In this document: one piece after another, positions 1-64,000 of the stretch
How positions within the stretch are numbered: position 1 is the stretch's first letter
Layout: each line of letters starts with the position of its first letter
Assembly (NCBI GenBank): GCA_965263165.1
Contig: OZ253584.1
Location: forward strand, 2,560,747-2,624,746
Source: Dehalococcoidia bacterium
Lineage (GTDB): Bacteria > Chloroflexota > Dehalococcoidia > Lucifugimonadales > SAR202-VII-2
Length of the DNA stretch: 64,000 bases
Reading direction: 5' to 3'
Made by a program: the position numbers and the translations under genes
The notes under the pieces: generated by a model
The model's input: only the letters and a program-made list of their open reading frames with translations
Databases searched by the model: none
What the model was told of the DNA's origin: nothing

Positions 1-164
1 TCCCCGCCCCTTTCTTGGAACAGGACGTTATAGGTGGCGTTGGAGTTGAAGGGCGGGTCGAGGTAGATGAGGTCTACGGTCTCGTCGGCGACATGCTCCC
101 TGAGGATGTCGAGGTTGTCCCCGAAGTAGAGCTTGTTCTTTCAGTTGATCTCTTTGCTCGACAC
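1..164 (-). pseudogene. Site-specific DNA methyltransferase (N4/N6 type), N-terminal part, in-frame TGA at codon 8; runs off the window start
   Basis: Minus strand reads AGGAG-6nt-GTG TCG AGC AAA GAG ATC AAC TGA AAG AAC AAG..., i.e. VSSKEIN*KNKLYFGDNLDILREHVADETVDLIYLDPPFNSNATYNVLF, with the DPPF motif. TGA at 141-143. Confidence 0.8.
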
Positions 165-235
165 CTGTGTCTCCTCAGGGGATGTTGCCTTCCTCGCCAG
201 GTTGCCGCGCCCGCGAGTCTCGCTCGCATCTTGAC

Positions 236-1405
236 CTAGGGCCGCGACCAGAGTGACGCGACTTGGGGGGCTGCTTTTTCAACCTCCGCTTCCACGACCC
301 GCAGGAGGTCGTCGAGGCCCCAGCGGCGCTCGGCGGATATGACGACCGTGGGCATGTCCCTATCCTGCTTCCCCGCGATCTCAGCGGCGTCGATGCTCCC
401 GTTGGCCGCCGGTTGGATGAGGTCGGCCTTGTTGAGCACGAGGACCCGCGGGTAGGCGTCGACGCCAAGCTCCCGCAGTGTCTCGTCGACGACCTGGGCC
501 TGTTCGGCGGCGTTGGGATGGGTGATGTCCACGACGTGGAGGATCACGCTGGCTTCCTGAAGCTCCTCGAGGGTTGCCCTGAAGGCCGCAACGAGGCCGT
601 GGGAAAGCTTCTGGATGAACCCCACGGTGTCGGTGAGGAGAATAGGCCGCTCGTCCGGCAACTGAATGCGACGGGTTACCGGGTCCAGCGTGGAGAAGAG
701 CTGGTCCTGAGCGATGACGCCGGCCTTGCTGAGGGCGTTGAACAGGGTGCTCTTGCCGGCGTTGGTGTACCCGACCAAGGAGACCACGGAGATGCCGGCG
801 GCCCGGCGGCGCTCTCGGTAGCGGGAGCGGTGGCGCCGCACGAGGTCAAGCTCCCGCTTGAGACGTTGAATCCTGTTGTTGACAAGCCTGCGGTCCGTTT
901 CGAGCTGGCTCTCGCCGGGGCCTCGGGTGCCGATGCCGCCGCCCAGCCGCTCCAGGTGGGTCCATTGCCCTGCCAGCCGCGGCAGCAGGTACTCGTACTG
1001 CGCGAGCTCCACCTGGAGGCGTCCCTCGCGGGTGCTGGCGTGGCTGCCAAAGACATCCAGGATCAGGCTTGTGCGGTCGAGGACCTTGATCTCGAGGACG
1101 TGTTCAAGGTTTTGCTGCTGCGTGGGCCTGAGCTCATCGTCGAAGATGACGGATTCGGCGTCCAGCGCAGCGATGGCCTCCTTGAGCTCATCGAGTTTGC
1201 CCCGGCCGAGGTAGAACGGCCCCGGCTTCGCCCTCCGCTGCTTGACTCGGCCCACAACAGTGGCCCCTGCCGTGTGAGCGAGACGGCCCAACTCCTCCAA
1301 CGAGTCGTCGAGGTCCCAGAGCGCGAATCCCGGCGCAGGGCCAACGCCGACAAGGATTGCCCGCTCGGACCGGGCCTCCGTAGCATGCGTGGTTGGCTTG
1401 ACTAT
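236..1405 (-). CDS. hflX: GTPase HflX
   Basis: GYTNAGKS, DTVG and NKAD G-motifs plus the GIGTRGPGESQLE motif. The frame extends upstream of the tracked start (1300) through the conserved ERAILVGV. The only plausible start there is ATA at 1405, 8 nt after AGGGGG. Confidence 0.93.
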   Translation of the reverse strand: MVKPTTHATEARSERAILVGVGPAPGFALWDLDDSLEELGRLAHTAGATVVGRVKQRRAKPGPFYLGRGKLDELKEAIAALDAESVIFDDELRPTQQQNLEHVLEIKVLDRTSLILDVFGSHASTREGRLQVELAQYEYLLPRLAGQWTHLERLGGGIGTRGPGESQLETDRRLVNNRIQRLKRELDLVRRHRSRYRERRRAAGISVVSLVGYTNAGKSTLFNALSKAGVIAQDQLFSTLDPVTRRIQLPDERPILLTDTVGFIQKLSHGLVAAFRATLEELQEASVILHVVDITHPNAAEQAQVVDETLRELGVDAYPRVLVLNKADLIQPAANGSIDAAEIAGKQDRDMPTVVISAERRWGLDDLLRVVEAEVEKAAPQVASLWSRP

Positions 1406-1417
1406 TTCGGCAGCCCC

Positions 1418-2593
1418 CTACCCGTCCTTAGGTGGAATCTTCAGGTTGCGGAGCCGGTTCAGGCCCTCTTCGACCCGTTCACCGGGCGTTGTGAGGGAGA
1501 TGCGGAAGTAGCCCTCGCCGGCCTGGCCGTAGCCGGTCCCGGGCGTCACCACGACGCTGGCCTCGTCGAGGAGGAGGGTGGCGAACTCCGCCGAGGCGTA
1601 GCCGGGGGGGACGCTGGCCCAGATGTAGAGGCCGGCCTTGGGGTAGGTGTAAGCCAGGCCCATGTCGTCGAGGGCGGCCAGCACCTGGTCCCTGCGCCGG
1701 CGGTACACGGCCACGTTGTCGGCAATGATGTCCTGGGGCCCGGTGAGGGCCTCGATGGCGCCGTATTGGATGGACTGAGGAATGCCGGAGTCCAGGTTGG
1801 ACTTGAGGCGGGTCAGGGCGTCGACCATTGCGGCATTGCCAACGGCCATGCCGACGCGCCAGCCGGTCATGTTGTAGCACTTGGACAGTGAATGGAACTC
1901 CACGCCGACCTCGCGGGCGCCCGGCACTTCCAGGAAGCTCATGGGCTTGTAGCCATCGAAGGCCATCTCGCTGTAGGCGGCGTCGGAGAGGATGGCGACC
2001 TCATAGCGGCGGGCGAAGGCAATGCAGCGTTCGTAGAAATCGGCCTCGGCGACGGCGCCGGTGGGGTTGTTGGGATAGTTGACCCACAGGCAGGTTGCCC
2101 GTTGAGCGACGTCCGCGGGTATGGCGTCGAGGTCAGGGAGCCAACCGTTCTCTTCCTTTAAGGGGGTGAAGTACGGCTCTCCGCCGGCGAAGAGGGTTCC
2201 GGCGTTGTACACCGGATAGGCCGGATCCGGTATGAGGGCCACATCGCCCGGGTCGACGAAGCAGAAGGCGGTGTGCCCTATCCCCTCCTTGGCGCCGATG
2301 AGGGGCACGACTTCCTTGTTGGGGTCCAGCTCCTGGCCGAAGCGCTGGCCGTACCAGTCGGCGATAGCCTTGCGAAGCGCCGGGAGGCCGTCGGTTTCGG
2401 GGTAGCGGTGGTTCGGGGGGTTGTAGGTCTCGCTGGCGATTTTGTCCAGGATGTGCTTGGGTGTGGGAATATCGGGGTCGCCGATGCCGAAGGTGACGAC
2501 GTCTTCGCCCCGGGCCCGCTTCTCGGCGATCTTGCGGGAGATCTCAAGGAAGAGGTAGGGGGGAAGCCGGTCCAGGCGCTTGGATAGCCGCAT
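1418..2593 (-). CDS. dapL: LL-diaminopimelate aminotransferase (PLP class I)
   Basis: MRLSKRLDRLPPYLF start, NYPNNPTG, SLSKCYNMTGWRVG PLP-lysine motif; dapF nearby. Confidence 0.85.
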   Translation of the reverse strand: MRLSKRLDRLPPYLFLEISRKIAEKRARGEDVVTFGIGDPDIPTPKHILDKIASETYNPPNHRYPETDGLPALRKAIADWYGQRFGQELDPNKEVVPLIGAKEGIGHTAFCFVDPGDVALIPDPAYPVYNAGTLFAGGEPYFTPLKEENGWLPDLDAIPADVAQRATCLWVNYPNNPTGAVAEADFYERCIAFARRYEVAILSDAAYSEMAFDGYKPMSFLEVPGAREVGVEFHSLSKCYNMTGWRVGMAVGNAAMVDALTRLKSNLDSGIPQSIQYGAIEALTGPQDIIADNVAVYRRRRDQVLAALDDMGLAYTYPKAGLYIWASVPPGYASAEFATLLLDEASVVVTPGTGYGQAGEGYFRISLTTPGERVEEGLNRLRNLKIPPKDG

Positions 2594-2629
2594 GCAGTCT
2601 CCTTGGTGTGGTGAATGGCCGCCACGGGG

Positions 2630-2658
2630 ATTTTACAGGGCCGAGGCTGACTTTAGAA
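2630..2658 (-). promoter_or_regulatory. sigma70-type promoter for dapL-hflX
   Basis: Minus strand TTCTAA-17nt-TAAAAT upstream of the dapL start. Confidence 0.55.
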
Positions 2659-2762
2659 GGGCGGGGGTTGCGCGGCGGGCGGCGGCGCCCGCTTGGCTGA
2701 ACAGCGATATGAACGAGCGCTTCCTATTAAGGAAGAGGGTTCCCCCGGCTGGGGCGAAGGGA

Positions 2763-2860
2763 GGGGGCTTATGGCGGCGGGCGTTGTTGTCCCACCTAGC
2801 CCACCCCCCCCCCGGCGGGGGGTGGGCCCCCTGCACCCTGCTTGGGGGGACGGAGGGGGG
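2763..2860 (+). repeat. Intergenic repeat family B, copy 1
   Basis: Shares gtcccacct...ccccggcggggg...ccccctgcaccctgcttggggggacggagg with copies near 5771, 11176, 13165 and 40570. Confidence 0.85.
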
Positions 2861-2870
2861 AGGAGACGCA

Positions 2871-2891
2871 CCCTAACCTTCCCCCGAGTAC
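2871..2891. repeat. REP-like palindrome family A, left half (split by IS5; right half 4109-4125)
   Basis: Removing the IS restores cccccgagtactcggggg(cagggac), a perfect palindrome. Confidence 0.85.
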
Positions 2892-4108
2892 GAGACCTTT
2901 GCGTAATCCCCATTGATGCGCCGTTTGGTTGGAATGAGGGTTCTGGCGGGGATTGGGGGGCCTGATGGCGGCCTGCGGCCTGGCTCTCCTCCCCGGTCTC
3001 CCTGACTTCTCAGGGCTTCCCGGGCGCTTCCACCCCCTGCGGGCACACGCCGCCCCCGGCGGTCAGGCGGCATCCAGCAGAAGACGGTCAGCCCGCCGCA
3101 GGTTGTATGCCGCACACTTGAAGAACAGCTCCGTGGCGTTCCGCGCTAGCCCCATGTACCGCACCCGCCGGTAGCCGTAGGTCCGCTTCAGCGTCCCAAA
3201 CACCTTCTCCACCGCCGACCGCTGCTGTGCTATCAGTGCGTTCCGCCGCTGCTCCCACGGCGGCAGCACCGGATGATGCTTGTCCGCCCGCCGCATGATC
3301 CGGTCCTTGATGCCCAGGGACTTGAGCCAGGCACTCCGCTGCTTCGACCCGTAGGCCTTGTCCGCATACACCGCCGCCTCATCTCCCCTCACCAACGCCT
3401 CCGCCACTTCCGTATCGTTCACGTTGGCCGGCGTCAGCACCGCCTCCCGGATCAGCCCTGACCCTGCATCCACCCCCACGTGCGCCTTGTAGCCGAACTG
3501 CGACACCCCCCGCTGGCGCGTGAACCGCGCATCGGGGTCGGTCTCGCTCGGCGCTCCCGGCCGCCTCCCTCGCAGCGAAGGACGCTTCGCCTGCGCCTCC
3601 ACGATGGTCGCATCAAGGAGCGTCCCCTTCTTCACGAAGAGGTTGCGCTGCGCCAATTGCCGGTCCATCTCCTTGAACAGTCGCAGGGCCAAACCCCGCT
3701 CCGTCACTTCCCTGCGGAAGCGGCTGATCGTCGAGTGGTCGGGGACGGCGTCCTCCAGGCCAAGCCCCACGAACCGCTTGAACGAGACCCGGTCCCACAG
3801 CGCTTCCTCGATCGCTTCGTCGGAAGCGTCATACCACTGCTGGAGCACCATGACCTTGACCATCACCACCGGCGGATAGCTCGGACGGCCTGACGGGGCG
3901 GCATAGATGCCCTTGACCACGTTGGCCAACTCCTTCCAGTCCAGCATCGCCTCGAGCCGCTCCAACTTCCCGTTCCGTCCGACTCGGTCCGGGAGAAGCA
4001 CCTCAATGAACGACTGTCCACGTATCGTCCGGTGCATGGCTTCCCCTCCTTGGCGTTGGCTCTCCGTGCTGATTGTGCCTGACCAGAAAGAGGTTATGCA
4101 AAGGTCTC
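2892..4108 (-). mobile_element. IS5-family insertion sequence, complete (1217 bp), GTAC target duplication
   Basis: Terminal IRs GAGACCTTTGCRTAA at both ends; GTAC at 2888-2891 and 4109-4112; single transposase ORF. Confidence 0.95.
3063..4037 (-). CDS. IS5-family DDE transposase (324 aa)
   Basis: GRPSYP, PDHSTISRFR, LDATIVEA, GYKAHVGVD, YADKAY, VEKVFG motifs. Confidence 0.95.
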   Translation of the reverse strand: MHRTIRGQSFIEVLLPDRVGRNGKLERLEAMLDWKELANVVKGIYAAPSGRPSYPPVVMVKVMVLQQWYDASDEAIEEALWDRVSFKRFVGLGLEDAVPDHSTISRFRREVTERGLALRLFKEMDRQLAQRNLFVKKGTLLDATIVEAQAKRPSLRGRRPGAPSETDPDARFTRQRGVSQFGYKAHVGVDAGSGLIREAVLTPANVNDTEVAEALVRGDEAAVYADKAYGSKQRSAWLKSLGIKDRIMRRADKHHPVLPPWEQRRNALIAQQRSAVEKVFGTLKRTYGYRRVRYMGLARNATELFFKCAAYNLRRADRLLLDAA

Positions 4109-4202
4109 GTACTCGGGGGCAGGGACCGGAGGGTTGCCTTGAGCACGAGGGCAGTGATAGGAGGAGGCGACGCCGCGCCGAGGGGCGGCGGGGAAGGGTC
4201 CG

Positions 4203-5063
4203 CTACCGCGTCCACTCGCCGCGGAAGACCTCTTCCGCGGGGCCGGACATGAACATTTCGCCGAGGCCGTCCCACTCGATGTTCAGGGCGCCGCCCGGCA
4301 GCTCGACCTGAGCCACGTTGCCGGTGAGGCCCTGCAGGCGCGCCGCAGCGGCGGCCGCGCAGGCCCCGGTGCCGCAGGCAAGGGTCAGGCCGGCGCCGCG
4401 TTCCCAGACTCGCACCTTCATATGCGTGGGGTCGACGACCGAGACGATCTCGAAGTTGGTCCGCTTGGGGAACAGAGGGTGGCGCTCCACCTGCGGGCCG
4501 ATCTCAGCGAGGGGAAAGTCTTCCACGGGTTCGTCGAGGAAGGTCACGGCGTGGGGGTTGCCCAGGGAGACGAAGGTCATGGGCATCGTCCGCCCGTTCA
4601 CGGCGACGGGGTAGTTGAGCACCGGGCCGCCGGCGAGAGCGGTTGCCCCGTTGCCGCCATCGAGGTTGACGGGCACGAGCTCAGGAGCAACCACCGGTTG
4701 GCCCATGCCGATGCGAGCCCCGGTCACTCTACCCGCCTCCATGAAAGGCTCCACGGTCAGCGCGCCGGCGCCGGTCTCCACCCTGAACGATTCCGGCAAC
4801 ATGACGCCGTCCTCGACGACGTACTTGGCGAAGCAGCGGATGCCGTTGCCGCACATTTCGGCCTCGGAGCCATCCGGGTTGAACATGCGCATGCGGATGT
4901 CTGCAACATCCGATAGGCCGGCCACCAGCAGACCGTCGGCGCCGACGCCGAAGTGCCGGTCGCACATGTCCACGGCCAGCGAGGGCCAGTCGAGGTCGTC
5001 GTCGCGGCCGTCGACAAGGATGAAGTCATTGCCGCATCCGTGCATTTTGCTGAAGAGAATCAT
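4203..5063 (-). CDS. dapF: Diaminopimelate epimerase
   Basis: KMHGCGNDF, AEMCGNGIRC, GNPHAV, ERGAGLTLACGTG motifs. Confidence 0.97.
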   Translation of the reverse strand: MILFSKMHGCGNDFILVDGRDDDLDWPSLAVDMCDRHFGVGADGLLVAGLSDVADIRMRMFNPDGSEAEMCGNGIRCFAKYVVEDGVMLPESFRVETGAGALTVEPFMEAGRVTGARIGMGQPVVAPELVPVNLDGGNGATALAGGPVLNYPVAVNGRTMPMTFVSLGNPHAVTFLDEPVEDFPLAEIGPQVERHPLFPKRTNFEIVSVVDPTHMKVRVWERGAGLTLACGTGACAAAAAARLQGLTGNVAQVELPGGALNIEWDGLGEMFMSGPAEEVFRGEWTR

Positions 5064-5242
5064 GATTCCCGCTTCTCGTCCTTCTTACCAGGGATGATGT
5101 CGAGGTCGTCAATGTTGCCGTAGTTTTCCTTGGGCAGGTTCTGAAATCGCTCCCGGAAGTCTTCCACGCGGCGTTGTGCAAAGGTGCGCACGGCATAGGT
5201 CACCAGGGCCCCGACGGCAACTCCCAACAGGCGTCGCATCAT
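5060..5242 (-). CDS. Small (60 aa) protein with an N-terminal hydrophobic segment
   Basis: GGAGG RBS, own extended -10 promoter, stop overlaps the dapF start (ATGA). Confidence 0.6.
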   Translation of the reverse strand: MMRRLLGVAVGALVTYAVRTFAQRRVEDFRERFQNLPKENYGNIDDLDIIPGKKDEKRES

Positions 5243-5262
5243 TGACGATAACCTCCACCATC

Positions 5263-5271
5263 AGTATAGCA
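5263..5271 (-). promoter_or_regulatory. Extended -10 promoter for the small ORF and dapF
   Basis: TG-C-TATACT on the minus strand. Confidence 0.55.
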
Positions 5272-5387
5272 CCCCTACCCTTGTGCAGATAGCGCTCCTC
5301 CCGACTCCACCACTGTTGCGACGCTGAGACGGTGAGCGAGGCTTTGTAACGTTACTCAGCCGGATTTCGGGGTTTGCAGGCACGAAG

Positions 5388-5494
5388 CCATTACAAAGGC
5401 ATTACAGGTCATTACAAAGCCATTAAGAGTCGCTACAGAGTCATTACGGAGTCGTTACGGACCGTTGCCCAGCCGTTACGAGTCATTCGTCATT
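5388..5494. repeat. Degenerate tandem array of about 11 units of 10-11 bp (consensus approx. GTCATTACRRA)
   Basis: gccattacaaa ggcattacag gtcattacaaa gccattaaga gtcgctacaga gtcattacgga gtcgttacgga ccgttgccca gccgttacga gtcattc gtcatt. Confidence 0.75.
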
Positions 5495-5690
5495 TTGGAG
5501 CCATCCTGCTCCAAAGAGCCTGTGCCGTACAACGGCATTCGCTCCGGTCCCAGCCTTCCTCGGAGGGTTGTGGGCCTAGGGGTGTTCCCTCAGCGCGCCT
5601 GCCACAGGGGGATTCTCTGTGGTTAGCCCCCAGTGCTCATGTATGCGGCAGGCTCCGAGGAGGAGAAGCGGGCCAGTGGCTGACTTCATG
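5494..5690 (-). ncRNA. Candidate structured non-coding RNA
   Basis: Strong promoter upstream but no convincing ORF. Long-range stems gagcctg/caggctc, ccg/cgg, taca/tgta; internal hairpins; terminal hairpin ttggagc/gctccaa. Confidence 0.35.
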
Positions 5691-5696
5691 GGGGGC

Positions 5697-5725
5697 ACTA
5701 TAGCACAAATGAGCGGCTTCTGCAA
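5697..5725 (-). promoter_or_regulatory. Strong sigma70-type promoter with no downstream CDS
   Basis: TTGCAG-17nt-TATAGT with extended TG. Confidence 0.6.
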
Positions 5726-5770
5726 GGGGAGGAGGGCATAACCTAGGCGGATGGTCTTGTTGTGGCTTGC

Positions 5771-5915
5771 GCCCTCCTTCAGCGGAGGGGTTGGCTTGGC
5801 GTGCGCCGTTGTCCCACCTGCCCACCCTCCAACGTTTTTGGAAACAGGGGGACTCCCCCTGTACCCCCGGCGGGGGCTGCTGCGGCCTGCGCCCTGCTTT
5901 GGGGGACGGGGGGGC
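5771..5915 (+). repeat. Intergenic repeat family B, copy 2
   Basis: Matches the other family B copies (caggggga-ctccccctgt hairpin, ccccggcgggggctgc). Confidence 0.85.
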
Positions 5916-5945
5916 GCGACGGCCCCGAGCACTCCGAACGCTGGC

Positions 5946-6017
5946 CTAGGGGCTGTTCACACTGGCGGACTGGATTACCGGCCTTGGCCGGAAGGATGGC
6001 GGCTTTGTCAGGCCACA
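5946..6017 (-). mobile_element. 68-bp IS-end remnant (family C), copy 1
   Basis: Near-identical to 13036-13107; begins (C/T)TAG-GG(G/C)CTGTTCACACT; minus strand encodes ...PVIQSASVNSP* with the stop in the flanking TAG. Confidence 0.5.
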
Positions 6018-6055
6018 GGTGACAACCTCGCTAGCATAAGATACAGTCGTAAGCA

Positions 6056-6180
6056 CTCTGGCACGAGTTGGTCTGCCGCGCTCATCGCTGTGGACCATTG
6101 GTACTTGGGCTTGCCCGCAAGGAACAGGCACACGCCCCCTTGCGGCCCAACGTACCAGGAGACGGCAACTCGTGCCAGAG
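6056..6180 (+). ncRNA. Candidate rod-like structured RNA/element (125 nt)
   Basis: Perfect 15-bp terminal IR ctctggcacgagttg/caactcgtgccagag, nested stems tggtac/gtacca, ttggg/cccaa, ccgcaagg/ccttgcgg; GTGACA-17-TACAGT at 6019-6047. Confidence 0.4.
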
Positions 6181-6212
6181 GAGCCTGAATCCTTGCCTCA
6201 AGGGGGCTTCCC

Positions 6213-6719
6213 ATGTTGAAAAAGGTGGCGTTGGCCTTGGCCGCACTGGTTACCCTTTTCCTCGTCTGCACGGTCGCCATTACTGTGTTCGGGGACAGCG
6301 AAGAGACTCCTCGCTCCCCAGCGCCGTCAGCTACCTCTACGCTCGCGTCTGCGCCGAGTGTCACCCAAGCCCCTCCTACGCCTACGCCATCACGACCCAC
6401 AGACATATCAGACGGGACGCTTAAAATGGTCACAGATACCATCATCCTCTCGGACCCGCTCATCCGCGATGCGGCGATAAGTCAAGACGGCAACGACCTG
6501 AGTCTCGTGCTTGTGGTGGGGAATGCGATCAACGAGCAACACGCCAAAAGACTTGGGGACAACTTTGTCAGGATGCTCAAGAGCCTTGGCCCCGACGATC
6601 CCCCGGGCCAGGACATCGGAGCCGGGAAGTACAACTACCTTGTCGGCGTTTACTTCCCGGACGGGCAACGCTTGGTTCAAGGAGCCAAGTCGAGTAATAG
6701 CCAACGCATCGCCTGGTAG
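6213..6719 (+). CDS. Membrane-anchored/secreted hypothetical protein (TM or signal peptide, P/T/S linker, C-terminal domain)
   Basis: AAGGGGG RBS; hydrophobic N-terminus; PTPTPS linker. Confidence 0.75.
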   Translation: MLKKVALALAALVTLFLVCTVAITVFGDSEETPRSPAPSATSTLASAPSVTQAPPTPTPSRPTDISDGTLKMVTDTIILSDPLIRDAAISQDGNDLSLVLVVGNAINEQHAKRLGDNFVRMLKSLGPDDPPGQDIGAGKYNYLVGVYFPDGQRLVQGAKSSNSQRIAW

Positions 6720-6865
6720 CGGGTAACCAGGTGAGCGGCTTACCCTTCCTTGGGTTCGCCCCCAATCTCAAAGCGGGTGACTGCCGGGAGACCATTCGCG
6801 CGGAGCACAGCGATGATGGCGCGAGCAAGTTCTTGATTGGGGTCAGGAGGGGGCGAAACCCCCAT

Positions 6866-6903
6866 CCTAACCTGCCCCCGTATTCGGGGGGCAGGGACAG
6901 AGG
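6866..6903. repeat. REP-like palindrome family A
   Basis: cctaacctgcccccgtattcggggggcagggacagagg. Confidence 0.75.
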
Positions 6904-7003
6904 CGTCTCCGGCGGCAGTTGGAACCCGCAATTGCAGAAATAGGTAGCGTCCCTACCGTGATAAGCCAATGGCGCTCCGTCCTACAAGTGTTAAAGGGCA
7001 GAC

Positions 7004-7453
7004 GTGCAGCAACCTAGCTGGAAAGGGGTCAAGGTCGGCATCCTTCTAGGGACGCTTGGCCTCGCCCTCGCCCTGATCAACTGTAGCAGCGGCTCGGAGG
7101 CCGGCGACTATGGGCAAAGCTCAGAGTCCGGCTACTATTCGTATGCGGCGATCGGCGAGGGCGGTGTAGAACCCAGTCCCGACTTGGCTCTCATCGATAC
7201 CCTCCACTTTCATCGAGACGGGGCGCAGCTGGTTCTGTCGTACGACCTGGGCACCAACGCCTTCACAGGCACAGTGGAAAACACCACAGAGTCCACGCTG
7301 TCCAAGGTCAGGGTCGAAGTCCACCTCTCAAACGGGAGTAAGTTAGGTCCGACCACTCCGGTCGACCTGGCTCCCAGTCAGGTTGTGGCCATCACCCTCC
7401 CGGCAAGCAGTCACTCCTTCACCTTTTGGAGCGCATACCCAGAAGTCGGCTGA
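7004..7453 (+). CDS. Putative lipoprotein, hypothetical
   Basis: Hydrophobic signal ending LALALINC-SSG; beta-rich C-terminal domain; ends at the group II intron remnant. Confidence 0.7.
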   Translation: MQQPSWKGVKVGILLGTLGLALALINCSSGSEAGDYGQSSESGYYSYAAIGEGGVEPSPDLALIDTLHFHRDGAQLVLSYDLGTNAFTGTVENTTESTLSKVRVEVHLSNGSKLGPTTPVDLAPSQVVAITLPASSHSFTFWSAYPEVG

Positions 7454-7603
7454 TCTCTGGAATGCCCAACACTTTCCAGACACTACCGCTTTGTACCGAC
7501 ACAGGAGAGCCGGATGCGATGAAAGCCACACGTCCGGTTCGGAGGGGGGCCGACGGAAGAGTGCTCCGGGGCACCGGAGTAACTCGCCTGCGGCCTACCC
7601 TAC
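7454..7603 (+). mobile_element. Group II intron 3' remnant (domains V and VI only)
   Basis: DV gAGCcggatgcgatgaaagccacacgtccggttc (7507-7540) followed by ggagggggg and DVI ending cctaccctAC at 7603. Confidence 0.85.
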
Positions 7604-7605
7604 AC

Positions 7606-7742
7606 TAGCGGCGCCTCGTTGGTGATTGTGTTGACTGCTCTCTTACCACCATCGCCAGCTTCACACGCAGCTCCAGCGAGGCGTTTCTTTTATCGCCAGG
7701 TGGTGAATCTGGGTTCCTACTGCCGTCTCGATGGCGCCGCTA
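7606..7742. other. 137-nt structured element closed by a perfect 10-bp inverted repeat
   Basis: tagcggcgcc ... ggcgccgcta, with further nested helices. Confidence 0.45.
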
Positions 7743-7772
7743 CCCGTGTACGGATATGTCCCTACCCGCCCC

Positions 7773-8705
7773 CTACCCGCCCCGGGCGAGGAATGCCGCT
7801 ACTAGGTCCGCGGCGGGGTCTTCGGGGGCGGGGGCGGCGTCGAGCCAGTTGATGCGCGGGTCGTAGGGGCGGAACCAAGCGTACTGCCGTCTGGCGAAAC
7901 GGCGGGTTGCCTTCTGGATACGAGCTATGGCGTCGTCTAGGGTGATGCCGCCGGTAAGGCAGGCCATGATTTCCCTGTAGCCCAGGGCGCTCATGGCCGG
8001 AGTATGCGGGCCGCAGCCGCCTGCTATGAGCATCTTCACCTCGTCGAGCCAGCCCGCAGCCGCCATGTCCACGACGCGGCGGTCGAGTGCGCCGTACAGC
8101 GCCTGCCGGTCCATCGTCAGGCCTATGGACAATGTGTCGAATGGGGGCTTGCTCCGCCGCCGTTGCTGCGAGAAGGGCTGACCCGTCTCCAGGCACACTT
8201 CCAGCGCCCGCACGATGCGCCGGGGGTTCTTGGGGTCGATGCGGGCTGCCGCGTCAGGGTCCAGCGTATGGAGGTCGGCCAACAGCGCGCCCATGCCCTC
8301 CGCTTCAACGCGCTGCTCCAACGACCGGCGGAGCGCCCAGTTGGGGGGAACCCGCGGGGCCTGAAAGCCCTCCACGACGCCGGACACATAGAGACCCGTG
8401 CCTCCGGCGAGGATAGGCAACCCGCCCCGGGCGTGGATGGCGTCGATGGCCGCCCTGGCTAGCTCCAGGTAGCGAGCGAGGTTGAATTCCTCCGTTGGCT
8501 CGACGACGTCGATGAGGTGGTGAGGCGCCGCCTCTTGGTCCTCCCTCGATGGCTTGGCTGTTCCGACGTCCATGCCCCGGTAGACCAGGCGGCTATCGGC
8601 ATTGACGACCTCGCCGCTGAAGCGCTTTGCCAGCGCCAAGGCCAGGGCGCTCTTGCCGGCGCCCGTCGGGCCAACCACGGCCACCAGCTTCGAGGGCCTG
8701 TTCAT
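7773..8705 (-). CDS. miaA: tRNA dimethylallyltransferase
   Basis: VVGPTGAGKS, NADSRLVY, DVGTAKP, GGTGLY, RRFARRQYAWF; start trimmed to the ATG at 8705. Confidence 0.95.
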   Translation of the reverse strand: MNRPSKLVAVVGPTGAGKSALALALAKRFSGEVVNADSRLVYRGMDVGTAKPSREDQEAAPHHLIDVVEPTEEFNLARYLELARAAIDAIHARGGLPILAGGTGLYVSGVVEGFQAPRVPPNWALRRSLEQRVEAEGMGALLADLHTLDPDAAARIDPKNPRRIVRALEVCLETGQPFSQQRRRSKPPFDTLSIGLTMDRQALYGALDRRVVDMAAAGWLDEVKMLIAGGCGPHTPAMSALGYREIMACLTGGITLDDAIARIQKATRRFARRQYAWFRPYDPRINWLDAAPAPEDPAADLVAAFLARGG

Positions 8706-8786
8706 GCCCCTAGGCCTCGGATTGGCGGGGCGCCGCGTCCGGGGCGTCGTGGTATTATGGGCATATCCTCTCCACATAGGAGTGCG

Positions 8787-9830
8787 ATGCGGCAGCACAT
8801 GCCCCGCCTCACAGAGCTGGCGCACTGCGCCGGGTGAGCCTCCAAGTTTAGCAGAGGCGACCTGGTCCAGGCCCTCGGTCAGCTTGCCAAGGTTGATGCG
8901 CCTGAGCTTCTCGTGGGGATCAACACCGGCGACGACGCAGCCGTCTATCAACTGAGCGACGACGTTGCGCTGGTGCAGACGGTGGACTTCTTCCCGCCCA
9001 TCGTGGACGATCCCTACCAGTACGGCGCCATCGCCGCGGCCAACTCCCTAAGCGACGTTTACGCCATGGGGGGCAGGCCACTCATTGCCCTGAACATCGT
9101 CTGCTTTCCCGTAACCCTGGATAGAGAGGTGCTGGCGGAGATCCTCCGGGGAGGCCAGGACAAGGCGACGGAAGCGGGCGCTCTGATCGTGGGGGGGCAC
9201 ACCATTGACGACGCCGAGCCAAAGTACGGGCTGTCGGTTACGGGGCTGGTGAAACCGGGTGCCCACGTCTGCAACGTAGGCGCCCGCCCCGGCGACGCGC
9301 TCATTCTCACAAAGCCGCTCGGCACAGGCATCATCACGACTGCCGGAAAGGCTGGCAGGATAGGCCCAGAGGCGATGGACGAGGCCGTCCGCGTTATGTC
9401 CACACTCAACGCCGCGGCATCGGAGGCGATGCTGGAGGTGGGCGTCAACGCTTGCACTGACGTCACGGGGTTCGGGCTGCTGGGGCACCTGCTCCCCATG
9501 GCGGAAGGCAGCGGTGTATCGGCTGCGGTGCACTTTTCCTCCACGCCCATGCTTCCCCACGCCGTGGAATTGGCGGAGGAAGGAGTGGCGCCCGGCGGCA
9601 CGCTCCGAAACCTCGACAACGTCTCGCCTTCCGTGGAGTGGGCCGACGACATCAGCGACGTGGAGAAGATACTCCTCTGCGACGCTCAAACGTCCGGGGG
9701 GCTGCTGATGGCCACATCACCAGACAAGTGTGACGCCCTTCTGGAAGCCCTGGCGCGCCGTGGCGTCGAGGGGGCCGTCGTCGGGGGGATAACGGAGGCG
9801 GCGGAAAAGCCCCTCCGAGTCACGCGCTAG
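8787..9830 (+). CDS. selD: Selenide, water dikinase, selenocysteine-containing (UGA at codon 17)
   Basis: AGGAG RBS then MRQHMPRLTELAHCAG-TGA(8835-8837)-ASKF; GDDAAVY, QTVDFFPPIVDDP, GGHTIDD, DVTGFGLLGH, DAQTSGGLL. Confidence 0.95.
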
Positions 9831-9851
9831 CGGCTCTACGGCCCAAAAGCT

Positions 9852-11096
9852 ATGAAGAAGCGGGTCTTTCTGGCATGGTTGGCCGCCCTCGTCCTGTTGT
9901 TCACGCCCGGCGCCGCCGGTCCCGACTCTAGGACGTTGCTGGCGGGCGCCCTGGGGTTCTCCCTGGCGCAGTGGGAGATTGCTTCCTTCCCCGAGAAGTG
10001 GCTCAACTACGTCAAGGGATTCGTTGGCGTGGGCCCCGACCCCGCGGACCTGGAAGAGATCGAGGAGTTCCTTGCGCGGGGCCAGGACCTACGCAGGGCT
10101 GAGGACGAGCTTCAAAGGGCCATGACCCTGGGCCAGGGAGCGCCTGAGGAGCTACGCGTCTCGCTGGATGGGGCGAGGGACCGATGGGCCGAGCTTCGGT
10201 CGCCTACGGAGCAGGCGATCGAAGGGGCGATAAGCTCGGTCGTGCGGGACATGGGCCTCACCATGAGCCTCAAGGGCATCTTGGATTTCCAGTTCCCGCC
10301 CGTGGACGTCAAGTTCGGCAGCCTGCCGCGAGTGCTGGTGCTGTCGCCGCGGGACCGGATCGAATACTTCGCGACATATCTCCTGCGAACAGACGCGTCG
10401 TTGGAGGAGGTCGAGACCTTGGAGGAAGCGTTCTTTACCGACGAAGGTCTTTCGGCCCTGGCGGTCCTGCCGGGTGGCCTTGCCACCTACCCGGCCGTGA
10501 TATCGCCGTTCTATTCCTTGGAGCACACTCTTACAGTGGCCGCGCACGAGTGGGCGCACCACTACCTTTTCTTCTACCCCCTGGGGCGGAGCTACTTCGG
10601 GGCCGACGGTCGCATGATTACGGTCAACGAAACCCTGGCTGACATCATCGGCCGGGAGTTGGGCCGGGAGACCTACTTCCGCATCACCGGCATTCGCCTT
10701 CCCGAGCCCCCGGACGAGGACGCGCCACGCCCCCAAGCTTCATTCGACGAGCCCGACGCTTTCGATTTCAACGATGAGATGCGGGAGACGCGCTTGCGCG
10801 TGGATGAGCTTCTGGCCGAAGGGAAGGTGGAGGAGGCGGAATCGTATATGGAAAAGCGCAGGCAGGTCTTTCTGGACAACGGGCACCTGGTGCGGAAGCT
10901 GAATCAGGCGTTCTTCGCCTTCCATGGCAGCTACGGCAAGAGCTCCGCCTCGTCAAGTCCCGTGGGCAGAGAGTTGGAGAACCTGCGGGACAGGTTCGAC
11001 AGGCTGGAGGAGATGATCGAGGCCATCCGGGACGTGGGCAGCTACGACTCGTACACGGCGTTGATCAACGAGTATGAGGCGAACGTCCCTAGCTAG
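9852..11096 (+). CDS. Hypothetical exported protein with a zincin HEXXH motif
   Basis: Signal-like N-terminus; AHEWAHH followed by NETLADIIG (gluzincin-like). Confidence 0.75.
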   Translation: MKKRVFLAWLAALVLLFTPGAAGPDSRTLLAGALGFSLAQWEIASFPEKWLNYVKGFVGVGPDPADLEEIEEFLARGQDLRRAEDELQRAMTLGQGAPEELRVSLDGARDRWAELRSPTEQAIEGAISSVVRDMGLTMSLKGILDFQFPPVDVKFGSLPRVLVLSPRDRIEYFATYLLRTDASLEEVETLEEAFFTDEGLSALAVLPGGLATYPAVISPFYSLEHTLTVAAHEWAHHYLFFYPLGRSYFGADGRMITVNETLADIIGRELGRETYFRITGIRLPEPPDEDAPRPQASFDEPDAFDFNDEMRETRLRVDELLAEGKVEEAESYMEKRRQVFLDNGHLVRKLNQAFFAFHGSYGKSSASSSPVGRELENLRDRFDRLEEMIEAIRDVGSYDSYTALINEYEANVPS

Positions 11097-11138
11097 CTGT
11101 CGTTTCCCGTAGCGGTTGTTGAGGGCCCCCCAATCGTG

Positions 11139-11384
11139 ACCTTTCCCTGAGGTACGGGGGGAGGGACGGGAGGGATGGGGCTTATGGTGGCGGGCGCCGT
11201 TGTCCCACCTAACCCACCCTCCAACGTTTTTGGGCACAGGGGGACTCCCCCTGTGCCCCCCGGCGGGGGCTGCGCCCCCTGCACCCTGCTTGGGGGGACG
11301 GAGGGAGAGCGCATCCTGACCTTGCTGCGTTGCAGAGGGGAACGATTCCTCGGTTGCCAACGAGTACGAGGCAGGGACGGGAGG
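11139..11384 (+). repeat. Composite repeat: family A, family B copy 3, degenerate A
   Basis: ggtacgggggagggac, then the B body, tail gcgcatcctgaccttgctgc (shared with 13310), then gagtacgaggcagggac. Confidence 0.8.
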
Positions 11385-11429
11385 ATTGTCCCGCCCCGCG
11401 CCCGTAGCGAAAGTCCCCGGGAGTTGCGG

Positions 11430-12917
11430 CTAGGCCAGGGCCTCTCGGGCCGCTTCCGTCCCCGCCAGCTTGCCAAAGACGGCGCCCGCCATTAGCCCCG
11501 AACCGCCGGGGTAGTTGTGGTAGAAGAGGCCGCCGACCAATTCCCCGGCGGCGTATAGGCCGGGGATGGAGGTTTCCTCGGTGTCTTGGACCTGGCCCCT
11601 AGCGTTGATGCGGAGCCCTCCGAAGGTGAACGTGATGCCACAGGTGACGGCGTACCCAACGTAGGGCGGCGCGTCGATGGGCAGGGCCCAGTTGGACTTG
11701 GGCGGGTCTATGCCCTGGGTGTGCTTGCCATCTAGGACCGTTGGGTTGAATTCGTCGTTGGAGACGGAGGCGTTGAATTCCCGCACGGTCTGGGCCAGCC
11801 CCTCGGGGTCCACGTCCAGCCGCCTTGCCAGCTCCTCGATGGTGTCGGCCTGCGCCGACGTGACCTCGGGAATAAAGTACTCGTCTCTCAGAAGTTCCAT
11901 GACCTTGGCGTCGAAGATCTGGACGGCGGCCCGTCCGGACTGCTTCATGATCTCCCTGCCGTACTTGGCATAGGTGTAGTTGCGGAAGTCGGCGCCCTCA
12001 TCCACGAACCGCTCTCCTTCCATGTTAACGACGATGCCAAAGGGATAGGAGTGCTTTTGGAACAGGTCTGTGAGGCGGCGGTCGCCGTAGGGGGGGGCGT
12101 TGAGGTCCCAGGCGACGGCGTGGCAGGAGCTCCAGTGGCCGTAGGAGGCGGCCCCGATGTCCATTGCCATGCGAATGCCGTCGCCGGTGTCGTACTGAGT
12201 TCCGCGTACCTTGGCAAGCTCCCAGTCGGCGCCGAGGTAACGGGTGCGCATTTCGGGGTTGGCCTGGAAGCCACCGCTGGCCAGCACGACGGTTGCGCCC
12301 ATCACGTCGTAGAAACCGTCCGGCCCCTTAACCTTTACGCCCACTACCCTTCCGGCGTTGTCCTGAAGGAGAGCTGCGGCTTTGGCCTGGTAGCGAATGT
12401 CCACGCCCTTGGCCTCGCTAATCTCGAACTGCTGGTCGGCGAGGCCCTTGCCCCCGCCGCTGGCCTCAAGGATGAGGCCGCCCCAGAAGCGGAACTTGTC
12501 ACCGATCTTGAAGGCCTGGCGGCGATACATGAGCACCCACTTGATGCCGTTCCGGCCCAGCCACTTCATGGTGGGGTTTGCCTGGGTGACGAGGATGTTG
12601 GCGAGCTCGGGGTCGGTGAGGCCCTCCGTGACTCGCATGAGATCGCTGTAGAACTTCTCCTGCGAGTATTGGCCCACGTCGACGGAGGCCTCTTCCTCCT
12701 CGGAGAGGTCGGGGATCAGGTCCCTGACGTCCTCGATACCAGAGAAGGGAAAGCGCAGCGTGCCACCCGTGAAATAGGTGTTGCCTCCCCGCAGATGCTC
12801 GGGGGCCTTTTCCAGCGCGATGACCTTCGCCCCACCCTCGGCGGCGGCGATGGCGGCGGAAAGGGCGGCGTTGCCGGCGCCCACAACAATGACATCGTAC
12901 CGGTCCTGCGTAGTCAA
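11430..12917 (-). CDS. tcuA: FAD-dependent tricarballylate dehydrogenase TcuA-like flavoprotein
   Basis: VVGAGNAA, RGGNTYFT, RGTQYDTGDG, RFVDEGADFRNYTYAKYGR, TFTFGGL, GLYAAGELVGG, YPGGSGL. Confidence 0.8.
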   Translation of the reverse strand: MTTQDRYDVIVVGAGNAALSAAIAAAEGGAKVIALEKAPEHLRGGNTYFTGGTLRFPFSGIEDVRDLIPDLSEEEEASVDVGQYSQEKFYSDLMRVTEGLTDPELANILVTQANPTMKWLGRNGIKWVLMYRRQAFKIGDKFRFWGGLILEASGGGKGLADQQFEISEAKGVDIRYQAKAAALLQDNAGRVVGVKVKGPDGFYDVMGATVVLASGGFQANPEMRTRYLGADWELAKVRGTQYDTGDGIRMAMDIGAASYGHWSSCHAVAWDLNAPPYGDRRLTDLFQKHSYPFGIVVNMEGERFVDEGADFRNYTYAKYGREIMKQSGRAAVQIFDAKVMELLRDEYFIPEVTSAQADTIEELARRLDVDPEGLAQTVREFNASVSNDEFNPTVLDGKHTQGIDPPKSNWALPIDAPPYVGYAVTCGITFTFGGLRINARGQVQDTEETSIPGLYAAGELVGGLFYHNYPGGSGLMAGAVFGKLAGTEAAREALA

Positions 12918-13035
12918 CCGCGCCTCCTAGAGAGAGAGTCCATGCGCTACGGCGCCCAATCACCCAACGCCACCATCCCCTTCTTTCGCACCCGCTGTAG
13001 GATATAGTATGGCGCAGCCACAATCCAAACAAGGA

Positions 13036-13107
13036 TTAGGGCCTGTTCACACTGGCGGGCTGGATTACCGGCCTTGACCGGAGGGAGGGCAGCTTTGTAA
13101 GGCCACA
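13036..13107 (-). mobile_element. 68-bp IS-end remnant (family C), copy 2
   Basis: Near-identical to 5946-6017; encodes ...PVIQPASVNRP*. Confidence 0.5.
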
Positions 13108-13164
13108 TAAGTTTGATGAAAACGGGCTGGCGCCATAAACCGGCGGGTACCTTGGGTTCCCTGC

Positions 13165-13413
13165 GCCCTCCTTCGGCGGAGGGTTTTGTTTTGGCTTGCG
13201 CCGCTATCCCGCCCGCTCCGCCCTCCGACGTTTTCCAGGACAGGGGGAGTCCCCCTGTCCCCCCGGCGGGGGCTGCGCCCCCTGCACCCCGCTTGGGGAA
13301 CGAGGAGAGCGCATCTTGACCTTGCTGCATTGCAGAGGGGGGGACGCTTCCTCGGCAGGGGGCGAGATGGGGACCCCCTTCCTAAATCTGCCCCCGTACC
13401 CGGGGGCAGGGAC
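13165..13413 (+). repeat. Composite repeat: family B copy 4 plus family A palindrome
   Basis: B body and tail, then ctgcccccgtacccgggggcagggac at 13388-13413. Confidence 0.85.
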
Positions 13414-13434
13414 ACAGAGGCTTCCCCTGTCGCG

Positions 13435-13657
13435 GCGCCATTGAGCGGCTGAACGTCTCCGTAAACCCCCGTCCAATGACCTCATTCACCCTCCAACGGC
13501 CCTCGCCGACTTGTCCAGACCATCCGTAGCCTGGGAGCGCACCTACAACACCACCCGCCCCACCAGGCCCTCGGCTACCTCACCCCGCTTAGTTCATGCA
13601 ACGCTGGTCTACTCAGAGAAAGGAGGCTCAGTTTCACTCATGTATTGGACGAGAACA
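13435..13657 (+). pseudogene. Frameshifted C-terminal remnant of an IS481/IS3-type integrase-core transposase with right end
   Basis: WERTYNTTRP / HQALGYLTP across a frameshift; ends ...tgtattggacgagaACA. Confidence 0.7.
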
Positions 13658-13662
13658 CCCGT

Positions 13663-13691
13663 TTGACAGGCAGCGCGGCTCCTGCTACACT
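13663..13691 (+). promoter_or_regulatory. Promoter of the rpsL/ribosomal superoperon
   Basis: TTGACA-17nt-TACACT. Confidence 0.8.
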
Positions 13692-13747
13692 CCCTGAGTT
13701 GCGCGGGGCCACCCCGGCCTATTACCAACGCCCTCCAGAGGGAACGC

Positions 13748-14161
13748 ATGCCGACGGTAAACCAGTTGATTCGCAAGGGCCGCAAGCCTCTCAAGAAGAA
13801 GACGAAGGCACCGGCACTGCGTTATGTGCATAATTCCCTGAAGAACGTCACGCGCAGGGGGCCCGGCTGCCCACAGAGGCGGGGCGTCTGCGTGCAGGTG
13901 AGGACGGTGACGCCCAAGAAGCCGAACTCGGCCCTGCGGAAGGTTGCCAGGGTCCGTCTGACCAACGGGGTGGAGGTCACGGCCTACATCCCGGGCGAGG
14001 GGCACAACCTCCAGGAGCACTCGGTGGTTCTGGTGAGGGGCGGCAGAGTGAAGGACCTGCCCGGCGTCCGCTATCACATCGTGCGGGGCACGTTGGACGC
14101 CGGCGGGGTGCAGAGCCGCAAGCGAGGCCGAAGCAAGTACGGCGCCAAGCGGGGCCGTTAG
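13748..14161 (+). CDS. rpsL: 30S ribosomal protein uS12
   Basis: [27 protein letters not shown]. Confidence 0.99.
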
Positions 14162-14176
14162 GAATCACGAGGAACA

Positions 14177-14647
14177 ATGGCGCGAAGACATCGAGCAGTC
14201 CGAAGGGACGTTGAACCCGACCCACGCTACGGCAGCAGGGACTTGGCCCGGTTCATTAACAAAATTATGGAGCGCGGCAAGAAGTCGGTGGCGCAGCGGG
14301 TGGTCTACACGGCGCTGCAATCCGCGGAGGCGGGTGCCCACCGGGACGCCCTGGAAGTGTTCAACATGGCGCTGCGCAACACCACGCCCCTGCTGGAAGT
14401 GAAACCCCGGCGGGTTGGAGGGGCCACCTACCAGGTGCCCATAGAGGTCCGCCCGTCGCGGGGCCAGACCCTGGCGATGCGCTGGCTGATCAACGCTTGC
14501 AGGGCGCGCACCGGCAGGCCCATGGCAGAGCGCCTCGCCCAGGAATTGCTCGAGGCCTCCCGGGGCCAGGGCGCGGCCGCAAAACGACGCGAAGACACAC
14601 ACCGCATGGCCGAGGCAAACAGGGCGTTCGTACATTACCGATGGTAG
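14177..14647 (+). CDS. rpsG: 30S ribosomal protein uS7
   Basis: [19 protein letters not shown]. Confidence 0.99.
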
Positions 14648-14696
14648 GTGCGCATGTCAGAATATCGCCGCGATCAGAGGAAATGGTTCAGGAGAC

Positions 14697-16772
14697 ATGG
14701 ACGAACAGGTTCCGTTACATCTAATTCGCAATATCGGATTTATCGCTCACATCGACGCCGGAAAGACGACCGTCACAGAGCGCGCGCTGTTTTTTACTGG
14801 CCGCACCTACAAGCTCGGATCGGTTGACGACGGCACTGCCGTGATGGATTGGATGGCCCAGGAGCGAGAGAGGGGCATCACCATCACCGCAGCGGCCACC
14901 ACGGCAGATTGGAAGGGCTATCGAATCAACGTCATCGACACGCCAGGCCACGTGGACTTCACCGCTGAGGTCGAGCGGAGCCTGCGAGTCCTGGACGGGG
15001 GCGTTGTCATTTTCGACGGCGTTGCCGGCGTGCAACCTCAGTCGGAAACCGTCTGGCGGCAGGCCGAGCGATACCGGGTCCCTCGCATTTGCTTCATCAA
15101 CAAGTTGGACAGGGTCGGCGCGGACTTCCTCCGGGCCATCGGCACGATTCGCCAACGCTTGGGCGCCAACCCCATTCCCATTCAGCTTCCGATCGGCAGC
15201 GAGGGCGAGTTTCACGGCGTCGTGGACCTCATTGACGGCGTCGCCTACTTCTACACGGACGCCAAGGCGATGGTCCCCGAGGAGGGGCCAGTCCCGGACA
15301 ACCTCCGGGAAGAGTTCCAGCGGGCGAGAGATACGATGCTGGAGCAGGTCGCCGAGGTGGACGACGACCTCGCCACCAAGTACCTGGAGGGAATGGACAT
15401 CAGCCCCGGCGAGATCCGGGCGGCGCTCCGGAAGGCCACGCTTTTGCACAGGGCCGTACCGGTGGTTGGAGGCTCCGCCCTCCGCAACATGGGCGTGCAG
15501 CCCATGTTGGACGCTGTTCTGGCCTACCTGCCTTCCCCTATCGATGTCCCTCCGGTTGAGGGAGTCCATCCGGTGAGCGAAGCCCCCGAAATCCGCGAGG
15601 TCAACGACCAGGAGCCCTTCTCAGCGCTTGCCTTCAAGGTGGTGACCGACCCTCACGTTGGCCGGCTGGTCTACTTCCGGGTGTACTCCGGGGTCGTGAA
15701 GTCCGGCGGAATGGTGTACAACTCCGTCAAGGGAAGACGCGAGCGTATTGGCCGGCTCCTCCGCATGCACGCCAACCACCGGGAGGAGTCGGAAACCATT
15801 TCCACCGGCAACATCGCCGCCGCGGTTGGCCTGAAGAACTGTTTCACCGGCGACACCATCTGCGACGAGAAGTCGCTGATCCTGCTGGAAGCCATCCGGT
15901 TCCCCGAACCCGTCCTCTCCGTTGCCATAGAGCCCAAGACCAAAACAGACCAGGACTCGTTGACGGACGCGCTGGCCAAGCTCTCTGACGAAGACCCCAC
16001 CTTCCGCGTGCGCTACGACCAAGAGACCGGGCAGACCCTGATCTCCGGCATGGGCGAGCTCCATTTGGAGGTCCTCGTTGACCGCCTGAAGCGGGAGTTC
16101 AACGTCAACGCCAATATGGGCAAGCCCCGCGTCGCCTACCGGGAGACGATCGGCGAGCCCGCCAAGGCGGAGGGCCGGTTCGTGCGGCAGACCGGCGGGC
16201 GCGGACAATACGGCCACGTCGAGCTGCTCTTGGAGCCCACCGAGATCGGACAACCTTTCTCATTCGAGAATCGCACGGTTGGCGGCACGGTGCCTAGGGA
16301 ATTCATTCCGGGCGTGCAAGCGGGCGCCAGGGAAGCTATGGACAACGGCATCGTGGCGGGATACCCGGTGGTCGGCGTCAAGGCGGTGTTGTTGGACGGT
16401 AGCTATCACCCGGTGGACTCCTCAGAGATCGCCTTCAAGGTGGCGGCCTCCATGGCGTTCAAGGCAGCCATGCGCAAGGCCAAGCCGTATCTCCTGGAGC
16501 CGGTCATGAAGCTCGTGGTCATCACCCCCGGCGAGTTTCTTGGCGACGTGCTCGGCGACCTGAGCGGGCGCGGGGCCCAGATTCACAGCGTGGAAGGCCA
16601 GGTGGGCGAAGAGGCGACTCAGGTGGTTCAGGCGACCGTACCGTTGGCCGAACTTTCCGGCTACACTACGGACCTGCGGTCCATGACTCAGGGCAGGGCC
16701 ACGGGATCGGTAGAGTTTGATAACTACCATCGGGCGCCCGATTCCGTTTCACAGGAAGTCCTCGTAAGATAA
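14697..16772 (+). CDS. fusA: Elongation factor G
   Basis: [34 protein letters not shown]. Confidence 0.99.
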
Positions 16773-16838
16773 CAACGGCGTTTGGCCCGGCGCCTCAGGC
16801 AGCGGGCCACAAACCATCGAGGAGATGCAGAAAGCGCT

Positions 16839-17147
16839 ATGGCGCGGCAAAAGATAAGAATAGTCCTGAAGGCGTTCGATCACCGGACCCTCGATTTGTC
16901 CGCGAGGCAGATCGTGGAGGCCGCCGAGCGCACCGGCGCCATCGTGGCGGGACCGGTGCCCCTGCCCACCCACATCAAGCGGTGGTGCGTCATCCGCTCC
17001 CCGCACATTGACAAGGACTCGAGAGAGCATTTCCAGCTCTCCACCCATAAGCGCCTGATCGATATTCTTGATCCCACTAGCAAGACCATCGACTCGCTGA
17101 CCCGGCTGAACGTGCCGGCGGGAGTCGACATCTCCATCAAGCTCTAG
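16839..17147 (+). CDS. rpsJ: 30S ribosomal protein uS10
   Basis: [33 protein letters not shown]. Confidence 0.98.
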
Positions 17148-17153
17148 TTCATC

Positions 17154-17780
17154 ATGGTCAACGGCATCATCGGCAAAAAGATAGGCATGACGCGGGTCTT
17201 CCACGAGAATGGCGTGGTGTCCGCAGTGAGTGTGATCCAGGCGGGCCCGTGCACGGTCACCACCGTGAAGACGCAAGCCAGGGATGGCTATGAGGCCGTG
17301 CAGCTTGGGTACGGGGCAAGCCACCGGCTGACCAAGCCGGAGAAGGGGCATCTCCGAGCCAGCGGCTCGGAGGCGCGGCACCTCAGGGAATTCCCCGTCG
17401 ATGGCCAGACCGTGGAGGTTGGCCATCGGGTCACCGTCGACATATTCGAGCCCGGGGAGAGGGTGGACATCATCTCCAACTCCAAGGGCAAGGGATTCGC
17501 GGGCGTGGTCAAGCGGCATCATTTCAAGGGCGGCCCTCGAACCCATGGACAGAAGGACCGGCTCCGCGCTCCCGGGTCCATTGGCGCCGGCACCTTTCCG
17601 GGCCGCGTCGTCAAGGGTCAAAAAATGGCCGGGCACATGGGCAATGCTCGCACAACCGTGCAGAACGTTGAAGTGGTGCAGGCGGATGCGGAACGAAACC
17701 TCCTCTTTGTGAAGGGGTCTGTTCCCGGCGCCCGCAACACACTCGTCATGATTCGCCGAGCGAAGAAGGCTTCGAGGTAG
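17154..17780 (+). CDS. rplC: 50S ribosomal protein uL3
   Basis: [27 protein letters not shown]. Confidence 0.99.
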
Positions 17781-17783
17781 GCA

Positions 17784-18686
17784 GTGCAACTCCCGATTCA
17801 CAATAGTAAGGGTGAAGTAGTCGGCCAGGCTGAGGTGGCGGATGTCCTCTTTGGCGGGCCGGTCAACCGGCCCCTGCTCCACCAGGTCCTGGTAACCCAG
17901 CTTGGCAATCACCGAGCGGGAACCCACTCCACGAAGACCCGCGCGGAAGTGGCCGGAGGCGGTCGCAAGCCCCGGCCCCAGAAGTACACCGGACGGTCCC
18001 GCCAGGGGAGCATTCGCTCGCCCCAGTGGAAGGGCGGCGGCATCGTCTTTGGCCCCAGGCCCCGCAGCCATCGCCGCGATATTCCCAAGAAGATGCGCAG
18101 GCTGGCCCTCCGGTCAGCGCTGTCTTCCCGGGTGGGTTCCAGCGAAGTGATCCTGCTCGAGTCCTTAGCCTTCGCCGCGCCCAAGACGCAGGAGCTCCGC
18201 ATCGCCCTCCAGAACGTGGGCGCCCACAGGTCCACGCTCGTGGTCATCGGCGAACCCACGCGGACTGTCGCGCTGTCGGCCCGCAACCTGCCGAGGGTTC
18301 GGGTTCTGCCAGCCGACAGGCTCAATGTTGAAGACGTGCTGCGGTACCATCGGATCGTCATGACGGTGGATGCCGTCCGCAAGGCGGAAGAGCTATGGGC
18401 AAGGCCGCTGATGAAACGAGAGGTCGGCCTACTGGAGGCGGTTGTGACAGCGCCGGAGGCTGAGGCAGAGGACGCCGCGGCCACTGAGGATAGATCTGAA
18501 GTTTCCGCCCAGCCCGAGGCGGCAATCGCGGCCTCAGTGGATGACGCAGCCGCGGCAACAGATGACGATGCCGACGCGACAGCGGAGGCTTCTGTCGAGG
18601 CGCCCTTAGAAGCCGGCTCCGAGCCAGCGCCTGCCGCTTCTTCGGAAGAAGCGGCGGAAGACGGCCAACCAGAGGACAAAGAGTAA
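17784..18686 (+). CDS. rplD: 50S ribosomal protein uL4 with an acidic C-terminal extension (~85 aa)
   Basis: [30 protein letters not shown] core, then an A/E/D-rich tail. Confidence 0.97.
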
Positions 18687-18692
18687 ACAGCC

Positions 18693-18977
18693 ATGGACCT
18701 TCACGAAGTTCTCCGGAAGCCGGTCGTAACCGAGAAGAGCACGCTGATGCAGGACCGGCAGAAGTACGTGTTCGAGGTGGCGCCCGAGGCCAACAAGGTC
18801 CAGATAAAGGAAGCGGTGGAGACGGTCTTCAGCGTAAGCGTCATTGACGTCAATGTGATGAAGGTGCGGCCCAAGCCCAAGCGGCGGGGCGCGCACCGGT
18901 ACCAGACGCGTACGTGGAAGAAGGCCATCGTCACGCTGACCGCAGAGTCCAAGATCGAATTTTTCGAAGGGGCATAG
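18693..18977 (+). CDS. rplW: 50S ribosomal protein uL23
   Basis: [25 protein letters not shown]. Confidence 0.98.
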
Positions 18978-18980
18978 GCT

Positions 18981-19811
18981 ATGCCGGCCACGAAGAAGTA
19001 CAAACCAACGACTCCAGGGCAACGCGGCACGGTGCGCTCCTCGTTCGAGGAGATCACAAAGACGAAGCCGGAAAAGCGCTTGGTCGTGGGAGGGAAGCGC
19101 TCCGGGGGACGAGGCGTCCGCGGGACAATCACCGTCCGACACCGCGGCGGCGGACACAAGCGGAGGCTCCGTATTGTGGACCTGAAGCGGGTGAAGCGGG
19201 GGGTTCCCGGCAAGGTCATTGCCATCGAGTACGACCCCTACCGGTCCTCGAGGCTGGCCCTGGTGCAGTACGTGGACGGGGCCAAGGGCTACATTCTGGC
19301 GGCCAATGGGGTCCAGGTTGGGGCGTCCGTTGAGGCGGGGCCGGATGCAGCGCTGAAGCCCGGGTGCGCCCTACCCTTGCGAGTAATACCCACGGGCCAG
19401 CAGGTCCACAACATCGAGCTGAACCCTGGCGCGGGCGGACAACTGGTGCGCAGCGCTGGGACCTCTGCCCAGGTCATGGCGCGGGAGGACAACAGAGTGA
19501 GCCTGCGCTTGCCCTCTGGGGAGACCCGTTGGGTGAACCATGAGTGCTACGCAACGATTGGCCAGGTTGGCAACGTTGAGCACAAGAACCTCAAAATCGG
19601 CAAGGCAGGACGCAAGCGGCACATGGGCTGGCGTCCCACGGTGAGGGGCTCGGCGATGACGCCCAGGGATCACCCCCACGGTGGCGGCGAGGGGCGGTCG
19701 CCGATTGGGATGCCCCACCCCAAGACGCCTTGGGGCAAACCGGCGCTGGGCGCGCGCACTCGCCGCAACAAGCGCACGAACGTTTTCATCGTGCGGCGGC
19801 GGAACAAGTAG
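18981..19811 (+). CDS. rplB: 50S ribosomal protein uL2
   Basis: [27 protein letters not shown]. Confidence 0.99.
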
Positions 19812-19875
19812 GCCAGGGCTGGCCACCGAGTCTCAAGGCGAGGACTAGTCAAAAAGACACAGGGGAGAGGGATCG

Positions 19876-20160
19876 ATGTCCCGATCGATTAAGAAGGGTC
19901 CGTACGTACACCCGAAGTTGGCCAAGAAGGTGGAGCGCATCCAGAGGAGCGGCTCCAAGATCATCATCAAGACGTGGTCTCGGGCCTCCATGATCATGCC
20001 TGACATGATCAGCCTGACCATCGCGATTCACAATGGACGCCGGCACATACCGATCTTCATCACGGAAAACATGGTGGGGCACCGGCTTGGGGAGTTTGCT
20101 CCCACCCGGACCTTCCACGGGCACGTATCCAAGTCGGACCGGACGCGGATGCGGAGCTAG
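19876..20160 (+). CDS. rpsS: 30S ribosomal protein uS19
   Basis: [23 protein letters not shown]. Confidence 0.99.
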
Positions 20161-20168
20161 GAGCGGCA

Positions 20169-20507
20169 ATGGCAGTGACAGCGAGTGTGAGGAATTTGGG
20201 CGTGTCGCCCCAGAAGGCGCGGCTGATTCTGGATGTCATCCGGGGACAGCGGGTGGAGCAGGCGCTGAACGTGCTCAAATTCATGCCCAGCCCCACGGCC
20301 CGCGATATTGCCAAGGTAGTCAAGTCGGCGGCCGCCAACGCGGAGAACAACAACTTTCTGGCGCCTGGCGAGCTGCACATCGTGGCGGCTTACGCCAACG
20401 ACGGGATGCGGCTCCGCCGCTTCCGGCCAAGGGCCAGGGGCCGGGCGGACCGCATAACGCGGCGGCACGCGCACGTCACCATCGTCGTGGACGAGAAGGA
20501 GCAATAG
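20169..20507 (+). CDS. rplV: 50S ribosomal protein uL22
   Basis: SPQKARL, SAAANAENN, RFRPRARGR. Confidence 0.99.
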   Translation: MAVTASVRNLGVSPQKARLILDVIRGQRVEQALNVLKFMPSPTARDIAKVVKSAAANAENNNFLAPGELHIVAAYANDGMRLRRFRPRARGRADRITRRHAHVTIVVDEKEQ

Positions 20508-20508
20508 C

Positions 20509-21345
20509 TTGGGCCACAAAACCCATCCCGTGGGCTTTCGCCTCGGAGTGATCAAGGACTGGCAGGCCAGGTGGTTCGGTCATAGGGCCGAAGATTACCG
20601 AAAGCAGGTCCAGGAAGACCTTCGCATCCGGTTGATCATCTTCAAGAAGCTGCCGGACGCGGGCATCTCCCGCGTCGAAATCGAACGCGGGTCTCAGGAA
20701 CTGGTCGTCAATATTCACACCGCCAGGCCCGGGATCGTCATCGGACGCGGCGGGACGCGGGTGGAGGAATTGCGGCAGGCGTTGGAAAGCCTGACCGAGA
20801 ACAAGGCCCGGCTCAATGTCGTGGAGGTTCGGAACCCTGAGCTCGACGCCTTTCTGGTGGCGCGCAACATCGCCGACCAGCTTGAGCGGCGTATCGCCTA
20901 TCGGCGGGCGATGCGCCAAGGCCTCACCCGTACGATGCAGGCCGGGGCCAAGGGCATCAAGATCGTGTCCTCGGGTAGGCTGGGAGGCGCCGAGATCGCC
21001 CGCCAGGAAAAGGCCATGGATGGCAGGGTGCCCCTGCACACGCTTCGGGCGGACATTGACTTCGCCATCGCCGAGGCCCGGACCCAGATGGGGGTGGTCG
21101 GAGTGAAGGTGTGGATCTACAAGGGCGACATCCTGCCAGAGCTTGACGTCGCTGAAGAGGACATGGCGCCCATTGAGTTCCAGGTCGTGGACGAGGGCGG
21201 TGAGAAGGCTGCGGCGGAAGAGGGCGGGATGGCGTCTGTAGCGGCGCCTCAAGCTGCGGCCGCAGCAGACCCGCCGGTTGCTGGACAGCTCGCGGCGGAA
21301 CCGACGTCCCCTGCCCCACAGGCGGCGGACGGAGAAAGGACCTAG
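20509..21345 (+). CDS. rpsC: 30S ribosomal protein uS3 with an acidic C-terminal extension
   Basis: [34 protein letters not shown], then an E/A/P-rich tail. Confidence 0.98.
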
Positions 21346-21355
21346 GAGAGCGGAG

Positions 21356-21796
21356 ATGCTTCAACCAAGGAGGATCAAGTACCGAAAGATGCACCGCGGC
21401 CGCCGCCGGGGCAAGGCTCAGGGCGGCAATCAGGTCGACTTCGGTGAATTCGGTATGAAGGCCATGGGCGTCACGTGGCTCACGGCTCGGCAGATCGAAG
21501 CGGCTCGGCGGGCCATCGTGCGGCACCTCCGCCGGGGCGGGCAGCTCTGGATACGGGTATTCCCGGACAAGCCGATCACCGAGAAGCCGCTGGAAACACG
21601 GATGGGCAGCGGCAAGGGCAACGTGGAAGGCTGGGTGGCCGTGGTAAAGCCCGGAAGGATACTGTTTGAATTGGCGGGCGTAAGGGAAGAGGTGGCCAAA
21701 GAAGCGTTTCGCAAGGCTTCCCACAAGCTGCCCATTGACGTCCGCATGGTGTTCCGCGAGGAAACGATAGAGAGCGGCGCTGGCGCGCCTCTCTAG
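21356..21796 (+). CDS. rplP: 50S ribosomal protein uL16
   Basis: [18 protein letters not shown]; start at the ATG after GGAG. Confidence 0.98.
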
Positions 21797-21818
21797 CACT
21801 AAGGGATAGCGATACGAA

Positions 21819-22028
21819 ATGGCAAAACTAAGGGCAAGCGAGCTGAGGCAGTTGAATGATAAGGAGTTGGCGGACGAGCTCTTGGAGTCGCGCCGCTCCC
21901 TGCTGAATCTCCGCTTCAGAAAGGCAACGATGCAGTTGGACAACGTTAACGAGGTGGGCCAGGCCCGGAAGAAGGTGGCCCAGCTTCTCACCATCATCCA
22001 AGAGCGGCGGCTCGTAAGCGAGAGCTAG
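21819..22028 (+). CDS. rpmC: 50S ribosomal protein uL29
   Basis: [16 protein letters not shown]; position in the operon. Confidence 0.95.
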
Positions 22029-22030
22029 TA

Positions 22031-23335
22031 ATGGCGAACCGAAGGACCCGCGTTGGGCGGGTGATCAGAGACAAGATGGAAAAGACCGTCATTGTGGCGG
22101 TGGAGCGGCGGACGACGCACCCGGTGTACCGGAAGACCGTCAAACGACTGACGAAGTTCGCGGCACATGCCGAGAGCGGCGTTTGCTCGGTGGGGGACCT
22201 CGTCCGCATCGAGGAAACGCGGCCACTGTCGCGCTCCAAGCGCTGGCGGGTCATAGAGGTCCTGGAGCGCAAGGCGATCCCGGTGGCAGCCACTGTGGAG
22301 GTGGCAGTGCAAGAGGCCGTCGCCCCGCCAACGCAGGCGCCGGCGGTTGCCCAGGAAACCCCCGCAGCTGAGGTAGCTCCCGGTGAGGTGGCTGAGGCGG
22401 AAGCGCCCGTTGTGGAGGCTTCGTTGGACGAGCCGGTAGCTGAGACGGAGGCATCCGCTGAGGAGGCCTCGTCGGACGAGCCGGTGGCTGAGACGGAGGC
22501 TCCCGTTGAGGATGCGCCGTCGGATGAGCCAGTGCCTGAGACGGGGGCGGCCGTTGAGGATGCGCCGTCGGACGAGCCAGTGGCTGAGACGGAGGCGGCC
22601 GTTGAGGATGCGCCGTCCGATGAGCCGGGAGCTGAGGTGGAAGCGCTCGCTGAGGAGGCTTCGTCGGACGAGCCGGCAGTTGAGGTGGAAGCGCTCGCTG
22701 AGCAGGCTTCGTCGGACGAGCCGGCAGTTGAGGTGGAAGCGTCCGTTGAGGAAGCTTCGTCAGACGAGCCGGTAGCTGAGGCGGAAGCGCCCGTTGAGGA
22801 GGCTTCGTCTGACGAGCCGGCAGTTGAGGTGGAAGCGCTCGCTGAGCAGGCTTCGTCGGACGAGCCGGTAGCTGAGGCGGAAGCGCTCGCTGAGCAGGCT
22901 TCGTCGGACGAGCCGGCAGTTGAGGTGGAAGCGCTCGCTGAGGAGGCTTCGTCGGACGAGCCGGCAGTTGAGGTGGAAGCGTCCGTTGAGGAAGCTTCGT
23001 CAGACGAGCCGGTAGCTGAGGCGGAAGCGCCCGTTGAGGAGGCTTCGTCTGACGAGCCGGCAGTTGAGGTGGAAGCGCCCGTTGAGGAAGCTTCGTCAGA
23101 CGAGCCGGTAGCTGAGGCGGAAGCGCCCGTTGAGGAGGCTTCGTCGGACGAGCCGGTAGCTGAGGCGGAGGCGCTTGTTGAGGATGCGCCAGCGGATGAG
23201 CCGGTAGCTGAGGTGGAAGCGCCCGCTGAGGAGGCTTCGTCGGATGAGGCGGTAGCTGAAGCGGAGGCGTCCGTTGACGAGGCGCCGTCGGAATCCAGTG
23301 AATCCCGGCAGGACGAGCCGGAGAAAGCCCAATGA
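22031..23335 (+). CDS. rpsQ: 30S ribosomal protein uS17 with a ~345-aa acidic repeat tail
   Basis: [33 protein letters not shown] core, then 16-aa repeats; stop overlaps the rplN ATG. Confidence 0.95.
22409..23272 (+). repeat. 18 tandem 48-bp coding repeats ((A/V)EEASSDEP(V/A)(A/V)E(A/V)EA(P/L/S))
   Basis: 48-bp period verified (e.g. tgaggtggaagcg at 22681 and 22729); no unique spacers. Confidence 0.95.
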
Positions 23336-23700
23336 TTCAGCCCCAAACTCGCCTGCGAGTAGCTGACAACTCCGGCGCCAAGGTCATCATGTGCATAAAC
23401 GTTCCGGGCGGCACGCGAAGACGTTACGCCCGGGTCGGCGACATCATCGTGGCATCCGTGAAGGAGGCCATCCCCAACTCGGCGGTGCCCAAGGGGGAGG
23501 TCATCCGAGCCGTCATCGTGCGGACCACCAACCCTACCCGACGGCCCGACGGCACCTACATCCGCTTCGACGACAACGCAGCGGTGGTGCTGTCCGACCA
23601 GCACAATCCGAGGGGAACCCGTATATTCGGGCCCGTCGCTCGAGAGCTGCGAGAGAAGGCATTCACGCGCATCGTTTCCCTGGCTCCGGAGGTGCTCTAG
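23332..23700 (+). CDS. rplN: 50S ribosomal protein uL14
   Basis: [32 protein letters not shown]. Confidence 0.99.
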
Positions 23701-23701
23701 C

Positions 23702-24019
23702 ATGGCGGCAAAGATTCGAAAGGGAGATACGGTGGAGATCATGCGGGGCAAGGACCGGGGCAAGCGGGGCGCCGTTCAGGGATTGGACCCCAAGAACGGT
23801 CTGATTATGGTGGAGGGGCTCAACCAGGTTACGAAGCACGTGCGCCCCAACCCCAGGATGCGCCAGGCCGGACGGATTACCAGCGAGATGCCGTTGCCTG
23901 TTGGCAACGTCCGGTTCGTATGCGTCAATTGCGGAAAGGCCGTCCGGGTGGGTTTTCAGATGCTCGACGATGGAACTAAGGTCCGGGTGTGCAAACACTG
24001 TGGCGAGTCGGTGGAGTAA
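23702..24019 (+). CDS. rplX: 50S ribosomal protein uL24
   Basis: [17 protein letters not shown] (KOW). Confidence 0.98.
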
Positions 24020-24729
24020 TGGACGACAACGAAGTTCAACAGCCAGAGGAAGCCGCCAAGGCCGAAAAGCCCGCGGCCCAAGAGAAAGCGCCGGCGGCGC
24101 CCCGCCAACAGCGGGCGAAGGGCCGGCGTCAGCAACCCAAGGCCACGGCTGAGGACGGCAACGCAGCGGCGGAGCCGCCGCCCAGCAGGCCCAGGATGTT
24201 GGAGCGCTATCGTCAGGAAGTGGCCCCTGCGATGGTCCGCGACTTCAGCTACGCCAACGTGATGGAGATTCCGCGGGTCACCAAGGTGGTGGTCAACGTG
24301 GGGTTGGGCGAGAGCCTCCTGAATCCGCGGGCGCTTGAAGCAGCAATGGGGGATCTCACGGCCATTGTTGGCCAACGCCCCGTCACGACCAAGGCTCGGA
24401 AGTCAATCGCCGGATTCAAGCTGCGCAAGGACATGACCATCGGAGCGATGGTGACGTTGCGGGGCAGGCGGATGTGGGAGTTCCTGGACAGGCTCATCAA
24501 CGTGGCCCTGCCCCGGATCCGCGACTTCCGCGGCATATCCCGCCATAGCTTCGACGGCCGGGGCAACTTCTCGCTGGGACTGCGCGAGCAAGTCATTTTC
24601 CCCGAGATCGACTACAATTCGGTGGACCGGCTGCGCGGCCTGCAGATCGCCATCGTCACCACGGCAAAGACCGACGAGGAGAGCCTGCGGCTGCTGGAGC
24701 ATCTGGGCATGCCGTTCAGCAAGAACTGA
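24019..24729 (+). CDS. rplE: 50S ribosomal protein uL5 with an N-terminal extension
   Basis: [29 protein letters not shown]; ATG overlaps the rplX stop. Confidence 0.97.
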
Positions 24730-24769
24730 TACCGCCTCCAACGCGGAGGCCGGACCAAGGGGAGGATGC

Positions 24770-24955
24770 GTGGCCAAGGTTTCGAAGGTCGTCAAAGACC
24801 GCAAGGCGCCGAAGTTTTCGACGCGGCAGCACAATCGGTGCAATCGCTGTGGCCGTCCCAAGGCCTATATAAGGCACTTCGGGTTGTGCCGCATTTGCTT
24901 CCGGCAGTTAGCGCTCCGCGGGGAGTTGCCGGGTATTAGAAAGGCAAGCTGGTAA
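24770..24955 (+). CDS. rpsN: 30S ribosomal protein uS14, zinc-binding type Z (61 aa)
   Basis: RCNRCGRP and LCRICFR CxxC pairs. Confidence 0.98.
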
Positions 24956-24986
24956 TTGGGCCTCAGGCCCAGAAGCAGGAAGGGAA

Positions 24987-25388
24987 ATGTCAGTAAGCGA
25001 CCCCATAGCCGACATGTTGACCAGGATTCGCAATAGCGTCATGGCCCGCCACGACGCCGTGCTCGTCCCCGCCTCCAAGCCGAAGATAGCCCTGGCTCGA
25101 ATCCTGAAGGAGGAGAGCTTCATCAGGGACTACGAGGTGGTGAGGGGGCCCACGCCGCAGAAGTTGATACGGGTATTCCTTCGCTACTACGAGGACAAGC
25201 GGCCCGCGATTGCGGGCCTGCGCAGGGTCAGCAAGCCCGGCCTCCGCGTCTACGTGGCGAAGCATGAGATACCCAGACACTACGGTGGGGTTGGTATCTC
25301 CATTGTGTCCACTCCTGAGGGCATGATGCCCGGCCAGGAGGCGTGGAAGAAGGGCATTGGCGGCGAGCTAATGTGCTACGTCTGGTAG
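24987..25388 (+). CDS. rpsH: 30S ribosomal protein uS8
   Basis: DPIADMLTRIRN, SKPGLRVY. Confidence 0.99.
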   Translation: MSVSDPIADMLTRIRNSVMARHDAVLVPASKPKIALARILKEESFIRDYEVVRGPTPQKLIRVFLRYYEDKRPAIAGLRRVSKPGLRVYVAKHEIPRHYGGVGISIVSTPEGMMPGQEAWKKGIGGELMCYVW

Positions 25389-25398
25389 GAGTTCCTCT

Positions 25399-25947
25399 AT
25401 GTCGAGAATCGGACGAAAACCCATTCCCGTGCCTGGCAACGTCGATGTGCAAATCGCCGGCAGCAGTGTCACGGTCAAAGGTCCATTGGGGACGCTGTTC
25501 CGGGAGTTTCACCCGGACATGGGCATTGCCCCCGCCGACGGGACCCTCGTGGTCACCCGGCCCACCGACCACCGGTTTCACCGGTCGCTCCATGGTCTGA
25601 CGCGGGCGCTGCTGAGCAACATGGTGGTGGGTGTGAGCGACGGCTTCACCAAGGTCATCGAAATGGTGGGCGTGGGGTATCGGGCCCAGCAGCAGGGACA
25701 GGGGATCAGCCTGGCGGCGGGATTCACGCACACGGTGGAGATCCAACCCGACCCTGGCGTCACCCTGACCGTTGAGGGCAACAATCGCATCCTAGTTCAG
25801 GGCAGCGACCGCGAGTCCGTGGGACACCAGGCCGCCCGGATAAGGGCCATACGGCCCCCCAACCGGTACACCGGGAAGGGCATCCGCTACTCCGGCGAGG
25901 TGGTGCGGCTCAAGGCGGGTAAAGCTGCAGCAGGAAGGAAACGCTAG
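25399..25947 (+). CDS. rplF: 50S ribosomal protein uL6
   Basis: [23 protein letters not shown]. Confidence 0.99.
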
Positions 25948-25948
25948 C

Positions 25949-26317
25949 ATGGCTGAGATCAAGAATGCGCGCCGGCAACGGATTCAGCGTCACAAACGCG
26001 TTCGCCGCAAGGTTGGCGGCAACGCGGAACGCCCTCGTTTGGCGGTCTTCCGCAGCCTTCAGCACGTCTACGCACAGGTGATCGACGACAGCCAGGGCCG
26101 GACGCTCACCGCGGCCTCCAGTATGGAGCCCGAGGTGCGTTCGCAGGCCTCGGGCAAGTCCAAGGCGGAAGTTTCCAAGATCGTGGGGGCTCTCGTGGCC
26201 CGCAGGGCCAAGGGGGCCGGTATTGATAAGGTGGTGTTCGACCGAGGCGGGTACAAGTACCACGGTCGGGTGAAGGCTTTGGCGGATTCAGCGCGCCAGG
26301 AGGGCTTGATAATTTAG
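25949..26317 (+). CDS. rplR: 50S ribosomal protein uL18
   Basis: [22 protein letters not shown]. Confidence 0.99.
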
Positions 26318-26319
26318 CT

Positions 26320-27099
26320 ATGACCACCAATCAGAACCGCCAAGACCGCGTCGACCCTTCAGACCTCAACCTCACGGAGAAGGTGGTGCAAATCCGCCGT
26401 GTGGCCAAGGTGGTCAAGGGTGGCCGGCGCCTCAGCTTCAACGCCATGGTCGTCATCGGCGATGGCGACGGACACGTGGGCATCGGACTGGGCCGGGCCA
26501 CGGCTGTGCCGGACGCCGTGCGCAAGGGCACGGCCATCGCCCGCAAGAGCCTCGTCCGGGTGTCCCGGCGAGGCAACACGGTGCCCCACGAGACCATTGC
26601 GCGCCACGGGCCGGCGCGGGTGCTCATAAAGCCCGCGTCCGCCGGGACCGGGATCATCGCCGGGGGCGCAGTGCGAGCCGTCCTGGAGCAGGCCGGCATC
26701 AAGGATGTGATCAGCAAGTGCCTGGGCAGCAGAAACCCCATCAACGTGGCCAAGGCCACGGTCAATGGGCTGGCCTCCATGCGTGATCCCGCGGTTGAGC
26801 TAGCGCGCCGCAAGGGTATTTCCCTATCCGCCGCCGTCGCCGCCATCAGGGCGCCCGCGCCTGAGGTTGTGGCCCCGCGGGAGGTCGCCCTGCCGGACGA
26901 ACCCGCTCCGCAGCCGTCTGCCGAGGCGGATGCCGCCGGAGCGCCGACCGCCGCAGTTGGGGAGACCCCGGCGGGAGAGGAAGCGGCGTCCACAGGCCCC
27001 ACCCGGGAAAGCGGCCCGGAGCAACGCATATTCTCGCCCGAAGACGATTCCAGCGAGGGAGCCCCCGCGGCGGAAGCCGGAGGGGATGCCTCCTCTTAG
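26320..27099 (+). CDS. rpsE: 30S ribosomal protein uS5 with an A/P/E-rich C-terminal extension
   Basis: RVAKVVKGGRRLSF, GTGIIAGG. Confidence 0.98.
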   Translation: MTTNQNRQDRVDPSDLNLTEKVVQIRRVAKVVKGGRRLSFNAMVVIGDGDGHVGIGLGRATAVPDAVRKGTAIARKSLVRVSRRGNTVPHETIARHGPARVLIKPASAGTGIIAGGAVRAVLEQAGIKDVISKCLGSRNPINVAKATVNGLASMRDPAVELARRKGISLSAAVAAIRAPAPEVVAPREVALPDEPAPQPSAEADAAGAPTAAVGETPAGEEAASTGPTRESGPEQRIFSPEDDSSEGAPAAEAGGDASS

Positions 27100-27138
27100 C
27101 CGCTGCCGAAACGCAGCAACCGGTAGGTAACCAAGTTC

Positions 27139-27333
27139 ATGGGAAAGCTACGCATCACCTGGAAGAAAAGCGCCATTGGCTACAATAAGAAGCAGCGGGC
27201 CGTTGTCCAGGCTTTGGGCCTGCGGCGGCTGAACCACACCGTGGAGCACTACGACACGCCCATCATCAGGGGTATGGCCAACAAGGTCATCCACCTCCTG
27301 CATGTCGAAGAAGTGTCCGAGGGAGAGGCCTAA
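27139..27333 (+). CDS. rpmD: 50S ribosomal protein uL30
   Basis: LRITWKKSAIG, ALGLRRL. Confidence 0.98.
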   Translation: MGKLRITWKKSAIGYNKKQRAVVQALGLRRLNHTVEHYDTPIIRGMANKVIHLLHVEEVSEGEA

Positions 27334-27338
27334 CCACC

Positions 27339-27788
27339 ATGCGCATGCATCAACTGCAACCGGCCAAGGGGGCCGTTCGTAAACGCCTCCGCTTGGGCCG
27401 AGGCGACGCCAGCGGCTCGGGCAGCTACTCCGGCCGCGGTATGAAAGGGCAGAAGTCGCGCAGCGGCGGCGGCGTGCCCCCCTGGTTCGAGGGTGGCCAG
27501 CTTCCGTTGGTGAAGCGGATGCCCTATCGCCGGGGGTTTACCAACATCTTCCGGAAGGTCTACGCCGAGGTGAACCTGGACAGGCTGGGGGACTTCCCAG
27601 CCGGCGCTGAGGTGACCCCCGACGCTCTGGTGGCGGCCCGTCTGCTGAAGAACACGCGGACACCAGTGAAGGTCATGGCAAGGGGTGACCTCGACAGGGC
27701 CTTGAACGTCTCCGCCCACCGGTTCACGGCCGCTGCAAGGGCGAAGATCGAAGCTGCTGGAGGCTCGGTAACGGAGCTCAAGGCTTAA
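27339..27788 (+). CDS. rplO: 50S ribosomal protein uL15
   Basis: GRGMKGQKSRSG, FEGGQLPL. Confidence 0.99.
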   Translation: MRMHQLQPAKGAVRKRLRLGRGDASGSGSYSGRGMKGQKSRSGGGVPPWFEGGQLPLVKRMPYRRGFTNIFRKVYAEVNLDRLGDFPAGAEVTPDALVAARLLKNTRTPVKVMARGDLDRALNVSAHRFTAAARAKIEAAGGSVTELKA

Positions 27789-29134
27789 TGCGTCCCGCAG
27801 CGGCCAGCCGGCAACAGACAGGGCGCCCTGCCCTGCTTCAGGCCATGATCGACGCCTTCAGGGTCCCTGACCTTCGGGCCAAGATCCTGTTCACGATCAT
27901 GATCCTGGTGCTGTTCCGATTCATTGCCCACGTGCCGGTCCCCGGTGCCGAACGGGAGGCCCTAGCCGGCTTCTTCAACGACCCCAACAACCAGCTCTTC
28001 GGGCTATTGGACATCTTCAGCGGCGGAGCGCTGCGTAACCTCAGCATAGCCGCCCTCGGCGTCTATCCCTATATCACGGCGTCCATCGTGATGCAGCTCA
28101 TGGTCCCGGTCATTCCGGGGCTCAAGAACCTATCGCAGGAAGGTGAATGGGGCCGTCAGCGGATCAACCAGATCACGCACCTGTTGGCCGTTCCCGTGGC
28201 GATGGCCCAGGGCTACGGCCAGTTGCTCATTCTGCAACAGGCGGGCGTCTTTGGCGGGCTCTCCTTCAGCGGCGGGCAACTCCTCACATCAATTGCTATC
28301 ATTCTTGGCCTTGCCGCCGGAACTATGCTGCTCGTCTGGATGGGCGAGCTGATCACAGAACGCGGCATTGGCAACGGCATATCCCTGATCATCTTCGCCG
28401 GCGTGGTGGCGGGCTTCCCGCAGTTGATCCAGCAGGGCTATCTAAGCAGGGGGAACCTCACCGGGCTGCTCGTCTTCGTCGCCATCGGCCTTGGGCTCAT
28501 CTTTCTCATCGTTATCTTCAATGAGGCCGAGCGCCGGATCCCCGTGCAATACGGGCGCAGCGTCTTCCAAGGGGGACGCATGTACAGGCAGGGAGGGGCG
28601 ACGCATCTGCCCATACGGGTCAACTCCGCCGGCATGATCCCGTTGATCTTCGCGTTTTCCGTGGTCATCCTTCCGGGCACCATCGCCAGCTACTTCGCTC
28701 AACCCGGAGACACTGCGATTATTTCCCGGGTGGCGCTGGCGATATACAACCTCTTCAACTCCACGGGGCCGGTGTACTGGCTCGCCATCTTCGTCCTTGT
28801 TGTGGCCTTTGCATTCTTCTATACGATTGTCGTATTCCAACAGCAGGACTTGGCAAAGAATCTGCAACGCAACGGTGGTTTCATACCAGGAATCCGCCCA
28901 GGTAGACCGACCAGCGACTACCTCAACAGGATTATTTTGCGTGTCACGTGGGGCGGCGCCTTCTTCCTGGGCTTCGTGGCGGTCGCGCCCTATTTGGCCA
29001 GCCTCGTCACCAGTGTGAACGCAATCACGCTCTCCAGTACGGCCCTCCTCATCCTGGTCGGCGTGGCCTTGGATACGATGCGCCAATTGGAGGCGCAATT
29101 GATGATGAGAAACTACGAAGGCTTCCTGAAATAG
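27788..29134 (+). CDS. secY: Preprotein translocase SecY
   Basis: LGVYPYITASI, GIGNGISL, GGFIPGIRPG; multiple TM segments. Confidence 0.99.
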   Translation: MRPAAASRQQTGRPALLQAMIDAFRVPDLRAKILFTIMILVLFRFIAHVPVPGAEREALAGFFNDPNNQLFGLLDIFSGGALRNLSIAALGVYPYITASIVMQLMVPVIPGLKNLSQEGEWGRQRINQITHLLAVPVAMAQGYGQLLILQQAGVFGGLSFSGGQLLTSIAIILGLAAGTMLLVWMGELITERGIGNGISLIIFAGVVAGFPQLIQQGYLSRGNLTGLLVFVAIGLGLIFLIVIFNEAERRIPVQYGRSVFQGGRMYRQGGATHLPIRVNSAGMIPLIFAFSVVILPGTIASYFAQPGDTAIISRVALAIYNLFNSTGPVYWLAIFVLVVAFAFFYTIVVFQQQDLAKNLQRNGGFIPGIRPGRPTSDYLNRIILRVTWGGAFFLGFVAVAPYLASLVTSVNAITLSSTALLILVGVALDTMRQLEAQLMMRNYEGFLK

Positions 29135-29137
29135 CGC

Positions 29138-29779
29138 ATGCGAATACTTTTGCTAGGGCCCCCGGGGGCCGGAAAGGGCACCCAGGCCGGAACCGTGGCT
29201 GAGAAGCTGGGCGCGCCCCACGTCGCCACGGGCGACATATTTCGAGAGAACGTTGGCCAGGCCACCGAGTTGGGAATCCTGGCCAAGCAGTACATGGATC
29301 AAGGCCAGCTCGTCCCTGACGATGTCACCATCGCCATGGTGCTGGACCGCTTGGGCCGGGACGATTGCGCCAACGGCGTGGTACTAGACGGCTTCCCGCG
29401 CACCATCGCTCAGGCGGAGGCCTTGGACCTAGCCCTTGCAGCCAAGGGCCAGCAGATTGATCGAGCGCTGCTTGTTGAGGTATCCGAGGACGAGTTGGTG
29501 AGCCGGCTCAGCGGGCGCAGGGTATGCCCAGGTTGCCAGCACTCCTACCACGTGGTGGAGGCGCCTCCAGGGGCCGAGGGCGTTTGCGACGATTGCGGCG
29601 GCAGGCTGGAGCAGCGGCCCGACGACGCGCCGGACAAGATACGGATCCGGTTCCAGGTGTACGCGGACCAGACGGCCCCGCTCGTTGGGTATTTTGAGAT
29701 GCAGGGCAAGCTGACGAGAATCAACGGAGAGCAACCGATTGAAGCAGTGACCCGCGACCTCGCGGCATCACTGCTTTGA
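29138..29779 (+). CDS. adk: Adenylate kinase (Zn-lid type)
   Basis: GPPGAGKGT, LDGFPRT, CPGC...CDDC lid. Confidence 0.99.
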   Translation: MRILLLGPPGAGKGTQAGTVAEKLGAPHVATGDIFRENVGQATELGILAKQYMDQGQLVPDDVTIAMVLDRLGRDDCANGVVLDGFPRTIAQAEALDLALAAKGQQIDRALLVEVSEDELVSRLSGRRVCPGCQHSYHVVEAPPGAEGVCDDCGGRLEQRPDDAPDKIRIRFQVYADQTAPLVGYFEMQGKLTRINGEQPIEAVTRDLAASLL

Positions 29780-29899
29780 GGCATAGAGCATTGCCCCATC
29801 ACAGCCACGGCGCTCACAGGGAACGTCGCGGGCCTCATGCGGCGGTTGGGACCAGCGCTGGGGAAATAGGGCTTGGCAAGCGGTCCATCGGTTGGGCTT

Positions 29900-29928
29900 T
29901 GGACTTTCCAGCAGGAACGAGTACAATA
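29900..29928 (+). promoter_or_regulatory. Internal promoter upstream of map
   Basis: TTGGAC-17nt-TACAAT in the adk-map gap (coordinates approximate to within 2 nt). Confidence 0.55.
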
Positions 29929-29986
29929 GAGAGCAGGCATCCCCGCCCGCAGCGGCAAGGCAGCGCCGGCGGGGTATGTTGACGTT

Positions 29987-30802
29987 ATGAACAACAGCTT
30001 CGTTTTTACCGCCGCGGCGGACCAACAGCAGGATGGGATAACCATCAAATCGGCCCGCGAGCTCAACGCCATGCGGCAGGCTGGGCGCGTCGTGGCATGG
30101 ACGGTTGAGGCCCTCCTCGCCGCTGTCCGGCCCGGCATGACCACAGGGGAGTTGGATGGCGTGGCGCGCCGGGAGATAGCCCGGCACGGGGCAGCGCCGT
30201 CATTCCTGGGCTACCGGGGATTTCCCGCCACGATCTGCACCTCGCTGAACGAGGAGATCGTACACGGCATTCCCGGCGACCGCGTCCTGCAGGAGGGAGA
30301 CCTCATAAAGCTGGATTGCGGCGCCATCGTCGACGGCGTCCATGCCGACTCGGCGGTAACCGTGGGTGTTGGCAGCGTCACGTCTGAGCAGGAGGAGTTG
30401 CTGCGGGTTACGCGCAACAGCTTGGAAGCAGGCATCAGCGCCAGCCGGGGCGGCGCCCGCGTCGGGGACATTGGGGCCGCTGTAGAGGGCTACGTTGCCA
30501 CACAGGGAGACTACGGGGTCGTCAGAGAATACGTGGGGCACGGGATTGGGCGGCGGTTGCACGAAGAACCACAAGTGCCCAATTACGCCCAGCCCTCGAA
30601 GGGTTCCCTGCTCAGACCCGGAATGGCCTTGGCCATTGAGCCGATGGTGAACCTGGGCACGTGGCGCACAAGAGTGCTGGACGATGGATGGACGGTGCTG
30701 ACGGCGGACGGAAAGCTGTCGGCCCATTTCGAACACACGATGATCATTACGGACGGCGAGGCAGAGGTAGTAACCCGCCGCCAACATGAGGAAACGCTCT
30801 AG
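29987..30802 (+). CDS. map: Methionine aminopeptidase type I
   Basis: NEEIVHGIP, DCGAIVDG, HADSA, GHGIG, AIEPMVN, SAHFEHT. Confidence 0.99.
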   Translation: MNNSFVFTAAADQQQDGITIKSARELNAMRQAGRVVAWTVEALLAAVRPGMTTGELDGVARREIARHGAAPSFLGYRGFPATICTSLNEEIVHGIPGDRVLQEGDLIKLDCGAIVDGVHADSAVTVGVGSVTSEQEELLRVTRNSLEAGISASRGGARVGDIGAAVEGYVATQGDYGVVREYVGHGIGRRLHEEPQVPNYAQPSKGSLLRPGMALAIEPMVNLGTWRTRVLDDGWTVLTADGKLSAHFEHTMIITDGEAEVVTRRQHEETL

Positions 30803-30817
30803 ACGGTAAGGAGGTCG

Positions 30818-31036
30818 ATGGCGAAGAAGGAGAGCATTGAAGTCGAGGGGTTGGTCAAGGAGGCGCTGCCCAACGCTTCCTTCCGCGTAGAGCTGGCCAA
30901 CGGGCACCTGGTTCTGGCCCATGCCTCCGGTAAGATACGTCTCCACTTCATCCGGGTTCTGCCTGGCGACCGCGTCCTAGTGGAACTCTCTCCCTACGAC
31001 CTCACCCGCGGCCGAATCACCTACCGGTTCAAGTAG
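30818..31036 (+). CDS. infA: Translation initiation factor IF-1
   Basis: [24 protein letters not shown]. Confidence 0.99.
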
Positions 31037-31074
31037 GCGTTGCGTCCCGCCAGCCACTGAAAGGAACTATTGCT

Positions 31075-31188
31075 ATGAAAGTGAGAAGTTCGGCCAAGCC
31101 GATGTGCGACAAGTGCAAAATCATCCGTCGGAGAGGTGTGGTGCTGGTTATTTGCGAGAACCCGCGCCACCGCCAGAGACAGGGATAG
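31075..31188 (+). CDS. rpmJ: 50S ribosomal protein bL36 (37 aa, not in the ORF track)
   Basis: [37 protein letters not shown]. Confidence 0.97.
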
Positions 31189-31198
31189 GAGGCAAACG

Positions 31199-31582
31199 AT
31201 GGCTCTAGTAGCCGGCGTCAACATTCCGGACAACAAACGAGTCGAGATCGCTCTGCGGCGAGTGCATGGCGTGGGGCCTACGCGCTCCAAGGAGATCGTG
31301 GCCAGGCTTGGCATCGAGGGCAACCCTCGCATCTCCGAGCTCACCGACCAGGACATGAGCCGCATCCGCGAGGTCATAGACCGGGAATACACGGTGGAGG
31401 GTGACCTGCGGCGCGAGGTGAACCTCAACATTCGCCGCCTCATCGACATCGGGAGCTACCGGGGGCTGAGGCACCGCCACAACCTGCCGGCGCGGGGCCA
31501 GCAGACCCGCACCAATGCACGTACCCGCCGCGGGGCGCGGAAGACGGTGGCCGGACGCCGCCGCACCTTCGCCAAGAAGTAA
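31199..31582 (+). CDS. rpsM: 30S ribosomal protein uS13
   Basis: [29 protein letters not shown]. Confidence 0.98.
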
Positions 31583-31615
31583 TCGCTTCAGAAGCAAACG
31601 CATCAAAGGAGAAAC

Positions 31616-32005
31616 ATGGCGCGCCAGCGAACGCGAACCCGCCGCCGGGAACGCAAATCCGTACCCGTGGGCAGGGCCTACGTCCAGTCCACCTTCAACA
31701 ACTCGCTCATCACGCTTACGGACCCGCAGGGAAATGTGATTTCGTGGAGCAGCTCGGGATCCGTGGGCTTCAAGGGGTCCCGGAAGGGCACCGCGTTCGC
31801 CGCCCAGAGGGCGGCTGAAGCTGCGGCCCGCAAGGCAATGGAGCATGGGCTGCACCAGATAGACGTTTACGTCAAGGGCGCCGGCTCCGGCCGCGAGGCC
31901 GCCATCCGCGCGCTGCAGGTGGCGGGCTTGCACGTCACAGGTATCATCGACGTAACCCCTGTTCCACACAACGGTTGCCGGCCACCCAAACAGCGCCGGG
32001 TCTAA
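31616..32005 (+). CDS. rpsK: 30S ribosomal protein uS11
   Basis: [22 protein letters not shown]. Confidence 0.99.
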
Positions 32006-32022
32006 GGAGTTCGCACGAGCAT

Positions 32023-32649
32023 ATGGCACACTACACAGGACCAGTTTGTCGATTTTGCAGGCGCGCGGGGGAGAAGCTCTTCCTGAAGGGAGAGCGCTGC
32101 TTCTCACCAAAGTGCGCCATTGAGAAGCGCCGCCGGGCGCCCGGGGAGCAGATGCCCAGGCGCCGACGTCAGTCCGACCGGGCCGTTCAGCTCCGCGAGA
32201 AGCAGAAGCTGCGGCAGACCTACGGGGTGCTGGAGCGGCAGTTCAGCAACTACATGGCCGACGCCCGGCGGCAGAAGGGTGTTACGGGCCAGTTGCTGCT
32301 GCAGACGCTGGAAAGCCGCCTGGACAACGTCGTGTTCCGGTTGGGTTTCGCCGACTCCCGCAGCCAGGCGCGGCAATTGGTGACGCACGGCCACTTCAAC
32401 GTCAACGACAGAAAGACCGACATTCCGTCGTACTTGGTCAAGGCCGGCGACGCGATTGGGTGGCGCGAAAACAGCGCCAAGAACGAGTACTTCAAGATAT
32501 TAAAGGAGGGTGGCCTCAGACGCACACCCCCGAGTTGGCTTGGGTTGGACAGCGAGACGATGGCAGGCCGGGTCTATTCCATGCCCGACCCGCAGGAGGT
32601 TGACACTCGCATAGATACGCGGCTCATCGTGGAGTACTACTCCCGGTAG
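32023..32649 (+). CDS. rpsD: 30S ribosomal protein uS4
   Basis: [27 protein letters not shown]. Confidence 0.98.
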
Positions 32650-32705
32650 CGATCCAAAGCCCTTTCGACGTAGCGCATGAGCCGTTCGGCGGCATATGAG
32701 GAGGA

Positions 32706-33749
32706 TTGCACACAGCTATGGTAACCAATGGGGTTCCCCGCCCCGAAGTCAAGACACTCGAGAGCACCAACATCTATGCAAAATTCGCCGTGGAACCCTT
32801 GGAGCGGGGCTTCGCCACCTCCTTGGGCAATCCCTTGCGCCGGGTTCTGCTCAATAGCGTTCTAGGGGCAGCGGTCACCTGGATTCGGATTGATGGGATT
32901 CTTCACGAGTACACGGCCATCCCAAACGTGAGGGAGGATGTCCAAGAGTTCATCCTGAACGTCAAATCCCTCCGGCTGCGCGCCCGCAGCGAACGCTCCT
33001 GCACCCTTCAGTTGGAGACAGAGGGCCAGACGGAGGTGTACGCCAGGGACATTGTGGCGCCGCCGGACTTCGAGATCATGAACCCGGACCTGCTGCTGGC
33101 CACGCTGGACTCCCCGGAGGCCAGGCTGTCCGTGCAGTTCAACGTCGAGCACGGCAAGGGCTACCAGCCCGCGGAAGCCAAGGACGGCATGCCCATCGGC
33201 GTTATTCCGGTGGACGCCATCTTCAGCCCCGTTCGAAAGGTGAACTACACGGTTGAGCACACGCGGGTCGGTCAGTTCACCGACTACGAACGCCTGATCG
33301 TGGAGGTGCTCACCGACGGCACCCTCAACCCCCTGGAGGCCATGCGCTCGGCCGCCGACATGCTGGTGGAGCACTTCTTCCTCCTGACGAACGCGGCGGC
33401 AGCCGAGGGCAAAGAGGGTTCTCCGGCCGCTCTATCGGAGCCGATCGAGACGCTAGGCCTGACATCCCGCACAATGAACAGCTTGAAGCGGGCCGGGCTC
33501 AACAATGTGGGCGATCTTGTGGAGATGCCCAAACAGGTACTCCTGAAGACGCGGAACTTCGGCGAGAAGTCCATGCAGGAAGTGTACGAGAAGCTAGAGG
33601 AGATGGGGTTTGTCCTGCCCGACGACGCGGCGGGAGTGGCAGGAAGCCCCGAAGGGGATGCGCCGGATGATGAGGCGGGCAGCTTCGAAGACGATGCGGC
33701 GGTGGCGACCGCCGCTGAGGCGCCCGATGAAGAGGAGGAGACAGCATGA
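32706..33749 (+). CDS. rpoA: RNA polymerase alpha subunit with an acidic tail
   Basis: EPLERGF, LGNPLRRVLL, HEY, KVNYTVE, RNFGEKS. Confidence 0.98.
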   Translation: MHTAMVTNGVPRPEVKTLESTNIYAKFAVEPLERGFATSLGNPLRRVLLNSVLGAAVTWIRIDGILHEYTAIPNVREDVQEFILNVKSLRLRARSERSCTLQLETEGQTEVYARDIVAPPDFEIMNPDLLLATLDSPEARLSVQFNVEHGKGYQPAEAKDGMPIGVIPVDAIFSPVRKVNYTVEHTRVGQFTDYERLIVEVLTDGTLNPLEAMRSAADMLVEHFFLLTNAAAAEGKEGSPAALSEPIETLGLTSRTMNSLKRAGLNNVGDLVEMPKQVLLKTRNFGEKSMQEVYEKLEEMGFVLPDDAAGVAGSPEGDAPDDEAGSFEDDAAVATAAEAPDEEEETA

Positions 33750-34099
33750 TCCATCGAGTAGCAGGGCGGCGGTTGGGGCGCACTTCCGGGCCCCGGCGGG
33801 CGCTGTTGAGAAACCTCGTTGCCTCTCTGATCCGCCACGAGCACATCCGCACTACCGAGGCCAAAGCCAAGGAGGCGCGGCCAATGGCCGAATCGTTGAT
33901 CACGCTGGCCAAGAAGGGCACGTTGCACAGCCGGCGTCAGGCCTTGTCGAAGGTGCCTCAGAAGGATGTTGTGAAGAAGCTCTTCGACGAGCTTGGCCCC
34001 CGTTATGAAGAGCGGGCGGGCGGCTACACGCGCATCATCAAGATTGGTTTTCGCAAAGGGGACGCCGCTCCCTTGGTGCAGTTGGAGTTCGTGGAGTAA
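33746..34099 (+). CDS. rplQ: 50S ribosomal protein bL17
   Basis: RRLGRTSG, TTEAKAKE, GGYTRIIK. Confidence 0.99.
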   Translation: MIHRVAGRRLGRTSGPRRALLRNLVASLIRHEHIRTTEAKAKEARPMAESLITLAKKGTLHSRRQALSKVPQKDVVKKLFDELGPRYEERAGGYTRIIKIGFRKGDAAPLVQLEFVE

Positions 34100-34105
34100 C
34101 ACAGC

Positions 34106-34930
34106 GTGCGTAGCCAACCCCTCGAGACATCGAGGAGGCGGATCGCCCTTCGCATTGAGTACGATGGAACCGAATACCTGGGCTCGCAGCTTCAAAGCTC
34201 CGGGCCCACAATCCAGGGAGAGCTCGAGCGAGCCCTGGAGCAGTTGACCAGCACCTTTACACGAGTGAGCTTGGCAGGCCGCACGGACGCCGGGGTTCAT
34301 GCCCTGGGACAGGTGGCAGCCTTCACAACGCCGGCCCCCTACCCGCCTGATACGTTCCGACGGGCTCTCAACGCCCACCTGCCGGACGGCATCAAGGTCC
34401 GGGCCGCCCACGACGTGGCGGCCTCCTTCGATCCAAGGCGCGAGGCGGCAAGCCGCACCTATTGCTACGCCATCCTGAACCGCGATGCGCCGTCGCCGCT
34501 ACTGCGGCGCTACACGCACCACGTGGCGCAGGCCCTATCCGTCGATGCGATGGACATGGCGGCAAGGAGCCTTGAAGGGCGACGCGACGCGGCATCGTTC
34601 GGAGGGATCCCTGGCGCGGGGCGGTCGTCTGTGAGGACGGTGCAGTTGTGCCGGGTCTTCAAGCAGGGGGACCTAGTCCTGCTGGTGATCCGGGCGAGCG
34701 CCTTCCTTCAGGGGCAGGTGCGGCGCACCGCAGGAACGTTGGCCCAGGTCGGCGCAGGGAAGCTTGATGGCGATGGATTCCTGCGGATCAGGGATGCGGC
34801 GCAGGCCGGGGCTGCGGGGCCAGCCTTGCCGGCGCAGGGCCTGTGCCTGCTCGCAGTGGAGTACAGCGGCCTACCGCCAGCGCCTTTGGAGGGCTGGCCG
34901 CCCGGAGCGCGCCCGCCGGCGCAACAGTAG
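34106..34930 (+). CDS. truA: tRNA pseudouridine(38-40) synthase
   Basis: [31 protein letters not shown]. Confidence 0.96.
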
Positions 34931-35063
34931 CCGCCGGCGCAGGATTGAGACAGGTTGGCATCGCCGCGAGGAGAACGCGAGGAAGACACCGGGGCCGTAC
35001 GCCCCGCGAATAGGACAGGTAGGACCGCCCGCGTGGGTCTCGCCTGACACAAGGAATATTGCA

Positions 35064-35789
35064 ATGGTTGAAAAGACGTATAGTCCGAAAGCATCAGAGC
35101 TATCGAGCACCTGGCGCGTCATAGATGCCGAAGGCCAAGTGCTGGGGCGGCTGGCGACGCAGATCGCAGGGCTGCTCCAGGGCAAGCACAAGCCGGGGTA
35201 CGCGCGCCACATGTTGACCGGCGACTTCATCATCGTCGTGAACGCCGAAAAGGTGGCGATCACGGGGCGAAAGCGCGCGCAGAAGGTGTACTACCGCCAC
35301 ACCGGCTACATGGGCCACCTGAAGGAGACGCCCCTGTGGAAGATGCTGGAAACGCACCCGGAGCGGGTGCTTCAGAAAGCCATCAAGGGCATGCTGCCAA
35401 AGAACTCCCTGGGCAGCCAGATGTTTCGACGGCTGAAGATTTACCCGGGACCCGATCATCCGCACCAGGCTCAGGTCCTCGGTGGAGAGAGGGCCAATCT
35501 GCGCACGCCGCAGCGCCCGCTAGAAGAGCGGCGAAAGAAACGCCCCGGGCGAGTCAAGACTCCTGTCGAGGAGGCCGCCGTAGCAGCGGCGGCCGCGGAA
35601 GAAGCAGTCTCCACTATCGAGGAGCCGGCAGCCGCGGCTGAGGAGCAGACGGTGGCGGAGGCTTCCCAGGAGCCGGTGGCCGAGGGACAGACGGACGCCG
35701 TTGCCGGGCCGGAGGGAGAGGACGTGGCCCCCGCCGATGAGCCCGCCGAGGCGGAAGCCGCCGAGACCGAAGAGAAAAGAGAGGCCTAA
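35064..35789 (+). CDS. rplM: 50S ribosomal protein uL13 with a C-terminal basic-then-acidic extension
   Basis: [38 protein letters not shown] core. Confidence 0.97.
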
Positions 35790-35792
35790 GAA

Positions 35793-36200
35793 ATGACCAC
35801 AGAAATCACTGCTCACTATCACTACGGGACTGGCCGCCGGAAGAACGCTATCGCCCAGGTCCGGCTGTATCCCGGCGACGGCAGCGTTGTGATCAACAAC
35901 AAGCCCTGGGAGGAGTACTTTCCCCTGGAGATCTGGCGCAACGAGATCGCCGCCCCTCTGCGGGTGACCCAGACCCAGAGCAAGTACAACGTCATTGCTA
36001 AGGTGCACGGCGGCGGCGTCCACGGCCAGGCCGGGGCCACGCGCCTGGGCATTGCCCGCGCGCTGGTCAAGGCCGACGAGGAGCAGTACAAACCGCTATT
36101 GCGTCGGAACCGCCTCCTGACCAGGGACTCCCGAGTGAAGGAGAGCAAGAAATACGGTCTCAAGCGGGCTCGCCGGGCGCAGCAGTACACCAAGCGGTAG
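35793..36200 (+). CDS. rpsI: 30S ribosomal protein uS9
   Basis: GTGRRKNAIA, GGGVHGQAGA, ARRAQQYTKR. Confidence 0.99.
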   Translation: MTTEITAHYHYGTGRRKNAIAQVRLYPGDGSVVINNKPWEEYFPLEIWRNEIAAPLRVTQTQSKYNVIAKVHGGGVHGQAGATRLGIARALVKADEEQYKPLLRRNRLLTRDSRVKESKKYGLKRARRAQQYTKR

Positions 36201-36222
36201 CATCACGCCATCGGGACGCTTT

Positions 36223-36262
36223 ACCGGGGGGCCGCATCGGTGCGGCCCCCCGGTTTCTGTTT
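36223..36262 (+). terminator. Rho-independent terminator of the ribosomal superoperon
   Basis: 14-bp GC-rich stem with a tcgg loop, followed by tttctgttt. Confidence 0.85.
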
Positions 36263-36545
36263 GGCGGGGTGGTGCACAGGACGCCCGGCCAGACCGGCTG
36301 AAGCAGAACCGCGGCCACGCGCCGCCCCAACCGGGGCAAGGGCGTTAACGCCGGCAGCCGGCCTACCATCAGACTCGATTCGAGATGGCCCCCGACATCG
36401 CTTGCATAGGAAACGGCGCCGGACTGGGATTGGGGCCGCCCGGGGGCGCAAGGGAATGGCTCACTCTGGGGCGTCTACCAGATGAGGCAACCGCGCCGCC
36501 TCATCTGGCGTCCTGCAGAAAGCGCGGTGTATGATAATGTGCGAA

Positions 36546-37685
36546 ATGCACACCCCGAAACGTCTCGCGGTGCTTGGGTCAGGCGGAGCTCTTGGAGGGG
36601 CGGTCCTGGAGATCGCCAGAGCCTTTCCGGATCGGATCAAGGTTGTGGGGCTGGGGGCGCGCAGCAACACTTCCCTGCTGGCCCAGCAGATTCAAGAATT
36701 CCAGCCGGCCATGGTAGCCAACAGTGGCGGCTTCCAGCTTCCCCGCGGCTTCGAGGCCGGGTCCGCCAAGGTCGTTTCCACCGAAGAATTGGTGTCGAGC
36801 CCTGACGTTCACACGGTAGTGGTCACGGAAATGGGCGCCCTGGCGCTTGACTCCATCCTCCGGGCAATTCGCAACGGAAAGACCGTCGTCCTAGGCAACA
36901 AGGAAGCACTGATCATGGCGGGCCCGCTCCTGACCTATGAAGCCGCCCTGCACGACGCCAAGCTCATTCCGATGGACAGCGAGACGACGGCGGTGTGGCA
37001 GTGCATGATGGAGGAGCAGGAGCCGCCGGATCGGCTGATCATTCCGTCGCGGTTCGGGCCGGTTCTCGCGGGAGAGATGGGCCACATGGCCCGCGTTAGC
37101 CCGGAAACCTTCACCACCAGGGCCCGCCGTCCCCTGGGGCGGAAACGGGCCATAGACGGATCAACGCTGATGAATAAGGCCATGCAGGTCGCCGAGGTCC
37201 ACTACCTGTTCAACATACCCCTAGACCGCATTGCCGTGCTGTTCCACCCACAGGACCGGGTGAGGGCGCTGCTGGAGCTTTCGGACGGTGCCATCAAGGC
37301 TGTGATGGCCTCATCCGATCCGCGCCTGGCTATTCAGGTTGCGTTGGCCTTTCCAGAACGATGGGGGAACGCCGAGCTGCCGAGCATTACAGCTGCAGAC
37401 CTGACGGAGCTGACGTTTCACTCATTAGAGGAGAACCAGTTCCCGTGCTTCAGCCTTGCGTTGGATGCCGTGAAACGGGGCAGCACCTACCCCGCCGCCC
37501 TCAACGCCGCCAACGAGACGGCGGTATCCCTGTTCCTCTACCAACAGATAGGCTTCCAAGAGATACCCACGATTATCGAGCGGACGCTGGCCTCGCACCA
37601 GCCTGTGGCAGACCCCACCTACGACGACATCATCGCCACCGATAACTGGGCTAGGGAGTTTGCCGCCGCGCAAACGGCCAGCTAG
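36546..37685 (+). CDS. DXR (1-deoxy-D-xylulose 5-phosphate reductoisomerase)-like protein with a degenerate active site
   Basis: DXR fold (LGSGGALG, LGNKE, MDSE, MNK, AALNAANE), but multiple catalytic residues are substituted. Confidence 0.85.
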   Translation: MHTPKRLAVLGSGGALGGAVLEIARAFPDRIKVVGLGARSNTSLLAQQIQEFQPAMVANSGGFQLPRGFEAGSAKVVSTEELVSSPDVHTVVVTEMGALALDSILRAIRNGKTVVLGNKEALIMAGPLLTYEAALHDAKLIPMDSETTAVWQCMMEEQEPPDRLIIPSRFGPVLAGEMGHMARVSPETFTTRARRPLGRKRAIDGSTLMNKAMQVAEVHYLFNIPLDRIAVLFHPQDRVRALLELSDGAIKAVMASSDPRLAIQVALAFPERWGNAELPSITAADLTELTFHSLEENQFPCFSLALDAVKRGSTYPAALNAANETAVSLFLYQQIGFQEIPTIIERTLASHQPVADPTYDDIIATDNWAREFAAAQTAS

Positions 37686-37693
37686 GGCTACAG

Positions 37694-38788
37694 CTACTCG
37701 TAGACGATGACGCCTCGGCCGGGCAGGCCGCGCTCCAGGTCTCCGTAGGCCTCGTTGACTTGGTCTATGCCGTAGGCGCGTTGCTTGAGGTTCGCCAGGT
37801 CCAGCTTGCCCTCCTGCACCAGCCGCGTCAGTTTGGGAAAGTCCACGTGGGCGCGCGCCGATCCGTAGTAGCAGCCCTTGACGACCTTCTCCATGCGGGT
37901 AAGCGTCGTCAGATCGACTGACAGGGCTTCGCCCACCGGCGCCAACCCGACGATGGTCACGGTCCCGGCCTTGCGGGCGGCGTCGTAGGCAACCTTGGAC
38001 GTTGCTGCGCCCCCAAAGGACTCGAAGGTGTAGTCGGCGCCAAGGCCTCCGGTGAGCTCCTTGATGCGGGCCACGGGATCTTCCCTGGATGCGTTGACGG
38101 CGTCTGTGGCGCCGAACTGCGCGGCCATCTGCAATGCCTCGTCGCTAACGTCCACGGCGATGATCGTCCCGGCGTTGACCAGGCGGGCGCCCTGCAGGAT
38201 GTTGAGCCCCACTCCGCCGCAACCGATCACGGCAACGCTGCTGCCTGCCTCAACCTGGGCCGTGTTGATCACGGCGCCCACGCCCGTGGGGACGCTGCAC
38301 CCCATGAGGGCCGCCTGGTCCAGCGGAAACCCCTGCGGAAGCTTCACGCACGCCGAGGCGGGCACCACGGCATACTGTCCAAAGCAGCCGAGCTTTGCGA
38401 ATTGGTAGATCTCAGTGTCGCCCTTGCGGAGGCGGGTTGTGCCGTCCATCAAGGCGCCCCTGGCCACGGAGCCCACGTCGCAGAGATACGGACGGCCAAT
38501 GCTGCAATAGTGGCAGAAGCCGCAGTTGGGGACGAAGCTGAGGATAACGGGGTCGCCCACGCCGATGGTGGATACGCCGGGCCCCAACTCTTCCACAATG
38601 GCCGCTCCTTCGTGGCCCAGCACGACAGGCATCATGAAGGGAGCGTGGCCCACCATGAAATGGTAGTCGCTCCGACAGACTCCGGCGGAGGCCATGCGCA
38701 CCAGGACCTCGTTCTCGCGAGGCGGCAGGACCTCCAACTCCGCAATGACCATGGGTGTATTGGGCTCGTAGAGAACAGCCGCTTTCAT
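37694..38788 (-). CDS. Zn-dependent alcohol dehydrogenase (class III-like)
   Basis: CRSD, GHEGA, CGFCHYC...C, GCGGVG. Confidence 0.92.
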   Translation of the reverse strand: MKAAVLYEPNTPMVIAELEVLPPRENEVLVRMASAGVCRSDYHFMVGHAPFMMPVVLGHEGAAIVEELGPGVSTIGVGDPVILSFVPNCGFCHYCSIGRPYLCDVGSVARGALMDGTTRLRKGDTEIYQFAKLGCFGQYAVVPASACVKLPQGFPLDQAALMGCSVPTGVGAVINTAQVEAGSSVAVIGCGGVGLNILQGARLVNAGTIIAVDVSDEALQMAAQFGATDAVNASREDPVARIKELTGGLGADYTFESFGGAATSKVAYDAARKAGTVTIVGLAPVGEALSVDLTTLTRMEKVVKGCYYGSARAHVDFPKLTRLVQEGKLDLANLKQRAYGIDQVNEAYGDLERGLPGRGVIVYE

Positions 38789-38875
38789 GGTTTGATTCCT
38801 CCCTTGCTGTGTGGGCCCGGCCCTTCGGGGCCAAACTTTCCTAGCTTCAACTGCGATTCAGGCTCTTGAACAGCG

Positions 38876-39646
38876 CTAGCGAGCGTCTCTCCGCGGCATG
38901 AAAAAGTCGTCGCGGACGAAGATGTTTCCGGTCAGGTAGTAACCCTGGGGAGAGGCGAGCAGCACCGCCAGCGGAGCAATGTCCTCCGGCAAGCCGACTG
39001 TGTTCGCTTCACGTTTGTGGGACTGTATCTGTTGCGGCATATCCCGACGCCACAACTCGGTGTCGGTGGCGCCGGGGGCGAAGGCATTCACCGTAATGCT
39101 GGAGGCCGCCAGCTCCTGGGCCAGGGCCCTGGTGAAGGCGATGACGCCTCCTTTGGACGCGACGTAATGGGCGTTGCCCACTGCCAGGGGGACCGCTCTG
39201 GGCCGCACCCCAAGCAGGGAGGCAAAGTTGATGATCCTTCCCTCTCCGCGGGTCTCCATGTGAGGGATCGAGGCCTTGCAACAGAGGTATGTTCCCTTCA
39301 AGTTCAGGTCCAGGATGCGGTCCCATTCATCTTCCGGCAGGTCTTTGAGGTTGAAGTTCCCGCCGCTGGCGGCCGTGTTCACGAGGACGTCCAATCCACC
39401 AAGTGCGTCGACCACCGACGCCACCGTCTGCGTCACCTGGGACGCATCCGAAATGTCGGCGGCGAATGCCTCGGCTTTGCCTCCCTCCTCCTTGATCTGC
39501 GCCTTCACGCTCTCAGCGCTGGCAAGCCGGTTGTCGACCAACGCAACGGTCGCACCGGACCGGGCCATCTCGAGGGCGAACGCCCTGCCGAAGCCCCCGC
39601 CCCCACCGGTGATGAGGGCCACCTTATCGTCCAATCGGATGTCCAT
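38876..39646 (-). CDS. SDR family oxidoreductase
   Basis: TGGGGGFG, YVASK. Confidence 0.92.
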   Translation of the reverse strand: MDIRLDDKVALITGGGGGFGRAFALEMARSGATVALVDNRLASAESVKAQIKEEGGKAEAFAADISDASQVTQTVASVVDALGGLDVLVNTAASGGNFNLKDLPEDEWDRILDLNLKGTYLCCKASIPHMETRGEGRIINFASLLGVRPRAVPLAVGNAHYVASKGGVIAFTRALAQELAASSITVNAFAPGATDTELWRRDMPQQIQSHKREANTVGLPEDIAPLAVLLASPQGYYLTGNIFVRDDFFMPRRDAR

Positions 39647-39670
39647 AGATTCTCCCTGGCGGGTGGGCGG

Positions 39671-40483
39671 CTAAGCTTGGGGCGAAGACCCGCCCCGGCC
39701 GCCGTTGACGTCCAAGACCGCTCCGGTGATGTAACCCGCAGCGTCGGAGGCGAGATAGGTCACAGCTGCGGCGTGCTCCTCAACGAGGCCCACGCGTCCC
39801 AGGGGCGTGCTGCTCAGCATTGCAGCCTCCACTGCCCCGCCTCCACCCTTCGTTCGATGAGGCGTCTCTATCAGCGACGGAGCGATGACGTTGACGCGGA
39901 TGGTGGGTGCCCATTCAGCGGCCATGGTCTTGGTCAGGCTGATGACGGCGGCTTTGGCGGCGCCGTATGACGCTTGTCCAGGACACGGCCCCTGCCCTGT
40001 GATTGAAGCCACGTTTACGATGGCGCCCCTGCCCTGCTCCATCATCGCCGGGGCGACTGCGCGGCTGCAGAGAAAGGCCGTGACGACGTTCAGGCGATAG
40101 GCCTCCATCATGTCGCGGCTGCCTATTTCGAGGATGGGACCCTTCGTGAACGTTTCCCCCCAGCTTCCCTCGGCGTTGTTGACCAGGATGTCGACGCGCC
40201 CGAACTCCGCCAGGGCCTTCTCGACAATGCCGTCCACCTGCGCCTCATCCCTAACGTCGGCGGTGATGCCAATGGCGCGGCGTCCCTTGGCCCGAAGCTC
40301 CTCAACGGCCGCATTGACAGGAGCGTGAGGGCGTTCGGCGCCGCTGGTCACAGCCTCTGGGAGTCTGGCCACGACGACGATATTGGCGCCGGCGTCGGCA
40401 AGGGAATGGGCTATGCCCCGCCCTAGCCCCTGGCTGCCACCGGTCACAATGGCGACCCTGCCTTCGAGATCGAACAGCGACAT
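39671..40483 (-). CDS. SDR family oxidoreductase
   Basis: TGGSQGLG, YGAAK. Confidence 0.92.
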   Translation of the reverse strand: MSLFDLEGRVAIVTGGSQGLGRGIAHSLADAGANIVVVARLPEAVTSGAERPHAPVNAAVEELRAKGRRAIGITADVRDEAQVDGIVEKALAEFGRVDILVNNAEGSWGETFTKGPILEIGSRDMMEAYRLNVVTAFLCSRAVAPAMMEQGRGAIVNVASITGQGPCPGQASYGAAKAAVISLTKTMAAEWAPTIRVNVIAPSLIETPHRTKGGGGAVEAAMLSSTPLGRVGLVEEHAAAVTYLASDAAGYITGAVLDVNGGRGGSSPQA

Positions 40484-40569
40484 GCGCCACCTGCAAGGGA
40501 GGGATGTTCCGCCTTCGGAGCAGGGCTATTATGCTGGAACGTTGGAGCGGGGGCAAGGGCAACGGCGTG

Positions 40570-40660
40570 GCGGCGCTGTTGTCCCGCCCGCCACCCTCAA
40601 AGGTTCTTGTGGGGGATACCCCCACTCTCCCGGCAGGGGCTGCGCCCCCTGCACCCCTAC
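40570..40660 (+). repeat. Intergenic repeat family B, divergent copy 5
   Basis: gttgtcccgccc...gtgggggatacccccac...ggggctgcgccccctgcacccc. Confidence 0.7.
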
Positions 40661-40793
40661 CTTGAGGACTGTAAGGAGAGGCTGGCAGCTTGCCCCTATT
40701 CTCAGTCTCGAACGGTCTTGCGGGGGCCGCCTCGACTGCCAGCGCGGCCCCGCCTATAATGAGCATTGCACCCTTGCCGCTCAGGAGTTCTCC

Positions 40794-41402
40794 TTGCCAG
40801 CATCCGCTCTTCGCCTTGCCCTAAAAGAATGGGCGGTCACCGTCAAGGCCATGGATGAAGGACGGCAGATACTCCTACTGCGAAAGGGAGGCATCCGGGA
40901 GGAAGCAAAGGAGTTTCGCCTGCTTCATCCCCGCTTTCTTCTCTACCCCAGCTACGAGCATCAACAGGAGTCGCTGCTGCAACCCGCGTTCCACAGCGCC
41001 CTTGCCGCCACGTTCCGGGAACGGCCGGAAGAGGGCTTCGCTCTCTTCACTCATTGGGGCGAGGTCACTGAATCGTTCGACATCATGGAGGAAGAGCGGG
41101 TGGCGGCGCTGACCCCGCTCCACATCTGGACAGCGGAGTACGCGGCCAAACGACTCCACTGGCGGCCCCGCAAGCCTCTCATGGCCATGCTGGTGCGCCT
41201 GTACCGGCTTCCGGCGGCGCGCCTCGTTCCGGTGTTGCCCCGGTACGCCGGTTGCACCTCTTGGGTGGAGCTGGAAGACGAGATACCCGTCGAAGGATCG
41301 GTTCCCGCCGTGTCAGAGAGCCGGTTCGCAGAGCAGTCAGAAGCGGCGCGCCGGATTCTGAGGACATCGATGTCTCCAACCACCGCAGAGGTTGCTGGGT
41401 GA
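40794..41402 (+). CDS. DUF1802-family protein
   Basis: ALKEWAV...GRQILLLRKGGIRE; TTG start after AGGAG; TATAAT at 40755-40760. Confidence 0.8.
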   Translation: MPASALRLALKEWAVTVKAMDEGRQILLLRKGGIREEAKEFRLLHPRFLLYPSYEHQQESLLQPAFHSALAATFRERPEEGFALFTHWGEVTESFDIMEEERVAALTPLHIWTAEYAAKRLHWRPRKPLMAMLVRLYRLPAARLVPVLPRYAGCTSWVELEDEIPVEGSVPAVSESRFAEQSEAARRILRTSMSPTTAEVAG

Positions 41403-42409
41403 AATACCGCAAGCTGGGACGCACTGATCTCGAACTGTCGGAGGTGGGTTTTGGGGTGTGGACTGTCAGCACGGGCTGGTGGGGCCGGATTGAGCCGTCC
41501 GACGCCGAGAGGCTGTTGCAACAGGCCCTCGACCTGGGCGTAACGTTCTTTGACACCGCTGACACCTATGGCCTGGGCGCCGGCGAGGAGATCCTGGCGA
41601 GGGCCTTCAAGAACCAGCGCCATGAAATCATCATCGGCGACAAGTTTGGTTACGACTGGTACGCCAACCGGGAGCGCACCGGCCACCAGGAGCGGCCGCA
41701 GAGGTGGGAGCCCGACTTCATCCGGTATGCCTGCGAGCAGTCTCTGCGCCGCCTTCAGACCGACTACATTGACCTCTATCAGCTCCACAACCCCCGTCTC
41801 GACGCCATAGAGCGGGACGAGATCTTCTCGATCCTCGACGCGTTGGTGGCGGAGGGGAAGATCCGGCATTACGGCATCGCTATTGGCCCAGACATCGGTT
41901 GGGAAGACGAGGGCATGGCCAGCATGCAGGAGCGCGGCGTCGAAAGCCTGCAGATCATCTACAGCGCCTTGGAGCAGCAGCCGGCCCGCAACTTCTTCCC
42001 GGTCGCTGAGGAGACGCAGACAGGCCTCCTGTCTCGCGTGCCCCACGCTTCGGAGGTGCTGACCGACGATTTTGTGGCCAAGCCACCGTCATTCGACGCT
42101 GACGATCACAGGGCCCATCGCCGTCAGCGGTGGTTGGACAACGCCATGAGGAAACGGGAGCAGGTGGTGTTCATGGGCGCCAGCGCCGGCAGGACACTGG
42201 CGCAGGCCGCCATTCAGTTCTGCCTCGCTGAGCCGACGATCGCCTCGGTGTTGCCGAACATTGTGCGACCGGACCAGTTGAGCGAGTTCGCGGCCGCACC
42301 GGAGAAGCCGCCACTGGAGCAGGACGAGTTGGCGCACCTGAAAGAGCGCTTCGATGAGAACTTCGGCTTGGAGCCCCTACCGGAGGAAGCCCTGCGCTCG
42401 TCGCGCTAG
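41399..42409 (+). CDS. Aldo/keto reductase
   Basis: YRKLGRTDLELSEVGFG, FDTADTYG, SLRRLQTDYIDLYQLH; GTG overlaps the upstream stop. Confidence 0.92.
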   Translation: MKYRKLGRTDLELSEVGFGVWTVSTGWWGRIEPSDAERLLQQALDLGVTFFDTADTYGLGAGEEILARAFKNQRHEIIIGDKFGYDWYANRERTGHQERPQRWEPDFIRYACEQSLRRLQTDYIDLYQLHNPRLDAIERDEIFSILDALVAEGKIRHYGIAIGPDIGWEDEGMASMQERGVESLQIIYSALEQQPARNFFPVAEETQTGLLSRVPHASEVLTDDFVAKPPSFDADDHRAHRRQRWLDNAMRKREQVVFMGASAGRTLAQAAIQFCLAEPTIASVLPNIVRPDQLSEFAAAPEKPPLEQDELAHLKERFDENFGLEPLPEEALRSSR

Positions 42410-42687
42410 GAGTCGGCGAAGATCCCTTCTCCGACAAAGTGGTCCGCCGCCTCTTCGAAGGTGGTGTCGGGCGGGGGTATCACCACATCAGACGGCACTA
42501 GCTCGTCCTCGGATAGTGGTTGCCCCTCAGAGCGCACGAGATCCTGCATCTGCTCGAACAGCGTGTGGAAAGCGTCGCGGTCGCCCTGGTCAACGACCTC
42601 GACGAGCTGGTTGTCGAGGTCGTTCAGCCTGGTGATAAGGTCGTCGTCTAACCTGAATTGGCCCGCCGTCACAATTCGTACGATCAT
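42406..42687 (-). CDS. pspAA: PspA-associated protein PspAA
   Basis: MIVRIVTAGQFRL...PSDVVIPPPD; coupled to the pspA stop. Confidence 0.8.
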   Translation of the reverse strand: MIVRIVTAGQFRLDDDLITRLNDLDNQLVEVVDQGDRDAFHTLFEQMQDLVRSEGQPLSEDELVPSDVVIPPPDTTFEEAADHFVGEGIFADS

Positions 42688-43415
42688 GAGGCACCGTCCC
42701 CCAGTTGCTTGTTGTCGCCGCTCCCAAGCTGACGCCTCATTGCCTCCAGCTCCAGGTCGACGTTCTGGCCGGCCGTAAGCTCCGCAAGCTCCCTATCGAG
42801 GCTGTCACCTGACAGCGAAACGTCGTCTAGGACGCCCGAATCGGCAAGCTGGTCAATGGCTGATGACCTGGAGCGCATCGCCTCGATCTTGTGCTCCGCT
42901 CGCTCCACAGCGAGGCCGACGTCCGCCATCTCCTCGGAGACGCCTGTGAGGGCTTCACCGATCTTCACGCTGGCCTCGGCGGCGGTGTATTGGGCCTTCA
43001 GACTCTCCCGGCGGGTGCGGAACGCTTCGACCTTAGCCGACAGCCGCTGCTCAGAGAGGGTCAGGCGCTCCTGTTCCTCCTCGACGCCGGTAATCTGTTG
43101 CTCAAGCCCCTCCAACTCAATGAGGGCGGCCTGCTTCCGTTGTAGGGCGAGCCGGGCCAGGTCCTCGCGGCCCAACTCCATTGCCTGCCGCGCCTGTTCC
43201 TCGAGCTTGGGAATCTTGGCGCTGACCTTCTCCGACTGCATCTCCAGGCGGCGGCGGGAGGAGGCAACTTCAACCACGCCCTGCTTCACCTTGCGCAGCA
43301 GTTCAACCTGCTTCTCGTAGGAGTAGTCGAGCGTCTGACGGGGGTCTTCGGCTCTGTCGAGGACGGAGCTCATCTTGGACTTGAGGATCATTGATGTCCG
43401 TGAGAGCAGACCCAT
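42684..43415 (-). CDS. pspA: PspA/IM30 family protein (own RBS, but in frame with the upstream cytochrome c)
   Basis: AEDPRQTLDYSYEKQ, REDLARLAL, coiled coil; GGAGG before the ATG at 43415. Confidence 0.9.
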   Translation of the reverse strand: MGLLSRTSMILKSKMSSVLDRAEDPRQTLDYSYEKQVELLRKVKQGVVEVASSRRRLEMQSEKVSAKIPKLEEQARQAMELGREDLARLALQRKQAALIELEGLEQQITGVEEEQERLTLSEQRLSAKVEAFRTRRESLKAQYTAAEASVKIGEALTGVSEEMADVGLAVERAEHKIEAMRSRSSAIDQLADSGVLDDVSLSGDSLDRELAELTAGQNVDLELEAMRRQLGSGDNKQLGDGAS

Positions 43416-44000
43416 GGCGCCTCCCGTTGGCGGGTCCTGCGGCGCGCGTGGCGCGCCTCGTGGATACCGCTTCTGTATCGTTTTTATGTACGCTATGAGG
43501 GCGCGAACGTCGTCCTGGGACATGATGCCGGCGTAGGCGGCGGGCATCATATTCGGTTGAAAGCCATCCACGAGCTTCGCGCCCGGTTCCATGATGGACT
43601 CCTCGAGGTAGGCGTCGTCCACCAAGACGGTCGAGCCGTCCGATAGAGTCTCGGTACTGCCGAAGACCCCCAGCCAGGTGGGGCCAATGCCGCTGCTGCC
43701 ATCCAGGGAGTGACACGCTATGCAGCCATTGGCTTGGGCCACGGCCTCTCCAATCGCCGCGAGGTCTGGTTCGCCATCGCCGTTGGAAGACGGTTCATGG
43801 CCATCACTGCCGGGCGGGGGAGGCGTGGGCGACGGGGTGATGTCGTCGATGGTAAGGCTGGTGTCGATGCCCGAAGCCGGGGGAGGATTGGCGCTGGCCT
43901 GCCAGCCGTAGCGGGCGGCCCGGCAGCCGCTCAGCGCAACGACGAGGATCAAGGCGACGATGGCGACAAGCAGGGCCTTTCGGAGGAGGGTGAAGCTCAT
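43416..44000 (-). CDS. Lipoprotein monoheme cytochrome c; no stop before pspA
   Basis: Lipobox LSGC, CIACH heme motif, GPTW..DDAYLEESI..MMP typical of CoxB-type cytochrome c domains; extended -10 TGGTACTAT at 44051-44059. Confidence 0.85.
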
Positions 44001-44116
44001 GCCGCGGGGCTCTCCGTGGGTGTGATTGTCGAAGCTGTCCACGGCCAGCCATAGTACCACAGATTGGGCCGAGGCTGCATCCGCGGCTCGGGGTTGGCGC
44101 ACCCCTGCCCCAGTCT

Positions 44117-44190
44117 GTCCCTTCCCCCGACTAACAGGGAAGGTGTGTTGCGCGTCACTACCCCCCGTACTCGGGGGCAGGGAGGAAGGG
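44117..44190. repeat. REP-like family A copies (two degenerate)
   Basis: gtcccttcccccgac...gggaagg and ccccccgtactcgggggcaggga. Confidence 0.65.
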
Positions 44191-44211
44191 GGTCCCATTC
44201 CCTCCGGGCCC

Positions 44212-45312
44212 CTAGCCGCCGTTCAGCCGGTAGAAGACCTCCGAGTTCGTGTGCCGGATGCGCGCCTTCGCTAGGTCGTCAATCCCCTCCTGCTCCAGCA
44301 CTTCCTCCAACTCGTGCTTGCACATCTCGTTGTTCACTTCGTGCGGAAAGTCCGACGAGAAGAACAGGAACTTCGGCCCCGCCTCCCGCACCGCCGCCGG
44401 AATGAACGGCTCGTTCCCCTCACACCCCACGTAGATCCGGTCTTCCTTGATGTGCCGTTTGATGTAGTCGCTCACCCGCTCACCCGCCCGCAACTGGATC
44501 AGCTCCTCCCGCGGGTCCTGGTGGATGTGCGTCTCATACGACCGGTCGAACCGCTCCAGACACAGCATGAACCACGAGATGCCCCCCTCCAGAAACCCCC
44601 ACTTGACGTTGGGGTACTTCTCCAGCAGCCCGTTGAACACCACCCCCGCAAACCCGATCATCTGGCCGAAGGGGTGCCCAAGGGCGTGCACCGGGGCGTA
44701 GACGTTCATGTGGTCGAAGCCGAAGTTCTCGTGGGAACCGCCGTGCACGGCCATGGCGCACTTCAGGCGGTCGGCCTCTTCATAGACCGGCCAGTAGTCC
44801 TTGGCGCCGATGTGGTCCTTGAACCCGTTGGAGGGCAGCATTGCCCCCACCATGCCCAACTCTTCCACGCACCTGCGGAGCTCCTTGATGGCCTCTCCCG
44901 GCTCCTGCATAGGGATGAGCCCCACGGCCTTGAAGCGGGAGTCCCGCTTCAGGTAGGTGTCGTACAGCCAGTTGTTGTACGCCTGGGCCAGGGCAACGGC
45001 CCAGTCCCGGTTGACCACGTTGCCGTAGGCAAGCCCGTGCGTGGGATAGAGCACGGCGGAGTCGATGCCGACGTCGTCGGCGAAGTCAACCCACCCATCG
45101 ACGCCGACGGGGGCAAAGGACCCCTCCGGCACCTCGACGGGGTTCGCCGAGTGGAAGTGGTCTATGGGCGGGAAGAGCTGGCCTCTGCCGCCTGGGCCGA
45201 ATATGCGGTCCCTGAATCTGGGGGGCATGTACTGGATGATGGCTGGGATGTCTTCATTCAGATGGCCGTCGCCATCAACAACGGTTTCCAGGTCTACTTC
45301 CTTGAGCACCAT
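44212..45312 (-). CDS. Amidohydrolase family 2 protein (decarboxylase/hydrolase-like)
   Basis: DGDGH, LYPT, AVHGG, FLEGG, SSDFPHE. Confidence 0.88.
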   Translation of the reverse strand: MVLKEVDLETVVDGDGHLNEDIPAIIQYMPPRFRDRIFGPGGRGQLFPPIDHFHSANPVEVPEGSFAPVGVDGWVDFADDVGIDSAVLYPTHGLAYGNVVNRDWAVALAQAYNNWLYDTYLKRDSRFKAVGLIPMQEPGEAIKELRRCVEELGMVGAMLPSNGFKDHIGAKDYWPVYEEADRLKCAMAVHGGSHENFGFDHMNVYAPVHALGHPFGQMIGFAGVVFNGLLEKYPNVKWGFLEGGISWFMLCLERFDRSYETHIHQDPREELIQLRAGERVSDYIKRHIKEDRIYVGCEGNEPFIPAAVREAGPKFLFFSSDFPHEVNNEMCKHELEEVLEQEGIDDLAKARIRHTNSEVFYRLNGG

Positions 45313-45465
45313 AGCTTCACCTCCCAAGCGTTACTTCCCACCGACGGCGCGTCAATACTACCACGGCAGACTGTCGCGGCGCAGCGTCTACGGGCCGGCG
45401 GTTTGGACAGTCATTGGGCATTCAGAGGTGACTCATTCAGAGGTGACTGAAGATGGCGGTACGCT

Positions 45466-46395
45466 CTATCCGTCCGCGACTTTGATCAGCAGGCGGCAAT
45501 GGTCGCTGGCGCCCCACTCTTCGACGTCGTTCATGGCCCGCACCTTCACGCTCTCCTGAAAGCCGCGCGAGGCGAAGACGTAGTCCAGTTGGTTGTTGCT
45601 TGCCGTCGCTGGGTTCTTGCCGGGGAGGTAGAACGTAACCACGTTGCGGGAGTCCGCGGGTTCGTGTGTCGCCAGCGTCTCCGCCTGTCGCCCGTTCGGC
45701 GCCTGCGGCCCCATGAACTCCAGCCCAATGGCCGCCATCCTCTCGAACACGGACCGATAGCGTGCCTCCCAGTACGGAGGACTGCCGCCATCGCCGTAGC
45801 CGTGCGCGATGTTGAGGTCGCCGGCGGCCAGGATACGATGCGTCTGCGGATTGTCGTGGCCGATGAACGTCGAGAGGTCCGAGATGATGCGGTGGACGGA
45901 GCCGTCGGCATAGCCAAAGCTCCACGCGGTCTTGACGCTCGGATGCGACCCGATCCAACGGCCGTACATGGAGACGGCGATGAACGGCTCAGTCGAGCCG
46001 TCGCGTGGCGTGACGCGGGCCGCCGCTATCGTCCCGATGCCGCTGACGGCGATCTCGTCCTGCTCCGGCCACCCTATTGGACCGACCTGCTTGAACCACT
46101 CGACGTCGACCCGGTCCGACAGGCGCACCACCATCGGCCAGCGGTCGAACAGTGCGTCGCCTCGCCCGCGCCACCAGTCGGAGTTCCACGCATGCGAGTC
46201 CCACGCCTCTCGCGGGCCGATGTCCAGAGGGCCGGCGCCCTCCACGTGCGGGAGCGTCGCGTCCCGTAATCGCACCACGTCGTCCGGCGGCGGCGCGGCC
46301 TCCTGCAAGAGAGCGACGTCGGCGTCCATCTGCAGCAGTTGACGCCACGGCTCGTGGCGCCTAGCGATGTTCCAGCTCACTACTGTTACGACCAA
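45466..46395 (-). CDS. Endonuclease/exonuclease/phosphatase (EEP) family protein
   Basis: SWNI, LLQEA, AGDLN, LDYVF, SDH. Confidence 0.85.
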   Translation of the reverse strand: MVVTVVSWNIARRHEPWRQLLQMDADVALLQEAAPPPDDVVRLRDATLPHVEGAGPLDIGPREAWDSHAWNSDWWRGRGDALFDRWPMVVRLSDRVDVEWFKQVGPIGWPEQDEIAVSGIGTIAAARVTPRDGSTEPFIAVSMYGRWIGSHPSVKTAWSFGYADGSVHRIISDLSTFIGHDNPQTHRILAAGDLNIAHGYGDGGSPPYWEARYRSVFERMAAIGLEFMGPQAPNGRQAETLATHEPADSRNVVTFYLPGKNPATASNNQLDYVFASRGFQESVKVRAMNDVEEWGASDHCRLLIKVADG

Positions 46396-46470
46396 TTCAT
46401 TCTCCGATGGTTTTGTCAGAATCCTACCGCATATCTTTCGTGGTCCACTTCTCGCAGGAACAAGCCAACG

Positions 46471-47199
46471 CTACTGGAAGTCCTGGACAGACAAGTCGGC
46501 GACGACGCCGAAATGGTCTGACAGCTTCCTCCCCTCTTGGATGTTGCTAATCACACCCAGGGAGGTAACTGCCAAGTCCACACTCAATGCAATGTGGTCG
46601 ATGCTTCTGCGTCCCTGGAAGGCAAGATCCGACGTAGCGATTCGCATGCTCGGCGGGAAGGCTTTCCGAAGTGCCAATCGAAGCTTGGGACGCGCGCGGT
46701 TGCCCCGCCCCACAATCTGATTAAAGTCCCCCATCACTATCAGACGCTTCACTTCCGCCCGTTCGAGAACTTCATTGAGACCGGCCAGGTACTGTTCATG
46801 GTCCTCCCACGGTATCCTGCGCTCCACCTTGCGACTAGCCTCAGTCCGTGATCCGAACCAGGGGATGCAGATTCCAATGACGGCGACCTCGCCCACTGAT
46901 GTTTGTGTGACGCCAGACACGAACCGTCCGGGCGGCATTGAGTCGATTCCCATGTCATCGACCTGATTCCAAGGTTCCCTCGACCAGAGCATGACCTTCC
47001 GCCGACCTTCCTTGACCGCGTACCCGTAGTCCGGTTGCGAGCAGATCGTGTGCCCATGTTGAGACAGCAGCCCGCCGTGCGTCTCAGTGAGACAGACGAC
47101 CTCCGGGACATGTCGGTCAATGCGGCCCAGGATTTCTGTGGTTCGTCGTGAGTTGGGTGTAGCCCACTCGACATTCCAGTTAACCACCTTCAAAGACAT
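46471..47199 (-). CDS. EEP family protein
   Basis: NWNV, CLTE, MGDFN, IDHI, SDH. Confidence 0.85.
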   Translation of the reverse strand: MSLKVVNWNVEWATPNSRRTTEILGRIDRHVPEVVCLTETHGGLLSQHGHTICSQPDYGYAVKEGRRKVMLWSREPWNQVDDMGIDSMPPGRFVSGVTQTSVGEVAVIGICIPWFGSRTEASRKVERRIPWEDHEQYLAGLNEVLERAEVKRLIVMGDFNQIVGRGNRARPKLRLALRKAFPPSMRIATSDLAFQGRRSIDHIALSVDLAVTSLGVISNIQEGRKLSDHFGVVADLSVQDFQ

Positions 47200-47355
47200 A
47201 GCCTTGCTCTCTTCGCCCACATACGGGAACGGCGAGTCAGACTCCTCGGCGCTCATTCGCAGGAGAGTCAGATCCAGGTTAGCAGACTTGCCGGTGAGGA
47301 GGCCCTACAGGTCCAAAACGAACCTCAGGGTGAAGGTTTTTGAGTTTGTGTAGTC

Positions 47356-47440
47356 TGGTGGGGAAGCCGGCACTCGAACCCGGACGCCTTGCGGCACATG
47401 ATCCTAAGTCATGCTCGTCTGCCAGTTCCGAGACTTCCCC
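47356..47440 (-). tRNA. trnL: tRNA-Leu(TAG), variant copy with a broken G53-C61 pair (possible pseudo-tRNA)
   Basis: Cloverleaf with long variable arm and CCA; three substitutions relative to 48542-48626. Confidence 0.85.
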
Positions 47441-47659
47441 ACGTGAAGCGTTTCTTCCCTAAGGATAATCTAGATGCGTCCGTGGATTGCGGCAAGTCAG
47501 AGAGGGAGGATAGCCGCGTCCTACCTGTCGCTGCACATCCTGGCGTAGGGGACCGCCGGTGCGAGGGGCTGCGTATGTTTCATAGTGGTCCCCTCGTTGC
47601 AATGAATTGTACTTCGGCCGCGTAATTCAACCTGCTAATTCAGCGGACCACGACGCCCG

Positions 47660-48391
47660 TCAGAACGTCTCGGCGTCAGGGCCGAACCACTTCTCAATGA
47701 GGGCGTTCAATGAGCCGTCTTCCTTCATAGCGTCGATGGCCCGGTTCAGCTTGTCTTTCAACGAGCCGTCGTCCTCCCGTACACCGATGCCGATACCGGA
47801 GTCGAGCGTTACTTGGGGGCCGACTATTGCCAACCCCTCTGCGCTTTTCGCCATGCGCTCGTGGGCGAACTCGATATCGACCAGCGTCGCATCCGCCTCA
47901 CCGCTCAGGACAGCCGAAAAGACATCCTCGGCCAATTCGTACTCCAGCAGCGTTGCGTCGGATTGGGACAGATAGTCTGCTTGGATGGTGGCCACCTGTG
48001 CGGCCACCCTACCGGCAACCACTTCGTCACCGGCTCCCGCCAGGGCAACGTAGACCGACGCGCCGGGCGGAATATACGGCTGCGTGAAGTCGATAACCTC
48101 GTCCCGCTCATCGGTGATGCTCATTCCGGCGAGGATGGTGTCGTAGTCGCCCGCAACCAGGTTGGGTATGATGCTGTCCCATGCGTTGGTCACCCAGGCG
48201 CATTCGAGTTCGGCCCGCCGGCATAGTTCGTCGCCCAACTCCCGCTCGAACCCGTCGACCTCGCCGCTATCGTTGATGAAGTTGTAGGGAGGATAGGCTC
48301 CCTCTGTGCCCATTTTGACGGCGTCGGATCCTCCGGTGCACGACAGGCAGATGAAGATGAGTATGGCGATCGCAAGAGTCAGTCTAACCAT
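47660..48391 (-). CDS. ABC transporter polar amino acid substrate-binding lipoprotein
   Basis: Lipobox LSC, GTEGAYPPYNF, AGMSITDER; no permease or ATPase nearby. Confidence 0.9.
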   Translation of the reverse strand: MVRLTLAIAILIFICLSCTGGSDAVKMGTEGAYPPYNFINDSGEVDGFERELGDELCRRAELECAWVTNAWDSIIPNLVAGDYDTILAGMSITDERDEVIDFTQPYIPPGASVYVALAGAGDEVVAGRVAAQVATIQADYLSQSDATLLEYELAEDVFSAVLSGEADATLVDIEFAHERMAKSAEGLAIVGPQVTLDSGIGIGVREDDGSLKDKLNRAIDAMKEDGSLNALIEKWFGPDAETF

Positions 48392-48541
48392 GTTTCCGTT
48401 CTCCTTGATTGCTCCGTGATGCCGAGCGCTACCAACATCTTCCCATCCAGACCGATCAGCGTTTCTGGGGCAGACCCGGAGACCGGATATCCTGTTCGCC
48501 GGTCGCTCCTGGCGCAGTGGTGTAGACTCGGGGGAGAATAC

Positions 48542-48626
48542 TGGTGGGGAAGCCGGGACTCGAACCCGGACGCCTTGCGGCACATGATCCTAAGTCATGC
48601 TCGTCTGCCAATTCCGACACTTCCCC
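48542..48626 (-). tRNA. trnL: tRNA-Leu(TAG), intact
   Basis: GGGGAAG/CTTCCCC acceptor stem, CATGA-CTTAGGA-TCATG anticodon arm, CCGGG-TTCGAGT-CCCGG T arm, ACCA end. Confidence 0.97.
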
Positions 48627-48756
48627 GCCTGAGGTCCGTATCCTAAGGATAGTCCAGATAGGTCCGTGGATTGCGACATAGCCAGATAACGAATATGGCC
48701 CCGTTGATAGGTTGTTCATAGGTTCCTCAATGCCTGACGCCGCGTGCGTCCAACTC

Positions 48757-49206
48757 TCACAGGCCGTAGAAGTAGGCCGACGCCTCGCGCATGCTGACCT
48801 CAGCCGACCTTATAAGGCCCTCGAACATGTTCTTCTGATAGGCCACGTTCACCACGGCTCGCTTGGAGCCGTCGTTGACCTTGCTCCCAAGGTTGTCCCT
48901 TAGGCTGTGGTGGAGTTGCATGGCCCGGCGCGAGCCTTCAATGGCGTCCTGAGCGGCTGCGTCCAGCTTGCTCCAAGCGCGCCGGGCGCCACGAGAAGTG
49001 GGCTTCGGAATCTCTCTGAAGTCCAACACCACGGGCACCATCTCCGGAATTACCTCTTGAATGACGCGCACTTGTTCGGCAGGCGAGCCGAACTCGACAA
49101 CATTCGCCAACTTCTGCGTGTAGGGCCGGAGCGCCTTGAAGAGCGGCGTCACCGCTTGGCGCCATTCTTCGTCCGAAATGCCATTCTTCATGGTGAACAA
49201 TCCCAT
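48757..49206 (-). CDS. Hypothetical alpha-helical protein
   Basis: Open frame with an RBS-like GGAAGG before MGLFTMK. Confidence 0.6.
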   Translation of the reverse strand: MGLFTMKNGISDEEWRQAVTPLFKALRPYTQKLANVVEFGSPAEQVRVIQEVIPEMVPVVLDFREIPKPTSRGARRAWSKLDAAAQDAIEGSRRAMQLHHSLRDNLGSKVNDGSKRAVVNVAYQKNMFEGLIRSAEVSMREASAYFYGL

Positions 49207-49362
49207 GGCCAGCCAACCTTCCCGCTGCTCTGCCGAATAGAGGGCCACTCCATGTTACCCACGCGATTCCAGGCGCCGCAACCGAGCCGTTGCGGCAAGG
49301 GCCCGCCCTCGCTACCATCTGAGACAACATTCGGCTAGCGCCATCTGCGCCGCCCCGCCGAG

Positions 49363-50211
49363 GTGGGCCCCTTGCAATCTATCACTACCCCCACCCTGCG
49401 TCTCTCCGACCTGGACTTGGACTTCGTCTTGGAGCAGGTGACCGAAGGGAAGGGCAGCAGCGACAGCTTCCGCGAGCTGCTTCAGGACGATGAAGCATTC
49501 CACAGCGGTCTCGTGGGCGACCCACGGGTCTTCAGCCGCCTCATGGACGACGATGAGGCCTTTTTGCGCGTCTCCCCTGCCCTCTTCTTCGAAGTGCTGC
49601 TCCGCAAGGCCCGCTCCGAGCTCGAGAAGGCCACGCACACTATGGAGCGCACCGGCAAACAGGCTGTCCCCGTCTTCGATGCCCACAACGTTGTTGCCCT
49701 GCTGGACCAGCCCCGCGTCATCTACTATCTCGCCGACATGTTGGCCTCCTTCACGCGGGTCCGAAGCGGCGTGACCCGGGTGCGGGTGCGGCGGGGGTTG
49801 TGGCGCAAGGTCCGGTACAGCGACATGGATGTCGACGGACTTGTGAAGTACGGCGCGGCGCTTGAGGAGGAACAGCGGTTTCCCGTCTACAAGAGGATAG
49901 GCGACGTCTGTCTCTTCATCCTGGGCGTGTTCCCCGGACACGCTCCCACAGCCCACGGCCGCGCATCGCTGAGCGAGTCGCGGCCGCAGGGTTCCGGCAG
50001 AGCGCGCCGGGGAGCGGAGGAATACGAGGAGGACGGCCGTCGGTTCTACCGGCTGGCAGCCGAGCACCCGTCGGCCGGCGAGTTGAATGTCTCGGAGGTG
50101 CTTCACACCCTCCACGACCATTTCAGCGTCGCCAGAAAGCCGCTGACGTTCATAGCCGAGCATTACCTTCAGGGCATGAAGCGGCGGGTCTTCACCGGGG
50201 ACCATGAGTAG
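49363..50211 (+). CDS. Conserved-looking hypothetical protein
   Basis: 282 aa; TTGCGG-17-TACCAT promoter upstream; hairpin downstream. Confidence 0.75.
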   Translation: MGPLQSITTPTLRLSDLDLDFVLEQVTEGKGSSDSFRELLQDDEAFHSGLVGDPRVFSRLMDDDEAFLRVSPALFFEVLLRKARSELEKATHTMERTGKQAVPVFDAHNVVALLDQPRVIYYLADMLASFTRVRSGVTRVRVRRGLWRKVRYSDMDVDGLVKYGAALEEEQRFPVYKRIGDVCLFILGVFPGHAPTAHGRASLSESRPQGSGRARRGAEEYEEDGRRFYRLAAEHPSAGELNVSEVLHTLHDHFSVARKPLTFIAEHYLQGMKRRVFTGDHE

Positions 50212-50235
50212 GCCGCTGATTTTCGAAGACACCGA

Positions 50236-50266
50236 CAGAGGCCCCCGGCAATGCCGGGGGCCTCTG
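50236..50266. terminator. Hairpin between convergent genes (probable bidirectional terminator)
   Basis: Perfect 14-bp stem cagaggcccccggc/gccgggggcctctg. Confidence 0.7.
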
Positions 50267-50299
50267 GGCGTCCCTATACGATAAGCGCAGAGCGCTCGC

Positions 50300-51043
50300 C
50301 TACATCACGCTGCCGCCGGCGTCCACGTTGATTGTTTGACCATAGACGTGGGCGGCATCGTCGCTGGCGAGGAAGAGCGCCACCATTGCCTGCTCCTCGG
50401 GCAGTCCTGGCCGGCCCCCGATGACGTTCCGCGATGTCCTGTCCTCCATGGGAATCGTACCGCCGACCTGTGACCCAGTGATCCCTGGCGCTATGGCGTT
50501 GGCCCTGATGCCGTACTGGGCCAATTGCACAGCCAAGTCCATAGTGAGCGTAACGATTGCGCCCTTCGCCATGTCGTAGGCGACCCTGGACGTGCTGCCG
50601 CGGAAGGCGGACCCGGAGGAAAAGTTTACAATCGAGCCGCCGGTCCCCTGCTTCACCATCTGTTCGGCCACGTACTTGCAGGTGTAGTAGCTGCCGTGCA
50701 TCGTTACCTCGACTATGCGCAGGTACTCCTCGTCGGCCAGCTCCAGCATCGGCTGGCGGTCGGAGATGGCGGCGCAGTTGGTCAGGACGTCGATCTTGCC
50801 AAGCCGCTCCACCACAGTCGTCACCATGTTCTTGACCGAGTCCACGTTCTCCACCGGGCCGACGACGTAGGTACACTCGCCTCCCTGCGCCTCGATCTCT
50901 TCAGCCACGGCGGCGGCGCGGCCCTCATCGACGTCGAAGATGGCGATCCTGGCGCCCTCCTTGGCAAATAAGAGAGAGATTGCCCTGCCAATGTTGCGTC
51001 CACCCCCGACAATCACAGCGACCTTTCCGTCTAGTCTTCCCAT
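50300..51043 (-). CDS. SDR family oxidoreductase
   Basis: MGRLDGKVAVIVGGGRNIG, YDMAK. Confidence 0.9.
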   Translation of the reverse strand: MGRLDGKVAVIVGGGRNIGRAISLLFAKEGARIAIFDVDEGRAAAVAEEIEAQGGECTYVVGPVENVDSVKNMVTTVVERLGKIDVLTNCAAISDRQPMLELADEEYLRIVEVTMHGSYYTCKYVAEQMVKQGTGGSIVNFSSGSAFRGSTSRVAYDMAKGAIVTLTMDLAVQLAQYGIRANAIAPGITGSQVGGTIPMEDRTSRNVIGGRPGLPEEQAMVALFLASDDAAHVYGQTINVDAGGSVM

Positions 51044-51316
51044 TGTCCCCCTCCTGTGAGCTGTTTGTTCAGAGCCGGCGGAAACCCGGGGCTCCCGCCG
51101 CATGCGCCGGGATTGTATCCCCCTGCTTGCAGCCACGCAAGGAGACCGCCCTAGAGACGGCCTCGCGGCGCCGGGAGCCGCCGCCGGCGCCCACTTCAAT
51201 GACAGAATGCCTGGATGCTGGTACCTTGGCCGCGGCGTTGCGCCTTTCGAACTCCCCCGGCAAGCGGCGATGCGAGGGCGCCTGAAGGCGGGCAGTCCTC
51301 TTTTGTGAGGGTTTCC

Positions 51317-53032
51317 ATGGCAGTAGACCCCATCGTTTTCGAGATCATCAACTCCCGCATGCAGGGCATCGTCCGGGAGATGCAGATCGACACTTTCCGC
51401 ACCGGCTACTCCACCCTCATCCGCGAGACCCACGACCTTTCCTGCGGCCTCGTCGACAAGGAGGGGCGCGTGGTCGCCCAGTTCGCCGGCATCCCCATCC
51501 ACATGGGCTCCTACCCCGACTGCATCCAGGGTCTTTTCAAGTACTACCCCCCTGACCAGATCGAGGACGGGGACTGCTTCTTCGTCAATCACCCCTACGA
51601 GTCCGGCTGCGCCCACTCCCTCGACAGCGCCGCCATCGTCCCCATCTTCCACCACGACGACCTCGTGGCGTTCGGCATCGGCATTAGCCACAAGGGCGAC
51701 ATCGGCGGCCTAGCCCCCGGCAGCCGCGCCGCCAATGCCCGCGACCTCTTCGGCGAGGGCATGCAGGTTCCCCCCGTTAAGTACATGAGCCGCCACAGGG
51801 TCGTCAAGGAGACCGAGAACCTTATCTGGGCCAACACCCGCACCCCTGAACTGCTCCTAGGCGATTACAACTCCCAGGCCGGCCCCATGTGGAGCGTCGG
51901 CGCCCGCAGACTGACCGAGCTGATGGACCGCTACGGCAGGGACACGGTCCTAGAGGTGTTCGAAGAGGTGGGGCGGAAGACTGAGCAGCACCTGCGGGCG
52001 GAGATCTCCAAGTGGAAGGACGGCGTCTACGAGGCCGAGTCCTACCTCGACAACGACCTTGTGGATCTGGACACGCCGGTGCGCCTGAGCGTGAAGGTCA
52101 CCAAGGAAGGCTCGAACCTTCTGCTGGACTTCTCGGAGTCCGCCGACCAGAACCGGGGCCCGCTGAACGTCCGGCCCCCCATCATCCGGGGGAGTTGCCT
52201 CTACGCCATCGTGTCCATGATGGAATCACCGCCGGAGAACAACCACGGCGTCACCAGCGTCATCGATTACAAATTCCGGCCCGGCAGCGTCCTCGACCCC
52301 ATCTACCCCTCGCCTGTCGGCTTCTATGCCTACGTTCTCTGGGTGCTGGAAGATATGGTCATCCAGGCGCTATCGCAGGCCTCCGGCCGGCCGGCGCGCG
52401 CCAACCACGGCGCCAATGGGCTCTTCACCATGGGAAGCGTGGGGCCAGGCGGCCGGCCCATGGTGCACTATGAGTTGATGGCCGGCGGAAGCGGGGCCTA
52501 CGGCGGCGGCGACGGATGGACCGGCTGCGGCTACGGAGGCACGGGCCCGAAGATAACCTGCGTCGAAGTTATCGAAACAGAGTTTCCGGTGCGGATGGAG
52601 CAGTTCAGGACAGTGCCGGACTCGGCGGGCGCCGGCAAATTCCGGGGAGGCAATGCCCATTTCCGGGACTACCGGATTCTGGCCGGGGGCCGTTACTCCG
52701 GCGGCGGCAGCCGCTACCGGGTTCCGCCAAGGGGGATGAATGGGGGCGGCGACGGGGCTGTGGGCTTTATCGTGGTCAATCCAGGAACAGACAACGAGGC
52801 GCGCTACAGAAACCTGGTGTCCAATGTGCAGCTCAATAGCGGCGATCTGCTTCGCATCTCCACGGGCAGCGGCGGAGGCGTGGGCAATCCCAAGGAGCGG
52901 GACCCGGCCCGGGTAGTCGAGGATCTGAAGGATGGCTACGTCACGCCGGAGACGGCCGCAACGGTCTACGGCCTTGCCAGGGAAAGCATCGAAGAGGCCC
53001 TAGCCTGGAATGCTCCGCATCCGCATGAATGA
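51317..53032 (+). CDS. Hydantoinase B/oxoprolinase family protein
   Basis: GYSTLIRE..D.SCG, NHPY...HSLD, DSAGAGKFRGG, GGGVGNP.ERDP. Confidence 0.9.
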   Translation: MAVDPIVFEIINSRMQGIVREMQIDTFRTGYSTLIRETHDLSCGLVDKEGRVVAQFAGIPIHMGSYPDCIQGLFKYYPPDQIEDGDCFFVNHPYESGCAHSLDSAAIVPIFHHDDLVAFGIGISHKGDIGGLAPGSRAANARDLFGEGMQVPPVKYMSRHRVVKETENLIWANTRTPELLLGDYNSQAGPMWSVGARRLTELMDRYGRDTVLEVFEEVGRKTEQHLRAEISKWKDGVYEAESYLDNDLVDLDTPVRLSVKVTKEGSNLLLDFSESADQNRGPLNVRPPIIRGSCLYAIVSMMESPPENNHGVTSVIDYKFRPGSVLDPIYPSPVGFYAYVLWVLEDMVIQALSQASGRPARANHGANGLFTMGSVGPGGRPMVHYELMAGGSGAYGGGDGWTGCGYGGTGPKITCVEVIETEFPVRMEQFRTVPDSAGAGKFRGGNAHFRDYRILAGGRYSGGGSRYRVPPRGMNGGGDGAVGFIVVNPGTDNEARYRNLVSNVQLNSGDLLRISTGSGGGVGNPKERDPARVVEDLKDGYVTPETAATVYGLARESIEEALAWNAPHPHE

Positions 53033-53232
53033 AAAGCAAGAGAGTGAGCCACAACCGGCACAGCGGTGGTGGGTGGACTGGGTGGTATACTCCGTCTCGG
53101 CCAGCCGGCTCAGCGGGCCTGCCGCCAGTGAGCAGCGCCCGAGGGCTGGGCAGGCGCGGGCATGAACAAGCCCCTTAGGAGTCGGAGTAGGACGCGAAGC
53201 GGGATACCTTGGACGGAGTGACGGCGTAACCA

Positions 53233-53988
53233 ATGAACAGACTTCAGGACACCGTAGCGATCATCACCGGGGCCAGCCGGGGCATCGGCAGGGCAGTTGC
53301 CTTGGAATTTGCCAGGGAGGGAGCGGACGTCGTCGTGGTGGGGGCCACCGACGCGGCGGCGGCGCAGGAGGTGGCCAGCGCCGTCGAGGCGCTGGGTCGG
53401 GAAGCGCTTACCGTCATGGCCGACGTTTCGCAGAGAGCCGAGGTTGACGCCTTCGTCAAAGGGGCGCTGGACAGGTTTGGCAAGATCGACATCCTCGTCA
53501 ACAACGCTGGCATCATCAGCCCCGTTCCGCTGCTGGACATGCCGGAAAGCCAATGGGACCGCACCATGGAGGTCCACCTCAAGGGGACGTTCAACTGCAC
53601 GCAGTCGGTGGGCCGGCACATGAAGGAGCGGGGCGGAGGCAAGATCATCAACGTCGCCGCCCCGGCGGCCCTGCGGGGTTCCCCACTGGGCGTTTCCGAC
53701 TACGCCGCAGCCAAGGGCGGCATCATTGCCTTCACCAAGAATGCCGCCAGGGAGCTGGCCCCATTCCGGGTGTGCGTGAACTGCATCAGCCCCGCGGTCT
53801 ACACGCGGATGACGGACAGCCTGATGGAGGTCGACCACTCCACCCTGGAGGAGAGGCACAGCCGCGTTCCTTTGGGTTGGTTCGGCCAGCCGGAGGATGC
53901 CGCTCCGGCCTTCGTGTTCTTTGCCTCGAAGGACGCCGACTATATCACCGGCCAACTCCTGTCAGTGGACGGCGGAACGACGGCCTGA
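53233..53988 (+). CDS. SDR (FabG-like) oxidoreductase
   Basis: TGASRGIG, NNAG, YAAAK. Confidence 0.92.
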   Translation: MNRLQDTVAIITGASRGIGRAVALEFAREGADVVVVGATDAAAAQEVASAVEALGREALTVMADVSQRAEVDAFVKGALDRFGKIDILVNNAGIISPVPLLDMPESQWDRTMEVHLKGTFNCTQSVGRHMKERGGGKIINVAAPAALRGSPLGVSDYAAAKGGIIAFTKNAARELAPFRVCVNCISPAVYTRMTDSLMEVDHSTLEERHSRVPLGWFGQPEDAAPAFVFFASKDADYITGQLLSVDGGTTA

Positions 53989-53992
53989 ATCC

Positions 53993-55204
53993 CTACGTTT
54001 CGAGCCGCTCAATCGTCTCGGCTGCCGCCCTAATCCTGCCGTCGCGCACCCTCGTCGCGGCAACCAGGGCACCAATGGCGGCGGCCGCCAGGCACGTGAA
54101 CCCGATTGCCTCGTAACCCCCGAAGGCGAGAGCGAGGCCGCCCAAGGCCGGGCCGAGCATTGCCCCACCCTGGTTGCTAAAGGCTGGGACGTTCATCGCA
54201 GTGCCTTGGAGTTTGCGCCCACCTATCAGGGACAGAAAGGTGTGAAACATGGTGAAGGGGGCGAAGATGGTGATGGTGAACAGCAGACCCAGCCCCACCA
54301 ACAGCCACAGGGGCATCCCCATGACGAATATCATCAGGGCAAGAGTACCACTGACGGCCATCCCCACAGGCATAACCTTGGAGCGATGGCGGCTGTCGGC
54401 GAGATAGCCCACCAGGGCCGGAGAGAGCACCGTACCGGCGCCGATGATGGCCACCGGTAGCGCCGTTCCCCCCGTGGACAGGTCCTGGCTGACTATCAGA
54501 TAGGCTGCGAAATAAGTCGAGAAGCTGAAGTAAGCGATCCTGTGGGTTATGTTGACGAGGCTCAGGTCCCAGATAATGCCAAGCCGGACCAGAGGCGCGA
54601 ACCTCGAGAATATGCCGCCGGAGGGTCCAACGGGCGGCGGGTTGGGAAGCCACAGGAACACGAAGGCCCAGGCTACTGCCGTGATCGCGGCTGCCGTGTA
54701 GAAGCTGGCGCGCCACCCCGCCAATTCACCGGCCAGCGTCGTCACCGGAACGCCGACTACGATGGCCAGTCCTCCCGTGGCGCTCATCCAGCCCAACGCC
54801 TTTCCCCGGTTTGCCGGCGGCACGTAGTCCGCCAAGAAGGCCGAGTAGGTGGGCGGTATGAGCCCTCCGAGCCCCGTCAACGCCCGGAAGAACATCGCCG
54901 CTGCGAAGGTCCAGGACATGGCCATGCCGAGCACGCCAACCATGGTGGCGCTCAGCCCTATGAGCAGGATCTTCTTGCGCCCGTAGCGGTCGGAGAAGTA
55001 CCCCGCCGAACCGGCTACGAAGAGCCACACGCCCGCCGTCACGGTGTTGAATTGGCCGGCGACGGCCACCCCGACCCCCAGGTCGTCGGAAATGTCGACG
55101 AGGAGAGGGCCCATCATGAACACGACGAGCTGGATGATGAAGATTCCTGACCCGGCAGCGGCTACCAGGAACACGAATCCCGGGGATTTCCTCTCTGGGC
55201 GCAT
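53993..55204 (-). CDS. MFS transporter
   Basis: About 12 hydrophobic segments; GYFSDRYGRK motif A. Confidence 0.85.
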   Translation of the reverse strand: MRPERKSPGFVFLVAAAGSGIFIIQLVVFMMGPLLVDISDDLGVGVAVAGQFNTVTAGVWLFVAGSAGYFSDRYGRKKILLIGLSATMVGVLGMAMSWTFAAAMFFRALTGLGGLIPPTYSAFLADYVPPANRGKALGWMSATGGLAIVVGVPVTTLAGELAGWRASFYTAAAITAVAWAFVFLWLPNPPPVGPSGGIFSRFAPLVRLGIIWDLSLVNITHRIAYFSFSTYFAAYLIVSQDLSTGGTALPVAIIGAGTVLSPALVGYLADSRHRSKVMPVGMAVSGTLALMIFVMGMPLWLLVGLGLLFTITIFAPFTMFHTFLSLIGGRKLQGTAMNVPAFSNQGGAMLGPALGGLALAFGGYEAIGFTCLAAAAIGALVAATRVRDGRIRAAAETIERLET

Positions 55205-55426
55205 AAGGGGCACGTTGGTCTGGGGCTTTGCTCGCTCTGCGAGAGCGCTGGGCCTCCTCACGTTACTGTGCGGGAGGGGCCGGCAACAAGGGCGAGCCAT
55301 CGGACGGCGCGGGAGACGCCAGGTCCGCTCGGCGTTCACCCACGCCCTTAGACTGACGCCAGTCCCTCCCTGGCGTACACTGGACGCTCTGGAGGCGCCG
55401 CCCAAACCAACGGAGGTAGACGCGCA

Positions 55427-56371
55427 ATGACCGATCTGAAGCTGAAAACCGCCATCGTCACCCGAGGACACACCGAGGCGCTCAAGGACGGGGCAGTCAG
55501 ACCCAAGACGTTCGACTTCGACTTTGAAGAGGTTCCCGTGATCATCCAGGCCTTCCGCCGCATGGTGCGCGGGCTGGAGTTCGACATCACCGAGATGGCC
55601 ATCACCACCTACATCTGCGCCCGCGCCCACGGGAAGCCGCTCACGGCGATTCCGGTGTTCCTTATGCGGCAGTTTCACCACGGCGCCATCCTGTATAACA
55701 CGGAGGCCGGGATTCACAGCCCCAGGGATCTGGAGGGCAAGAGGGTAGGCGTAAACCGGGGCTACACCGTCACGGGAGGCCTGTGGGCCCGCAGCATCCT
55801 CCAGCACGAGCACGGCGTGGACCTGAATAGCATCACGTGGGTGCTTTCCGGCGATGAACACGTGGCCGAATACCAGGCCCCTCCAAACGTTGTGCCCATC
55901 GAGGAGGGCGGGAAGCTGGAGGAAATGCTGGCCACCGGGGAGATTCCCGCCGCCATAGGCGTCCAGGTGGATGCTCCCAATGTAAGGCCCCTCATCCCCA
56001 ACGCCCTGGACGCGGGCCTCGATGCCGTTCGCCTACGGGGCCTCTACCCCATCAACCACACGCTTGTGGTCAAGAACGAGCTCCTAGCAGCCAACCCCAG
56101 CCTCGCCGCCGATGTGTTCGACGCGTTTGCCGAGGCCAAGCGTCTCTACATGGAGCGCCTGAAGGGAGGCGCTCTACAGGCGCCGTCTCAGGAGGACGAG
56201 ATAAACCGCAGGGTGATGGAGATCACCGGCGACCCCCTGCCCTACGGCATCGAGTCGAACCGGGTGGTCTTGGAGGCGATCCTGGAATACTGCGTGGAGC
56301 AGCGCATCCTTTCCGAACCTGTCGCCGTGGAGGACCTCTTCGCCGCGGGGACCCACGGCCTTACTGCTTAG
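55427..56371 (+). CDS. 4,5-dihydroxyphthalate decarboxylase (PhtD)-like / ABC substrate-binding fold protein
   Basis: EMAITTY, PVFLMRQFHH, DLEGKRVG, YPINH. Confidence 0.8.
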   Translation: MTDLKLKTAIVTRGHTEALKDGAVRPKTFDFDFEEVPVIIQAFRRMVRGLEFDITEMAITTYICARAHGKPLTAIPVFLMRQFHHGAILYNTEAGIHSPRDLEGKRVGVNRGYTVTGGLWARSILQHEHGVDLNSITWVLSGDEHVAEYQAPPNVVPIEEGGKLEEMLATGEIPAAIGVQVDAPNVRPLIPNALDAGLDAVRLRGLYPINHTLVVKNELLAANPSLAADVFDAFAEAKRLYMERLKGGALQAPSQEDEINRRVMEITGDPLPYGIESNRVVLEAILEYCVEQRILSEPVAVEDLFAAGTHGLTA

Positions 56372-56391
56372 AGGCAGCGGGAACTGCGCGG

Positions 56392-57255
56392 TTACGGCGC
56401 CGCGGTGGCCACTGCGTTCAGGAAGTCCAGCACGCGCGCCGGGGCCGTCTGCTCCGTCTGTTCCTCCACGGGGGCGTCCCAGTACTCGGCGCGGGGCAGG
56501 CACTCCTCCAGGTAGCGGGCCGCGGAGGTGGCGTGGTTGTCGTCGCGGCCTGGGATCACGAGGGCGGGAACATCGAGCCTGAGCAAGTCTTCCGGCTCAG
56601 CGCCTGGTGCCGAGTCCCTGTCCATCAGGGCGCGGCCCATGGCTATCACCAGAAGCGTGTAGCGCCCCACGTCCTGCTGCGCGTAGGAGCTTGCGAAGGC
56701 TGGGTCGCGGGCGATGACGGCGCCCCAGGGGCCGACGCGCGGGTCCATCCCGAAGGTCTTGCCCTCGTCTGAAGCCAGGGAGACGACACCCGCCAGGCCC
56801 TCCCGCTGAACGTAGGCCAAGTGCTCGGCGAATCGGAGGTTGCCGTTGATGCGGTACTTGGCGCCACCGACCGGCCAGTACAACACGAGGCTTAGCGTCG
56901 TCTCGGGATGGGCGACGCCAAAGGCCATGGCCGGAGAGCAGCCCATGCAGCCGCCCATGACGTGGGCGCGTTCAATGTTGAGTCGCTCCAGCAACCCCCG
57001 CCCCTGCCTGGCGTAGTGCTCCCATGAAATCCGCTCGACCCTGCCCCCCGATTCCCCCGCCTCGCGCCGGTCGAACATGATGCAGGCGTAACTTTGCGAC
57101 AGGTGGTCCAGGATCTTGGTGCGGCTGTAGGCGCCCAATGTGCGCCACTTTCCCATGGTGGCGTCGAAGCCCCCGGGCGAGAACATGAGCAGCGGCTGCC
57201 CAGAGCCAACCACCTCATAGCGGGTCATGATGCCGTCGATGTTCTCGGTGGGCAT
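56392..57255 (-). CDS. Alpha/beta hydrolase with a Cys at the nucleophile elbow
   Basis: GGCMG in place of GxSxG; DNH near the C-terminus. Confidence 0.8.
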   Translation of the reverse strand: MPTENIDGIMTRYEVVGSGQPLLMFSPGGFDATMGKWRTLGAYSRTKILDHLSQSYACIMFDRREAGESGGRVERISWEHYARQGRGLLERLNIERAHVMGGCMGCSPAMAFGVAHPETTLSLVLYWPVGGAKYRINGNLRFAEHLAYVQREGLAGVVSLASDEGKTFGMDPRVGPWGAVIARDPAFASSYAQQDVGRYTLLVIAMGRALMDRDSAPGAEPEDLLRLDVPALVIPGRDDNHATSAARYLEECLPRAEYWDAPVEEQTEQTAPARVLDFLNAVATAAP

Positions 57256-57389
57256 GGTCTACCTCCCTGGTCTTGTATCAGGCGCATGCAACGGATGTCG
57301 CGGCCAACGCGCGCGTCCGGCGCCAAGGGAGCGCCAACCGCTTCAGGAAGCAGCGGAAGAGCCTCTAGAATACGTCAGGAGGGTGACGC

Positions 57390-58211
57390 CTAGGCGGGTG
57401 GGGTGACCGGTGGAGCGCCTCGAATCTGGCGTCCCGCTCTGACATCGTCAGCGTATGCGCTCACGGCGTCGAGGGCTGTGCGGGCGACGTTTGCGTAACG
57501 CTCCGTGGTGTCGTCGATGGCGCTGGCCGTATAGCCGATGGCGGCGAAGGTCGCCCTTACGCGTCCGTCCAGCCACGGTCCGCCGCCAAGCCCGCCTATC
57601 ACGGGAACAGAAATGGCCTGGGTGACGTAAGGCCCAGCCACGGGCCCTGAGTTGGTGAAGTCCAGCATGAAGGCTCCCGCCTCTTCCGCGACCCTCGCCT
57701 CCTGGAGAAGGCGCTCCTTCATGCCGGTGGCCATCTCCGGGCCGGCCTTGCTCATGCCGCCGTATTGGAGCGCCGTTTGAGGCGTTATGCCGAACTGTCC
57801 CCATACCGGAATACCTGCGCGGGTTATGGCCCGCACGGCCTCGGGGAAGCTGGGGGCGCCGTCCAGTTTGACCATGTCGGCCCCACCCTCCTTGACCAGC
57901 CGGATGGCCGCCCGCACCGCCTCTCGAGGTCCTTCCTGCAAGGGGCCGAAGGGGAAGTCACAGCTCACCAAAGCCCTCTTCACGCCGCGGCGGACGGCCC
58001 GGCACGCCAGCACCATCTGGTCCATGGTGACCTCCAACTCGCTGGACTGGCCCCAGAGGTTCGCGCCCACGGAGTCGCCAACAGAGACGAGATCCACCCC
58101 AGCCCGGTCGACGATCTGCGCCATCTGGTAGTCATAAGCCACGACCGCCACGATCTTCCGGCCGTCGCGTTTCATCTGCTGAAGGGTTGGTATGGTGACG
58201 TTGGCCGCCAT
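57390..58211 (-). CDS. PanB-like (ketopantoate hydroxymethyltransferase fold), divergent
   Basis: AYDY, VGDS, DFPFG, VKLDG, GITPQ. Confidence 0.8.
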   Translation of the reverse strand: MAANVTIPTLQQMKRDGRKIVAVVAYDYQMAQIVDRAGVDLVSVGDSVGANLWGQSSELEVTMDQMVLACRAVRRGVKRALVSCDFPFGPLQEGPREAVRAAIRLVKEGGADMVKLDGAPSFPEAVRAITRAGIPVWGQFGITPQTALQYGGMSKAGPEMATGMKERLLQEARVAEEAGAFMLDFTNSGPVAGPYVTQAISVPVIGGLGGGPWLDGRVRATFAAIGYTASAIDDTTERYANVARTALDAVSAYADDVRAGRQIRGAPPVTPPA

Positions 58212-58315
58212 TGCTCTCCGTGTGGGCGTTCCCTATCGCGATGTTGCAGGACGATAGCTTTAGCAGGCGCGTCCTAGATGTCGTTCCTATCGAGGTTGTT
58301 GCGCGGGGCCCCCAT

Positions 58316-58352
58316 CCTAGCCTTCCTCCGTAGCCGGGGAAGGGACGAGAGG
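58316..58352. repeat. REP-like family A copy
   Basis: cctagccttcctccgtagccggggaagggacgagagg. Confidence 0.65.
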
Positions 58353-58395
58353 ATTCTTCCGCCTGGCGCCCGTGGCAACGTCCCTGGGAAGCGCG

Positions 58396-59682
58396 CTAGA
58401 ACGGCGCCCCCGCTGGGTACATGAGGTCCTTGAGGGAGTCCAACCAATCGGCGTCCGTTGGCAGCACCCGCTCAATGGCGCGAATCTCGTAGTAGGACCT
58501 GTCGGCGCCGGGAGGGCTGCCGCCGTCGGCCACCGTCCTCGTCGCGTCGAGGAGCAGCTTTCGCGCCGCAATGACCGCTTTGTCCGTTTGCCCCAATCGC
58601 TCCTTGCTTCTATCGGTGATGCGTTCCATCGACTCCTGGACGGCCCGGTCCTGCTGGTTGACGCCCTCTATGCCGGTGAAGTTCTCCGTCCGTTGCACCT
58701 CCCGGTCGATGCCCCAACTGTTGCTCTTGCTAAATTGGGGGTGCGGGCGAAAGCCGTTTTGCTCGTCGATGAATACAGGGCCGTTGCCCCAAAACGACTC
58801 GTCCCGTTCGCTGTCGTCCAGGGGGTTGTCCAGGCTGTAGTACCAGTTCCAGACCATGCAGTTCTCGTCGTCCACGGGAACCCACACGTGCCCTGCCATC
58901 TTGAACTTCTTCATAGAGCCGTCGTCGGTGAACTCCTGAATGGCGCGGATTTGATGGTGCGGCATGACGTAGTGGTATGTCCGAACGTATTTCTCACCGC
59001 TGTCCTTCAGGGGCCGCAGGGAGGCATAGGTGAAGCCATAGGGAGTCAACTTGACGTCGAGCTTGGCCGCTGTCACCTGCGCCCGGAGCCCGCCCAGGCC
59101 TGCGCGGTTGCCGCTGATCTTGCGGTGGAGGAAGGATGAGTGTATGGAGTCGATGCCGCCCTCCAGCGCTTGGAGCCAGTTGCACTCCTGAAGGGACTTG
59201 GAGACGTGGAGGTGGCTCTCCGGCTGGCGCGTCCACTCGAAGCTGGGCGGCGGCGGCGCCTGCTCCTCCGGCCCCAGGTAGGCCCAGATGACGCCTCCCA
59301 ACTCCTGGGTCGCATACCCAGCGATCTTCACCTTGTGCTTGAAGTCGTACTCCGGCAGCTCATTCGGCATGTCAACGCACTGGCCGGTGACGTCGAACTT
59401 CCAGCCGTGGAATACGCATCGCAGCCCATCTTCTTCGTTGCGGCCTAGCCACAGCGACGTCCGGCGGTGAGGGCAACGCTCATCGATCAGGCCCACGCGC
59501 CCGTTGGTGTCCCGGAAGGCCACAAGGTCCTCGCCAAGGAGTCGGACGCGCACGGGAGGGCAGTCCGGCTCGGGAACCTCCCAGGACATCAGCACCGGCT
59601 GCCAGTAGCGGCGCATCAACTCCCCCATGGGAGCGCCCGGCCCCACTCTGGTGACCGCTTCGTTATCGGCTACAGACAACAT
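58396..59682 (-). CDS. Rieske non-heme iron oxygenase alpha subunit (phthalate 4,5-dioxygenase/LigX-like)
   Basis: CPHR...CVFHGW Rieske motif; DSIHSSFLH mononuclear iron motif; PGAPMGELMRRYW N-terminus. Confidence 0.92.
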   Translation of the reverse strand: MLSVADNEAVTRVGPGAPMGELMRRYWQPVLMSWEVPEPDCPPVRVRLLGEDLVAFRDTNGRVGLIDERCPHRRTSLWLGRNEEDGLRCVFHGWKFDVTGQCVDMPNELPEYDFKHKVKIAGYATQELGGVIWAYLGPEEQAPPPPSFEWTRQPESHLHVSKSLQECNWLQALEGGIDSIHSSFLHRKISGNRAGLGGLRAQVTAAKLDVKLTPYGFTYASLRPLKDSGEKYVRTYHYVMPHHQIRAIQEFTDDGSMKKFKMAGHVWVPVDDENCMVWNWYYSLDNPLDDSERDESFWGNGPVFIDEQNGFRPHPQFSKSNSWGIDREVQRTENFTGIEGVNQQDRAVQESMERITDRSKERLGQTDKAVIAARKLLLDATRTVADGGSPPGADRSYYEIRAIERVLPTDADWLDSLKDLMYPAGAPF

Positions 59683-59841
59683 CCAACACCTCCGCTCGAT
59701 CCGGCGCAGAACAGGGCTCCGCATGCCTCATCCGCACAGGGCCATTGTAGATTATCCGCCCCAAGCCTTCCACGGGCCTCGGGCGGGGACGTCTGACCGC
59801 TGACCGCCCGGACGCCCGCCCGGCTTGGGGGAAGGGCCGGA

Positions 59842-60954
59842 TCACTTCCACGGCATGACCGAAACGTGGATGGCGCCGGGGGCCCCCACCCCGCCAACGG
59901 ACTTGATGGCGTAGTCCAACTCGGTCAGGCCGAAGGAGTGGGTCGTCATCAGGTCGAGGGGGAAGCGCCCGGAACCCAGATGCTGAAGGGCCAGCTCCAC
60001 CGACCGGTAGGAATGGCCCCTTGCCGCCTTGAGAGTCATGCCCTTCCTGCTGATCCTGCCCATTGGGAAGGAGGCGAAGTCAGCGTCGCCCTCAGACTGC
60101 ACAACCATGGTGGCGGCCCGGCGCTTGGCCGCCTCGATCGCAAGTAGCGTCGGCGCGGTCCCCGCTCCCGACGTGCAATCGAGGGCCACATCCACGCCGC
60201 GCCCGCCGGTGATCTCCCTAATGCGCTCCAGGGGGTCCTCCGTCTCGACGTCGATGACGTCGTCAGCGCCCAAGGCTTTGGCTACTTCCAGGCGCCGAGC
60301 GTCTCTGGATGTCCCGGTCATGATGATGCGAGCGGCGCCTGCCTGCTTGGCGGCCATGACGCAGCACAGCCCCTGTTGGCCCGGCCCCTGAATGAGAACC
60401 GTGGACGCATACCCAACGCCGCCATCGAACAGGGCCCACTGGATTCCGTTGGCCATGGGAGTCCCTATGCCCGCCCTTTCCGGCGTCAGCCCATCAGGGA
60501 CGTTGTGGATAACCGCGTTGTGCGGCAGGTACAGATAGCGGCTGAAGCCGCCCCACAGTCCCGGAGCGATGTCTATGGGAGTGTAGCCGTACCTGATGGC
60601 CTGGGGGTCGTAGAACCAGTCGGTGGCGGGGCAATGACGGTAGTCGCCTTGGTGGTCCCACTCGCAGTTGCCGCAAGGCAGATAGTGCTCCAAGAAGACC
60701 AGGTCGCCCTCCTTGACGCCCTTGCGCTCGGCAAATGCCCTGCCCACCTTGGCGAGGTAGCCCACGTTCTCGTGCCCCATGATGATGGGGCCGCCCCTCA
60801 AAGGCTTGGGGTACTGGCTGACGTCGGTGCCGCAGACGCCGGCCACTTCCACCTTCAGCAACGCGCCGTCGGCGGGGATGTCGGGAAGGTCCACCTCCCT
60901 TAGCTCCAATTCCCCGGGGCCCACCTTCAACGAGGCCAGTGTCTTCTCCGCCAC
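59842..60954 (-). CDS. Zn-dependent medium-chain dehydrogenase
   Basis: CGTD, GHE, CGNC, GPGQQG. Confidence 0.88.
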   Translation of the reverse strand: MAEKTLASLKVGPGELELREVDLPDIPADGALLKVEVAGVCGTDVSQYPKPLRGGPIIMGHENVGYLAKVGRAFAERKGVKEGDLVFLEHYLPCGNCEWDHQGDYRHCPATDWFYDPQAIRYGYTPIDIAPGLWGGFSRYLYLPHNAVIHNVPDGLTPERAGIGTPMANGIQWALFDGGVGYASTVLIQGPGQQGLCCVMAAKQAGAARIIMTGTSRDARRLEVAKALGADDVIDVETEDPLERIREITGGRGVDVALDCTSGAGTAPTLLAIEAAKRRAATMVVQSEGDADFASFPMGRISRKGMTLKAARGHSYRSVELALQHLGSGRFPLDLMTTHSFGLTELDYAIKSVGGVGAPGAIHVSVMPWK

Positions 60955-61207
60955 GCAGTCACCTCCAGAGCGGTTTCCTGCTTCGGAACACGCATTGCGG
61001 TTGGGGTCATCAACCCTGGCGCGAGCTTATTGCCCACCTCACGCGCCCGTCAATGTTCTCCCCGTTCTCCTGCTCGGAGCATGTGTGGCCGGCGCAGAAC
61101 GCGCGGCGGCGTTTGGCCAAATGGCGAGGATGCGTCGTTGTTGACCCTCGCGGCCCGCTGCCCCATGATGAAGCGCAGCCTGTCGCCCGCGCCTGGGATG
61201 AGGAGCT

Positions 61208-62188
61208 ATGGCCGACCTCGTTTTGACGTTTGCCCTGACACATCGGTGGGACCGCATCCAACCCCTGATAACGGGTGAAGTCAAGCCCAGAGACATCACC
61301 CTCCAGTACGTCCAGGTTGCCACCGGCAAGCTGTGGGAAGCCCAGTTGTTGGAGCAAGCCTACGACGTGTCCGAGATGTCGTTCTCGTTCACGCTTCAGG
61401 CCATCCCATTGGGCTGGGATTATCGTGTGCTGCCGGTCTTTCACAACAGGACCTTCTCCTACGTCAACACGCTGGTCAGGTTGGATTCCGGCATCCGGCC
61501 GGGCTACCCAGGCGACCTGAAGGGCAAGCGCGTAGGCGTAGTGGACTACACGATGACGGCGGCTCTCTGGGCCCGCGGGATTCTGCACCATGAGTTCGGC
61601 ATTGCGCCCCAGGACGTGGAATGGTTCCAGGGCCGCGCCTTCCCCTCCATTCCTGGACAGTCCGAGCCGCTGGCGCCTATCGAGGGTTTGGTGGTGCAAC
61701 CTCCGCCCAACGACATCAACGCAATGCTGGCGGCGGGCCAGTTGGACGCCATCTTCAGCGTATTCCCCGTCACCGAGAGCACGCTGTCGGACAGGCGCCG
61801 CTTCTCGTCGCTGTTTCCCGACGGCCAGGCGGAGGCCGAGCGCTACTTCACCAACACTGGCATCTTCCCGGCCCACCACGCCACCATCGTGCGGCAGAGC
61901 CTGCTGCAACAGCACCCCTGGATCGCCGAAAGCCTGCTGGAGGCCTTCACGGAAGCCCAGCGGCTGGCGATGGAGCAGACCCTCTATGAGCCGCCATCGG
62001 TCCTCATCTTCGCTCAGGACCAATTGGAGCGGCAGCGGCGGGTGTTTGGCGAGAACCCCTACGAGTATGGGGTCAAAGCCAACGCCGCGGTGGTTGACCT
62101 GGTGCAGACATTTGGGGTGGAACATGGCATTACGCCGTACAAGCTGCCATTCGAGGAGTTCTTCGCCGAGGGGATACTTGGGAGCTGA
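61208..62188 (+). CDS. PhtD-like decarboxylase / substrate-binding fold protein (second paralogue)
   Basis: SEMS, LPVFHNR, DLKGKRVG, IFPAHH. Confidence 0.8.
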   Translation: MADLVLTFALTHRWDRIQPLITGEVKPRDITLQYVQVATGKLWEAQLLEQAYDVSEMSFSFTLQAIPLGWDYRVLPVFHNRTFSYVNTLVRLDSGIRPGYPGDLKGKRVGVVDYTMTAALWARGILHHEFGIAPQDVEWFQGRAFPSIPGQSEPLAPIEGLVVQPPPNDINAMLAAGQLDAIFSVFPVTESTLSDRRRFSSLFPDGQAEAERYFTNTGIFPAHHATIVRQSLLQQHPWIAESLLEAFTEAQRLAMEQTLYEPPSVLIFAQDQLERQRRVFGENPYEYGVKANAAVVDLVQTFGVEHGITPYKLPFEEFFAEGILGS

Positions 62189-62259
62189 TTCGCCTGCTCG
62201 CTCAACGGTCGTCTGGCCATTGCATGGCCGTGGCGCCGACGCGTGGCTCGGGGGTGTAA

Positions 62260-62475
62260 ATGTGCAGAAGCATCAAGGTGCTGCGGCAGCCTGCGGGCGT
62301 CGCCACGGAAGACGAGATTCGATCGGCTGCTCTGCAGTTCGTCAGAAAGGTCAGCGGCTACCGGAAGCCCTCCCGCGCCAACGAAGCGGCCTTCGACGGA
62401 GCGGTTGAGGACGTGGCCTTGGCGGCCCGCAGGCTGCTCCACTCCCTCGCCGCGCCCACGAGCTCAGTCTCTTAG
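62260..62475 (+). CDS. DUF2277 family small protein
   Basis: MCRSIKVL...AALQFVRKVSGY..PS.AN..AF. Confidence 0.85.
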   Translation: MCRSIKVLRQPAGVATEDEIRSAALQFVRKVSGYRKPSRANEAAFDGAVEDVALAARRLLHSLAAPTSSVS

Positions 62476-62542
62476 GGATCCTCTGAACAAGCCTGCAGGA
62501 AGGCGCCGCGCATCAGGCGCCTTCCGCTGCTCGGGGTATCCT

Positions 62543-62577
62543 CCCATCCCTGCCCCCGAGTGCGGAGGCAGGTTGGG
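62543..62577. repeat. REP-like family A copy
   Basis: cccatccctgcccccgagtgcggaggcaggttggg. Confidence 0.6.
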
Positions 62578-62621
62578 AAGCGTCTTACCCCGCCCCGCTT
62601 CCACGCCGCCACCCCGCCTAC

Positions 62622-62650
62622 TTGCAAAATACGAACGATTGTGCTAGAGT
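62622..62650 (+). promoter_or_regulatory. sigma70-type promoter pointing into the IS
   Basis: TTGCAA-17nt-TAGAGT with extended TG. Confidence 0.6.
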
Positions 62651-62865
62651 ATCGTCAAGATGCTCAAGTATCACCATGAAGCGGGCTGCCGCTCCACTCC
62701 GTTCCTGGCGCCGGACTACCCCTCTGCGACGGCTACACTACGGCTACGCGACAGTTCTGTGCCTGGCGCCCCCAACATTCGGCTGATGAGAGTAGCCAAC
62801 ATACAACATGCAATCAAAGACCGAACCTTCTCCCGGTGAATTCCCCCGTCCCTTCCCCCGGGTAC

Positions 62866-64000
62866 GAGACCTTTGCATAACCTCTTTCTGGTCAGGCACA
62901 ATCAGCACGGAGAGCCAACGCCAAGGAGGGGAAGCCATGCACCGGACGATACGTGGACAGTCGTTCATTGAGGTGCTTCTCCCGGACCGAGTCGGACGGA
63001 ACGGGAAGTTGGAGCGGCTCGAGGCGATGCTGGACTGGAAGGAGTTGGCCAACGTGGTCAAGGGCATCTATGCCGCCCCGTCAGGCCGTCCGAGCTATCC
63101 GCCGGTGGTGATGGTCAAGGTCATGGTGCTCCAGCAGTGGTATGACGCTTCCGACGAAGCGATCGAGGAAGCGCTGTGGGACCGGGTCTCGTTCAAGCGG
63201 TTCGTGGGGCTTGGCCTGGAGGACGCCGTCCCCGACCACTCGACGATCAGCCGCTTCCGCAGGGAAGTGACGGAGCGGGGTTTGGCCCTGCGACTGTTCA
63301 AGGAGATGGACCGGCAATTGGCGCAGCGCAACCTCTTCGTGAAGAAGGGGACGCTCCTCGATGCGACCATCGTGGAGGCGCAGGCGAAGCGTCCTTCGCT
63401 GCGAGGGAGGCGGCCGGGAGCGCCGAGCGAGACCGACCCCGATGCGCGGTTCACGCGCCAGCGGGGGGTGTCGCAGTTCGGCTACAAGGCGCACGTGGGG
63501 GTGGATGCAGGGTCAGGGCTGATCCGGGAGGCGGTGCTGACGCCGGCCAACGTGAACGATACGGAAGTGGCGGAGGCGTTGGTGAGGGGAGATGAGGCGG
63601 CGGTGTATGCGGACAAGGCCTACGGGTCGAAGCAGCGGAGTGCCTGGCTCAAGTCCCTGGGCATCAAGGACCGGATCATGCGGCGGGCGGACAAGCATCA
63701 TCCGGTGCTGCCGCCGTGGGAGCAGCGGCGGAACGCACTGATAGCACAGCAGCGGTCGGCGGTGGAGAAGGTGTTTGGGACGCTGAAGCGGACCTACGGC
63801 TACCGGCGGGTGCGGTACATGGGGCTAGCGCGGAACGCCACGGAGCTGTTCTTCAAATGTGCGGCATACAACCTGCGGCGGGCGGACCGTCTTCTGCTGG
63901 ATGCCGCCTGACCGCCGGGGGCGGCGTGTGCCCGCAGGGGGTGGAAGCGCCCGGGAAGCCCTGAGAAGTCAGGGAGACCGGGGAGGAGAGCCAGGCCGCA
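62866..64000 (+). mobile_element. IS5-family element, second copy (right end beyond the window)
   Basis: Left IR GAGACCTTTGCATAA preceded by cccccgggTAC; near-identical to 2892-4108. Confidence 0.95.
62937..63911 (+). CDS. IS5-family transposase (324 aa)
   Basis: Same protein sequence as 3063-4037. Confidence 0.95.
   Translation: MHRTIRGQSFIEVLLPDRVGRNGKLERLEAMLDWKELANVVKGIYAAPSGRPSYPPVVMVKVMVLQQWYDASDEAIEEALWDRVSFKRFVGLGLEDAVPDHSTISRFRREVTERGLALRLFKEMDRQLAQRNLFVKKGTLLDATIVEAQAKRPSLRGRRPGAPSETDPDARFTRQRGVSQFGYKAHVGVDAGSGLIREAVLTPANVNDTEVAEALVRGDEAAVYADKAYGSKQRSAWLKSLGIKDRIMRRADKHHPVLPPWEQRRNALIAQQRSAVEKVFGTLKRTYGYRRVRYMGLARNATELFFKCAAYNLRRADRLLLDAA

Follow-up and report, generated by a model that had tools for sequence, protein, structure and literature searches.

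An IS5-family insertion sequence that targets the axis of REP palindromes in Dehalococcoidia

Introduction

Insertion sequences that target REPs have been described in the families IS3, IS110, IS4, IS256 and IS5 (Tobes and Pareja 2006, PMC1525189). The sole IS5-family case in that study is ISNm1106 (IS1106) of Neisseria meningitidis, with a loose ‘type 2’ association, in agreement with a remark in the preliminary description of the DNA studied here that REP targeting is less typical for IS5 elements (PMC1525189). Like the element reported here, ISNm1106 has an IS5-family transposase (PF01609) and prefers REP-containing intergenic regions (PMC1525189). However, only about half of its copies lie near REPs and broken REP halves do not flank them, whereas in the present case the REP is split precisely at its axis in nine of 10 sites.

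The element ISRm22 of Sinorhizobium meliloti 1021 shows a ‘type 1’ association: all copies lie inside REPs, with 6-bp direct repeats and insertion at the palindrome axis (PMC1525189). As in the present case, G/C pairs end the duplication, and some repeats do not match, for which the authors invoke recombination between copies (PMC1525189). ISRm22 nevertheless belongs to another family (IS4, subgroup IS4Sa; PMC2266710), and its host is of another phylum and carries another REP sequence. It was rejected as a homologue because of this family assignment, the likeness being one of behaviour and not of descent. ISRm22 was absent among the best 15 of more than 5000 plasmid matches to the transposase of the present element.

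Inverted repeats able to form hairpins, in many cases terminators, are also the targets of the staphylococcal element IS1272/TnSha1, which enters them in both orientations (PMC4923244). It belongs to the IS1182 family, the sister of IS5, with which it has the N-terminal domain DUF772 in common. Unlike the present element, it makes blunt cuts in the stem and partly deletes the target, without duplication, and no preference for a primary sequence was found (PMC4923244). Highly specific insertion into REPs, as neutral landing sites, is furthermore known for the IS110 elements ISPpu9, ISPpu10, ISPa11 and IS621 and for the IS3 elements IS1397 and ISKpn1 (PMC1525189 and, in part, PMC11208160). In the former, a bridge/seek RNA guides a DEDD recombinase and a comparable duplication is absent, and the latter have frameshifted two-ORF transposases; the element described here has a single-ORF DDE transposase.

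Insertion sequence copies in the window

The window, i.e. the whole 64-kb stretch of DNA analysed, contains two copies of the same insertion sequence, W1 and W2, in opposite orientation. W1 is complete (positions 2892–4108, minus strand, 1217 bp), and both its sequence and its ends, GAGACCTTTGCGTAATCC and GGTTATGCAAAGGTCTC, could be located. The terminal inverted repeats, GAGACCTTTGCGTAATCC and GAGACCTTTGCATAACCT (the latter being the other end reverse-complemented), are identical in about 16 of their 18 positions around the core GAGACCTTTGC. The transposase gene (3063–4037, minus strand) is a single ORF of 324 amino acids with DUF772 and DDE_Tnp_1 domains (Pfam scores of 101 bits for PF01609 and 91 bits for PF05598). 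Residues 25–313 match the NCBIfam model NF033581, ‘IS5 family transposase’, with 291.9 bits against a cutoff of 140. On the basis of this score and of the Pfam matches, W1 is an IS5-family element, and it has the organization of that family: a single DDE transposase within about 1–1.5 kb bordered by short terminal inverted repeats. Membership in the IS1182 family was rejected, since the score for NF033551 (198.5 bits) is below the cutoff of 270 and target duplications are present. The IS5 group, an ISfinder subgroup of the IS5 family, makes 4-bp target duplications, often at YTAR-like sites. The present element departs from this pattern: duplications here are 5–6 bp, including those of four related lineages and of the Rhizobium and Mesorhizobium relatives (see below), and only W1 has 4 bp.

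The word GTAC lies directly outside both ends of W1 (2888–2891 and 4109–4112). A 77-nt unitig of single-copy depth in run X4 agrees with the left junction at every base. This is the best-matching sequencing run, with 99 per cent of the sampled window words, and is probably the source sample of the window. The runs in which the window occurs come from sponge metagenomes or coded organisms, and the host is probably a Chloroflexota bacterium associated with sponges.

W2 (62866–64000, plus strand; transposase gene 62937–63911) is truncated by the window end. It has three differences from W1 over 1135 bp, and its junction was found in runs X4 and X5. A Rieske oxygenase gene is its neighbour. A search for the empty W2 site in another strain yielded no record of this neighbouring oxygenase protein and, in Logan contigs, which break at repeats, no read skipping the IS. 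The inverted pair W1/W2 encloses a ribosomal-protein region and is a potential substrate for inversion.

The REP-A palindrome family

Excision of W1 together with one GTAC rebuilds the sequence CCCCCGAGTACTCGGGGG. The preliminary description had placed an IS5 element in the centre of a palindrome at 2871–4125; this is borne out by the intact IS, whose flanks rejoin to accctaaccttCCCCCGAGTACTCGGGGGcagggacc. The left half of the split repeat (2865–2891, plus strand) consists of CCTAACCTTCCCCCGA and the first GTAC copy, and corresponds to positions 12–39 of the REP-A profile presented below (2865–2892). The right half (4109–4138, plus strand) consists of the second GTAC copy and TCGGGGGCAGGGACCGGAGG, and corresponds to profile positions 30–62 (4106–4138; 15.5 bits).

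The window also carries six uninterrupted palindromes, seen previously at 6866, 11139, 13388, 44161, 58316 and 62543, all of which are members of one family, REP-A (29.1–43.4 bits). Five are on the plus strand: 6850–6915 (CCTAACCTGCCCCCGTATTCGGGGGGCAGGGAC, 35.0 bits); 11119–11186, with a degenerate left arm (29.1 bits); 13365–13433 (CTGCCCCCGTACCCGGGGGCAGGGAC, 43.4 bits); 44138–44204 (CCCCCCGTACTCGGGGGCAGGGAG, 34.5 bits), which has a weak inverted partner at 44114–44146 (15.5 bits); and 58300–58366 (36.7 bits). The sixth (62526–62591, 38.4 bits) is on the minus strand, 275 bp upstream of W2. The alignment of the six members extends over about 55 nt, with a core consensus of approximately CCTAACCT(G/T)CCCCCG-4 nt-CGGGGG(C/A)AGGGAC. 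With the outer parts included, the consensus is asymmetric, approximately (A/C)TCCTAACCT(G/T)CCCCCG-4 nt-CGGGGG(C/A)AGGGAC(G/A)G(A/G)GGAT.

The REP-A profile was built solely from these six uninterrupted palindromes. It matches the rebuilt empty site of W1 across the junction with 27.8 bits (E = 1.5e-8). Because a profile derived from uninterrupted copies recognizes it across the junction, the empty site of W1 is a true member of REP-A and more than just any palindrome. The palindrome half reported in front of the second copy at 62866 was likewise found: W2 is preceded by cgtcccttcccccggGTAC, and the half-site (62837–62865, minus strand, GTCCCTTCCCCCGGGTAC) matches profile positions 30–61 with 12.3 bits (62837–62868); W1 and W2 thus have the same orientation with respect to their REP.

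There are six to eight intact REP-A copies in the window and about eight in 31 kb of other flanks, i.e. about 16 (at least 14) in about 93 kb. Folding of the rebuilt sites gives predicted hairpins of −8 to −20 kcal/mol. REP-A thus has the properties of a REP family: a short imperfect palindrome, many copies and, according to gene calls, an intergenic location of the IS-bearing copies. A search of Rfam at the REPs did not find a known RNA family.

Copies in other strains

The identical 324-residue transposase is encoded in at least 10 places in ENA metagenome assemblies; individual copies are labelled below by L-numbers. Eight of these places are on four long contigs of a single assembly, ERZ26167216, which represents another strain; the other two places come from different samples. 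The 10 places listed do not include W2. The flanks in the other strain are 95–99.6 per cent identical to the window, and the elements 99.7–99.8 per cent identical to W1; all eleven copies are 99.7–100 per cent identical. L027 corresponds to the locus of W1 in another strain, with identities of 95 and 99.6 per cent for its two flanks, and L031 repeats the site of L022. Counting shared sites once, W1, W2 and the ENA places constitute 10 independent sites.

REP-A is split at its axis in nine of these 10 sites, with REP profile scores across the junction of 9.8–31.6 bits. The remaining site, L026, is a non-REP hairpin, CCCCGCC-GGAAC-GGGGG. None of the 10 is a random GTAC site, and a C-rich and a G-rich arm border all of them. 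The proposal that a host repeat serves as the target therefore stands against the counter-case it named, insertion of the other copies at random GTAC sites. Together with the half-repeats in the window, the profile matches across nine junctions fit a ‘type 1’ REP association in the sense of Tobes and Pareja. Such an association also entails that a high share of all copies in a genome lies in REPs; the nine of 10 found here come from the window and from the assembly of another strain. Gene calls place all eight ERZ26167216 copies in intergenic DNA.

Exact duplications of 5–6 bp are present at seven of the 10 sites: GTACTC (three times), GAGTGC, GAGTAC, GTACCC and GGAAC. Two further sites have 6-mer duplications with one mismatch. 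That near-identical copies occupy different loci and are bordered by duplicated target DNA is evidence of mobility. As the copies are near-identical and differ between strains, the IS moved recently and the copies are young. The depth of IS words in run X4 is about 9–13 times that of the flanks, which is a rough guide only.

Insertion geometry

The centre of the duplication lies within 0.5 nt of the palindrome axis in 15 of the 17 sites with an exact duplication. When the rebuilt sites are folded, the duplication sits on the tip of the hairpin; the typical 6-mer corresponds to the closing G-C pair and the 4-nt loop, CCCC[G TACT C]GGGG. The usual duplication is thus 5–6 bp (loop and closing base pair), rarely 4, and all observed duplications contain A or T. 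W1 departs from this rule: its flanks are GAGTAC and GTACTC, so that the direct repeat is only 4 bp. In the other strain, by contrast, this locus (L027) has GTACTC on both sides. The 4-bp GTAC of W1 may stem from an independent insertion, from a conversion between copies that extended into the homologous arms of the REP, or from a true 4-bp event.

The possibility that the duplication is always 4 bp and that the IS is one base longer at each end was considered and rejected. The bases adjoining GAGACC...GGTCTC vary among copies of one genome (A..A in L015, C..G in L008 and G..C in L019). They must therefore be part of the target, and the duplication is truly 5–6 bp. The IS also has no constant orientation with respect to the asymmetric outer parts of the REP, there being five ‘−’ and three ‘+’ sites for the same IS. 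GTAC lies on both sides of W1; however, the length of 4 bp is atypical and the word is not needed, as GAGTGC, GGAAC, AGATA and CTCAAG are also duplicated. Comparison with all GTAC words, as had been suggested, points the same way: among the 129 outside the IS copies in the window, only three lie in REP loops. GTAC was accordingly rejected as the target word.

Related elements

A search of genome contigs for related loci gave a best protein identity of 83 per cent. Related lineages are present in three Dehalococcoidia MAGs (83, 79 and 76% protein identity), with shared GAGACCTTTGCATAAC ends and four to 10 sites each. Most of these copies split their own local REP variant at the loop, for example CTCTAACTCTCCCCCG-CAGA-CGGGAGAGAGGAC and CCTAACCTTCTCCC-CTCAA-GGGAGAAGGGAC. 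Their duplications are TAGAC, GCAGAC, AGATA, CATAG, CTCAAG, CAGAG, CTAATG, GTACGC and CACCC. Exceptions are L009, which lies inside an apparent ORF for a group II intron reverse transcriptase, and L017, which has no C-run. Six related copies have no duplication (L003, L004, L006, L010, L011 and L018), and this is attributed to probable recombination between copies. Two 171-bp derivatives with the same ends and no transposase were also observed, in REP loops beside a full copy (L014).

A fifth lineage, in LXNJ01 metagenome contigs, has REP-like arms at all five left junctions detected by a loose search for the pattern of the IS end. An exact 32-mer of the IS end was not found in JGI metagenome contigs.

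More distant relatives are found in Alphaproteobacteria. A plasmid IS of Rhizobium sp. Kim5 (49% protein identity) splits CACTTCTCCCC-GAC-GGGGAGAAGTG with the duplication CGACG, and an intact copy of this hairpin lies 130 bp from the IS. In Mesorhizobium, a relative (L033) lies within istB and has the 6-bp duplication ATCATT. The 5–6-bp stagger and the preference for a C-run, a loop and a G-run look like properties of the clade.

Target recognition

REP-A loops constitute about 0.1 per cent of all positions and about 1 per cent of intergenic positions. The chance that nine of 10 sites fall in REP-A is about 1e-25, or about 1e-17 if intergenic DNA alone is considered; most sites outside the window come from one other strain, as eight of the 10 ENA places are in one metagenome assembly. 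We are confident that the element itself targets REP-A. Two explanations would dispense with such targeting. Insertion could be nearly random, with survivors kept only in harmless intergenic repeats; the intergenic position of all the ERZ26167216 copies is compatible with this, and genic insertions would be lost from a streamlined symbiont genome. Selection of this kind, however, would scatter the survivors across all intergenic DNA, of which REP-A loops are such a small part, and could not bring them to the axis with a precision of half a base. The near-identity of the copies indicates that they are young, and genic sites are tolerated in relatives, namely in the reverse-transcriptase ORF of L009 and in istB (L033). 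We consider this explanation very improbable. The other is that the palindromic flanks belong to the element, its inverted repeats extending to CCCCCGAGTAC, in which case a host repeat would not be the target. The flanks of W1 are indeed mutually inverted repeats, and the flank of W2 is similar. Against this, the uninterrupted palindrome occurs at least 14 times without the IS, the flanks vary between copies while the IS stays 99.8 per cent identical, direct duplications abut GAGACC...GGTCTC, the bases beside the ends differ within one genome (L015, L008 and L019, as given above), and the IS is found in either orientation with respect to the outer parts of the REP. The idea that the flanks are part of the element is thereby refuted, and we give it almost no credence.

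What the transposase reads in REP-A is a separate matter. Another palindrome, REP-B, has the core CCCCC-GGC/GCC-GGGGG within a larger repeated module and forms a perfect hairpin of G+C only. There are 16 copies of it in the same DNA and none carries an insertion (P about 0.008 if REP-A and REP-B were used according to their abundance). Since this equally common palindrome is free of insertions, the element does not accept every hairpin. Conversely, imperfect hairpins with uncompensated mismatches in the arms are used (L022/L031, L029 and L024), and at the non-REP sites L008, L009 and L033 a C-run or a G-run adjoins one or both ends of the duplication. The avoidance of REP-B, the A or T in all duplications, the use of mismatched hairpins and the runs at non-REP sites lead us to think that the transposase recognizes a symmetric consensus in duplex DNA, with a centre that can be deformed, sooner than an extruded structure, and we give the duplex reading about an even chance of being correct.

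The transposase could instead be structure-specific and recognize an extruded cruciform, a hairpin or a distortion of the apex, the joining points being symmetric about the loop. Insertion is centred on the axis in spite of lineage-specific arms (CCCCCG, CTCTCCC, TCTCCCCCG and CTTCTCCCC); these all share C-runs, and their sequence otherwise varies between lineages while the position stays the same. The duplication also appears to follow the parity of the loop, with 5 bp at 3-nt loops (L013, L015 and L026) and 6 bp at 4-nt loops (L001, L019 and L027–L031). This trend is weak, with a one-sided P of about 0.07, computed by hand on non-independent sites, for loop parity against a duplication length of 5 or 6, and L002, L007, L009 and L012 are exceptions. 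A hairpin target would have a precedent in the IS1182-family relative IS1272/TnSha1, which is reported to target hairpins that have no primary sequence in common (PMC4923244). On the other hand, the perfect hairpin of REP-B is avoided, imperfect hairpins serve as targets, and the sites L009, L017 and L033 have no convincing hairpin. Duplex targets are, moreover, the norm for DDE transposases. Structure-specific targeting is in our opinion possible but somewhat doubtful. Sequence and structure recognition are inseparable by computation, because every REP is both.

Discussion

The element is best understood as an active IS5-family element whose DDE transposase directs integration to the two-fold axis of intergenic REP-A palindromes. 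The two points of strand transfer lie 5–6 bp apart, rarely 4, symmetrically about the axis, so that the duplicated bases correspond to the 4-nt loop and its closing G-C pair; the element enters in either orientation. On the duplex reading, a two-fold symmetric transposase complex would read duplex target DNA, preferring a C-run, a short A/T-containing centre and a G-run, and REP-A would be the best and commonest match to this site in the genome. Landing in REP-A would keep the element out of genes. REP-A is a plausible ‘safe harbour’ for the IS, since all eight copies in ERZ26167216 are intergenic.

Other insertion sequences are known to target REPs, and the present element is a precise IS5-family case of this known class and not a new mechanism. 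With it, the ‘type 1’ association, so far published for elements of the families IS3, IS110 and IS4, would include IS5 as well. A practical consequence concerns annotation, where the palindromic flanks of such elements should not be read as extended inverted repeats.

A bolder proposal is that an old IS5 subclade, ranging from sponge-associated Chloroflexota to plasmids of Alphaproteobacteria, reads not the base sequence but the shape of the apex of a hairpin or cruciform, the length of the duplication (4, 5 or 6 bp) following the size of the loop. We think this unlikely; if true, the enzyme would be a DDE transposase whose stagger varies and is set by the structure of the target. The axis-centred 5–6-bp geometry, which extends out to Rhizobium, suggests that target choice is a heritable property of this transposase clade. 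For Chloroflexota, in which REPs and their IS guests have been little described, the element documents precise REP targeting by an IS5-family transposase, in hosts that are probably sponge symbionts.

Occupied REP loci and the inverted IS pair

The IS5-family element (IS, 1217 bp) that splits the REP-A palindrome at its axis occupies the same locus in another strain, represented by an ENA metagenome assembly. The junctions of this copy are not the same in the two strains: they read GAGTAC...GTACTC in the window (positions 2888-2891 and 4109-4112) versus GTACTC...GTACTC in the ENA assembly (L027:1923-1928 and 3147-3152), and the REP arms at the locus are also unlike. Such strain-specific junctions suggest either two independent hits on one REP or conversion between IS copies extending into the REP arms.

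The two copies of the window (2892-4108 and 62866-64000, the latter cut by the window end) have opposite orientations and are separated by about 59 kb, with 3 differences in 1135 positions. This pair is a ready substrate for inversion of the intervening segment.

The REP-B module and other features of the window

A second palindrome, CCCCC(C)GGCGGGGG (REP-B), is contained in a larger repeated intergenic module, found at 2758-2857, 5780-5913, 11171-11305 and 13217-13309 and often adjoined by REP-A in the window. REP-B is never a target of this IS. Relative to single-copy depth, the word depth of the module ranges from about 125x (sequencing run X4) to about 1000x (run X6); the module is therefore very abundant in the organism of the window, elsewhere among the members of the sponge community, or in both.

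A match to domains V-VI of a group II catalytic intron (RF00029; Rfam, 54.6 bits) on the plus strand at 7505-7603 marks an intron or an intron remnant, some 600 bp away from the REP-A member at 6850-6915. Some 18-20 imperfect tandem repeats of 48 nt (16 codons each; 22297-23412) are held within a long ORF of 589 amino acids on the minus strand (21994-23763), and the array probably encodes a repeat protein. Two tRNA-Leu(TAG) genes on the minus strand (47356-47440 and 48542-48626), 1186 bp apart, lie within a direct duplication, the sequence flanking both genes likewise matching at 86-95% (repeat families D7 and D20).

Related IS copies and short derivatives

Among the related copies in Dehalococcoidia MAGs, one (L009:2380-2440) splits an ORF resembling the reverse transcriptase of a group II intron (…VRRVNLPKPNG|G…, frame read by eye), a genic, non-REP site with the duplication CTAATG, then GGGGG. 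Two others (L004 and L020), inverted and about 35 kb apart on contig 3 of MAG CBDDDS01, share identical flanks for 45 nt or more on each side; the cause is a large inverted duplication or else an artefact of the assembly.

Two transposase-less elements (MITEs) of 171 bp with the IS ends AAGACCTTTGCATAA...CGCAAGGGTCTC each occupy one REP loop (L014:1926-2096 and 2179-2349), and the pair makes up a tandem unit of 253 bp immediately upstream of a complete copy of the IS. Another short element, of 142 bp, carries the ends GAGACCTTTGCATAAC and GGTCTC as in the IS (L039:3599-3740, metagenome contig SDBU01043809); AGCTT and AGATT border this element, and no REP lies in its vicinity. As this contig is A+T-rich, the element places the IS lineage, or its MITEs, in a very different type of genome as well.

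Follow-up and report, generated by a model that had tools for sequence, protein, structure and literature searches.

Mostly acidic, disordered terminal extensions on ribosomal proteins and RpoA of a SAR202/Dehalococcoidia bacterium

Bacterial ribosomes are usually taken as compositionally uniform. In a 64 kb stretch of DNA from a marine SAR202/Dehalococcoidia bacterium (the window), however, approximately 17% of the ribosomal protein residues encoded by the S10-to-uS9 genes belong to predicted disordered extensions, nearly all of these residues lying in polyanionic C-tails, and one essential protein, uS17, carries a strain-variable repeat array. The question raised by this locus is whether such extensions represent a coordinated, ribosome-wide system, as a preliminary description had proposed, or something looser. 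The results indicate genuine, mostly polyanionic disordered terminal extensions on otherwise ordinary ribosomal proteins and RpoA. We put at about one half the probability that the lineage as a whole is prone to carry bristle-like tails on its gene-expression machinery, rather than having one coordinated system.

Position, composition and predicted disorder of the extensions

Comparison of Pfam domain ends with protein ends placed extensions at the C-termini of uL4, uS3, uS17, uS5 and uL13, all encoded on the + strand. The uL4 gene (17784..18686, 300 aa, Pfam L4 domain aa 17-203) ends in a 93-aa acidic tail (aa 208-300, nt 18405-18683) with a net charge of -23 on a core of +21. The uS3 gene (20509..21345, 278 aa, Pfam domain end aa 203) encodes a C-extension of about 68 aa, in which a conserved 12-aa post-core motif (nt 21151-21186) is directly followed by a variable Ala/Glu/Pro-rich tail (nt 21187-21342). 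The largest extension was that of uS17 (22031..23335, 434 aa), in which an OB-fold core (aa 1-80, Pfam S17 aa 9-76) precedes a polyanionic tail of 352 aa (aa 83-434, nt 22277-23332, net charge -115). The uS5 gene (26320..27099, 259 aa, Pfam S5_C end aa 164) has an Ala/Pro/Glu-rich tail of 91 aa (aa 169-259, nt 26824-27096, net charge -13), and the 100-aa C-extension of uL13 (35064..35789, 241 aa, Pfam L13 end aa 134) consists of a conserved basic segment of 29 aa (nt 35487-35573) with an acidic Ala/Glu tail (nt 35574-35786) on its 3' side. An acidic tail of 43 aa (aa 301-343, nt 33618-33746, net charge -16) was also present after the alpha-CTD of RpoA, the RNA polymerase alpha subunit (32718..33749, + strand, 343 aa); the alpha-CTD ends near aa 296, and Pfam RNA_pol_A_CTD about 48 aa upstream of the stop. 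This extension is of modest size and on a non-ribosomal protein.

The uL5 gene (24019-24729, + strand, 236 aa, Pfam L5 start aa 80) differs in carrying its putative extension at the N-terminus (24019..24195, 59 aa). This extension, listed among the acidic ones in the preliminary description, was present as described and not acidic, being rich in A, P, E, Q, K and R, of mixed charge and with a net charge of 0. A GGTGGAG Shine-Dalgarno site lies upstream of the ATG at 24019, and most Dehalococcoidia loci have comparable open uL5 extensions with a conserved MSEVxGDDRLE start. An internal ATG at 24196 falls exactly where uL5 canonically begins, so that translation of the extension is likely rather than certain.

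Together the extensions sum to 761 aa, or 16.9% of the ribosomal protein residues encoded in the S10-to-uS9 stretch, which is a real cost for abundant proteins. In agreement with the preliminary description, its tail boundaries were accurate to within a few codons, tails were carried by proteins of both subunits, the remaining ribosomal proteins of the operon were of normal length with C-terminal ends matching those of relatives, and translational overlaps were preserved (ATGA at uS17/uL14 and RpoA/bL17, TAATG at uL24/uL5). At the gene junctions, the Shine-Dalgarno site of the next gene falls within the final tail codons. A six-frame scan of the full 64 kb detected long acidic low-complexity stretches in the tailed genes only, and such segments were absent from the approximately 42 non-ribosomal genes of the window, rpoA excepted. 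Enrichment of tails in ribosomal proteins versus all other window genes gave p=0.075, and p=0.004 only with RpoA grouped post hoc.

The composition of the tails was far from that of random GC-rich coding sequence. Thus, D+E accounted for 19-37% and K+R for 0-12% (1% in uS17) of tail residues, as opposed to approximately 6% and 15%, respectively, expected by our own arithmetic from random codons of 64% GC. The A+E+P+D fraction was 0.59-0.74 across the six C-tails and net charge per residue -0.14 to -0.37; A+E made up approximately 40-50%, with P, D, V and S as the rest. A and E were the top two residues in the uL4, uS3, uS17 and uL13 tails while Pro ranked above Glu in that of uS5. Shannon entropy was 2.8-3.3 bits for tails compared with 3.8-4.1 bits for cores. 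The earlier claim of low complexity throughout holds for the tails except the first 12-29 or so residues of those of uS3 and uL13, which are conserved motifs.

All C-tails fell on the disordered side of the Uversky charge-hydropathy plot. AlphaFold2 (AF2) gave a pLDDT of 80-97 for the uS17 core and 35-50, without secondary structure, for residues 100-434; in uS3, pLDDT was below 50 at residues 215-277. In neither model was the tail docked on its own core, the conserved uS3 motif included. Pfam boundaries, composition, the Uversky plot and AF2 therefore bear out the acidic disordered C-tails previously noted on the five ribosomal proteins and RpoA, and the combination of high net charge with predicted intrinsic disorder is that of a polyelectrolyte or entropic-bristle tail. 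The tail ends (…PEDKE, …ADGERT, …EPEKAQ, …GGDASS, …EEKREA) share no common hydrophobic motif, and their sequences are constrained by the Shine-Dalgarno site of the next gene.

The uS17 repeat array and tails in relatives

Within the uS17 tail, a 16-aa unit is encoded head-to-tail and in frame as a 48-bp tandem array (22387..23292, + strand) of about 19 copies (TRF: period 48, 18.9 copies, 86% matches, 0% indels). Strain variation of this array was evident among eight conspecific assemblies of 96-98.6% nucleotide identity (our summary counts seven besides the window genome), in which the uS17 gene spanned 873-1497 nt. Six of these were offset by exact multiples of 48, differing from the window by +4, -2, -3, -5, -5 and -9 repeat units, so that copy number ranged from about 10 to 23 and uS17 length from 290 to 498 aa. 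The array is thus a protein-coding VNTR, with whole-unit differences in copy number between conspecific genomes, and the 1.7-fold range within one species indicates that tail length is loosely constrained. The remaining two assemblies (L041 and L124) had an additional frameshifting indel inside the array, probably an assembly error in each; L041 is error-prone, since a frameshift also lies within its essential uL4 core. Similarly, a short uS17 of 135 aa (P0001) was rejected as proof that the tail is dispensable because the same contig, at 8x coverage, is frameshifted in the uL4 core, which marks the truncation as an assembly error. Short tandem repeats were also seen in other tails, for example in uS3 of L004.

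Solved bacterial uS17 chains are 76-135 aa long and stop at the end of the core, and background uS17 homologues from JGI metagenome loci (n=80) had tails of 2 aa in the median and at most 100 aa. A scan of the JGI metagenomes for close relatives found none nearer than 69% identity. Solved bacterial uL13 chains are 137-195 aa, none of which matched past residue 137 of the query.

The preliminary description would have been discarded had the tails been missing in close relatives; they were retained in close as well as distant ones. Tails were kept in frame in L001, L122, L123, L125, L126 and L002, and SAR202-VII-2 carries them; their presence in conspecific assemblies and in this relative indicates that they are not artefacts. 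Conspecific assemblies all have a uL4 tail of 93-95 aa, compared with 61 aa in L002. In L001 and L002 the uS5 tail measures 84-92 aa and retains EQRIFSPED, and that of uL13 measures 113-125 aa; the uL13 tail of L013 reaches 177 aa. For RpoA, tails of 28 aa (L001) and 40 aa (L002) were found, and L008-L010, L014-L017 and L029 have longer ones of 83-97 aa that include poly-Asp runs. Proximal conserved motifs were E(D/E)MxPIEVT in uS3, EVAEVKPxELD in uS17 of most clades and the above motif in uS5; P221, I222, E223 and V224 of uS3 were invariant or nearly so among 36 relatives (length 240-348 aa). L002 is a member of SAR202 group VII, the MAGs of which are mostly from depths of <=200 m.

Across approximately 20 Dehalococcoidia genomes, tails were mosaic, almost always acidic and on clade-specific subsets of proteins. 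Clade A has tails on uL4, uS5 and uL13, clade B (to which the sponge-ground MAG L003, Langseth, belongs) on uS5, clade D on uL4 and L013 on uL13, and long tails on RpoA occur in clades C and D. On a neighbor-joining tree of 16 proteins, gains of tails were repeated and mosaic. Tails on uS17 were found in all Dehalococcoidia loci examined, down to 50-60% core identity, with a net charge per residue of about -0.24 to -0.45 and no sequence identity between clades, while uL4 in L013 and uS5 in clade B had neutral or basic tails. Since the set of extended proteins changes from clade to clade, the notion of a coordinated ribosome-wide system was not upheld. GC content as the driver was likewise not supported; summed tail length correlated poorly with locus GC (Spearman 0.36, p=0.11), and L002, at 57% GC, has 529 aa of tails.

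Selection and rival explanations

Tails evolved approximately 7 times faster than cores in terms of dN, with dN/dS of 0.47 as opposed to 0.094. Charge-changing replacements made up 24% of tail differences versus 38% expected (p=0.012), a modest result that is partly confounded by repeat misalignment, A/V swaps being 26 of the 76 differences. A dN/dS below 1 together with this deficit suggests some purifying selection on the tails, the sequences of which turn over rapidly while negative charge and disorder are kept. GC3 was 0.61-0.77 in tails versus 0.81 in cores, which suggests relaxed codon selection. The earlier preference for selection over drift thus stands in part: the rates, the charge-change deficit and retention of the tails favor it, and loose length and the neutral or basic tails do not.

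The tails lengthen and shorten through in-frame tandem duplication and deletion, and different proteins were extended independently in different Dehalococcoidia clades. In the account that we favor, the extended termini probably lie on the solvent side of the ribosome, as 70S structures and PMC6821194 suggest, and emergence on that side may be what makes a terminus extendable. Selection would act on bulk properties (acidic, soluble, non-RNA-binding) rather than on sequence, and the tails may serve as entropic and electrostatic bristles that make ribosomes, free basic ribosomal proteins and RNA polymerase more soluble and less prone to stick non-specifically to nucleic acids, to polycations or to one another. 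Such a polyanionic bristle role is plausible.

The main rival, which we regard as possible and clearly less probable, is that the tails are a near-neutral by-product without function of their own. Slippage-prone, GNN-codon-rich 3' ends would expand wherever a terminus is solvent-exposed and harmless, only sequences that neither stick to rRNA nor aggregate would survive, and the frame would be kept only since a frameshift would break coupling to the next essential gene. Translational coupling can indeed explain in-frame maintenance, and the tight junctions with Shine-Dalgarno sites inside the last tail codons fit this view, as do the large within-species variation of uS17 copy number, the short repeats in other tails, the mosaic distribution, the 7-fold faster dN and the lower GC3. 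The 120-180 aa tails of Spirochaetaceae uL4 also indicate that ribosome surfaces accept large appendages. However, those tails are strongly basic (+22 to +37), which contradicts a universal filter that tolerates only acidic tails. Also difficult to reconcile with near-neutrality are a dN/dS of 0.47 rather than about 1, the deficit of charge-changing replacements, the burden of some 17% more residues on very abundant proteins and the persistence of uS17 tails down to a core identity of 50-60%, even though bacterial genomes are generally biased towards deletion.

A stronger form of the favored account, in which a selected polyanionic corona on both subunits and RNA polymerase alters cytoplasmic behavior (spacing, buffering of cations or polyamines, polycation resistance, phase behavior) and the hypervariable uS17 array, in the manner of a contingency locus, tunes the surface charge of the ribosome from strain to strain, seems to us doubtful. 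Less probable again is an intramolecular self-chaperone, in which the acidic tail of a free protein would fold back over its basic RNA-binding surface until displaced by rRNA during assembly, thereby keeping the protein soluble and blocking promiscuous RNA binding. Core and tail charges nearly cancel in uL4 (+21/-23), uS3 (+12/-13), uS5 (+17/-13) and uL13 (+12/-14), and for uS3 the two sum to between -5 and +5 in 9 of the 10 Dehalococcoidia loci in which its tail is >=40 aa long. In contrast, uS17 far overshoots (+13/-115), the RpoA core is already negative, uL4 of L002 and several other proteins are unbalanced, AF2 docked no tail on its core, and most basic ribosomal proteins of the operon have no tail.

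Recruitment of a defined partner (a factor, chaperone, membrane or storage structure) to the ribosome or polymerase through short linear motifs or repeats is improbable. The short motifs of the uS3, uS17 and uS5 tails are conserved, and (D/E)EPVAE, the core of the uS17 repeat, is seen in three lineages at periods of 15-16 aa, but the motifs are proximal and differ by protein, the window's uS17 lacks EVAEVKPxELD, and the bulk of the tails has no conserved sequence. A phmmer search of 1.84 billion proteins with the uS17 tail returned 51 weak, heterogeneous low-complexity matches without a common module; a shared mobile tail module was rejected after scanning ten of these, including MAP7 and a sub-threshold extensin-like match. 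No candidate partner gene was evident in the window. Finally, a Shine-Dalgarno-like 30S landing array feeding downstream genes, or an artefact of mis-annotated read-through or assembly, is largely refuted: each uS17 repeat can encode GAGGAGG, a GC skew peak lies over the array and two assemblies are frameshifted in it (one of them the error-prone L041), but GGAGG was depleted in uS17 (14 observed versus 22.5 +/- 3.0 in synonymous shuffles), as expected of a translated sequence, GGAG and GAGG were at or below expectation, acidity is conserved across lineages despite different units and codons, and six independent assemblies keep the frame open in exact 48-bp steps.

If functional, the tails would provide a bacterial counterpart of eukaryotic ribosomal protein extensions and of regulated bS6 glutamylation, as well as a handle on cytoplasm organization in abundant uncultured marine Chloroflexota. 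On the practical side, the tails cause gene callers to fail (in several assemblies uS17 is split or lacks a precomputed Pfam match), inflate phylogenomic marker alignments and would be missed by tryptic proteomics because they are nearly devoid of Lys and Arg.

Comparison with known systems

Our literature search found no prior report of ribosomal protein tails in SAR202 or Dehalococcoidia. A/E-rich C-terminal low-complexity regions on the ribosome surface were, however, described in many bacterial genera by Ntountoumi et al. (2019, NAR, PMC6821194), who highlighted S2, S16 and L25 (>100 genera) as well as S3, S6, L3, L10, L17, L19, L21 and L31. The present tails resemble those regions in being overwhelmingly C-terminal and, less closely, in low complexity with Ala and Glu prominent, and given this precedent they are an extreme, repeat-driven form of a known feature rather than a coordinated system. 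Only uS3 is common to both, uL4, uS17, uS5 and uL13 being absent from the published list; A+E is approximately 40-50%, as against >=70% in about half of the published cases; five ribosomal proteins of one operon and RpoA are extended at once; and the uS17 tail is 4 times the size of its core, with an array polymorphic within a species.

Acidic tails are also known from SSB and HMGB1. Like entropic bristles, the tails described here are highly charged, punctuated by proline, predicted to lack structure, attached to nucleic-acid-binding cores and variable in sequence while constant in composition. Bristle-type acidic solubility tails have been reviewed in the context of disordered proteins and their Glu content (PMC5424795); most of the work behind the idea concerns engineered fusions and eukaryotic proteins.

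Poly-glutamylation of bS6 by RimK (PMC4741518, PMC7343187) similarly gives a solvent-exposed small-subunit protein a variable acidic C-terminus, which alters ribosome behavior and the proteome. That tail is enzymatic, post-translational, regulated and of a few to tens of Glu, whereas the tails here are DNA-encoded, reach 352 aa and occur on proteins other than bS6; neither rimK nor bS6 was found in the window. The stalk proteins P1/P2/aL12 and eukaryotic uS2/RPSA (PMC4098866) likewise have flexible acidic C-terminal extensions that reach into the cytosol. Stalk tails, however, terminate in a conserved hydrophobic motif by which translational GTPases are recruited, while no conserved C-terminal motif was seen here and by Pfam the extended proteins are not stalk proteins.

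The delta subunit of Firmicute RNA polymerase has an acidic disordered C-terminal domain. This polyanionic, nucleic-acid-mimicking domain is a possible analogue of the RpoA tails, with the difference that delta is a separate subunit and the RpoA tail is fused to the alpha-CTD. A parallel on uL4 itself came from Spirochaetaceae (L030, L033, L035 and L038), in which uL4 also carries a long tandem-repeat low-complexity C-tail (AKP repeats, 120-182 aa). Those tails are histone-H1-like and opposite in charge to the acidic ones described here, indicating that the sign of tail charge is lineage-specific.

Acidic extensions in the ribosomal protein cluster

The str/S10/spc/alpha ribosomal protein cluster was located at 13.7-36.2 kb of the window (+ strand; window GC approximately 64%) in the usual order, i.e., uS12, uS7 and EF-G, then uS10 to bL17, then TruA, uL13 and uS9. 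Given the Pfam domain boundaries, C-terminal tails were delimited in uL4 (300 aa, last domain residue 203), uS3 (278 aa, residue 203), uS17 (434 aa, residue 76), uS5 (259 aa, residue 164) and uL13 (241 aa, residue 134), and the alpha-CTD of RpoA ended about 48 residues ahead of the stop. These tails ranged from 43 to 352 aa, with an A+E+P+D fraction of 0.59-0.74 and a net charge of -13 to -115, and every one fell on the disordered side of a charge-hydropathy plot, in agreement with the preliminary description of long, acidic, disordered tails on the five ribosomal proteins. The same description had noted neighbours of normal length and preserved translational overlaps, and both were seen: the ends of all remaining cluster proteins matched those of their homologues (zeros throughout the extension table), and junctions were tight, the stop and start codons overlapping as ATGA in uS17/uL14 and RpoA/bL17 and as TAATG in uL24/uL5. 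The last tail codons contained the Shine-Dalgarno (ribosome-binding) site of the next gene. RpoA, previously counted in a ribosomal system, did carry an extension but a modest one, and is not a ribosomal protein. When the entire window was scanned in six frames, long acidic low-complexity stretches were confined to tail-bearing genes.

In uS17, AlphaFold2 run with a 36-sequence alignment confidently predicted residues 1-80 as an OB fold, and residues 100-434 had pLDDT values of 35-50 without secondary structure; uS3 from residue 215 on resembled the uS17 tail. Solved bacterial chains are 76-135 aa for uS17 and 137-195 aa for uL13, and among solved uS17 chains only kinetoplastid mitochondrial uS17m reaches approximately 310-340 aa. 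The low complexity ascribed to the uS3 and uL13 tails was evident in their distal parts but not in their proximal parts, which are conserved motifs. The uS3 core was followed by a clade-conserved motif, E(D/E)MxPIEVT(L/V) (21151-21186, uS3 aa 215-226), in 36/36 aligned relatives, with I222 invariant; AlphaFold2 predicted no docking of this motif onto uS3 itself, and its probable contact is rRNA, an adjacent protein or some partner. Ahead of the acidic uL13 tail lay a 29-aa basic segment (35487-35573, uL13 aa 142-170) that was conserved in L001 (same species) and L002 (a SAR202-VII-2 relative), recognisable in the more distant L013 as RRRPKKSRVKLPEP and without counterpart in solved structures; it is likely an rRNA-binding anchor.

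An N-terminal extension had also been proposed for uL5, in which the first domain started from residue 80 and an internal ATG (24196) marked the position of the canonical N-terminus. Translation from the upstream start is favoured, though not proven, by several observations: its Shine-Dalgarno site is good, differences between strains are in excess at third codon positions, and a MSEVxGDDRLE beginning is conserved in other clades. This extension was not acidic as described, its net charge being zero.

Several other features of the window were noted. The tuf (EF-Tu) gene was absent between fusA and rpsJ (16772-16839), and uS14 was the short form with zinc-type sequence, 61 aa long. At 3063-4037 (-) lay an IS-type DDE transposase (DUF772 + DDE_Tnp_1); in two conspecific assemblies (L122 462-1436, L123 463-1278) a transposase of the same family split a TPP-enzyme gene just upstream of rpsL, and the TPP-enzyme gene was intact in L124-L126. 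The insertions differ by strain. A match to the Rfam group II intron (domain V/VI) at 7505-7603 (+) lay in a lower-GC stretch and, at 54.6 bits, exceeded the gathering score of 40, and the two ORFs near it (6213-6719, 7004-7453) gave no Pfam reverse-transcriptase match. A tandem repeat of 11/21/32 bp was found at 5385-5458, and a 504-aa ORF at 42684-44198 (-) showed an unusual fusion of a cytochrome c domain (aa 148-241) to a PspA/IM30 domain (aa 263-490).

Tail variation within the species

A scan of the genome collection with uL6 identified Dehalococcoidia MAG L001 as the same species (96% nucleotide identity), followed by L002, 'SAR202-VII-2' (83% uL6 identity), and about 20 further Dehalococcoidia MAGs (52-63%). 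Absence from close relatives, envisaged in the preliminary description, was not observed: the same tails were present in seven other assemblies of the species (96.0-98.6% nucleotide identity; at least five ENA samples). In these, uS3 was 278 aa in 7/7, uS5 was 256-260 aa, and uL4 was 300 aa in L122-L126 and 302 in L001, its frame being broken in L041.

The uS17 tail, a variable-number tandem repeat, varied by whole repeat units. Tandem Repeats Finder reported a 48-bp unit (16 aa) repeated 18.9 times, free of indels and with 86% matches, and the distance from uS17 start to uL14 start in conspecific assemblies differed from that of the window by whole numbers of 48-bp units (+4, -2, -3, -5, -5 and -9), giving proteins of 498, 434, 402, about 386, 354 and 290 aa within the species. 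One sample yielded two alleles, of 16 and 23 copies. L041 and L124 each contained one further frameshifting indel in this tail, which in L124 was a 23-nt partial-unit duplication; L041 (8x coverage) appears error-prone, because the core of the essential uL4 was also frameshifted. Gene calling split the long uS17 of L041 (4781-5940) into 135 aa and an orphan 203-aa ORF, left a uS17 start without called gene and an orphan 203-aa ORF alone in L124 (11523-12562), and intact long uS17 genes (L122-L126) had no precomputed Pfam match on record; such tails can therefore vanish in automated annotation.

The unit was 15 aa in L002 (DEPVAEAVEAEAEVV) and EEPVAEAEPVVEEAV in the distant L009-L011. Comparison of these with the window unit indicated a common (D/E)EPVAE core and 15-16-aa period, which may stem from shared ancestry plus concerted evolution, or else from convergence.

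Distribution among relatives and other lineages

A neighbour-joining tree of 16 core ribosomal proteins (no bootstrap) placed the window, L001 and L002 in clade A, L003-L006 and L012 in clade B, and L008-L011 and L032 in clade C, which grouped with L020 and clade D (L014-L017, L029); L013 and L007 were basal. The uS17 tail, essentially lacking in the Caldilineaceae outgroup, measured 10-19 aa in the basal loci and 30-38 aa in clade B; it reached 66-228 aa in L020 and clades C and D, and 185-352 aa in clade A (416 in L126). Tails of at least 53 aa on uL4 occurred in A, D and L013 (basic in the last, +10), and uL13 tails in A and L013. The uS5 tails were acidic in A but neutral and helical-looking in B, and RpoA had tails of 83-97 aa containing poly-Asp runs in L008-L010 and all of D. 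The largest total was that of the window genome (707 aa of C-terminal extension, net charge -194), and tail totals did not track GC across loci. As clades extend different proteins, the distribution is a mosaic of repeated gains rather than a coordinated set or the 'ribosome-wide system' first proposed.

Among 80 metagenome uS17 genes of unrelated lineages, the median tail was 2 aa, the maximum 100, and 9/80 reached at least 30 aa, all of these being acidic. In four Actinomycetota loci (L019, L021, L022, L024), bL17 carried acidic, A/E/T-rich tails of 69-93 aa (net -14 to -20) and uS3 had Arg/Gly-rich tails. Spirochaetaceae MAGs L030, L033, L035 and L038 carried tandem-repeat, AKP-rich, histone-H1-like uL4 tails of 120-182 aa which, in contrast with those of Dehalococcoidia, were strongly basic (+22 to +37). 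In Eubacteriaceae MAGs L018 and L025, the uL30 frame continued about 150 aa into uL15 sequence, an apparent in-frame fusion or lost stop codon.

Constraint, possible roles and known tails

Between the window and L001, dN/dS was 0.094 for pooled cores (5,183 codons) and 0.47 for pooled tails (588 codons), with dN of 0.009 and 0.067, respectively. Charge-changing replacements made up 24% of 76 tail differences as opposed to 38% expected from single-nucleotide neighbours at kappa = 2 (binomial p=0.012); A/V swaps, partly an effect of repeat register, made up 26/76. By arithmetic, codons drawn at random at 64% GC would encode approximately 6% D+E and 15% K+R, whereas the tails contained 19-37% and 0-12%. 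Tails with K+R as low as about 1% escape detection in tryptic digests. In addition, GGAGG was rarer in tails than in synonymous shuffles, and GC3 was lower in tails than in cores. Together, these comparisons of sequences point to a constraint, weak but real, that acts on the tails' bulk properties and not on their sequence.

We put at about one in two the probability that the tails are polyanionic, disordered appendages at termini exiting on the solvent side. In this reading they would arise through slippage or unequal recombination, would be filtered or maintained for being negatively charged and soluble, and would provide ribosomes, free basic ribosomal proteins and RNA polymerase with entropic and electrostatic bristles. 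The main rival, near-neutral tolerance of the tails, is less probable. Translational coupling is an alternative cause of the tails staying in frame, since a frameshift, as seen in L041, ends translation hundreds of bases ahead of the next essential gene. The idea of a charge-neutralising self-chaperone, in which tail offsets core, agrees with core and tail net charges that cancel within +/-4 in uL4 (+21/-23), uS3 (+12/-13), uS5 (+17/-13) and uL13 (+12/-14), and with balanced uS3 charges in most Dehalococcoidia loci, but it fails for uS17 and RpoA, which show no such balance. Specific docking is suggested solely by the short proximal motifs.

In the literature, no earlier description was found of such tails concentrated in one SAR202-like lineage, of RpoA among tail-bearing proteins, of a 352-416-aa tail on an 82-aa core or of within-species copy-number polymorphism in an essential ribosomal protein. 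This kind of tail is itself already known from the survey of Ntountoumi et al. 2019 (PMC6821194), in which 822 low-complexity regions of bacterial ribosomal proteins were Ala/Glu-dominated, mostly C-terminal and reported to lie at the ribosome surface.

Follow-up and report, generated by a model that had tools for sequence, protein, structure and literature searches.

An oversized rpsQ gene in the S10/spc cluster

The stretch of DNA analyzed here (the window; 64,000 nucleotides in total) comes from an uncultured member of the Dehalococcoidia (Chloroflexota) and carries an S10/spc ribosomal protein cluster on the forward strand. The cluster encodes EF-G, uS10, uL3, uL4, (uL23), uL2, uS19, uL22, uS3, uL16, uL29, uS17, uL14, and uL24, continues with uL5, uS14, uS8, uL6, uL18, and uS5, and further downstream includes SecY, Adk, and Map, then uS13, uS11, uS4, and RpoA, and then uL13. 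The rpsQ gene of this cluster encodes a uS17 protein of 434 amino acids (aa), five times the normal protein size. Membership in the uS17 family is indicated by the domain score, the five-stranded beta-barrel of the OB-fold, and the position of the gene between rpmC and rplN. The Pfam family Ribosomal_S17 (PF00366) matches aa 9 to 76 with an E value of 4e-27 and 94.5 bits, against a cutoff of 25.9, and its whole 68-position profile is covered; the best matches in the PDB are bacterial uS17 chains (E value, 3e-23), aligned over aa 5 to 81. The order rpmC-rpsQ-rplN is constant across all related loci. The overlap between the rpsQ stop codon and the rplN start codon, which had been noted in an earlier reading of the sequence without database searches (the sequence-only reading), is present as ATGA at positions 23332 to 23335 and is kept in the related alleles. 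The coordinates of all features are listed in Table 1.

Table 1. Features of the rpsQ locus in the window
Feature	Coordinates	Strand	Basis
rpmC (uL29), upstream neighbor of rpsQ	21819-22028	+	
rpsQ (uS17) coding sequence, tail included	22031-23335	+	ORF list; Pfam PF00366 at aa 9-76; S10/spc cluster position, with rpmC and rplN as neighbors
uS17 core, aa 1-81, basic OB-fold domain, net charge +13	22031-22273	+	Solved uS17 chains over aa 5-81; AlphaFold with alignment; pN/pS ~0.1 between alleles
Linker, aa 82-126 (45 aa), nonrepeated, A/P/V/Q/E-rich	22274-22408	+	Sequence; pN/pS ~0.86 between the window and L001; pLDDT <50
18 tandem in-frame 48-bp units (16 aa each)	22409-23272	+	Tandem Repeats Finder; unit table; copy number polymorphic in 14 related contigs
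Exact 135-nt block, copy 1	22704-22838	+	Self-comparison at offset 240
Exact 135-nt block, copy 2 (five units downstream)	22944-23078	+	Self-comparison at offset 240
Degenerate terminal unit and conserved C-terminal end	23273-23335	+	Present in all intact alleles, with small variations
GGAG Shine-Dalgarno-like motif, 8 nt upstream of the rplN start, inside the rpsQ 3' end	23320-23323	+	Read from the sequence
rplN (uL14), ATG overlapping the rpsQ TGA (ATGA)	23332-23700	+	ORF; Pfam PF00238; protein identical in all related contigs

The additional length of uS17 lies in a C-terminal tail (aa 82 to 434; 353 aa) that is largely built from tandem repeats. Tandem Repeats Finder delimits an array at positions 22387 to 23292 with a period of 48, 18.9 copies, 86% matches, 0% indels, and a score of 1119, and it is the only large tandem array in the 64-kb window. 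The 18 units of 48 bp behind an ordinary core, as described in the sequence-only reading, match both this output and the in-frame unit table. That reading had also put the stretch without lysine or arginine at about 300 residues; the absence of these residues holds, and the stretch in fact extends over approximately 345 residues, from K81 to R427. The duplication of blocks 240 bp apart that it had pointed out is likewise found, as an exact 135-nt run repeated at an offset of five units. In its head-to-tail units without indels and its unit length of a multiple of three, the array has the form of a coding variable-number tandem repeat (VNTR), or minisatellite.

The tail contains 117 aspartate and glutamate residues versus 2 lysine and arginine residues, for a net charge of -115. 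Each 16-residue unit has six acidic residues, about two prolines, and an alternating A-E-A-E-A stretch, and it is devoid of hydrophobic core positions. Codon usage in the tail differs from that of the neighboring highly expressed genes, with GCT at 40% versus 10%, GCC at 9% versus 50%, and GTT plus GTA at 61% versus 20%. This bias fits a founder unit that was amplified recently, not optimization over the long term, and the strong GC skew of the array follows from the same codon usage and founder-unit amplification. GGAGG motifs occur at 14.3 per kb in the array versus 2.9 per kb. A role for these motifs at the mRNA level was considered and rejected, as they follow from GAG-GAG-GCx codons, and GAG accounts for 78% of glutamate codons in the tail versus 74% in the neighbors. 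Also set aside, as shadow open reading frames of the repeat, were a 589-aa minus-strand frame (positions 21994 to 23763) that extends antisense across rpmC and rplN and the remaining two forward frames, which have 12 and 46 stops inside.

Copy number varies among nearly identical genomes

A scan of GTDB species-representative genomes identified a Dehalococcoidia metagenome-assembled genome (MAG), L001 (CBDDDS010000002.1), with a uS17 core 98% identical to that of the window and a uS17 of 290 aa built from the same 48-bp unit. Contigs encoding an identical uL14 or uL24 protein added 13 more, from nine ENA assemblies and up to 3.3 Mb in length. The array is thus present in 14 other public contigs of the same species complex (13 from ENA and one GenBank MAG contig). 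A scan of JGI metagenomes matched only distant uS17 cores, at no more than 62% identity.

Eleven of the 15 alleles, including that of the window, are intact. They encode uS17 proteins of 290 aa (two contigs), 306 aa (two), 322 aa (two), 354 aa (two), 402 aa, 434 aa (the window), and 498 aa, so that all differ by whole multiples of 16 aa and span 10 to 23 units, the shortest being 290 aa. Five of the related contigs (L030 to L034) have flanks 99.4 to 99.9% identical to those of the window over two of three segments, with L030 at 97.7% downstream, and their intact alleles have 14 to 23 units against 19 in the window; contigs with flanks this similar differ by up to nine units. The flanks of the remaining related contigs are about 96 to 98% identical to those of the window. 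Only six substitutions in 4,030 flanking bases separate L032 from the window, but L032 has four extra units and a rearranged middle. The variable tail length proposed from the sequence alone is therefore borne out, in steps of 16 aa from 290 to 498 aa.

Unit maps show that the edges of the array are conserved (IJ...EFGH in the unit alphabet) and that the middle is variable, with block duplications: L032 has the BCAN block twice plus a diverged third copy, and L031 has the B unit five times. Different alleles also occur on two contigs inside one assembly, in ERZ25071132 (L030 and L032) and in ERZ26167216 (L029 and L088). With a copy number polymorphic among 11 intact alleles and flanks 96 to 99.9% identical, the rpsQ array behaves as a coding VNTR within an essential ribosomal protein gene. 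Frame-breaking indels were found within the array in 4 of the 15 alleles, those of L030, L034, L036, and L090, and are enriched there relative to the flanking genes; they may equally be consensus errors, the contigs having 7 to 9x coverage. A phase-variable contingency locus was considered and rejected: the unit is 16 codons, the intact alleles are whole multiples of 16 aa, and the frame-breaking indels of the four contigs are not unit slippage.

Evidence of selection on the acidic positions of the tail

The units were compared codon by codon. Across 68 distinct units, the six acidic codons carry 15 differences from the consensus at codon positions 1 and 2 (12 columns) versus 63 at position 3 (6 columns), counts that are not independent events, since the units are of recent shared ancestry. 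Such a contrast between the third and the first two positions is predicted by selection on charge. Nonacidic residues occupy 15 of the 408 cells at acidic positions, and a single lysine occurs in the 1,088 residues of the 68 units. At unit positions 1, 5, 10, 11, 13, and 16, the residues A, V, P, S, T, and L replace one another freely. The ratio pN/pS is about 0.1 in the core, about 0.86 in the linker, which is nearly unconstrained, and 0.54 for the units relative to their consensus.

The rpsQ frame is open in all 11 intact alleles, none of which has a stop codon between core and tail, and the terminal peptide is conserved along with the ATGA overlap with rplN. This pattern argues for a translated tail on which selection acts for negative charge rather than for a given length or an exact sequence. 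The translation of the tail, asserted in the sequence-only reading from the intact frame, gains indirect support in this way through selection on the acidic codons, and we infer that the tailed uS17 is part of the mature ribosome. The conservation of acidic residues could also mean only that harmful (basic or hydrophobic) variants are purged and that the units share recent ancestry.

Predicted structure of the core and tail

The prediction obtained for uS17 depended on whether an alignment was supplied. With a 12-sequence alignment, AlphaFold placed the five strands of the core at residues 6 to 14, 19 to 29, 36 to 46, 57 to 62, and 72 to 79, with a pLDDT of 79 to 96 per 10-residue block, and left the whole tail at a pLDDT of 32 to 47 with no secondary structure. 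From the single sequence, AlphaFold failed on the core and predicted one strand per unit over residues 186 to 364, with a pLDDT of 60 to 80. Perfect repeats are a known source of overconfident single-sequence models. The strand-per-unit stack was not reproduced with the alignment, and the tail falls in the disordered region of the charge-hydropathy plot (magnitude of net charge per residue, 0.326; mean hydropathy, 0.449, versus a boundary of 0.530); the stack was therefore treated as a repeat artifact. No Pfam repeat family matched the tail. A Ca2+-binding beta-roll of the RTX type (GGxGxDxUx) was rejected, as glycine makes up 0.8% of the tail and there is no Pfam repeat match. On these predictions, the uS17 tail is probably disordered and polyanionic. 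The C terminus of uS17 lies on the solvent side of the 30S body.

Acidic tails on related uS17 proteins and on other proteins

To place the tail among its relatives, an exhaustive HMMER search was run with the 90-aa core, and the best 150 representatives of 50% identity clusters (median length, 137 aa) were analyzed. An acidic tail was defined as a C-terminal segment of at least 40 aa with a net charge of -0.15 per residue or lower. Such tails were found in 45 of the 150 closest uS17 representatives, 25 of them with tails of at least 100 aa, and the longest is 313 aa. The tails have a composition in common (A, E, P, V, D, and T) and not a sequence, and their repeat units are unrelated; several of the tailed relatives have tandem units of their own with different periods. 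A word-indexed search with the full protein added 12 more C-terminally tailed uS17 proteins (up to 338 aa) and 73 clusters from a different lineage in which an acidic (EEPVAEEAPA)n region occupies the N terminus and a basic linker comes after it. A single 33-aa acidic unit is all that separates two members of a 90% identity cluster in another lineage. The complete chromosome of a Dehalococcoidia relative (L002) encodes a plain uS17 of 95 aa with no tail, and uS17 function as such therefore does not require one. Bacterial uS17 proteins of solved structure reach at most 135 aa, and comparable length is found only in mitoribosomal uS17m.

Other proteins encoded in the window have acidic, A/E/P/D-rich C-terminal tails of 35 to 90 aa, namely uL4 (300 aa), uS3 (278 aa), uS5 (259 aa), uL13, and RpoA, and an N-terminal extension of 65 aa is present on uL5. 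Tandem arrays are absent from all of these, and the lengths of the uS3 and uL5 genes, which could be read in the related contigs, are constant. Similar acidic tails occur on uS2 and bS1 homologues. A homology search with the tail alone returned, among the best 8,000 candidates, two uS2 proteins and one E2 acyltransferase, and it did not recover the window's own allele family. The initial view of the tail as a singular oddity is contradicted by the relatives found with the uS17 core and by the window itself: acidic tails are common on the uS17 and other ribosomal proteins of the lineage. By sequence comparison, the uS17 repeat tail is best described as an extreme, hypervariable case of a lineage-wide acidic-tail trait.

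Possible explanations for the repeat tail

The explanation that we favor, and hold to be somewhat better than an even proposition, is a translated, disordered polyanionic tail that is kept for its charge and its harmlessness, not for its length or sequence, and whose action would be one of bulk physics. Under this model, the locus would be a genuine rpsQ of the single-copy type, in which a normal basic OB-fold core is fused to a polyanionic C-terminal tail. Units of 48 bp would be gained and lost through replication slippage or unequal recombination; these changes would always stay in frame (16 codons), fall mostly in the middle of the array, often involve multiunit blocks, and proceed much faster than point substitution. 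Selection would keep the frame open, preserve the acidic residues, and exclude lysine and arginine while leaving exact sequence and length free, and any effect of a tail selected in this manner would come from its physical properties in bulk. It could form a highly charged bristle, repelled by rRNA and presumably projecting from the solvent side of the 30S subunit, that keeps the very basic free uS17 and the subunit soluble, without nonspecific contacts.

The principal alternative, which we regard as possible but distinctly less probable, is that the tail is tolerated junk. The array would have expanded by slippage without function and survived because the C terminus of uS17 points into solvent, and selection would do no more than purge harmful variants (basic, hydrophobic, or stops) and keep the frame open for termination at the rplN start. 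The span from 10 to 23 units among close strains is what this alternative would produce, as are the tailless relative, the linker pN/pS of about 0.86, and a codon usage that is not optimized; the 1.7-fold length range between close strains and the near-neutral linker would be expected if the tail, as a functional unit, were under weak selection or none. If the possible truncated alleles among the four with frame-breaking indels are genuine, the tail is dispensable. A high-GC genome also favors low-complexity runs of GNN codons, and several other proteins in the window have similar tails. However, at least 45 of the 150 closest uS17 proteins have acidic tails, with unrelated units, and such tails have arisen at the N terminus in another lineage, which suggests a repeated advantage or, at a minimum, a strong directional filter. 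All 11 intact alleles encode 290 aa or more, and the 350 additional residues per ribosome are a real synthesis cost. Translational coupling alone would be a weak reason to keep approximately 1 kb of frame open, since rplN has its own GGAG 8 nt upstream. An assembly origin of the array was one refutation named in the sequence-only reading. Under an artifact explanation, the array would be misassembled (collapsed or expanded), or the true gene would end after the core. In favor of it, repetitive DNA is difficult to assemble, the array contains indels in four related contigs, and the exact protein is absent from a database of 5.8 billion protein clusters. Because 14 independent contigs reproduce the array, with its architecture and edge units conserved, it is not an assembly artifact on our assessment, and we consider this explanation extremely improbable. 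Two assemblies (those of L001 and L027) share the 290-aa allele except for 1 nt, and in 11 of 11 intact alleles the tail follows the core without a stop and the rplN overlap is conserved.

More specific roles for a polyanionic tail are each unlikely in our estimation. The tail could, in line with the RNA mimic or chaperone proposed in the sequence-only reading, be a charge mimic of nucleic acid that covers the basic core in cis and gives way to 16S rRNA, serving as a built-in chaperone or specificity filter, or it could recruit or sequester cationic partners (free ribosomal proteins, polyamines, or Mg2+) with a dosage set by tail length. The opposite charges of core (+13) and tail (-115), the conserved acidic positions, and the occurrence of such tails on further primary rRNA binders and on uS2 and bS1 homologues are consistent with this idea, and a study of histone chaperones describes their acidic disordered regions as DNA charge mimics (bioRxiv 10.1101/2023.09.18.558337). 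Against it, the negative charge exceeds by 17- to 23-fold what would neutralize the +13 core, an excess that the idea leaves unexplained; tail length differs freely between strains, and tail sequences are not conserved between lineages. Improbable to a similar degree is direct selection on tail length as a trait that can be tuned rapidly, by which strains within a species set how large a polyanionic brush the back of the 30S subunit carries, in combination with the fixed tails of uL4, uS3, uS5, and uL13. Were this so, the surface charge, spacing, and condensation or hibernation of ribosomes, the buffering of cations, or resistance to cationic agents that target ribosomes could depend on these tails, and rpsQ would be a contingency-like locus within the core translation machinery. 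The related proposal of a length-tunable regulator, made from the sequence alone, did not hold up well, as the free variation in length, the tailless 95-aa relative, and the near-neutral linker argue against fine tuning of length. A folded repeat domain, in which the units stack into a beta-solenoid that is possibly stabilized by divalent cations, is far less likely still. It draws on the strand per unit in the single-sequence model (pLDDT 60 to 80) and on the alternating A-E-A-E-A stretch; opposed to it are the loss of all secondary structure when an alignment was used, the six acidic residues and roughly two prolines per unit with no hydrophobic core, the charge-hydropathy values, and the lack of a Pfam repeat match.

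Relation to known systems

Coding VNTRs are known classically from bacterial surface and contingency proteins, where they are used for strain typing. The uS17 array resembles them in its head-to-tail, multiple-of-three units, its copy number that varies between close strains, its conserved edges around a variable middle, and its block duplications. The classical hosts are exposed surface proteins, whereas the host here is an essential cytoplasmic protein and primary rRNA binder, and there is no on/off switching. Another familiar appendage is the oligoglutamate tail that RimK of Escherichia coli adds to the C terminus of bS6. It is, like the uS17 tail, an acidic C-terminal extension of variable length on a small-subunit protein, but it is posttranslational, only a few residues long, and controlled by an enzyme, while the uS17 tail is encoded in the genome and about 100 times longer.

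Extensions of ribosomal proteins are reported to be common throughout bacteria, with a function that is largely elusive (PMC9534751). In the in-cell ribosome of Mycoplasma pneumoniae, lineage-specific extensions are mostly predicted to be disordered and are invisible in maps (Xue et al. 2022, PMC9534751). They share with the uS17 tail the addition of N- or C-terminal sequence to conserved ribosomal proteins, but they comprise tens of residues versus approximately 350 here, and neither near-perfect arrays nor polymorphism between strains is reported for them; the 11 proteins analyzed in that study did not include uS17, and the tail described here is extreme in its net charge of -115. The same protein is extended in other high-GC bacteria: the actinobacterial uS17 of Cutibacterium acnes and Mycobacterium smegmatis/tuberculosis has N-terminal extensions of about 10 to 55 aa that bind 16S rRNA helices h7/h9 (PMC10085706), and PDB 5v93 chain q is a mycobacterial uS17 of 135 aa. 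Those extensions bind rRNA and are not described as repeats, whereas the tail studied here is C-terminal, acidic, and repetitive and, being acidic, cannot bind rRNA electrostatically. The only solved uS17 proteins of comparable length are the kinetoplastid mitoribosomal uS17m proteins (307 to 336 aa; PDB 6hiv, 6sga, and 7ane), which have their extra mass on both sides of the core within a protein-rich mitoribosome and match the uS17 of the window through the core only. Outside ribosomal proteins, nucleic acid charge mimics such as the histone chaperones Npm2 and Nap1 (bioRxiv 10.1101/2023.09.18.558337) also have long D/E-rich disordered segments, which are joined to very basic nucleic acid-binding proteins or act on them; these chaperones are eukaryotic and act in trans. 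Terminal extensions of IF2 have recently been linked to stress tolerance (bioRxiv 10.64898/2026.02.08.704698).

A literature search, mostly of sources other than subscription journals, yielded general work on ribosomal protein extensions but neither acidic repeat tails on uS17 nor strain-level length polymorphism in a ribosomal protein; Yutin 2012 and Cavalier-Smith 2020 had no bearing on either. The uS17 tail is of an already known kind, the disordered ribosomal protein extension; what is new is its scale, with a protein five times the normal size and a tail charge of -115, and its minisatellite behavior in an essential, normally invariant gene. Ribosomal proteins are regarded as the most conserved and length-stable of proteins and as universal phylogenetic markers, yet uS17, a primary 16S-binding assembly protein, differs here in length by over 200 residues among strains whose identity elsewhere is above 99%, and its tail carries more negative charge than that of any solved bacterial ribosomal protein. 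Acidic tails are recurrent on uS17 of the Chloroflexota type and arise separately on the uS17 of another lineage, and they are not annotation noise. If the tail is functional, it would represent a new physical principle for bacterial ribosomes, a charged brush on the subunit surface; if it is neutral, it would show how much nonfunctional sequence an essential ribosomal protein can carry. The alleles of 10 to 23 units form a natural series for probing the role of disordered ribosomal protein extensions. For marker-gene pipelines and short-read assemblies, the array is a warning, as rpsQ genes of this kind will collapse or break.

Acidic repeats on uS17 of other lineages and on other ribosomal proteins

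In another uS17 lineage (the P0012/P0242 cluster of database proteins), two members of a single 90% identity cluster are 244 and 211 aa long, and the difference between them is exactly one 33-aa acidic repeat. Thus, copy-number variation of the uS17 tail is not confined to the species of the window. In a second lineage (P0004-P0088, 73 clusters), acidic (EEPVAEEAPA)n repeats are located at the N terminus of uS17; a basic linker comes next, and then the core, which ends in ...WRLAEVLEAAK. Close relatives are 258 to 331 aa long, and this spread suggests that the length of the protein varies there as well.

Similar repeat units are present on homologues of two other ribosomal proteins. A 528-aa bS1 homologue from another organism (P0086) ends at its C terminus in three 16-aa units, comprising one sequence and variants of it, which, when compared by eye with the rotated uS17 unit, are identical at about 11 to 13 of 16 positions. 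Two uS2 homologues of ∼500 aa (P0024 and P0070) carry about 13 acidic units of 15 to 16 aa. These repeats could be the result of convergence, or ribosomal-protein genes could have exchanged repeat cassettes.

Frame-breaking indels and composition of the uS17 array

Frame-breaking indels were found in 4 of the 15 uS17 alleles (those of the related contigs L030, L034, L036, and L090), in every case within the array. They comprise deletions of 1 and 25 nt, an insertion of 1 nt, and, in one contig, several indels. Among the genes in the ∼5 kb flanking the arrays, only uL5 of the related contig L035 is also split. The array indels either arose as consensus errors, at repeats in long-read contigs of low coverage, or mark true truncated uS17 alleles. 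A few database uS17 proteins (P0105 and P0148) have Arg-rich tails (RRRLRNLNRK... and RRRRKSPRR...) that resemble acidic repeat arrays read in a shifted frame, as in L030 and L034; such tails are likely an annotation or assembly pitfall.

On the + strand, GGAGG occurs at 14.3 per kb in the array (22387-23292), compared with 2.9 per kb elsewhere, an excess that is a by-product of the GAG-GAG-GCx codons. The array is also strongly depleted in codons ending in C, and as a result its GC skew reaches +0.29.

Other tails and features of the window

Several acidic tails appear to decorate the ribosome of this organism. The tails of uL4, uS3, uS5, RpoA, and uL13 are ∼35 to 90 aa long, and neither they nor the uL5 extension form a long tandem array.

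Terminal extensions and other features of the window
Feature	Position	Length	Description
uL4	17784-18686	300 aa	acidic A/E/P/D-rich low-complexity C-terminal tail
uS3	20509-21345	278 aa	acidic A/E/P/D-rich low-complexity C-terminal tail
uS5	26320-27099	259 aa	acidic A/E/P/D-rich low-complexity C-terminal tail
RpoA	32706-33749	347 aa	acidic A/E/P/D-rich low-complexity C-terminal tail
uL13	34764-35789		acidic A/E/P/D-rich low-complexity C-terminal tail
uL5	23989-24729		∼65-aa N-terminal extension, mixed charge
uL24	23702-24019	105 aa	C-terminal CxxC...CxxC segment
RF00029	7505-7603 (+)		group II intron match
AT-richer repeats	5385-5458		tandem repeats, periods 11, 21, and 32

The segment at the C-terminal end of uL24 (VCVNCGK...VCKHCGE) resembles a zinc-ribbon extension. 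The Rfam group II intron model was matched at 54.6 bits (gathering score, 40), at a site some 9 kb upstream of the ribosomal cluster. The small cluster of AT-richer tandem repeats lies in an apparently intergenic stretch.

Follow-up and report, generated by a model that had tools for sequence, protein, structure and literature searches.

At positions 36546–37685 on the forward strand of the window (the whole 64-kb stretch of DNA that we analysed) lies a coding sequence of 379 amino acid residues plus a stop codon, which carries the Pfam domains of DXP reductoisomerase (DXR) and whose exact protein product is present on public contigs. An alternative upstream ATG at 36531 would give an open reading frame of 384 residues (36531–37685, forward strand); in alignments, the N-termini of homologues fit the start at 36546 better, and public copies of the gene have been called as 384 or 382 residues long by different gene callers. 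The frame contains no frameshift and no internal stop, and its GC3 of 0.77 is like that of the neighbouring genes. Upstream, rpsI is followed by an intrinsic-terminator-like hairpin (36223–36254, forward strand) with a 14-bp stem, 12 G-C pairs and a T-rich tail, and this predicted element separates the DXR-like gene from the ribosomal-protein operon. The non-coding region that follows (36255–36545, forward strand) presumably holds the gene's own promoter, from which the DXR-like gene would be transcribed alone, downstream of the terminator after rpsI. A sigma-70 consensus scan of this upstream region revealed no full promoter, and an Rfam scan no riboswitch or other RNA family. The stretch TATGATAAT at 36530–36538 resembles a −10 box; if it acts as one, transcription would begin close to the ATG at 36546 and yield a leaderless mRNA. 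On the other side, a convergent gene for a Zn-dependent alcohol dehydrogenase (37694–38788, reverse strand) ends with its stop codon 9 nt from that of the DXR-like gene. Its best NCBIfam match is the NDMA-dependent alcohol dehydrogenase, below the model cut-off, and the two genes remain adjacent in relatives that are 81% and 61% identical.

All three Pfam domains of DXR are matched above the Pfam cut-offs (PF02670, 7e-22; PF08436, 3e-13; PF13288, 1e-32), in agreement with an earlier note on this DNA that had described a full-length DXR homologue at 36546–37685. The C-terminal helical domain PF13288 (residues 254–371; 37305–37658, forward strand) is the best-conserved part of the protein and includes the motif LNAANE. 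The closest relative of solved structure is the Zymomonas DXR 1r0k (1.7e-61, 33–34% identity). An AlphaFold2 model, one of the checks that the note had proposed, reached a pLDDT of 91.4 and a pTM of 0.90, and the top 50 Foldseek matches of this model were all DXR structures, with TM scores of 0.85–0.92. The note's statement that fold and length are retained without frameshifts is thus borne out by the intact frame and by a confident DXR-fold model. On the curated NCBIfam models, the window protein scores 265.5 bits on TIGR00243 (cut-off 315.7), 291.1 bits on NF009114 (cut-off 461) and 235.1 bits on NF003938 (cut-off 515). Four relatives from the subfamily described below (P0003, P0004, P0271 and P0277) reach 241–300 bits on TIGR00243, also below 315.7, whereas three canonical Chloroflexota DXRs used as a control score 438–446 bits, above the cut-off.

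We next aligned the protein with E. coli DXR, whose residue numbering is used for all substitutions; the E. coli reference sequence, which we take to be correct, has the right residue at each of 12 known positions. The motif changes listed in the earlier note are all present in these alignments, in which the changes reported here were verified, and all the motifs lie on the forward strand. The segment GSGGALG (residues 11–17, 36576–36596) replaces GSTGSIG and retains the dinucleotide motif GxxGxxG (G8, G11 and G14); none of the subfamily's three subclades has lost these glycines, with NADPH binding as the prediction. GNKEA (residues 117–121, 36894–36908) corresponds to the A123-N124-K125-E126 region of E. 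coli DXR and keeps its N-K-E, which is lost in subclade B (GNIDT), while A123G is a family signature. In MDSETT (residues 143–148, 36972–36989), DSEH has become DSET: D150 and E152 are kept as D144 and E146, with S151 also kept between them, and H153 is replaced by threonine. PSRFGP (residues 167–172, 37044–37061) replaces TASGGP, in general form (T/G)(A/G)SGGP, with S186R and G187F, and position 187 is aromatic throughout the subfamily. The arginine-rich lid loop TRARRPLGRKR (residues 191–201, 37116–37148) replaces RHPNWSMGRKI by way of H209R, N211R, W212R, M214L and I218R, with the result that RARRPLG stands where HPNWSMG would be and the lid motif H209-P-x-W212-x-M214-G is absent. The net charge over E. 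coli positions 205–220 is +6, against a canonical mean of +1.4. The segment IDGSTLMNKAMQ (residues 203–214, 37152–37187) keeps N227 and K228 and carries S222G, G229A and E231Q (Q214), which turns IDSAT into IDGST and NKGLE into NKAMQ. HPQDRVRAL (residues 234–242, 37245–37271) keeps H251 and carries S254D and H257R (R240), HSMV becoming RALL, and SSDPR (residues 256–260, 37311–37325) replaces PDMR through M276P, a change restricted to subclades A and C.

These replacements affect the metal, phosphate and substrate sites. The metal triad, which we take to consist of D150, E152 and E231, is incomplete, with D144 and E146 present and Q214 at the third position. Kuzuyama and colleagues reportedly found in 2000 that E231K nearly abolishes DXR activity and that the H153Q, H209Q and H257Q mutants have a higher Km for DXP. 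The residues that position DXP are gone from the window protein, namely the histidines H153, H209 and H257 and the tryptophan W212 (H153T, H209R, H257R and W212R). Published work on DXR (PMC9782300) assigns the binding of the phosphonate or phosphate group to Ser186, Ser222, Asn227 and Lys228 and describes packing of Trp212 on the ligand. Two of these four phosphate-pocket residues are exchanged in the window protein (S186R and S222G), and N227 and K228 (K211) are kept.

The same pattern recurs well beyond this locus. In assemblies of Chloroflexota/Dehalococcoidia, roughly 47 protein clusters share one signature, namely H153T/P, G187F/W/Y, loss of W212, S222A/G, G229A, E231Q and H257R, and in 46 sequences I13L, A123G and F190V are common features too. 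Glutamine occupies position 231 in all 46 members, W212 is absent from the subfamily, S222 is alanine or glycine in most of it and N227 varies; G8, G11, G14, E152, K228 and H251 are kept across all 46. No signature residue (Q231, R257, A/G222, aromatic 187, A229, G123 and L13) is missing from the window protein, its own cluster has 13 near-identical members, and the identical protein is present on independent assemblies. In an alignment of about 310 canonical DXRs from many phyla, the positions of the cluster signature are 90–100% conserved, G187, W212, E231 and H257 being invariant (100%) and S222 conserved at 97%. That the window protein differs at all five of these positions and that 46 relatives repeat the same replacements is more than chance would produce. 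Over the lid and linker (E. coli 186–220), the subfamily has a mean net charge of +7.1 versus a canonical mean of +1.8. In a neighbour-joining tree, the DXR-like group is monophyletic (bootstrap 99/100) and nested among Chloroflexota DXRs, with the window protein inside it. Pairwise dN/dS between the window gene and relative L001 is 0.061 (NG86) or 0.029 (ML), rough values given that dS is saturated in all pairs, and the adjacent alcohol dehydrogenase gene gives the same values. The phylogeny and dN/dS analysis suggested in the earlier note therefore yields a monophyletic clade under purifying selection. A scan of a metagenome collection with a clade-specific DNA pattern yielded three true members, of which one was new. 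Our literature search for a paralogue or pseudoenzyme derived from DXR-I found only papers on DXR-II/DRL, and this Chloroflexota subfamily is apparently undescribed so far.

The subclades differ from one another both in residues and in surroundings. K125/E126 have become I/D in subclade B, and D150 is asparagine in subclade C. The two largest subclades preserve both D150 and E152, with a further acidic residue (DDE) in subclade B. The variation of K125/E126, D150 and N227 across subclades is as compatible with a binding protein as with an enzyme, and we count it against the interpretation proposed below. The neighbourhoods consist of ADH/SDR in subclade A, sufB/sufD-PHP_C-hotdog-LbH in subclade B, where the DXR-like gene always follows sufB/sufD, and CYTH/Lit in subclade C; the 64-kb window contains no homologue of the subclade-B neighbours. 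Since the neighbourhoods differ between subclades, genomic context gives no common pathway, an observation that we also count against that interpretation.

Canonical dxr has a different location. In related (SAR202-type) genomes, it lies in the order rpsB-tsf-pyrH-frr-uppS-cdsA-dxr-rnt-rseP-ispG, whereas the DXR-like gene lies outside the uppS-cdsA-dxr-rseP-ispG cluster, between rpsI with its terminator and the convergent alcohol dehydrogenase gene. No isoprenoid gene was found among the annotated genes flanking it, and no second DXR homologue was matched within the 64-kb window. A GTDB scan with the subfamily alignment, whose patterns also match ordinary DXRs, returned 80 loci among the matches listed, all of them canonical. 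The candidate canonical partners P0531 and P0522 included nothing from the window's assembly.

Taken together, we lean slightly towards reading the gene as a neofunctionalised class-I DXR (IspC) paralogue, a putative NADPH-dependent oxidoreductase whose anionic substrate would not be DXP. The replaced residues, as read from the alignments, are those that bind metal, phosphate and substrate, and the replacements themselves are conserved in a monophyletic subfamily. The protein probably carries out a reaction different from that of DXR, because nearly all of the residues that serve the normal substrate are replaced and the same replacements define the subfamily. The retained Rossmann glycines, D150, E152 and K228, together with the conserved new arginines, favour an enzyme with a new substrate over a dead protein. 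According to this proposal, NADPH would still be bound, and the aspartate/glutamate site, joined by the glutamine, would still hold a divalent metal or polarise a carbonyl. The arginine-rich lid (R192, R194, R195, R199, K200 and R201, with R169 and R240) would close over a substrate more anionic than DXP and of another shape, for instance a carboxylated, sulfonated or doubly phosphorylated hydroxy-ketone. The bound substrate would then be reduced, and possibly rearranged too, and the protein would not be the cell's MEP synthase. The earlier note had taken the changes to point away from a canonical MEP-pathway DXR and towards either a pseudoenzyme or an enzyme that uses NADPH on a different substrate, and this view is supported by the scores below the cut-offs, the conserved replacements, the selection, the fold and the locus.

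The first branch of that alternative, a pseudoenzyme, is possible but in our opinion unlikely. Such a protein would keep the DXR fold, and perhaps the binding of NADPH or another ligand, with no catalysis, and would act in sensing, regulation or scaffolding. For subclade B, where sufB/sufD are adjacent, a link to the assembly of Fe-S clusters is conceivable. This reading is consistent with the replacement in every member of E231, the residue most tied to catalysis, with the variation of K125, E126, D150 and N227 across subclades, with the lack of any pathway context conserved across them, and with purifying selection of the kind expected for a working protein. On the other side, conservation extends to the new residues themselves (Q231, R257, A222, the aromatic residue at 187 and R209/R212), which points to a new, defined pocket and not to a relaxed one. 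D150 and E152 are moreover kept in the two largest subclades, subclade B has its DDE, and neither the Rossmann glycines nor the AGxN region has been lost.

It is improbable that the protein is still a DXP reductoisomerase, that is, a highly diverged MEP synthase of a third DXR type, perhaps naturally resistant to phosphonates like fosmidomycin and conceivably the sole DXR in these genomes. In favour of this reading, the gene occurs as a single, stand-alone copy with a housekeeping-like character and strong conservation, and the window protein keeps D150, S151, E152, N124-K125-E126, N227 and K228. MiaA, which needs DMAPP, is encoded in the window; substitution of S222 is said to be a known route to fosmidomycin resistance; and, as a very weak point, none of the DXR clusters listed, a small slice, lies on a contig with a DXR-like gene. 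All of this has to be set against the replacement of E231, H153, H209 and H257, each of which mutagenesis by Kuzuyama and colleagues in 2000 is said to have shown to matter for catalysis or for the binding of DXP, and of W212, S186 and S222 as well. The replaced positions are, in addition, 97–100% invariant in the roughly 310 canonical enzymes, sister subclades also lose K125, N227 or D150, and the gene lies outside the cluster that houses canonical dxr. The specific proposal that these Chloroflexota have as their sole MEP synthase a third DXR type, with an arginine-lined site lacking E231, H209, W212 and H257, is one to which we give very little credence. Hardly credible at all is a decaying pseudogene or assembly artefact that merely looks intact: many catalytic residues are indeed lost together, but the frame is intact, GC3 is 0.77, dN/dS is about 0.03–0.06 and the fold is confident, and we reject it on the identical copies in independent assemblies, the 13 near-identical members, the roughly 47 related clusters and the low dN/dS.

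Comparison with known systems places the protein next to class-I DXR/IspC (EC 1.1.1.267; E. coli IspC and Zymomonas mobilis 1R0K), with which it shares the three domains, the fold (TM about 0.9), a similar length and the elements GxxGxxG, N124-K125-E126, D150-S151-E152, N227-K228, HPQ and the LNAANE helix. Phylogenetically, the subfamily descends from DXRs of the Chloroflexota. It differs from class-I DXR in E231Q, H153T, S186R, G187F, H209R, N211R, W212R, M214L, S222G, G229A, H257R and M276P as found in the window protein, in scores below every curated equivalog cut-off and in gene neighbourhood. The coexistence of MEP synthesis and DXR-like oxidoreductase families is known from DXR-II/DRL of Brucella and its uncharacterised relatives DLO1 and DLO2, which are related to homoserine-dehydrogenase-like oxidoreductases and not to class-I DXR; DXR-II is also present in some Chloroflexi (PMC3847144). 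The window protein would be in a conceptually comparable position, related to a MEP synthase and NAD(P)-dependent but acting on another substrate. We rejected DRL identity, as all three class-I DXR domains are present and the NAD_binding_3 model (19.5 bits, cut-off 24) and the NCBIfam homoserine dehydrogenase model (18.5 bits, cut-off 205) both remain below their cut-offs. A self-resistance copy of a phosphonate producer is also unlikely, since the genes annotated in the window include none for phosphonate biosynthesis. A known example of such a producer copy is DxrB of the FR-900098 cluster, and a fosmidomycin-resistant variant of E. coli DXR is reportedly S222T. Our case resembles the resistant variants and DxrB in that an altered or additional DXR copy has S222 of the phosphonate pocket replaced; those proteins keep the metal triad, H209, W212, H257 and DXR activity, whereas more than 10 active-site positions are changed in the window protein. 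A mechanistic analogue of DXR, ketol-acid reductoisomerase (IlvC), uses metal and NADPH for an alkyl or acyloin rearrangement followed by reduction of carboxylated substrates. It illustrates how DXR chemistry might proceed on a carboxylate, although its fold and sequence are unrelated to those of the window protein.

DXR is a validated antibiotic and antimalarial target that is usually treated as a one-function family. The subfamily provides a natural experiment, of use to the study of enzyme evolution, on the retargeting of the DXR scaffold and on which residues DXR chemistry needs, and it may point to a new metabolite or reaction in abundant uncultured Chloroflexota of the ocean or associated with sponges. 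If the protein did make MEP, it would represent a new DXR class of direct relevance to fosmidomycin resistance, and intrinsic insensitivity to fosmidomycin-class phosphonates would be probable were it the sole MEP synthase. All Pfam domains and NCBIfam equivalog models of the family are named after DXR; the subfamily is a likely source of misannotation, such that reconstructions of the MEP pathway in marine Chloroflexota could miscount the DXR-like gene. In the public records, one member (P0002) is named DXR, and the members of subclade B appear as “hypothetical protein”.

The DXR-like gene is an uninterrupted ORF (36531-37685, plus strand) whose product matches all three DXR domains of Pfam, and its best solved relatives are all DXRs, the Zymomonas structure 1r0k coming first (1.7e-61). 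This agrees with its earlier description as a full-length DXR homologue without frameshift. Homologues favour the ATG at 36546 over that at 36531; the resulting 379-residue protein has its N-terminus in register with theirs in the alignment. TATGATAAT (36530-36546) covers the ATG annotated at 36531, with the ATG at 36546 about 7 nt farther 3′; should it act as a −10 box, transcription would begin at the 36546 codon and yield a leaderless mRNA. The gene is found downstream of rplM-rpsI, past a strong terminator-like hairpin (36223-36254) detected by a terminator scan, and faces a Zn-dependent alcohol dehydrogenase gene in convergent orientation.

We aligned the window protein with 120 database relatives and E. 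coli DXR, a reference sequence in which 12 landmark positions carry the expected residues. Every motif change listed in the earlier note was recovered: GSTGSIG to GSGGALG, DSEH to DSET, TASGGP to PSRFGP, HPxWxMG to RARRPLG, IDSAT to IDGST, NKGLE to NKAMQ, HSMV to RALL and PDMR to SDPR. E231, H153, H209, H257, W212, S186 and S222 (E. coli numbering) are thereby all exchanged. The metal of DXR is held by D150, E152 and E231. Kuzuyama et al. reportedly found in 2000 that E231K nearly abolishes DXR activity and that the Km for DXP is higher in the H153Q, H209Q and H257Q mutants. The phosphonate- or phosphate-binding residues of DXR are Ser186, Ser222, Asn227 and Lys228, and Trp212 packs against the ligand (PMC9782300). 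Judged from the alignment, the residues exchanged in the window protein are exactly the functional ones of DXR.

Among the matches listed in a first search of 5.8 billion proteins, the altered motifs occurred in five clusters only, at 99, 81, 61, 55 and 48% identity to the window protein, and matches at 45% identity or less were all canonical DXRs. When 1.84 billion representatives were searched exhaustively by profile, a few further divergent DXR-like representatives were added; after profile search of a large collection, the total reached about 47 clusters at 90% identity. Altered motifs common to so many clusters point to a family rather than an accident. Subclade A, which includes the window protein, carries PSRFGP, NKAMQ and MDSETT; subclade B, the largest, with many members on 1.6-2.5 Mb contigs, carries TSTWGT, [VT]KATQ, LDDEP and GNIDT; subclade C carries TSSYGP and SKAVQ. 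Relative to approximately 310 canonical DXRs, the subfamily signature comprises I13L, A123G, H153T/P, G187F/W/Y, F190V/A, loss of W212, S222A/G, G229A, E231Q, S254D/N/G and H257R, while G8, G11, G14, E152, K228, H251, D221 and T224 are retained. A neighbour-joining phylogeny, an analysis called for in the earlier note, places the subfamily in one clade that is supported by 99 of 100 bootstraps and lies nested within the DXRs of Chloroflexota. The simplest history would start with the duplication of a Chloroflexota dxr, after which came a burst of change and finally stasis. Since the contig of one subclade-C member (L093 413-1555, CEUS01283998.1) has a G+C content of 44%, versus 58-65% for other hosts, the subfamily spans lineages of very different composition. 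A full-text literature search for a DXR-like subfamily derived from DXR-I found DXR-II/DRL (Brucella-type MEP synthase) and its DLO relatives alone, which belong to an unrelated family. NCBIfam holds no model claiming the DXR-like proteins, and public records label them "DXR" or "hypothetical protein". By their sequences, these proteins form a conserved and apparently undescribed subfamily that derives from DXR and has a rebuilt active site.

The window protein retains the dinucleotide-binding glycines, the AGxN region, D150, E152 and K228; the D150/E152 acidic site is extended to DDE in subclade B. The exchanged residues are conserved in turn within the subfamily. Across the subfamily, the net charge of the lid and linker (E. 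coli 186-220) averages +7.1, versus +1.8 in canonical DXRs, and R209, R212, R218 and R257 are found repeatedly across subclades. The retained Rossmann glycines and D150/E152/K228, the conserved new residues and the cationic lid lead us to lean towards an enzyme that would bind NADPH via the retained motif and catalyse an oxidoreductase or reductoisomerase reaction, probably still assisted by a metal, in a pocket rebuilt for a different, more anionic substrate than that of DXR. The main rival, a pseudoenzyme that binds a ligand, is rather unlikely; it owes its standing to K125, E126, D150 and N227, which vary between subclades.

That the protein is a radically altered yet still functional DXR seems quite improbable. 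On TIGR00243 it scores 265.5 bits, below the cut-off of 315.7, and it falls even farther under the cut-offs of the other two NCBIfam equivalog models; four other DXR-like members score 241-300 bits on TIGR00243, and three canonical Chloroflexota DXRs 438-446. These curated models thus argue against DXR function. In SAR202-type genomes sequenced by the same project, canonical dxr is found in the order rpsB-tsf-pyrH-frr-uppS-cdsA-dxr-rnt-rseP-...-ispG, whereas the DXR-like gene lies 3′ of rplM-rpsI. The scores, the exchanged functional residues and this location outside the canonical neighbourhood all support the earlier view that it is not a canonical DXR. A MiaA homologue (tRNA dimethylallyltransferase, PF01715; 7773-8951, minus strand) implies that the organism needs DMAPP from some isoprenoid pathway. 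No second DXR match was found within the 64-kb window, and the matches listed in a GTDB scan for DXR-like loci were ordinary DXRs. Among the clusters listed, no contig of a DXR-like cluster agreed in length with one of a canonical DXR cluster.

A pseudogene or artefact is excluded by the presence of the identical protein on independent public assemblies, a 90% cluster of 13 members (contigs reaching 3.3 Mb), a GC3 resembling that of adjoining genes, dN far below dS and a confident DXR fold. The dN/dS comparison suggested previously gave 0.03-0.06 against the 81%-identical relative, the same values as for the adjoining alcohol dehydrogenase, figures that say no more than that dN is far below dS because dS is saturated. 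Retention of the fold, also proposed previously, is borne out by an AlphaFold2 model (pLDDT 91.4, pTM 0.90) whose best 50 PDB matches are DXRs (TM about 0.9). Low confidence is restricted to approximately residues 171-200, including the start of the lid, which is mobile in DXR crystals as well.

Gene neighbourhoods differ by subclade. In the window, a Zn-dependent alcohol dehydrogenase, two SDRs and an aldo-keto reductase (37694-40483, minus strand, and 41252-42409, plus strand) follow the DXR-like gene; the alcohol dehydrogenase is closest to NDMA-dependent enzymes, under that model's cut-off. This block also lies 3′ of the gene in the 81% relative (L001). Within subclade A, the convergent alcohol dehydrogenase alone is kept down to 61% identity, and an MFS transporter gene precedes the DXR-like gene in the 55% relative. 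Subclade B shows the order sufB/sufD, DXR-like, PHP_C, hotdog (FAS1_DH_region), hypothetical, LbH (hexapeptide), kept down to 59% protein identity (L086 7060-15299, L087 7042-13474, L108 3732-11476 and one JGI contig), with two or three sufB/sufD-type genes always directly 5′ of the DXR-like gene. This order may represent an operon tying the protein to Fe-S assembly or a small-molecule pathway. Subclade C neighbours encode a CYTH-domain protein and a Lit-family protein. No partner common to the three subclades was found in the annotated neighbourhoods, and context therefore names no pathway.

Elsewhere, the window contains a large ribosomal-protein cluster, recognized from its position and the pattern of its ORFs (Pfam identifies L13, S9 and truA), many SDR, ADH and AKR oxidoreductases, an amidohydrolase, a Rieske oxygenase, a hydantoinase-B homologue and an MFS transporter. 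Of the GTDB loci compared, the nearest in tetranucleotide composition comes from a SAR202-type Dehalococcoidia MAG. Two inverted copies of an IS element with a DDE_Tnp_1/DUF772 transposase (2974-4133, minus strand; 62843-64000, plus strand, reaching past the window end) are 99.4% identical over 1160 bp and enclose about 58 kb, including the ribosomal-protein cluster and the DXR-like gene. A group II intron catalytic domain (RF00029; 7505-7603, plus strand) scores 54.6 bits against a gathering threshold of 40; no reverse-transcriptase ORF was recognized beside it, the ORF at 7004-7453 having no Pfam match. The longest ORF (42684-44198, minus strand) joins cytochrome c and PspA/IM30 domains, which are encoded by two separate adjoining genes in L001, so that it probably either spans a pair of genes or starts farther 3′. 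A single tRNA gene (48545-48626, minus strand), just 5′ of an SBP_bac_3 solute-binding protein gene (47660-48583), overlaps the start of the longest SBP_bac_3 ORF.
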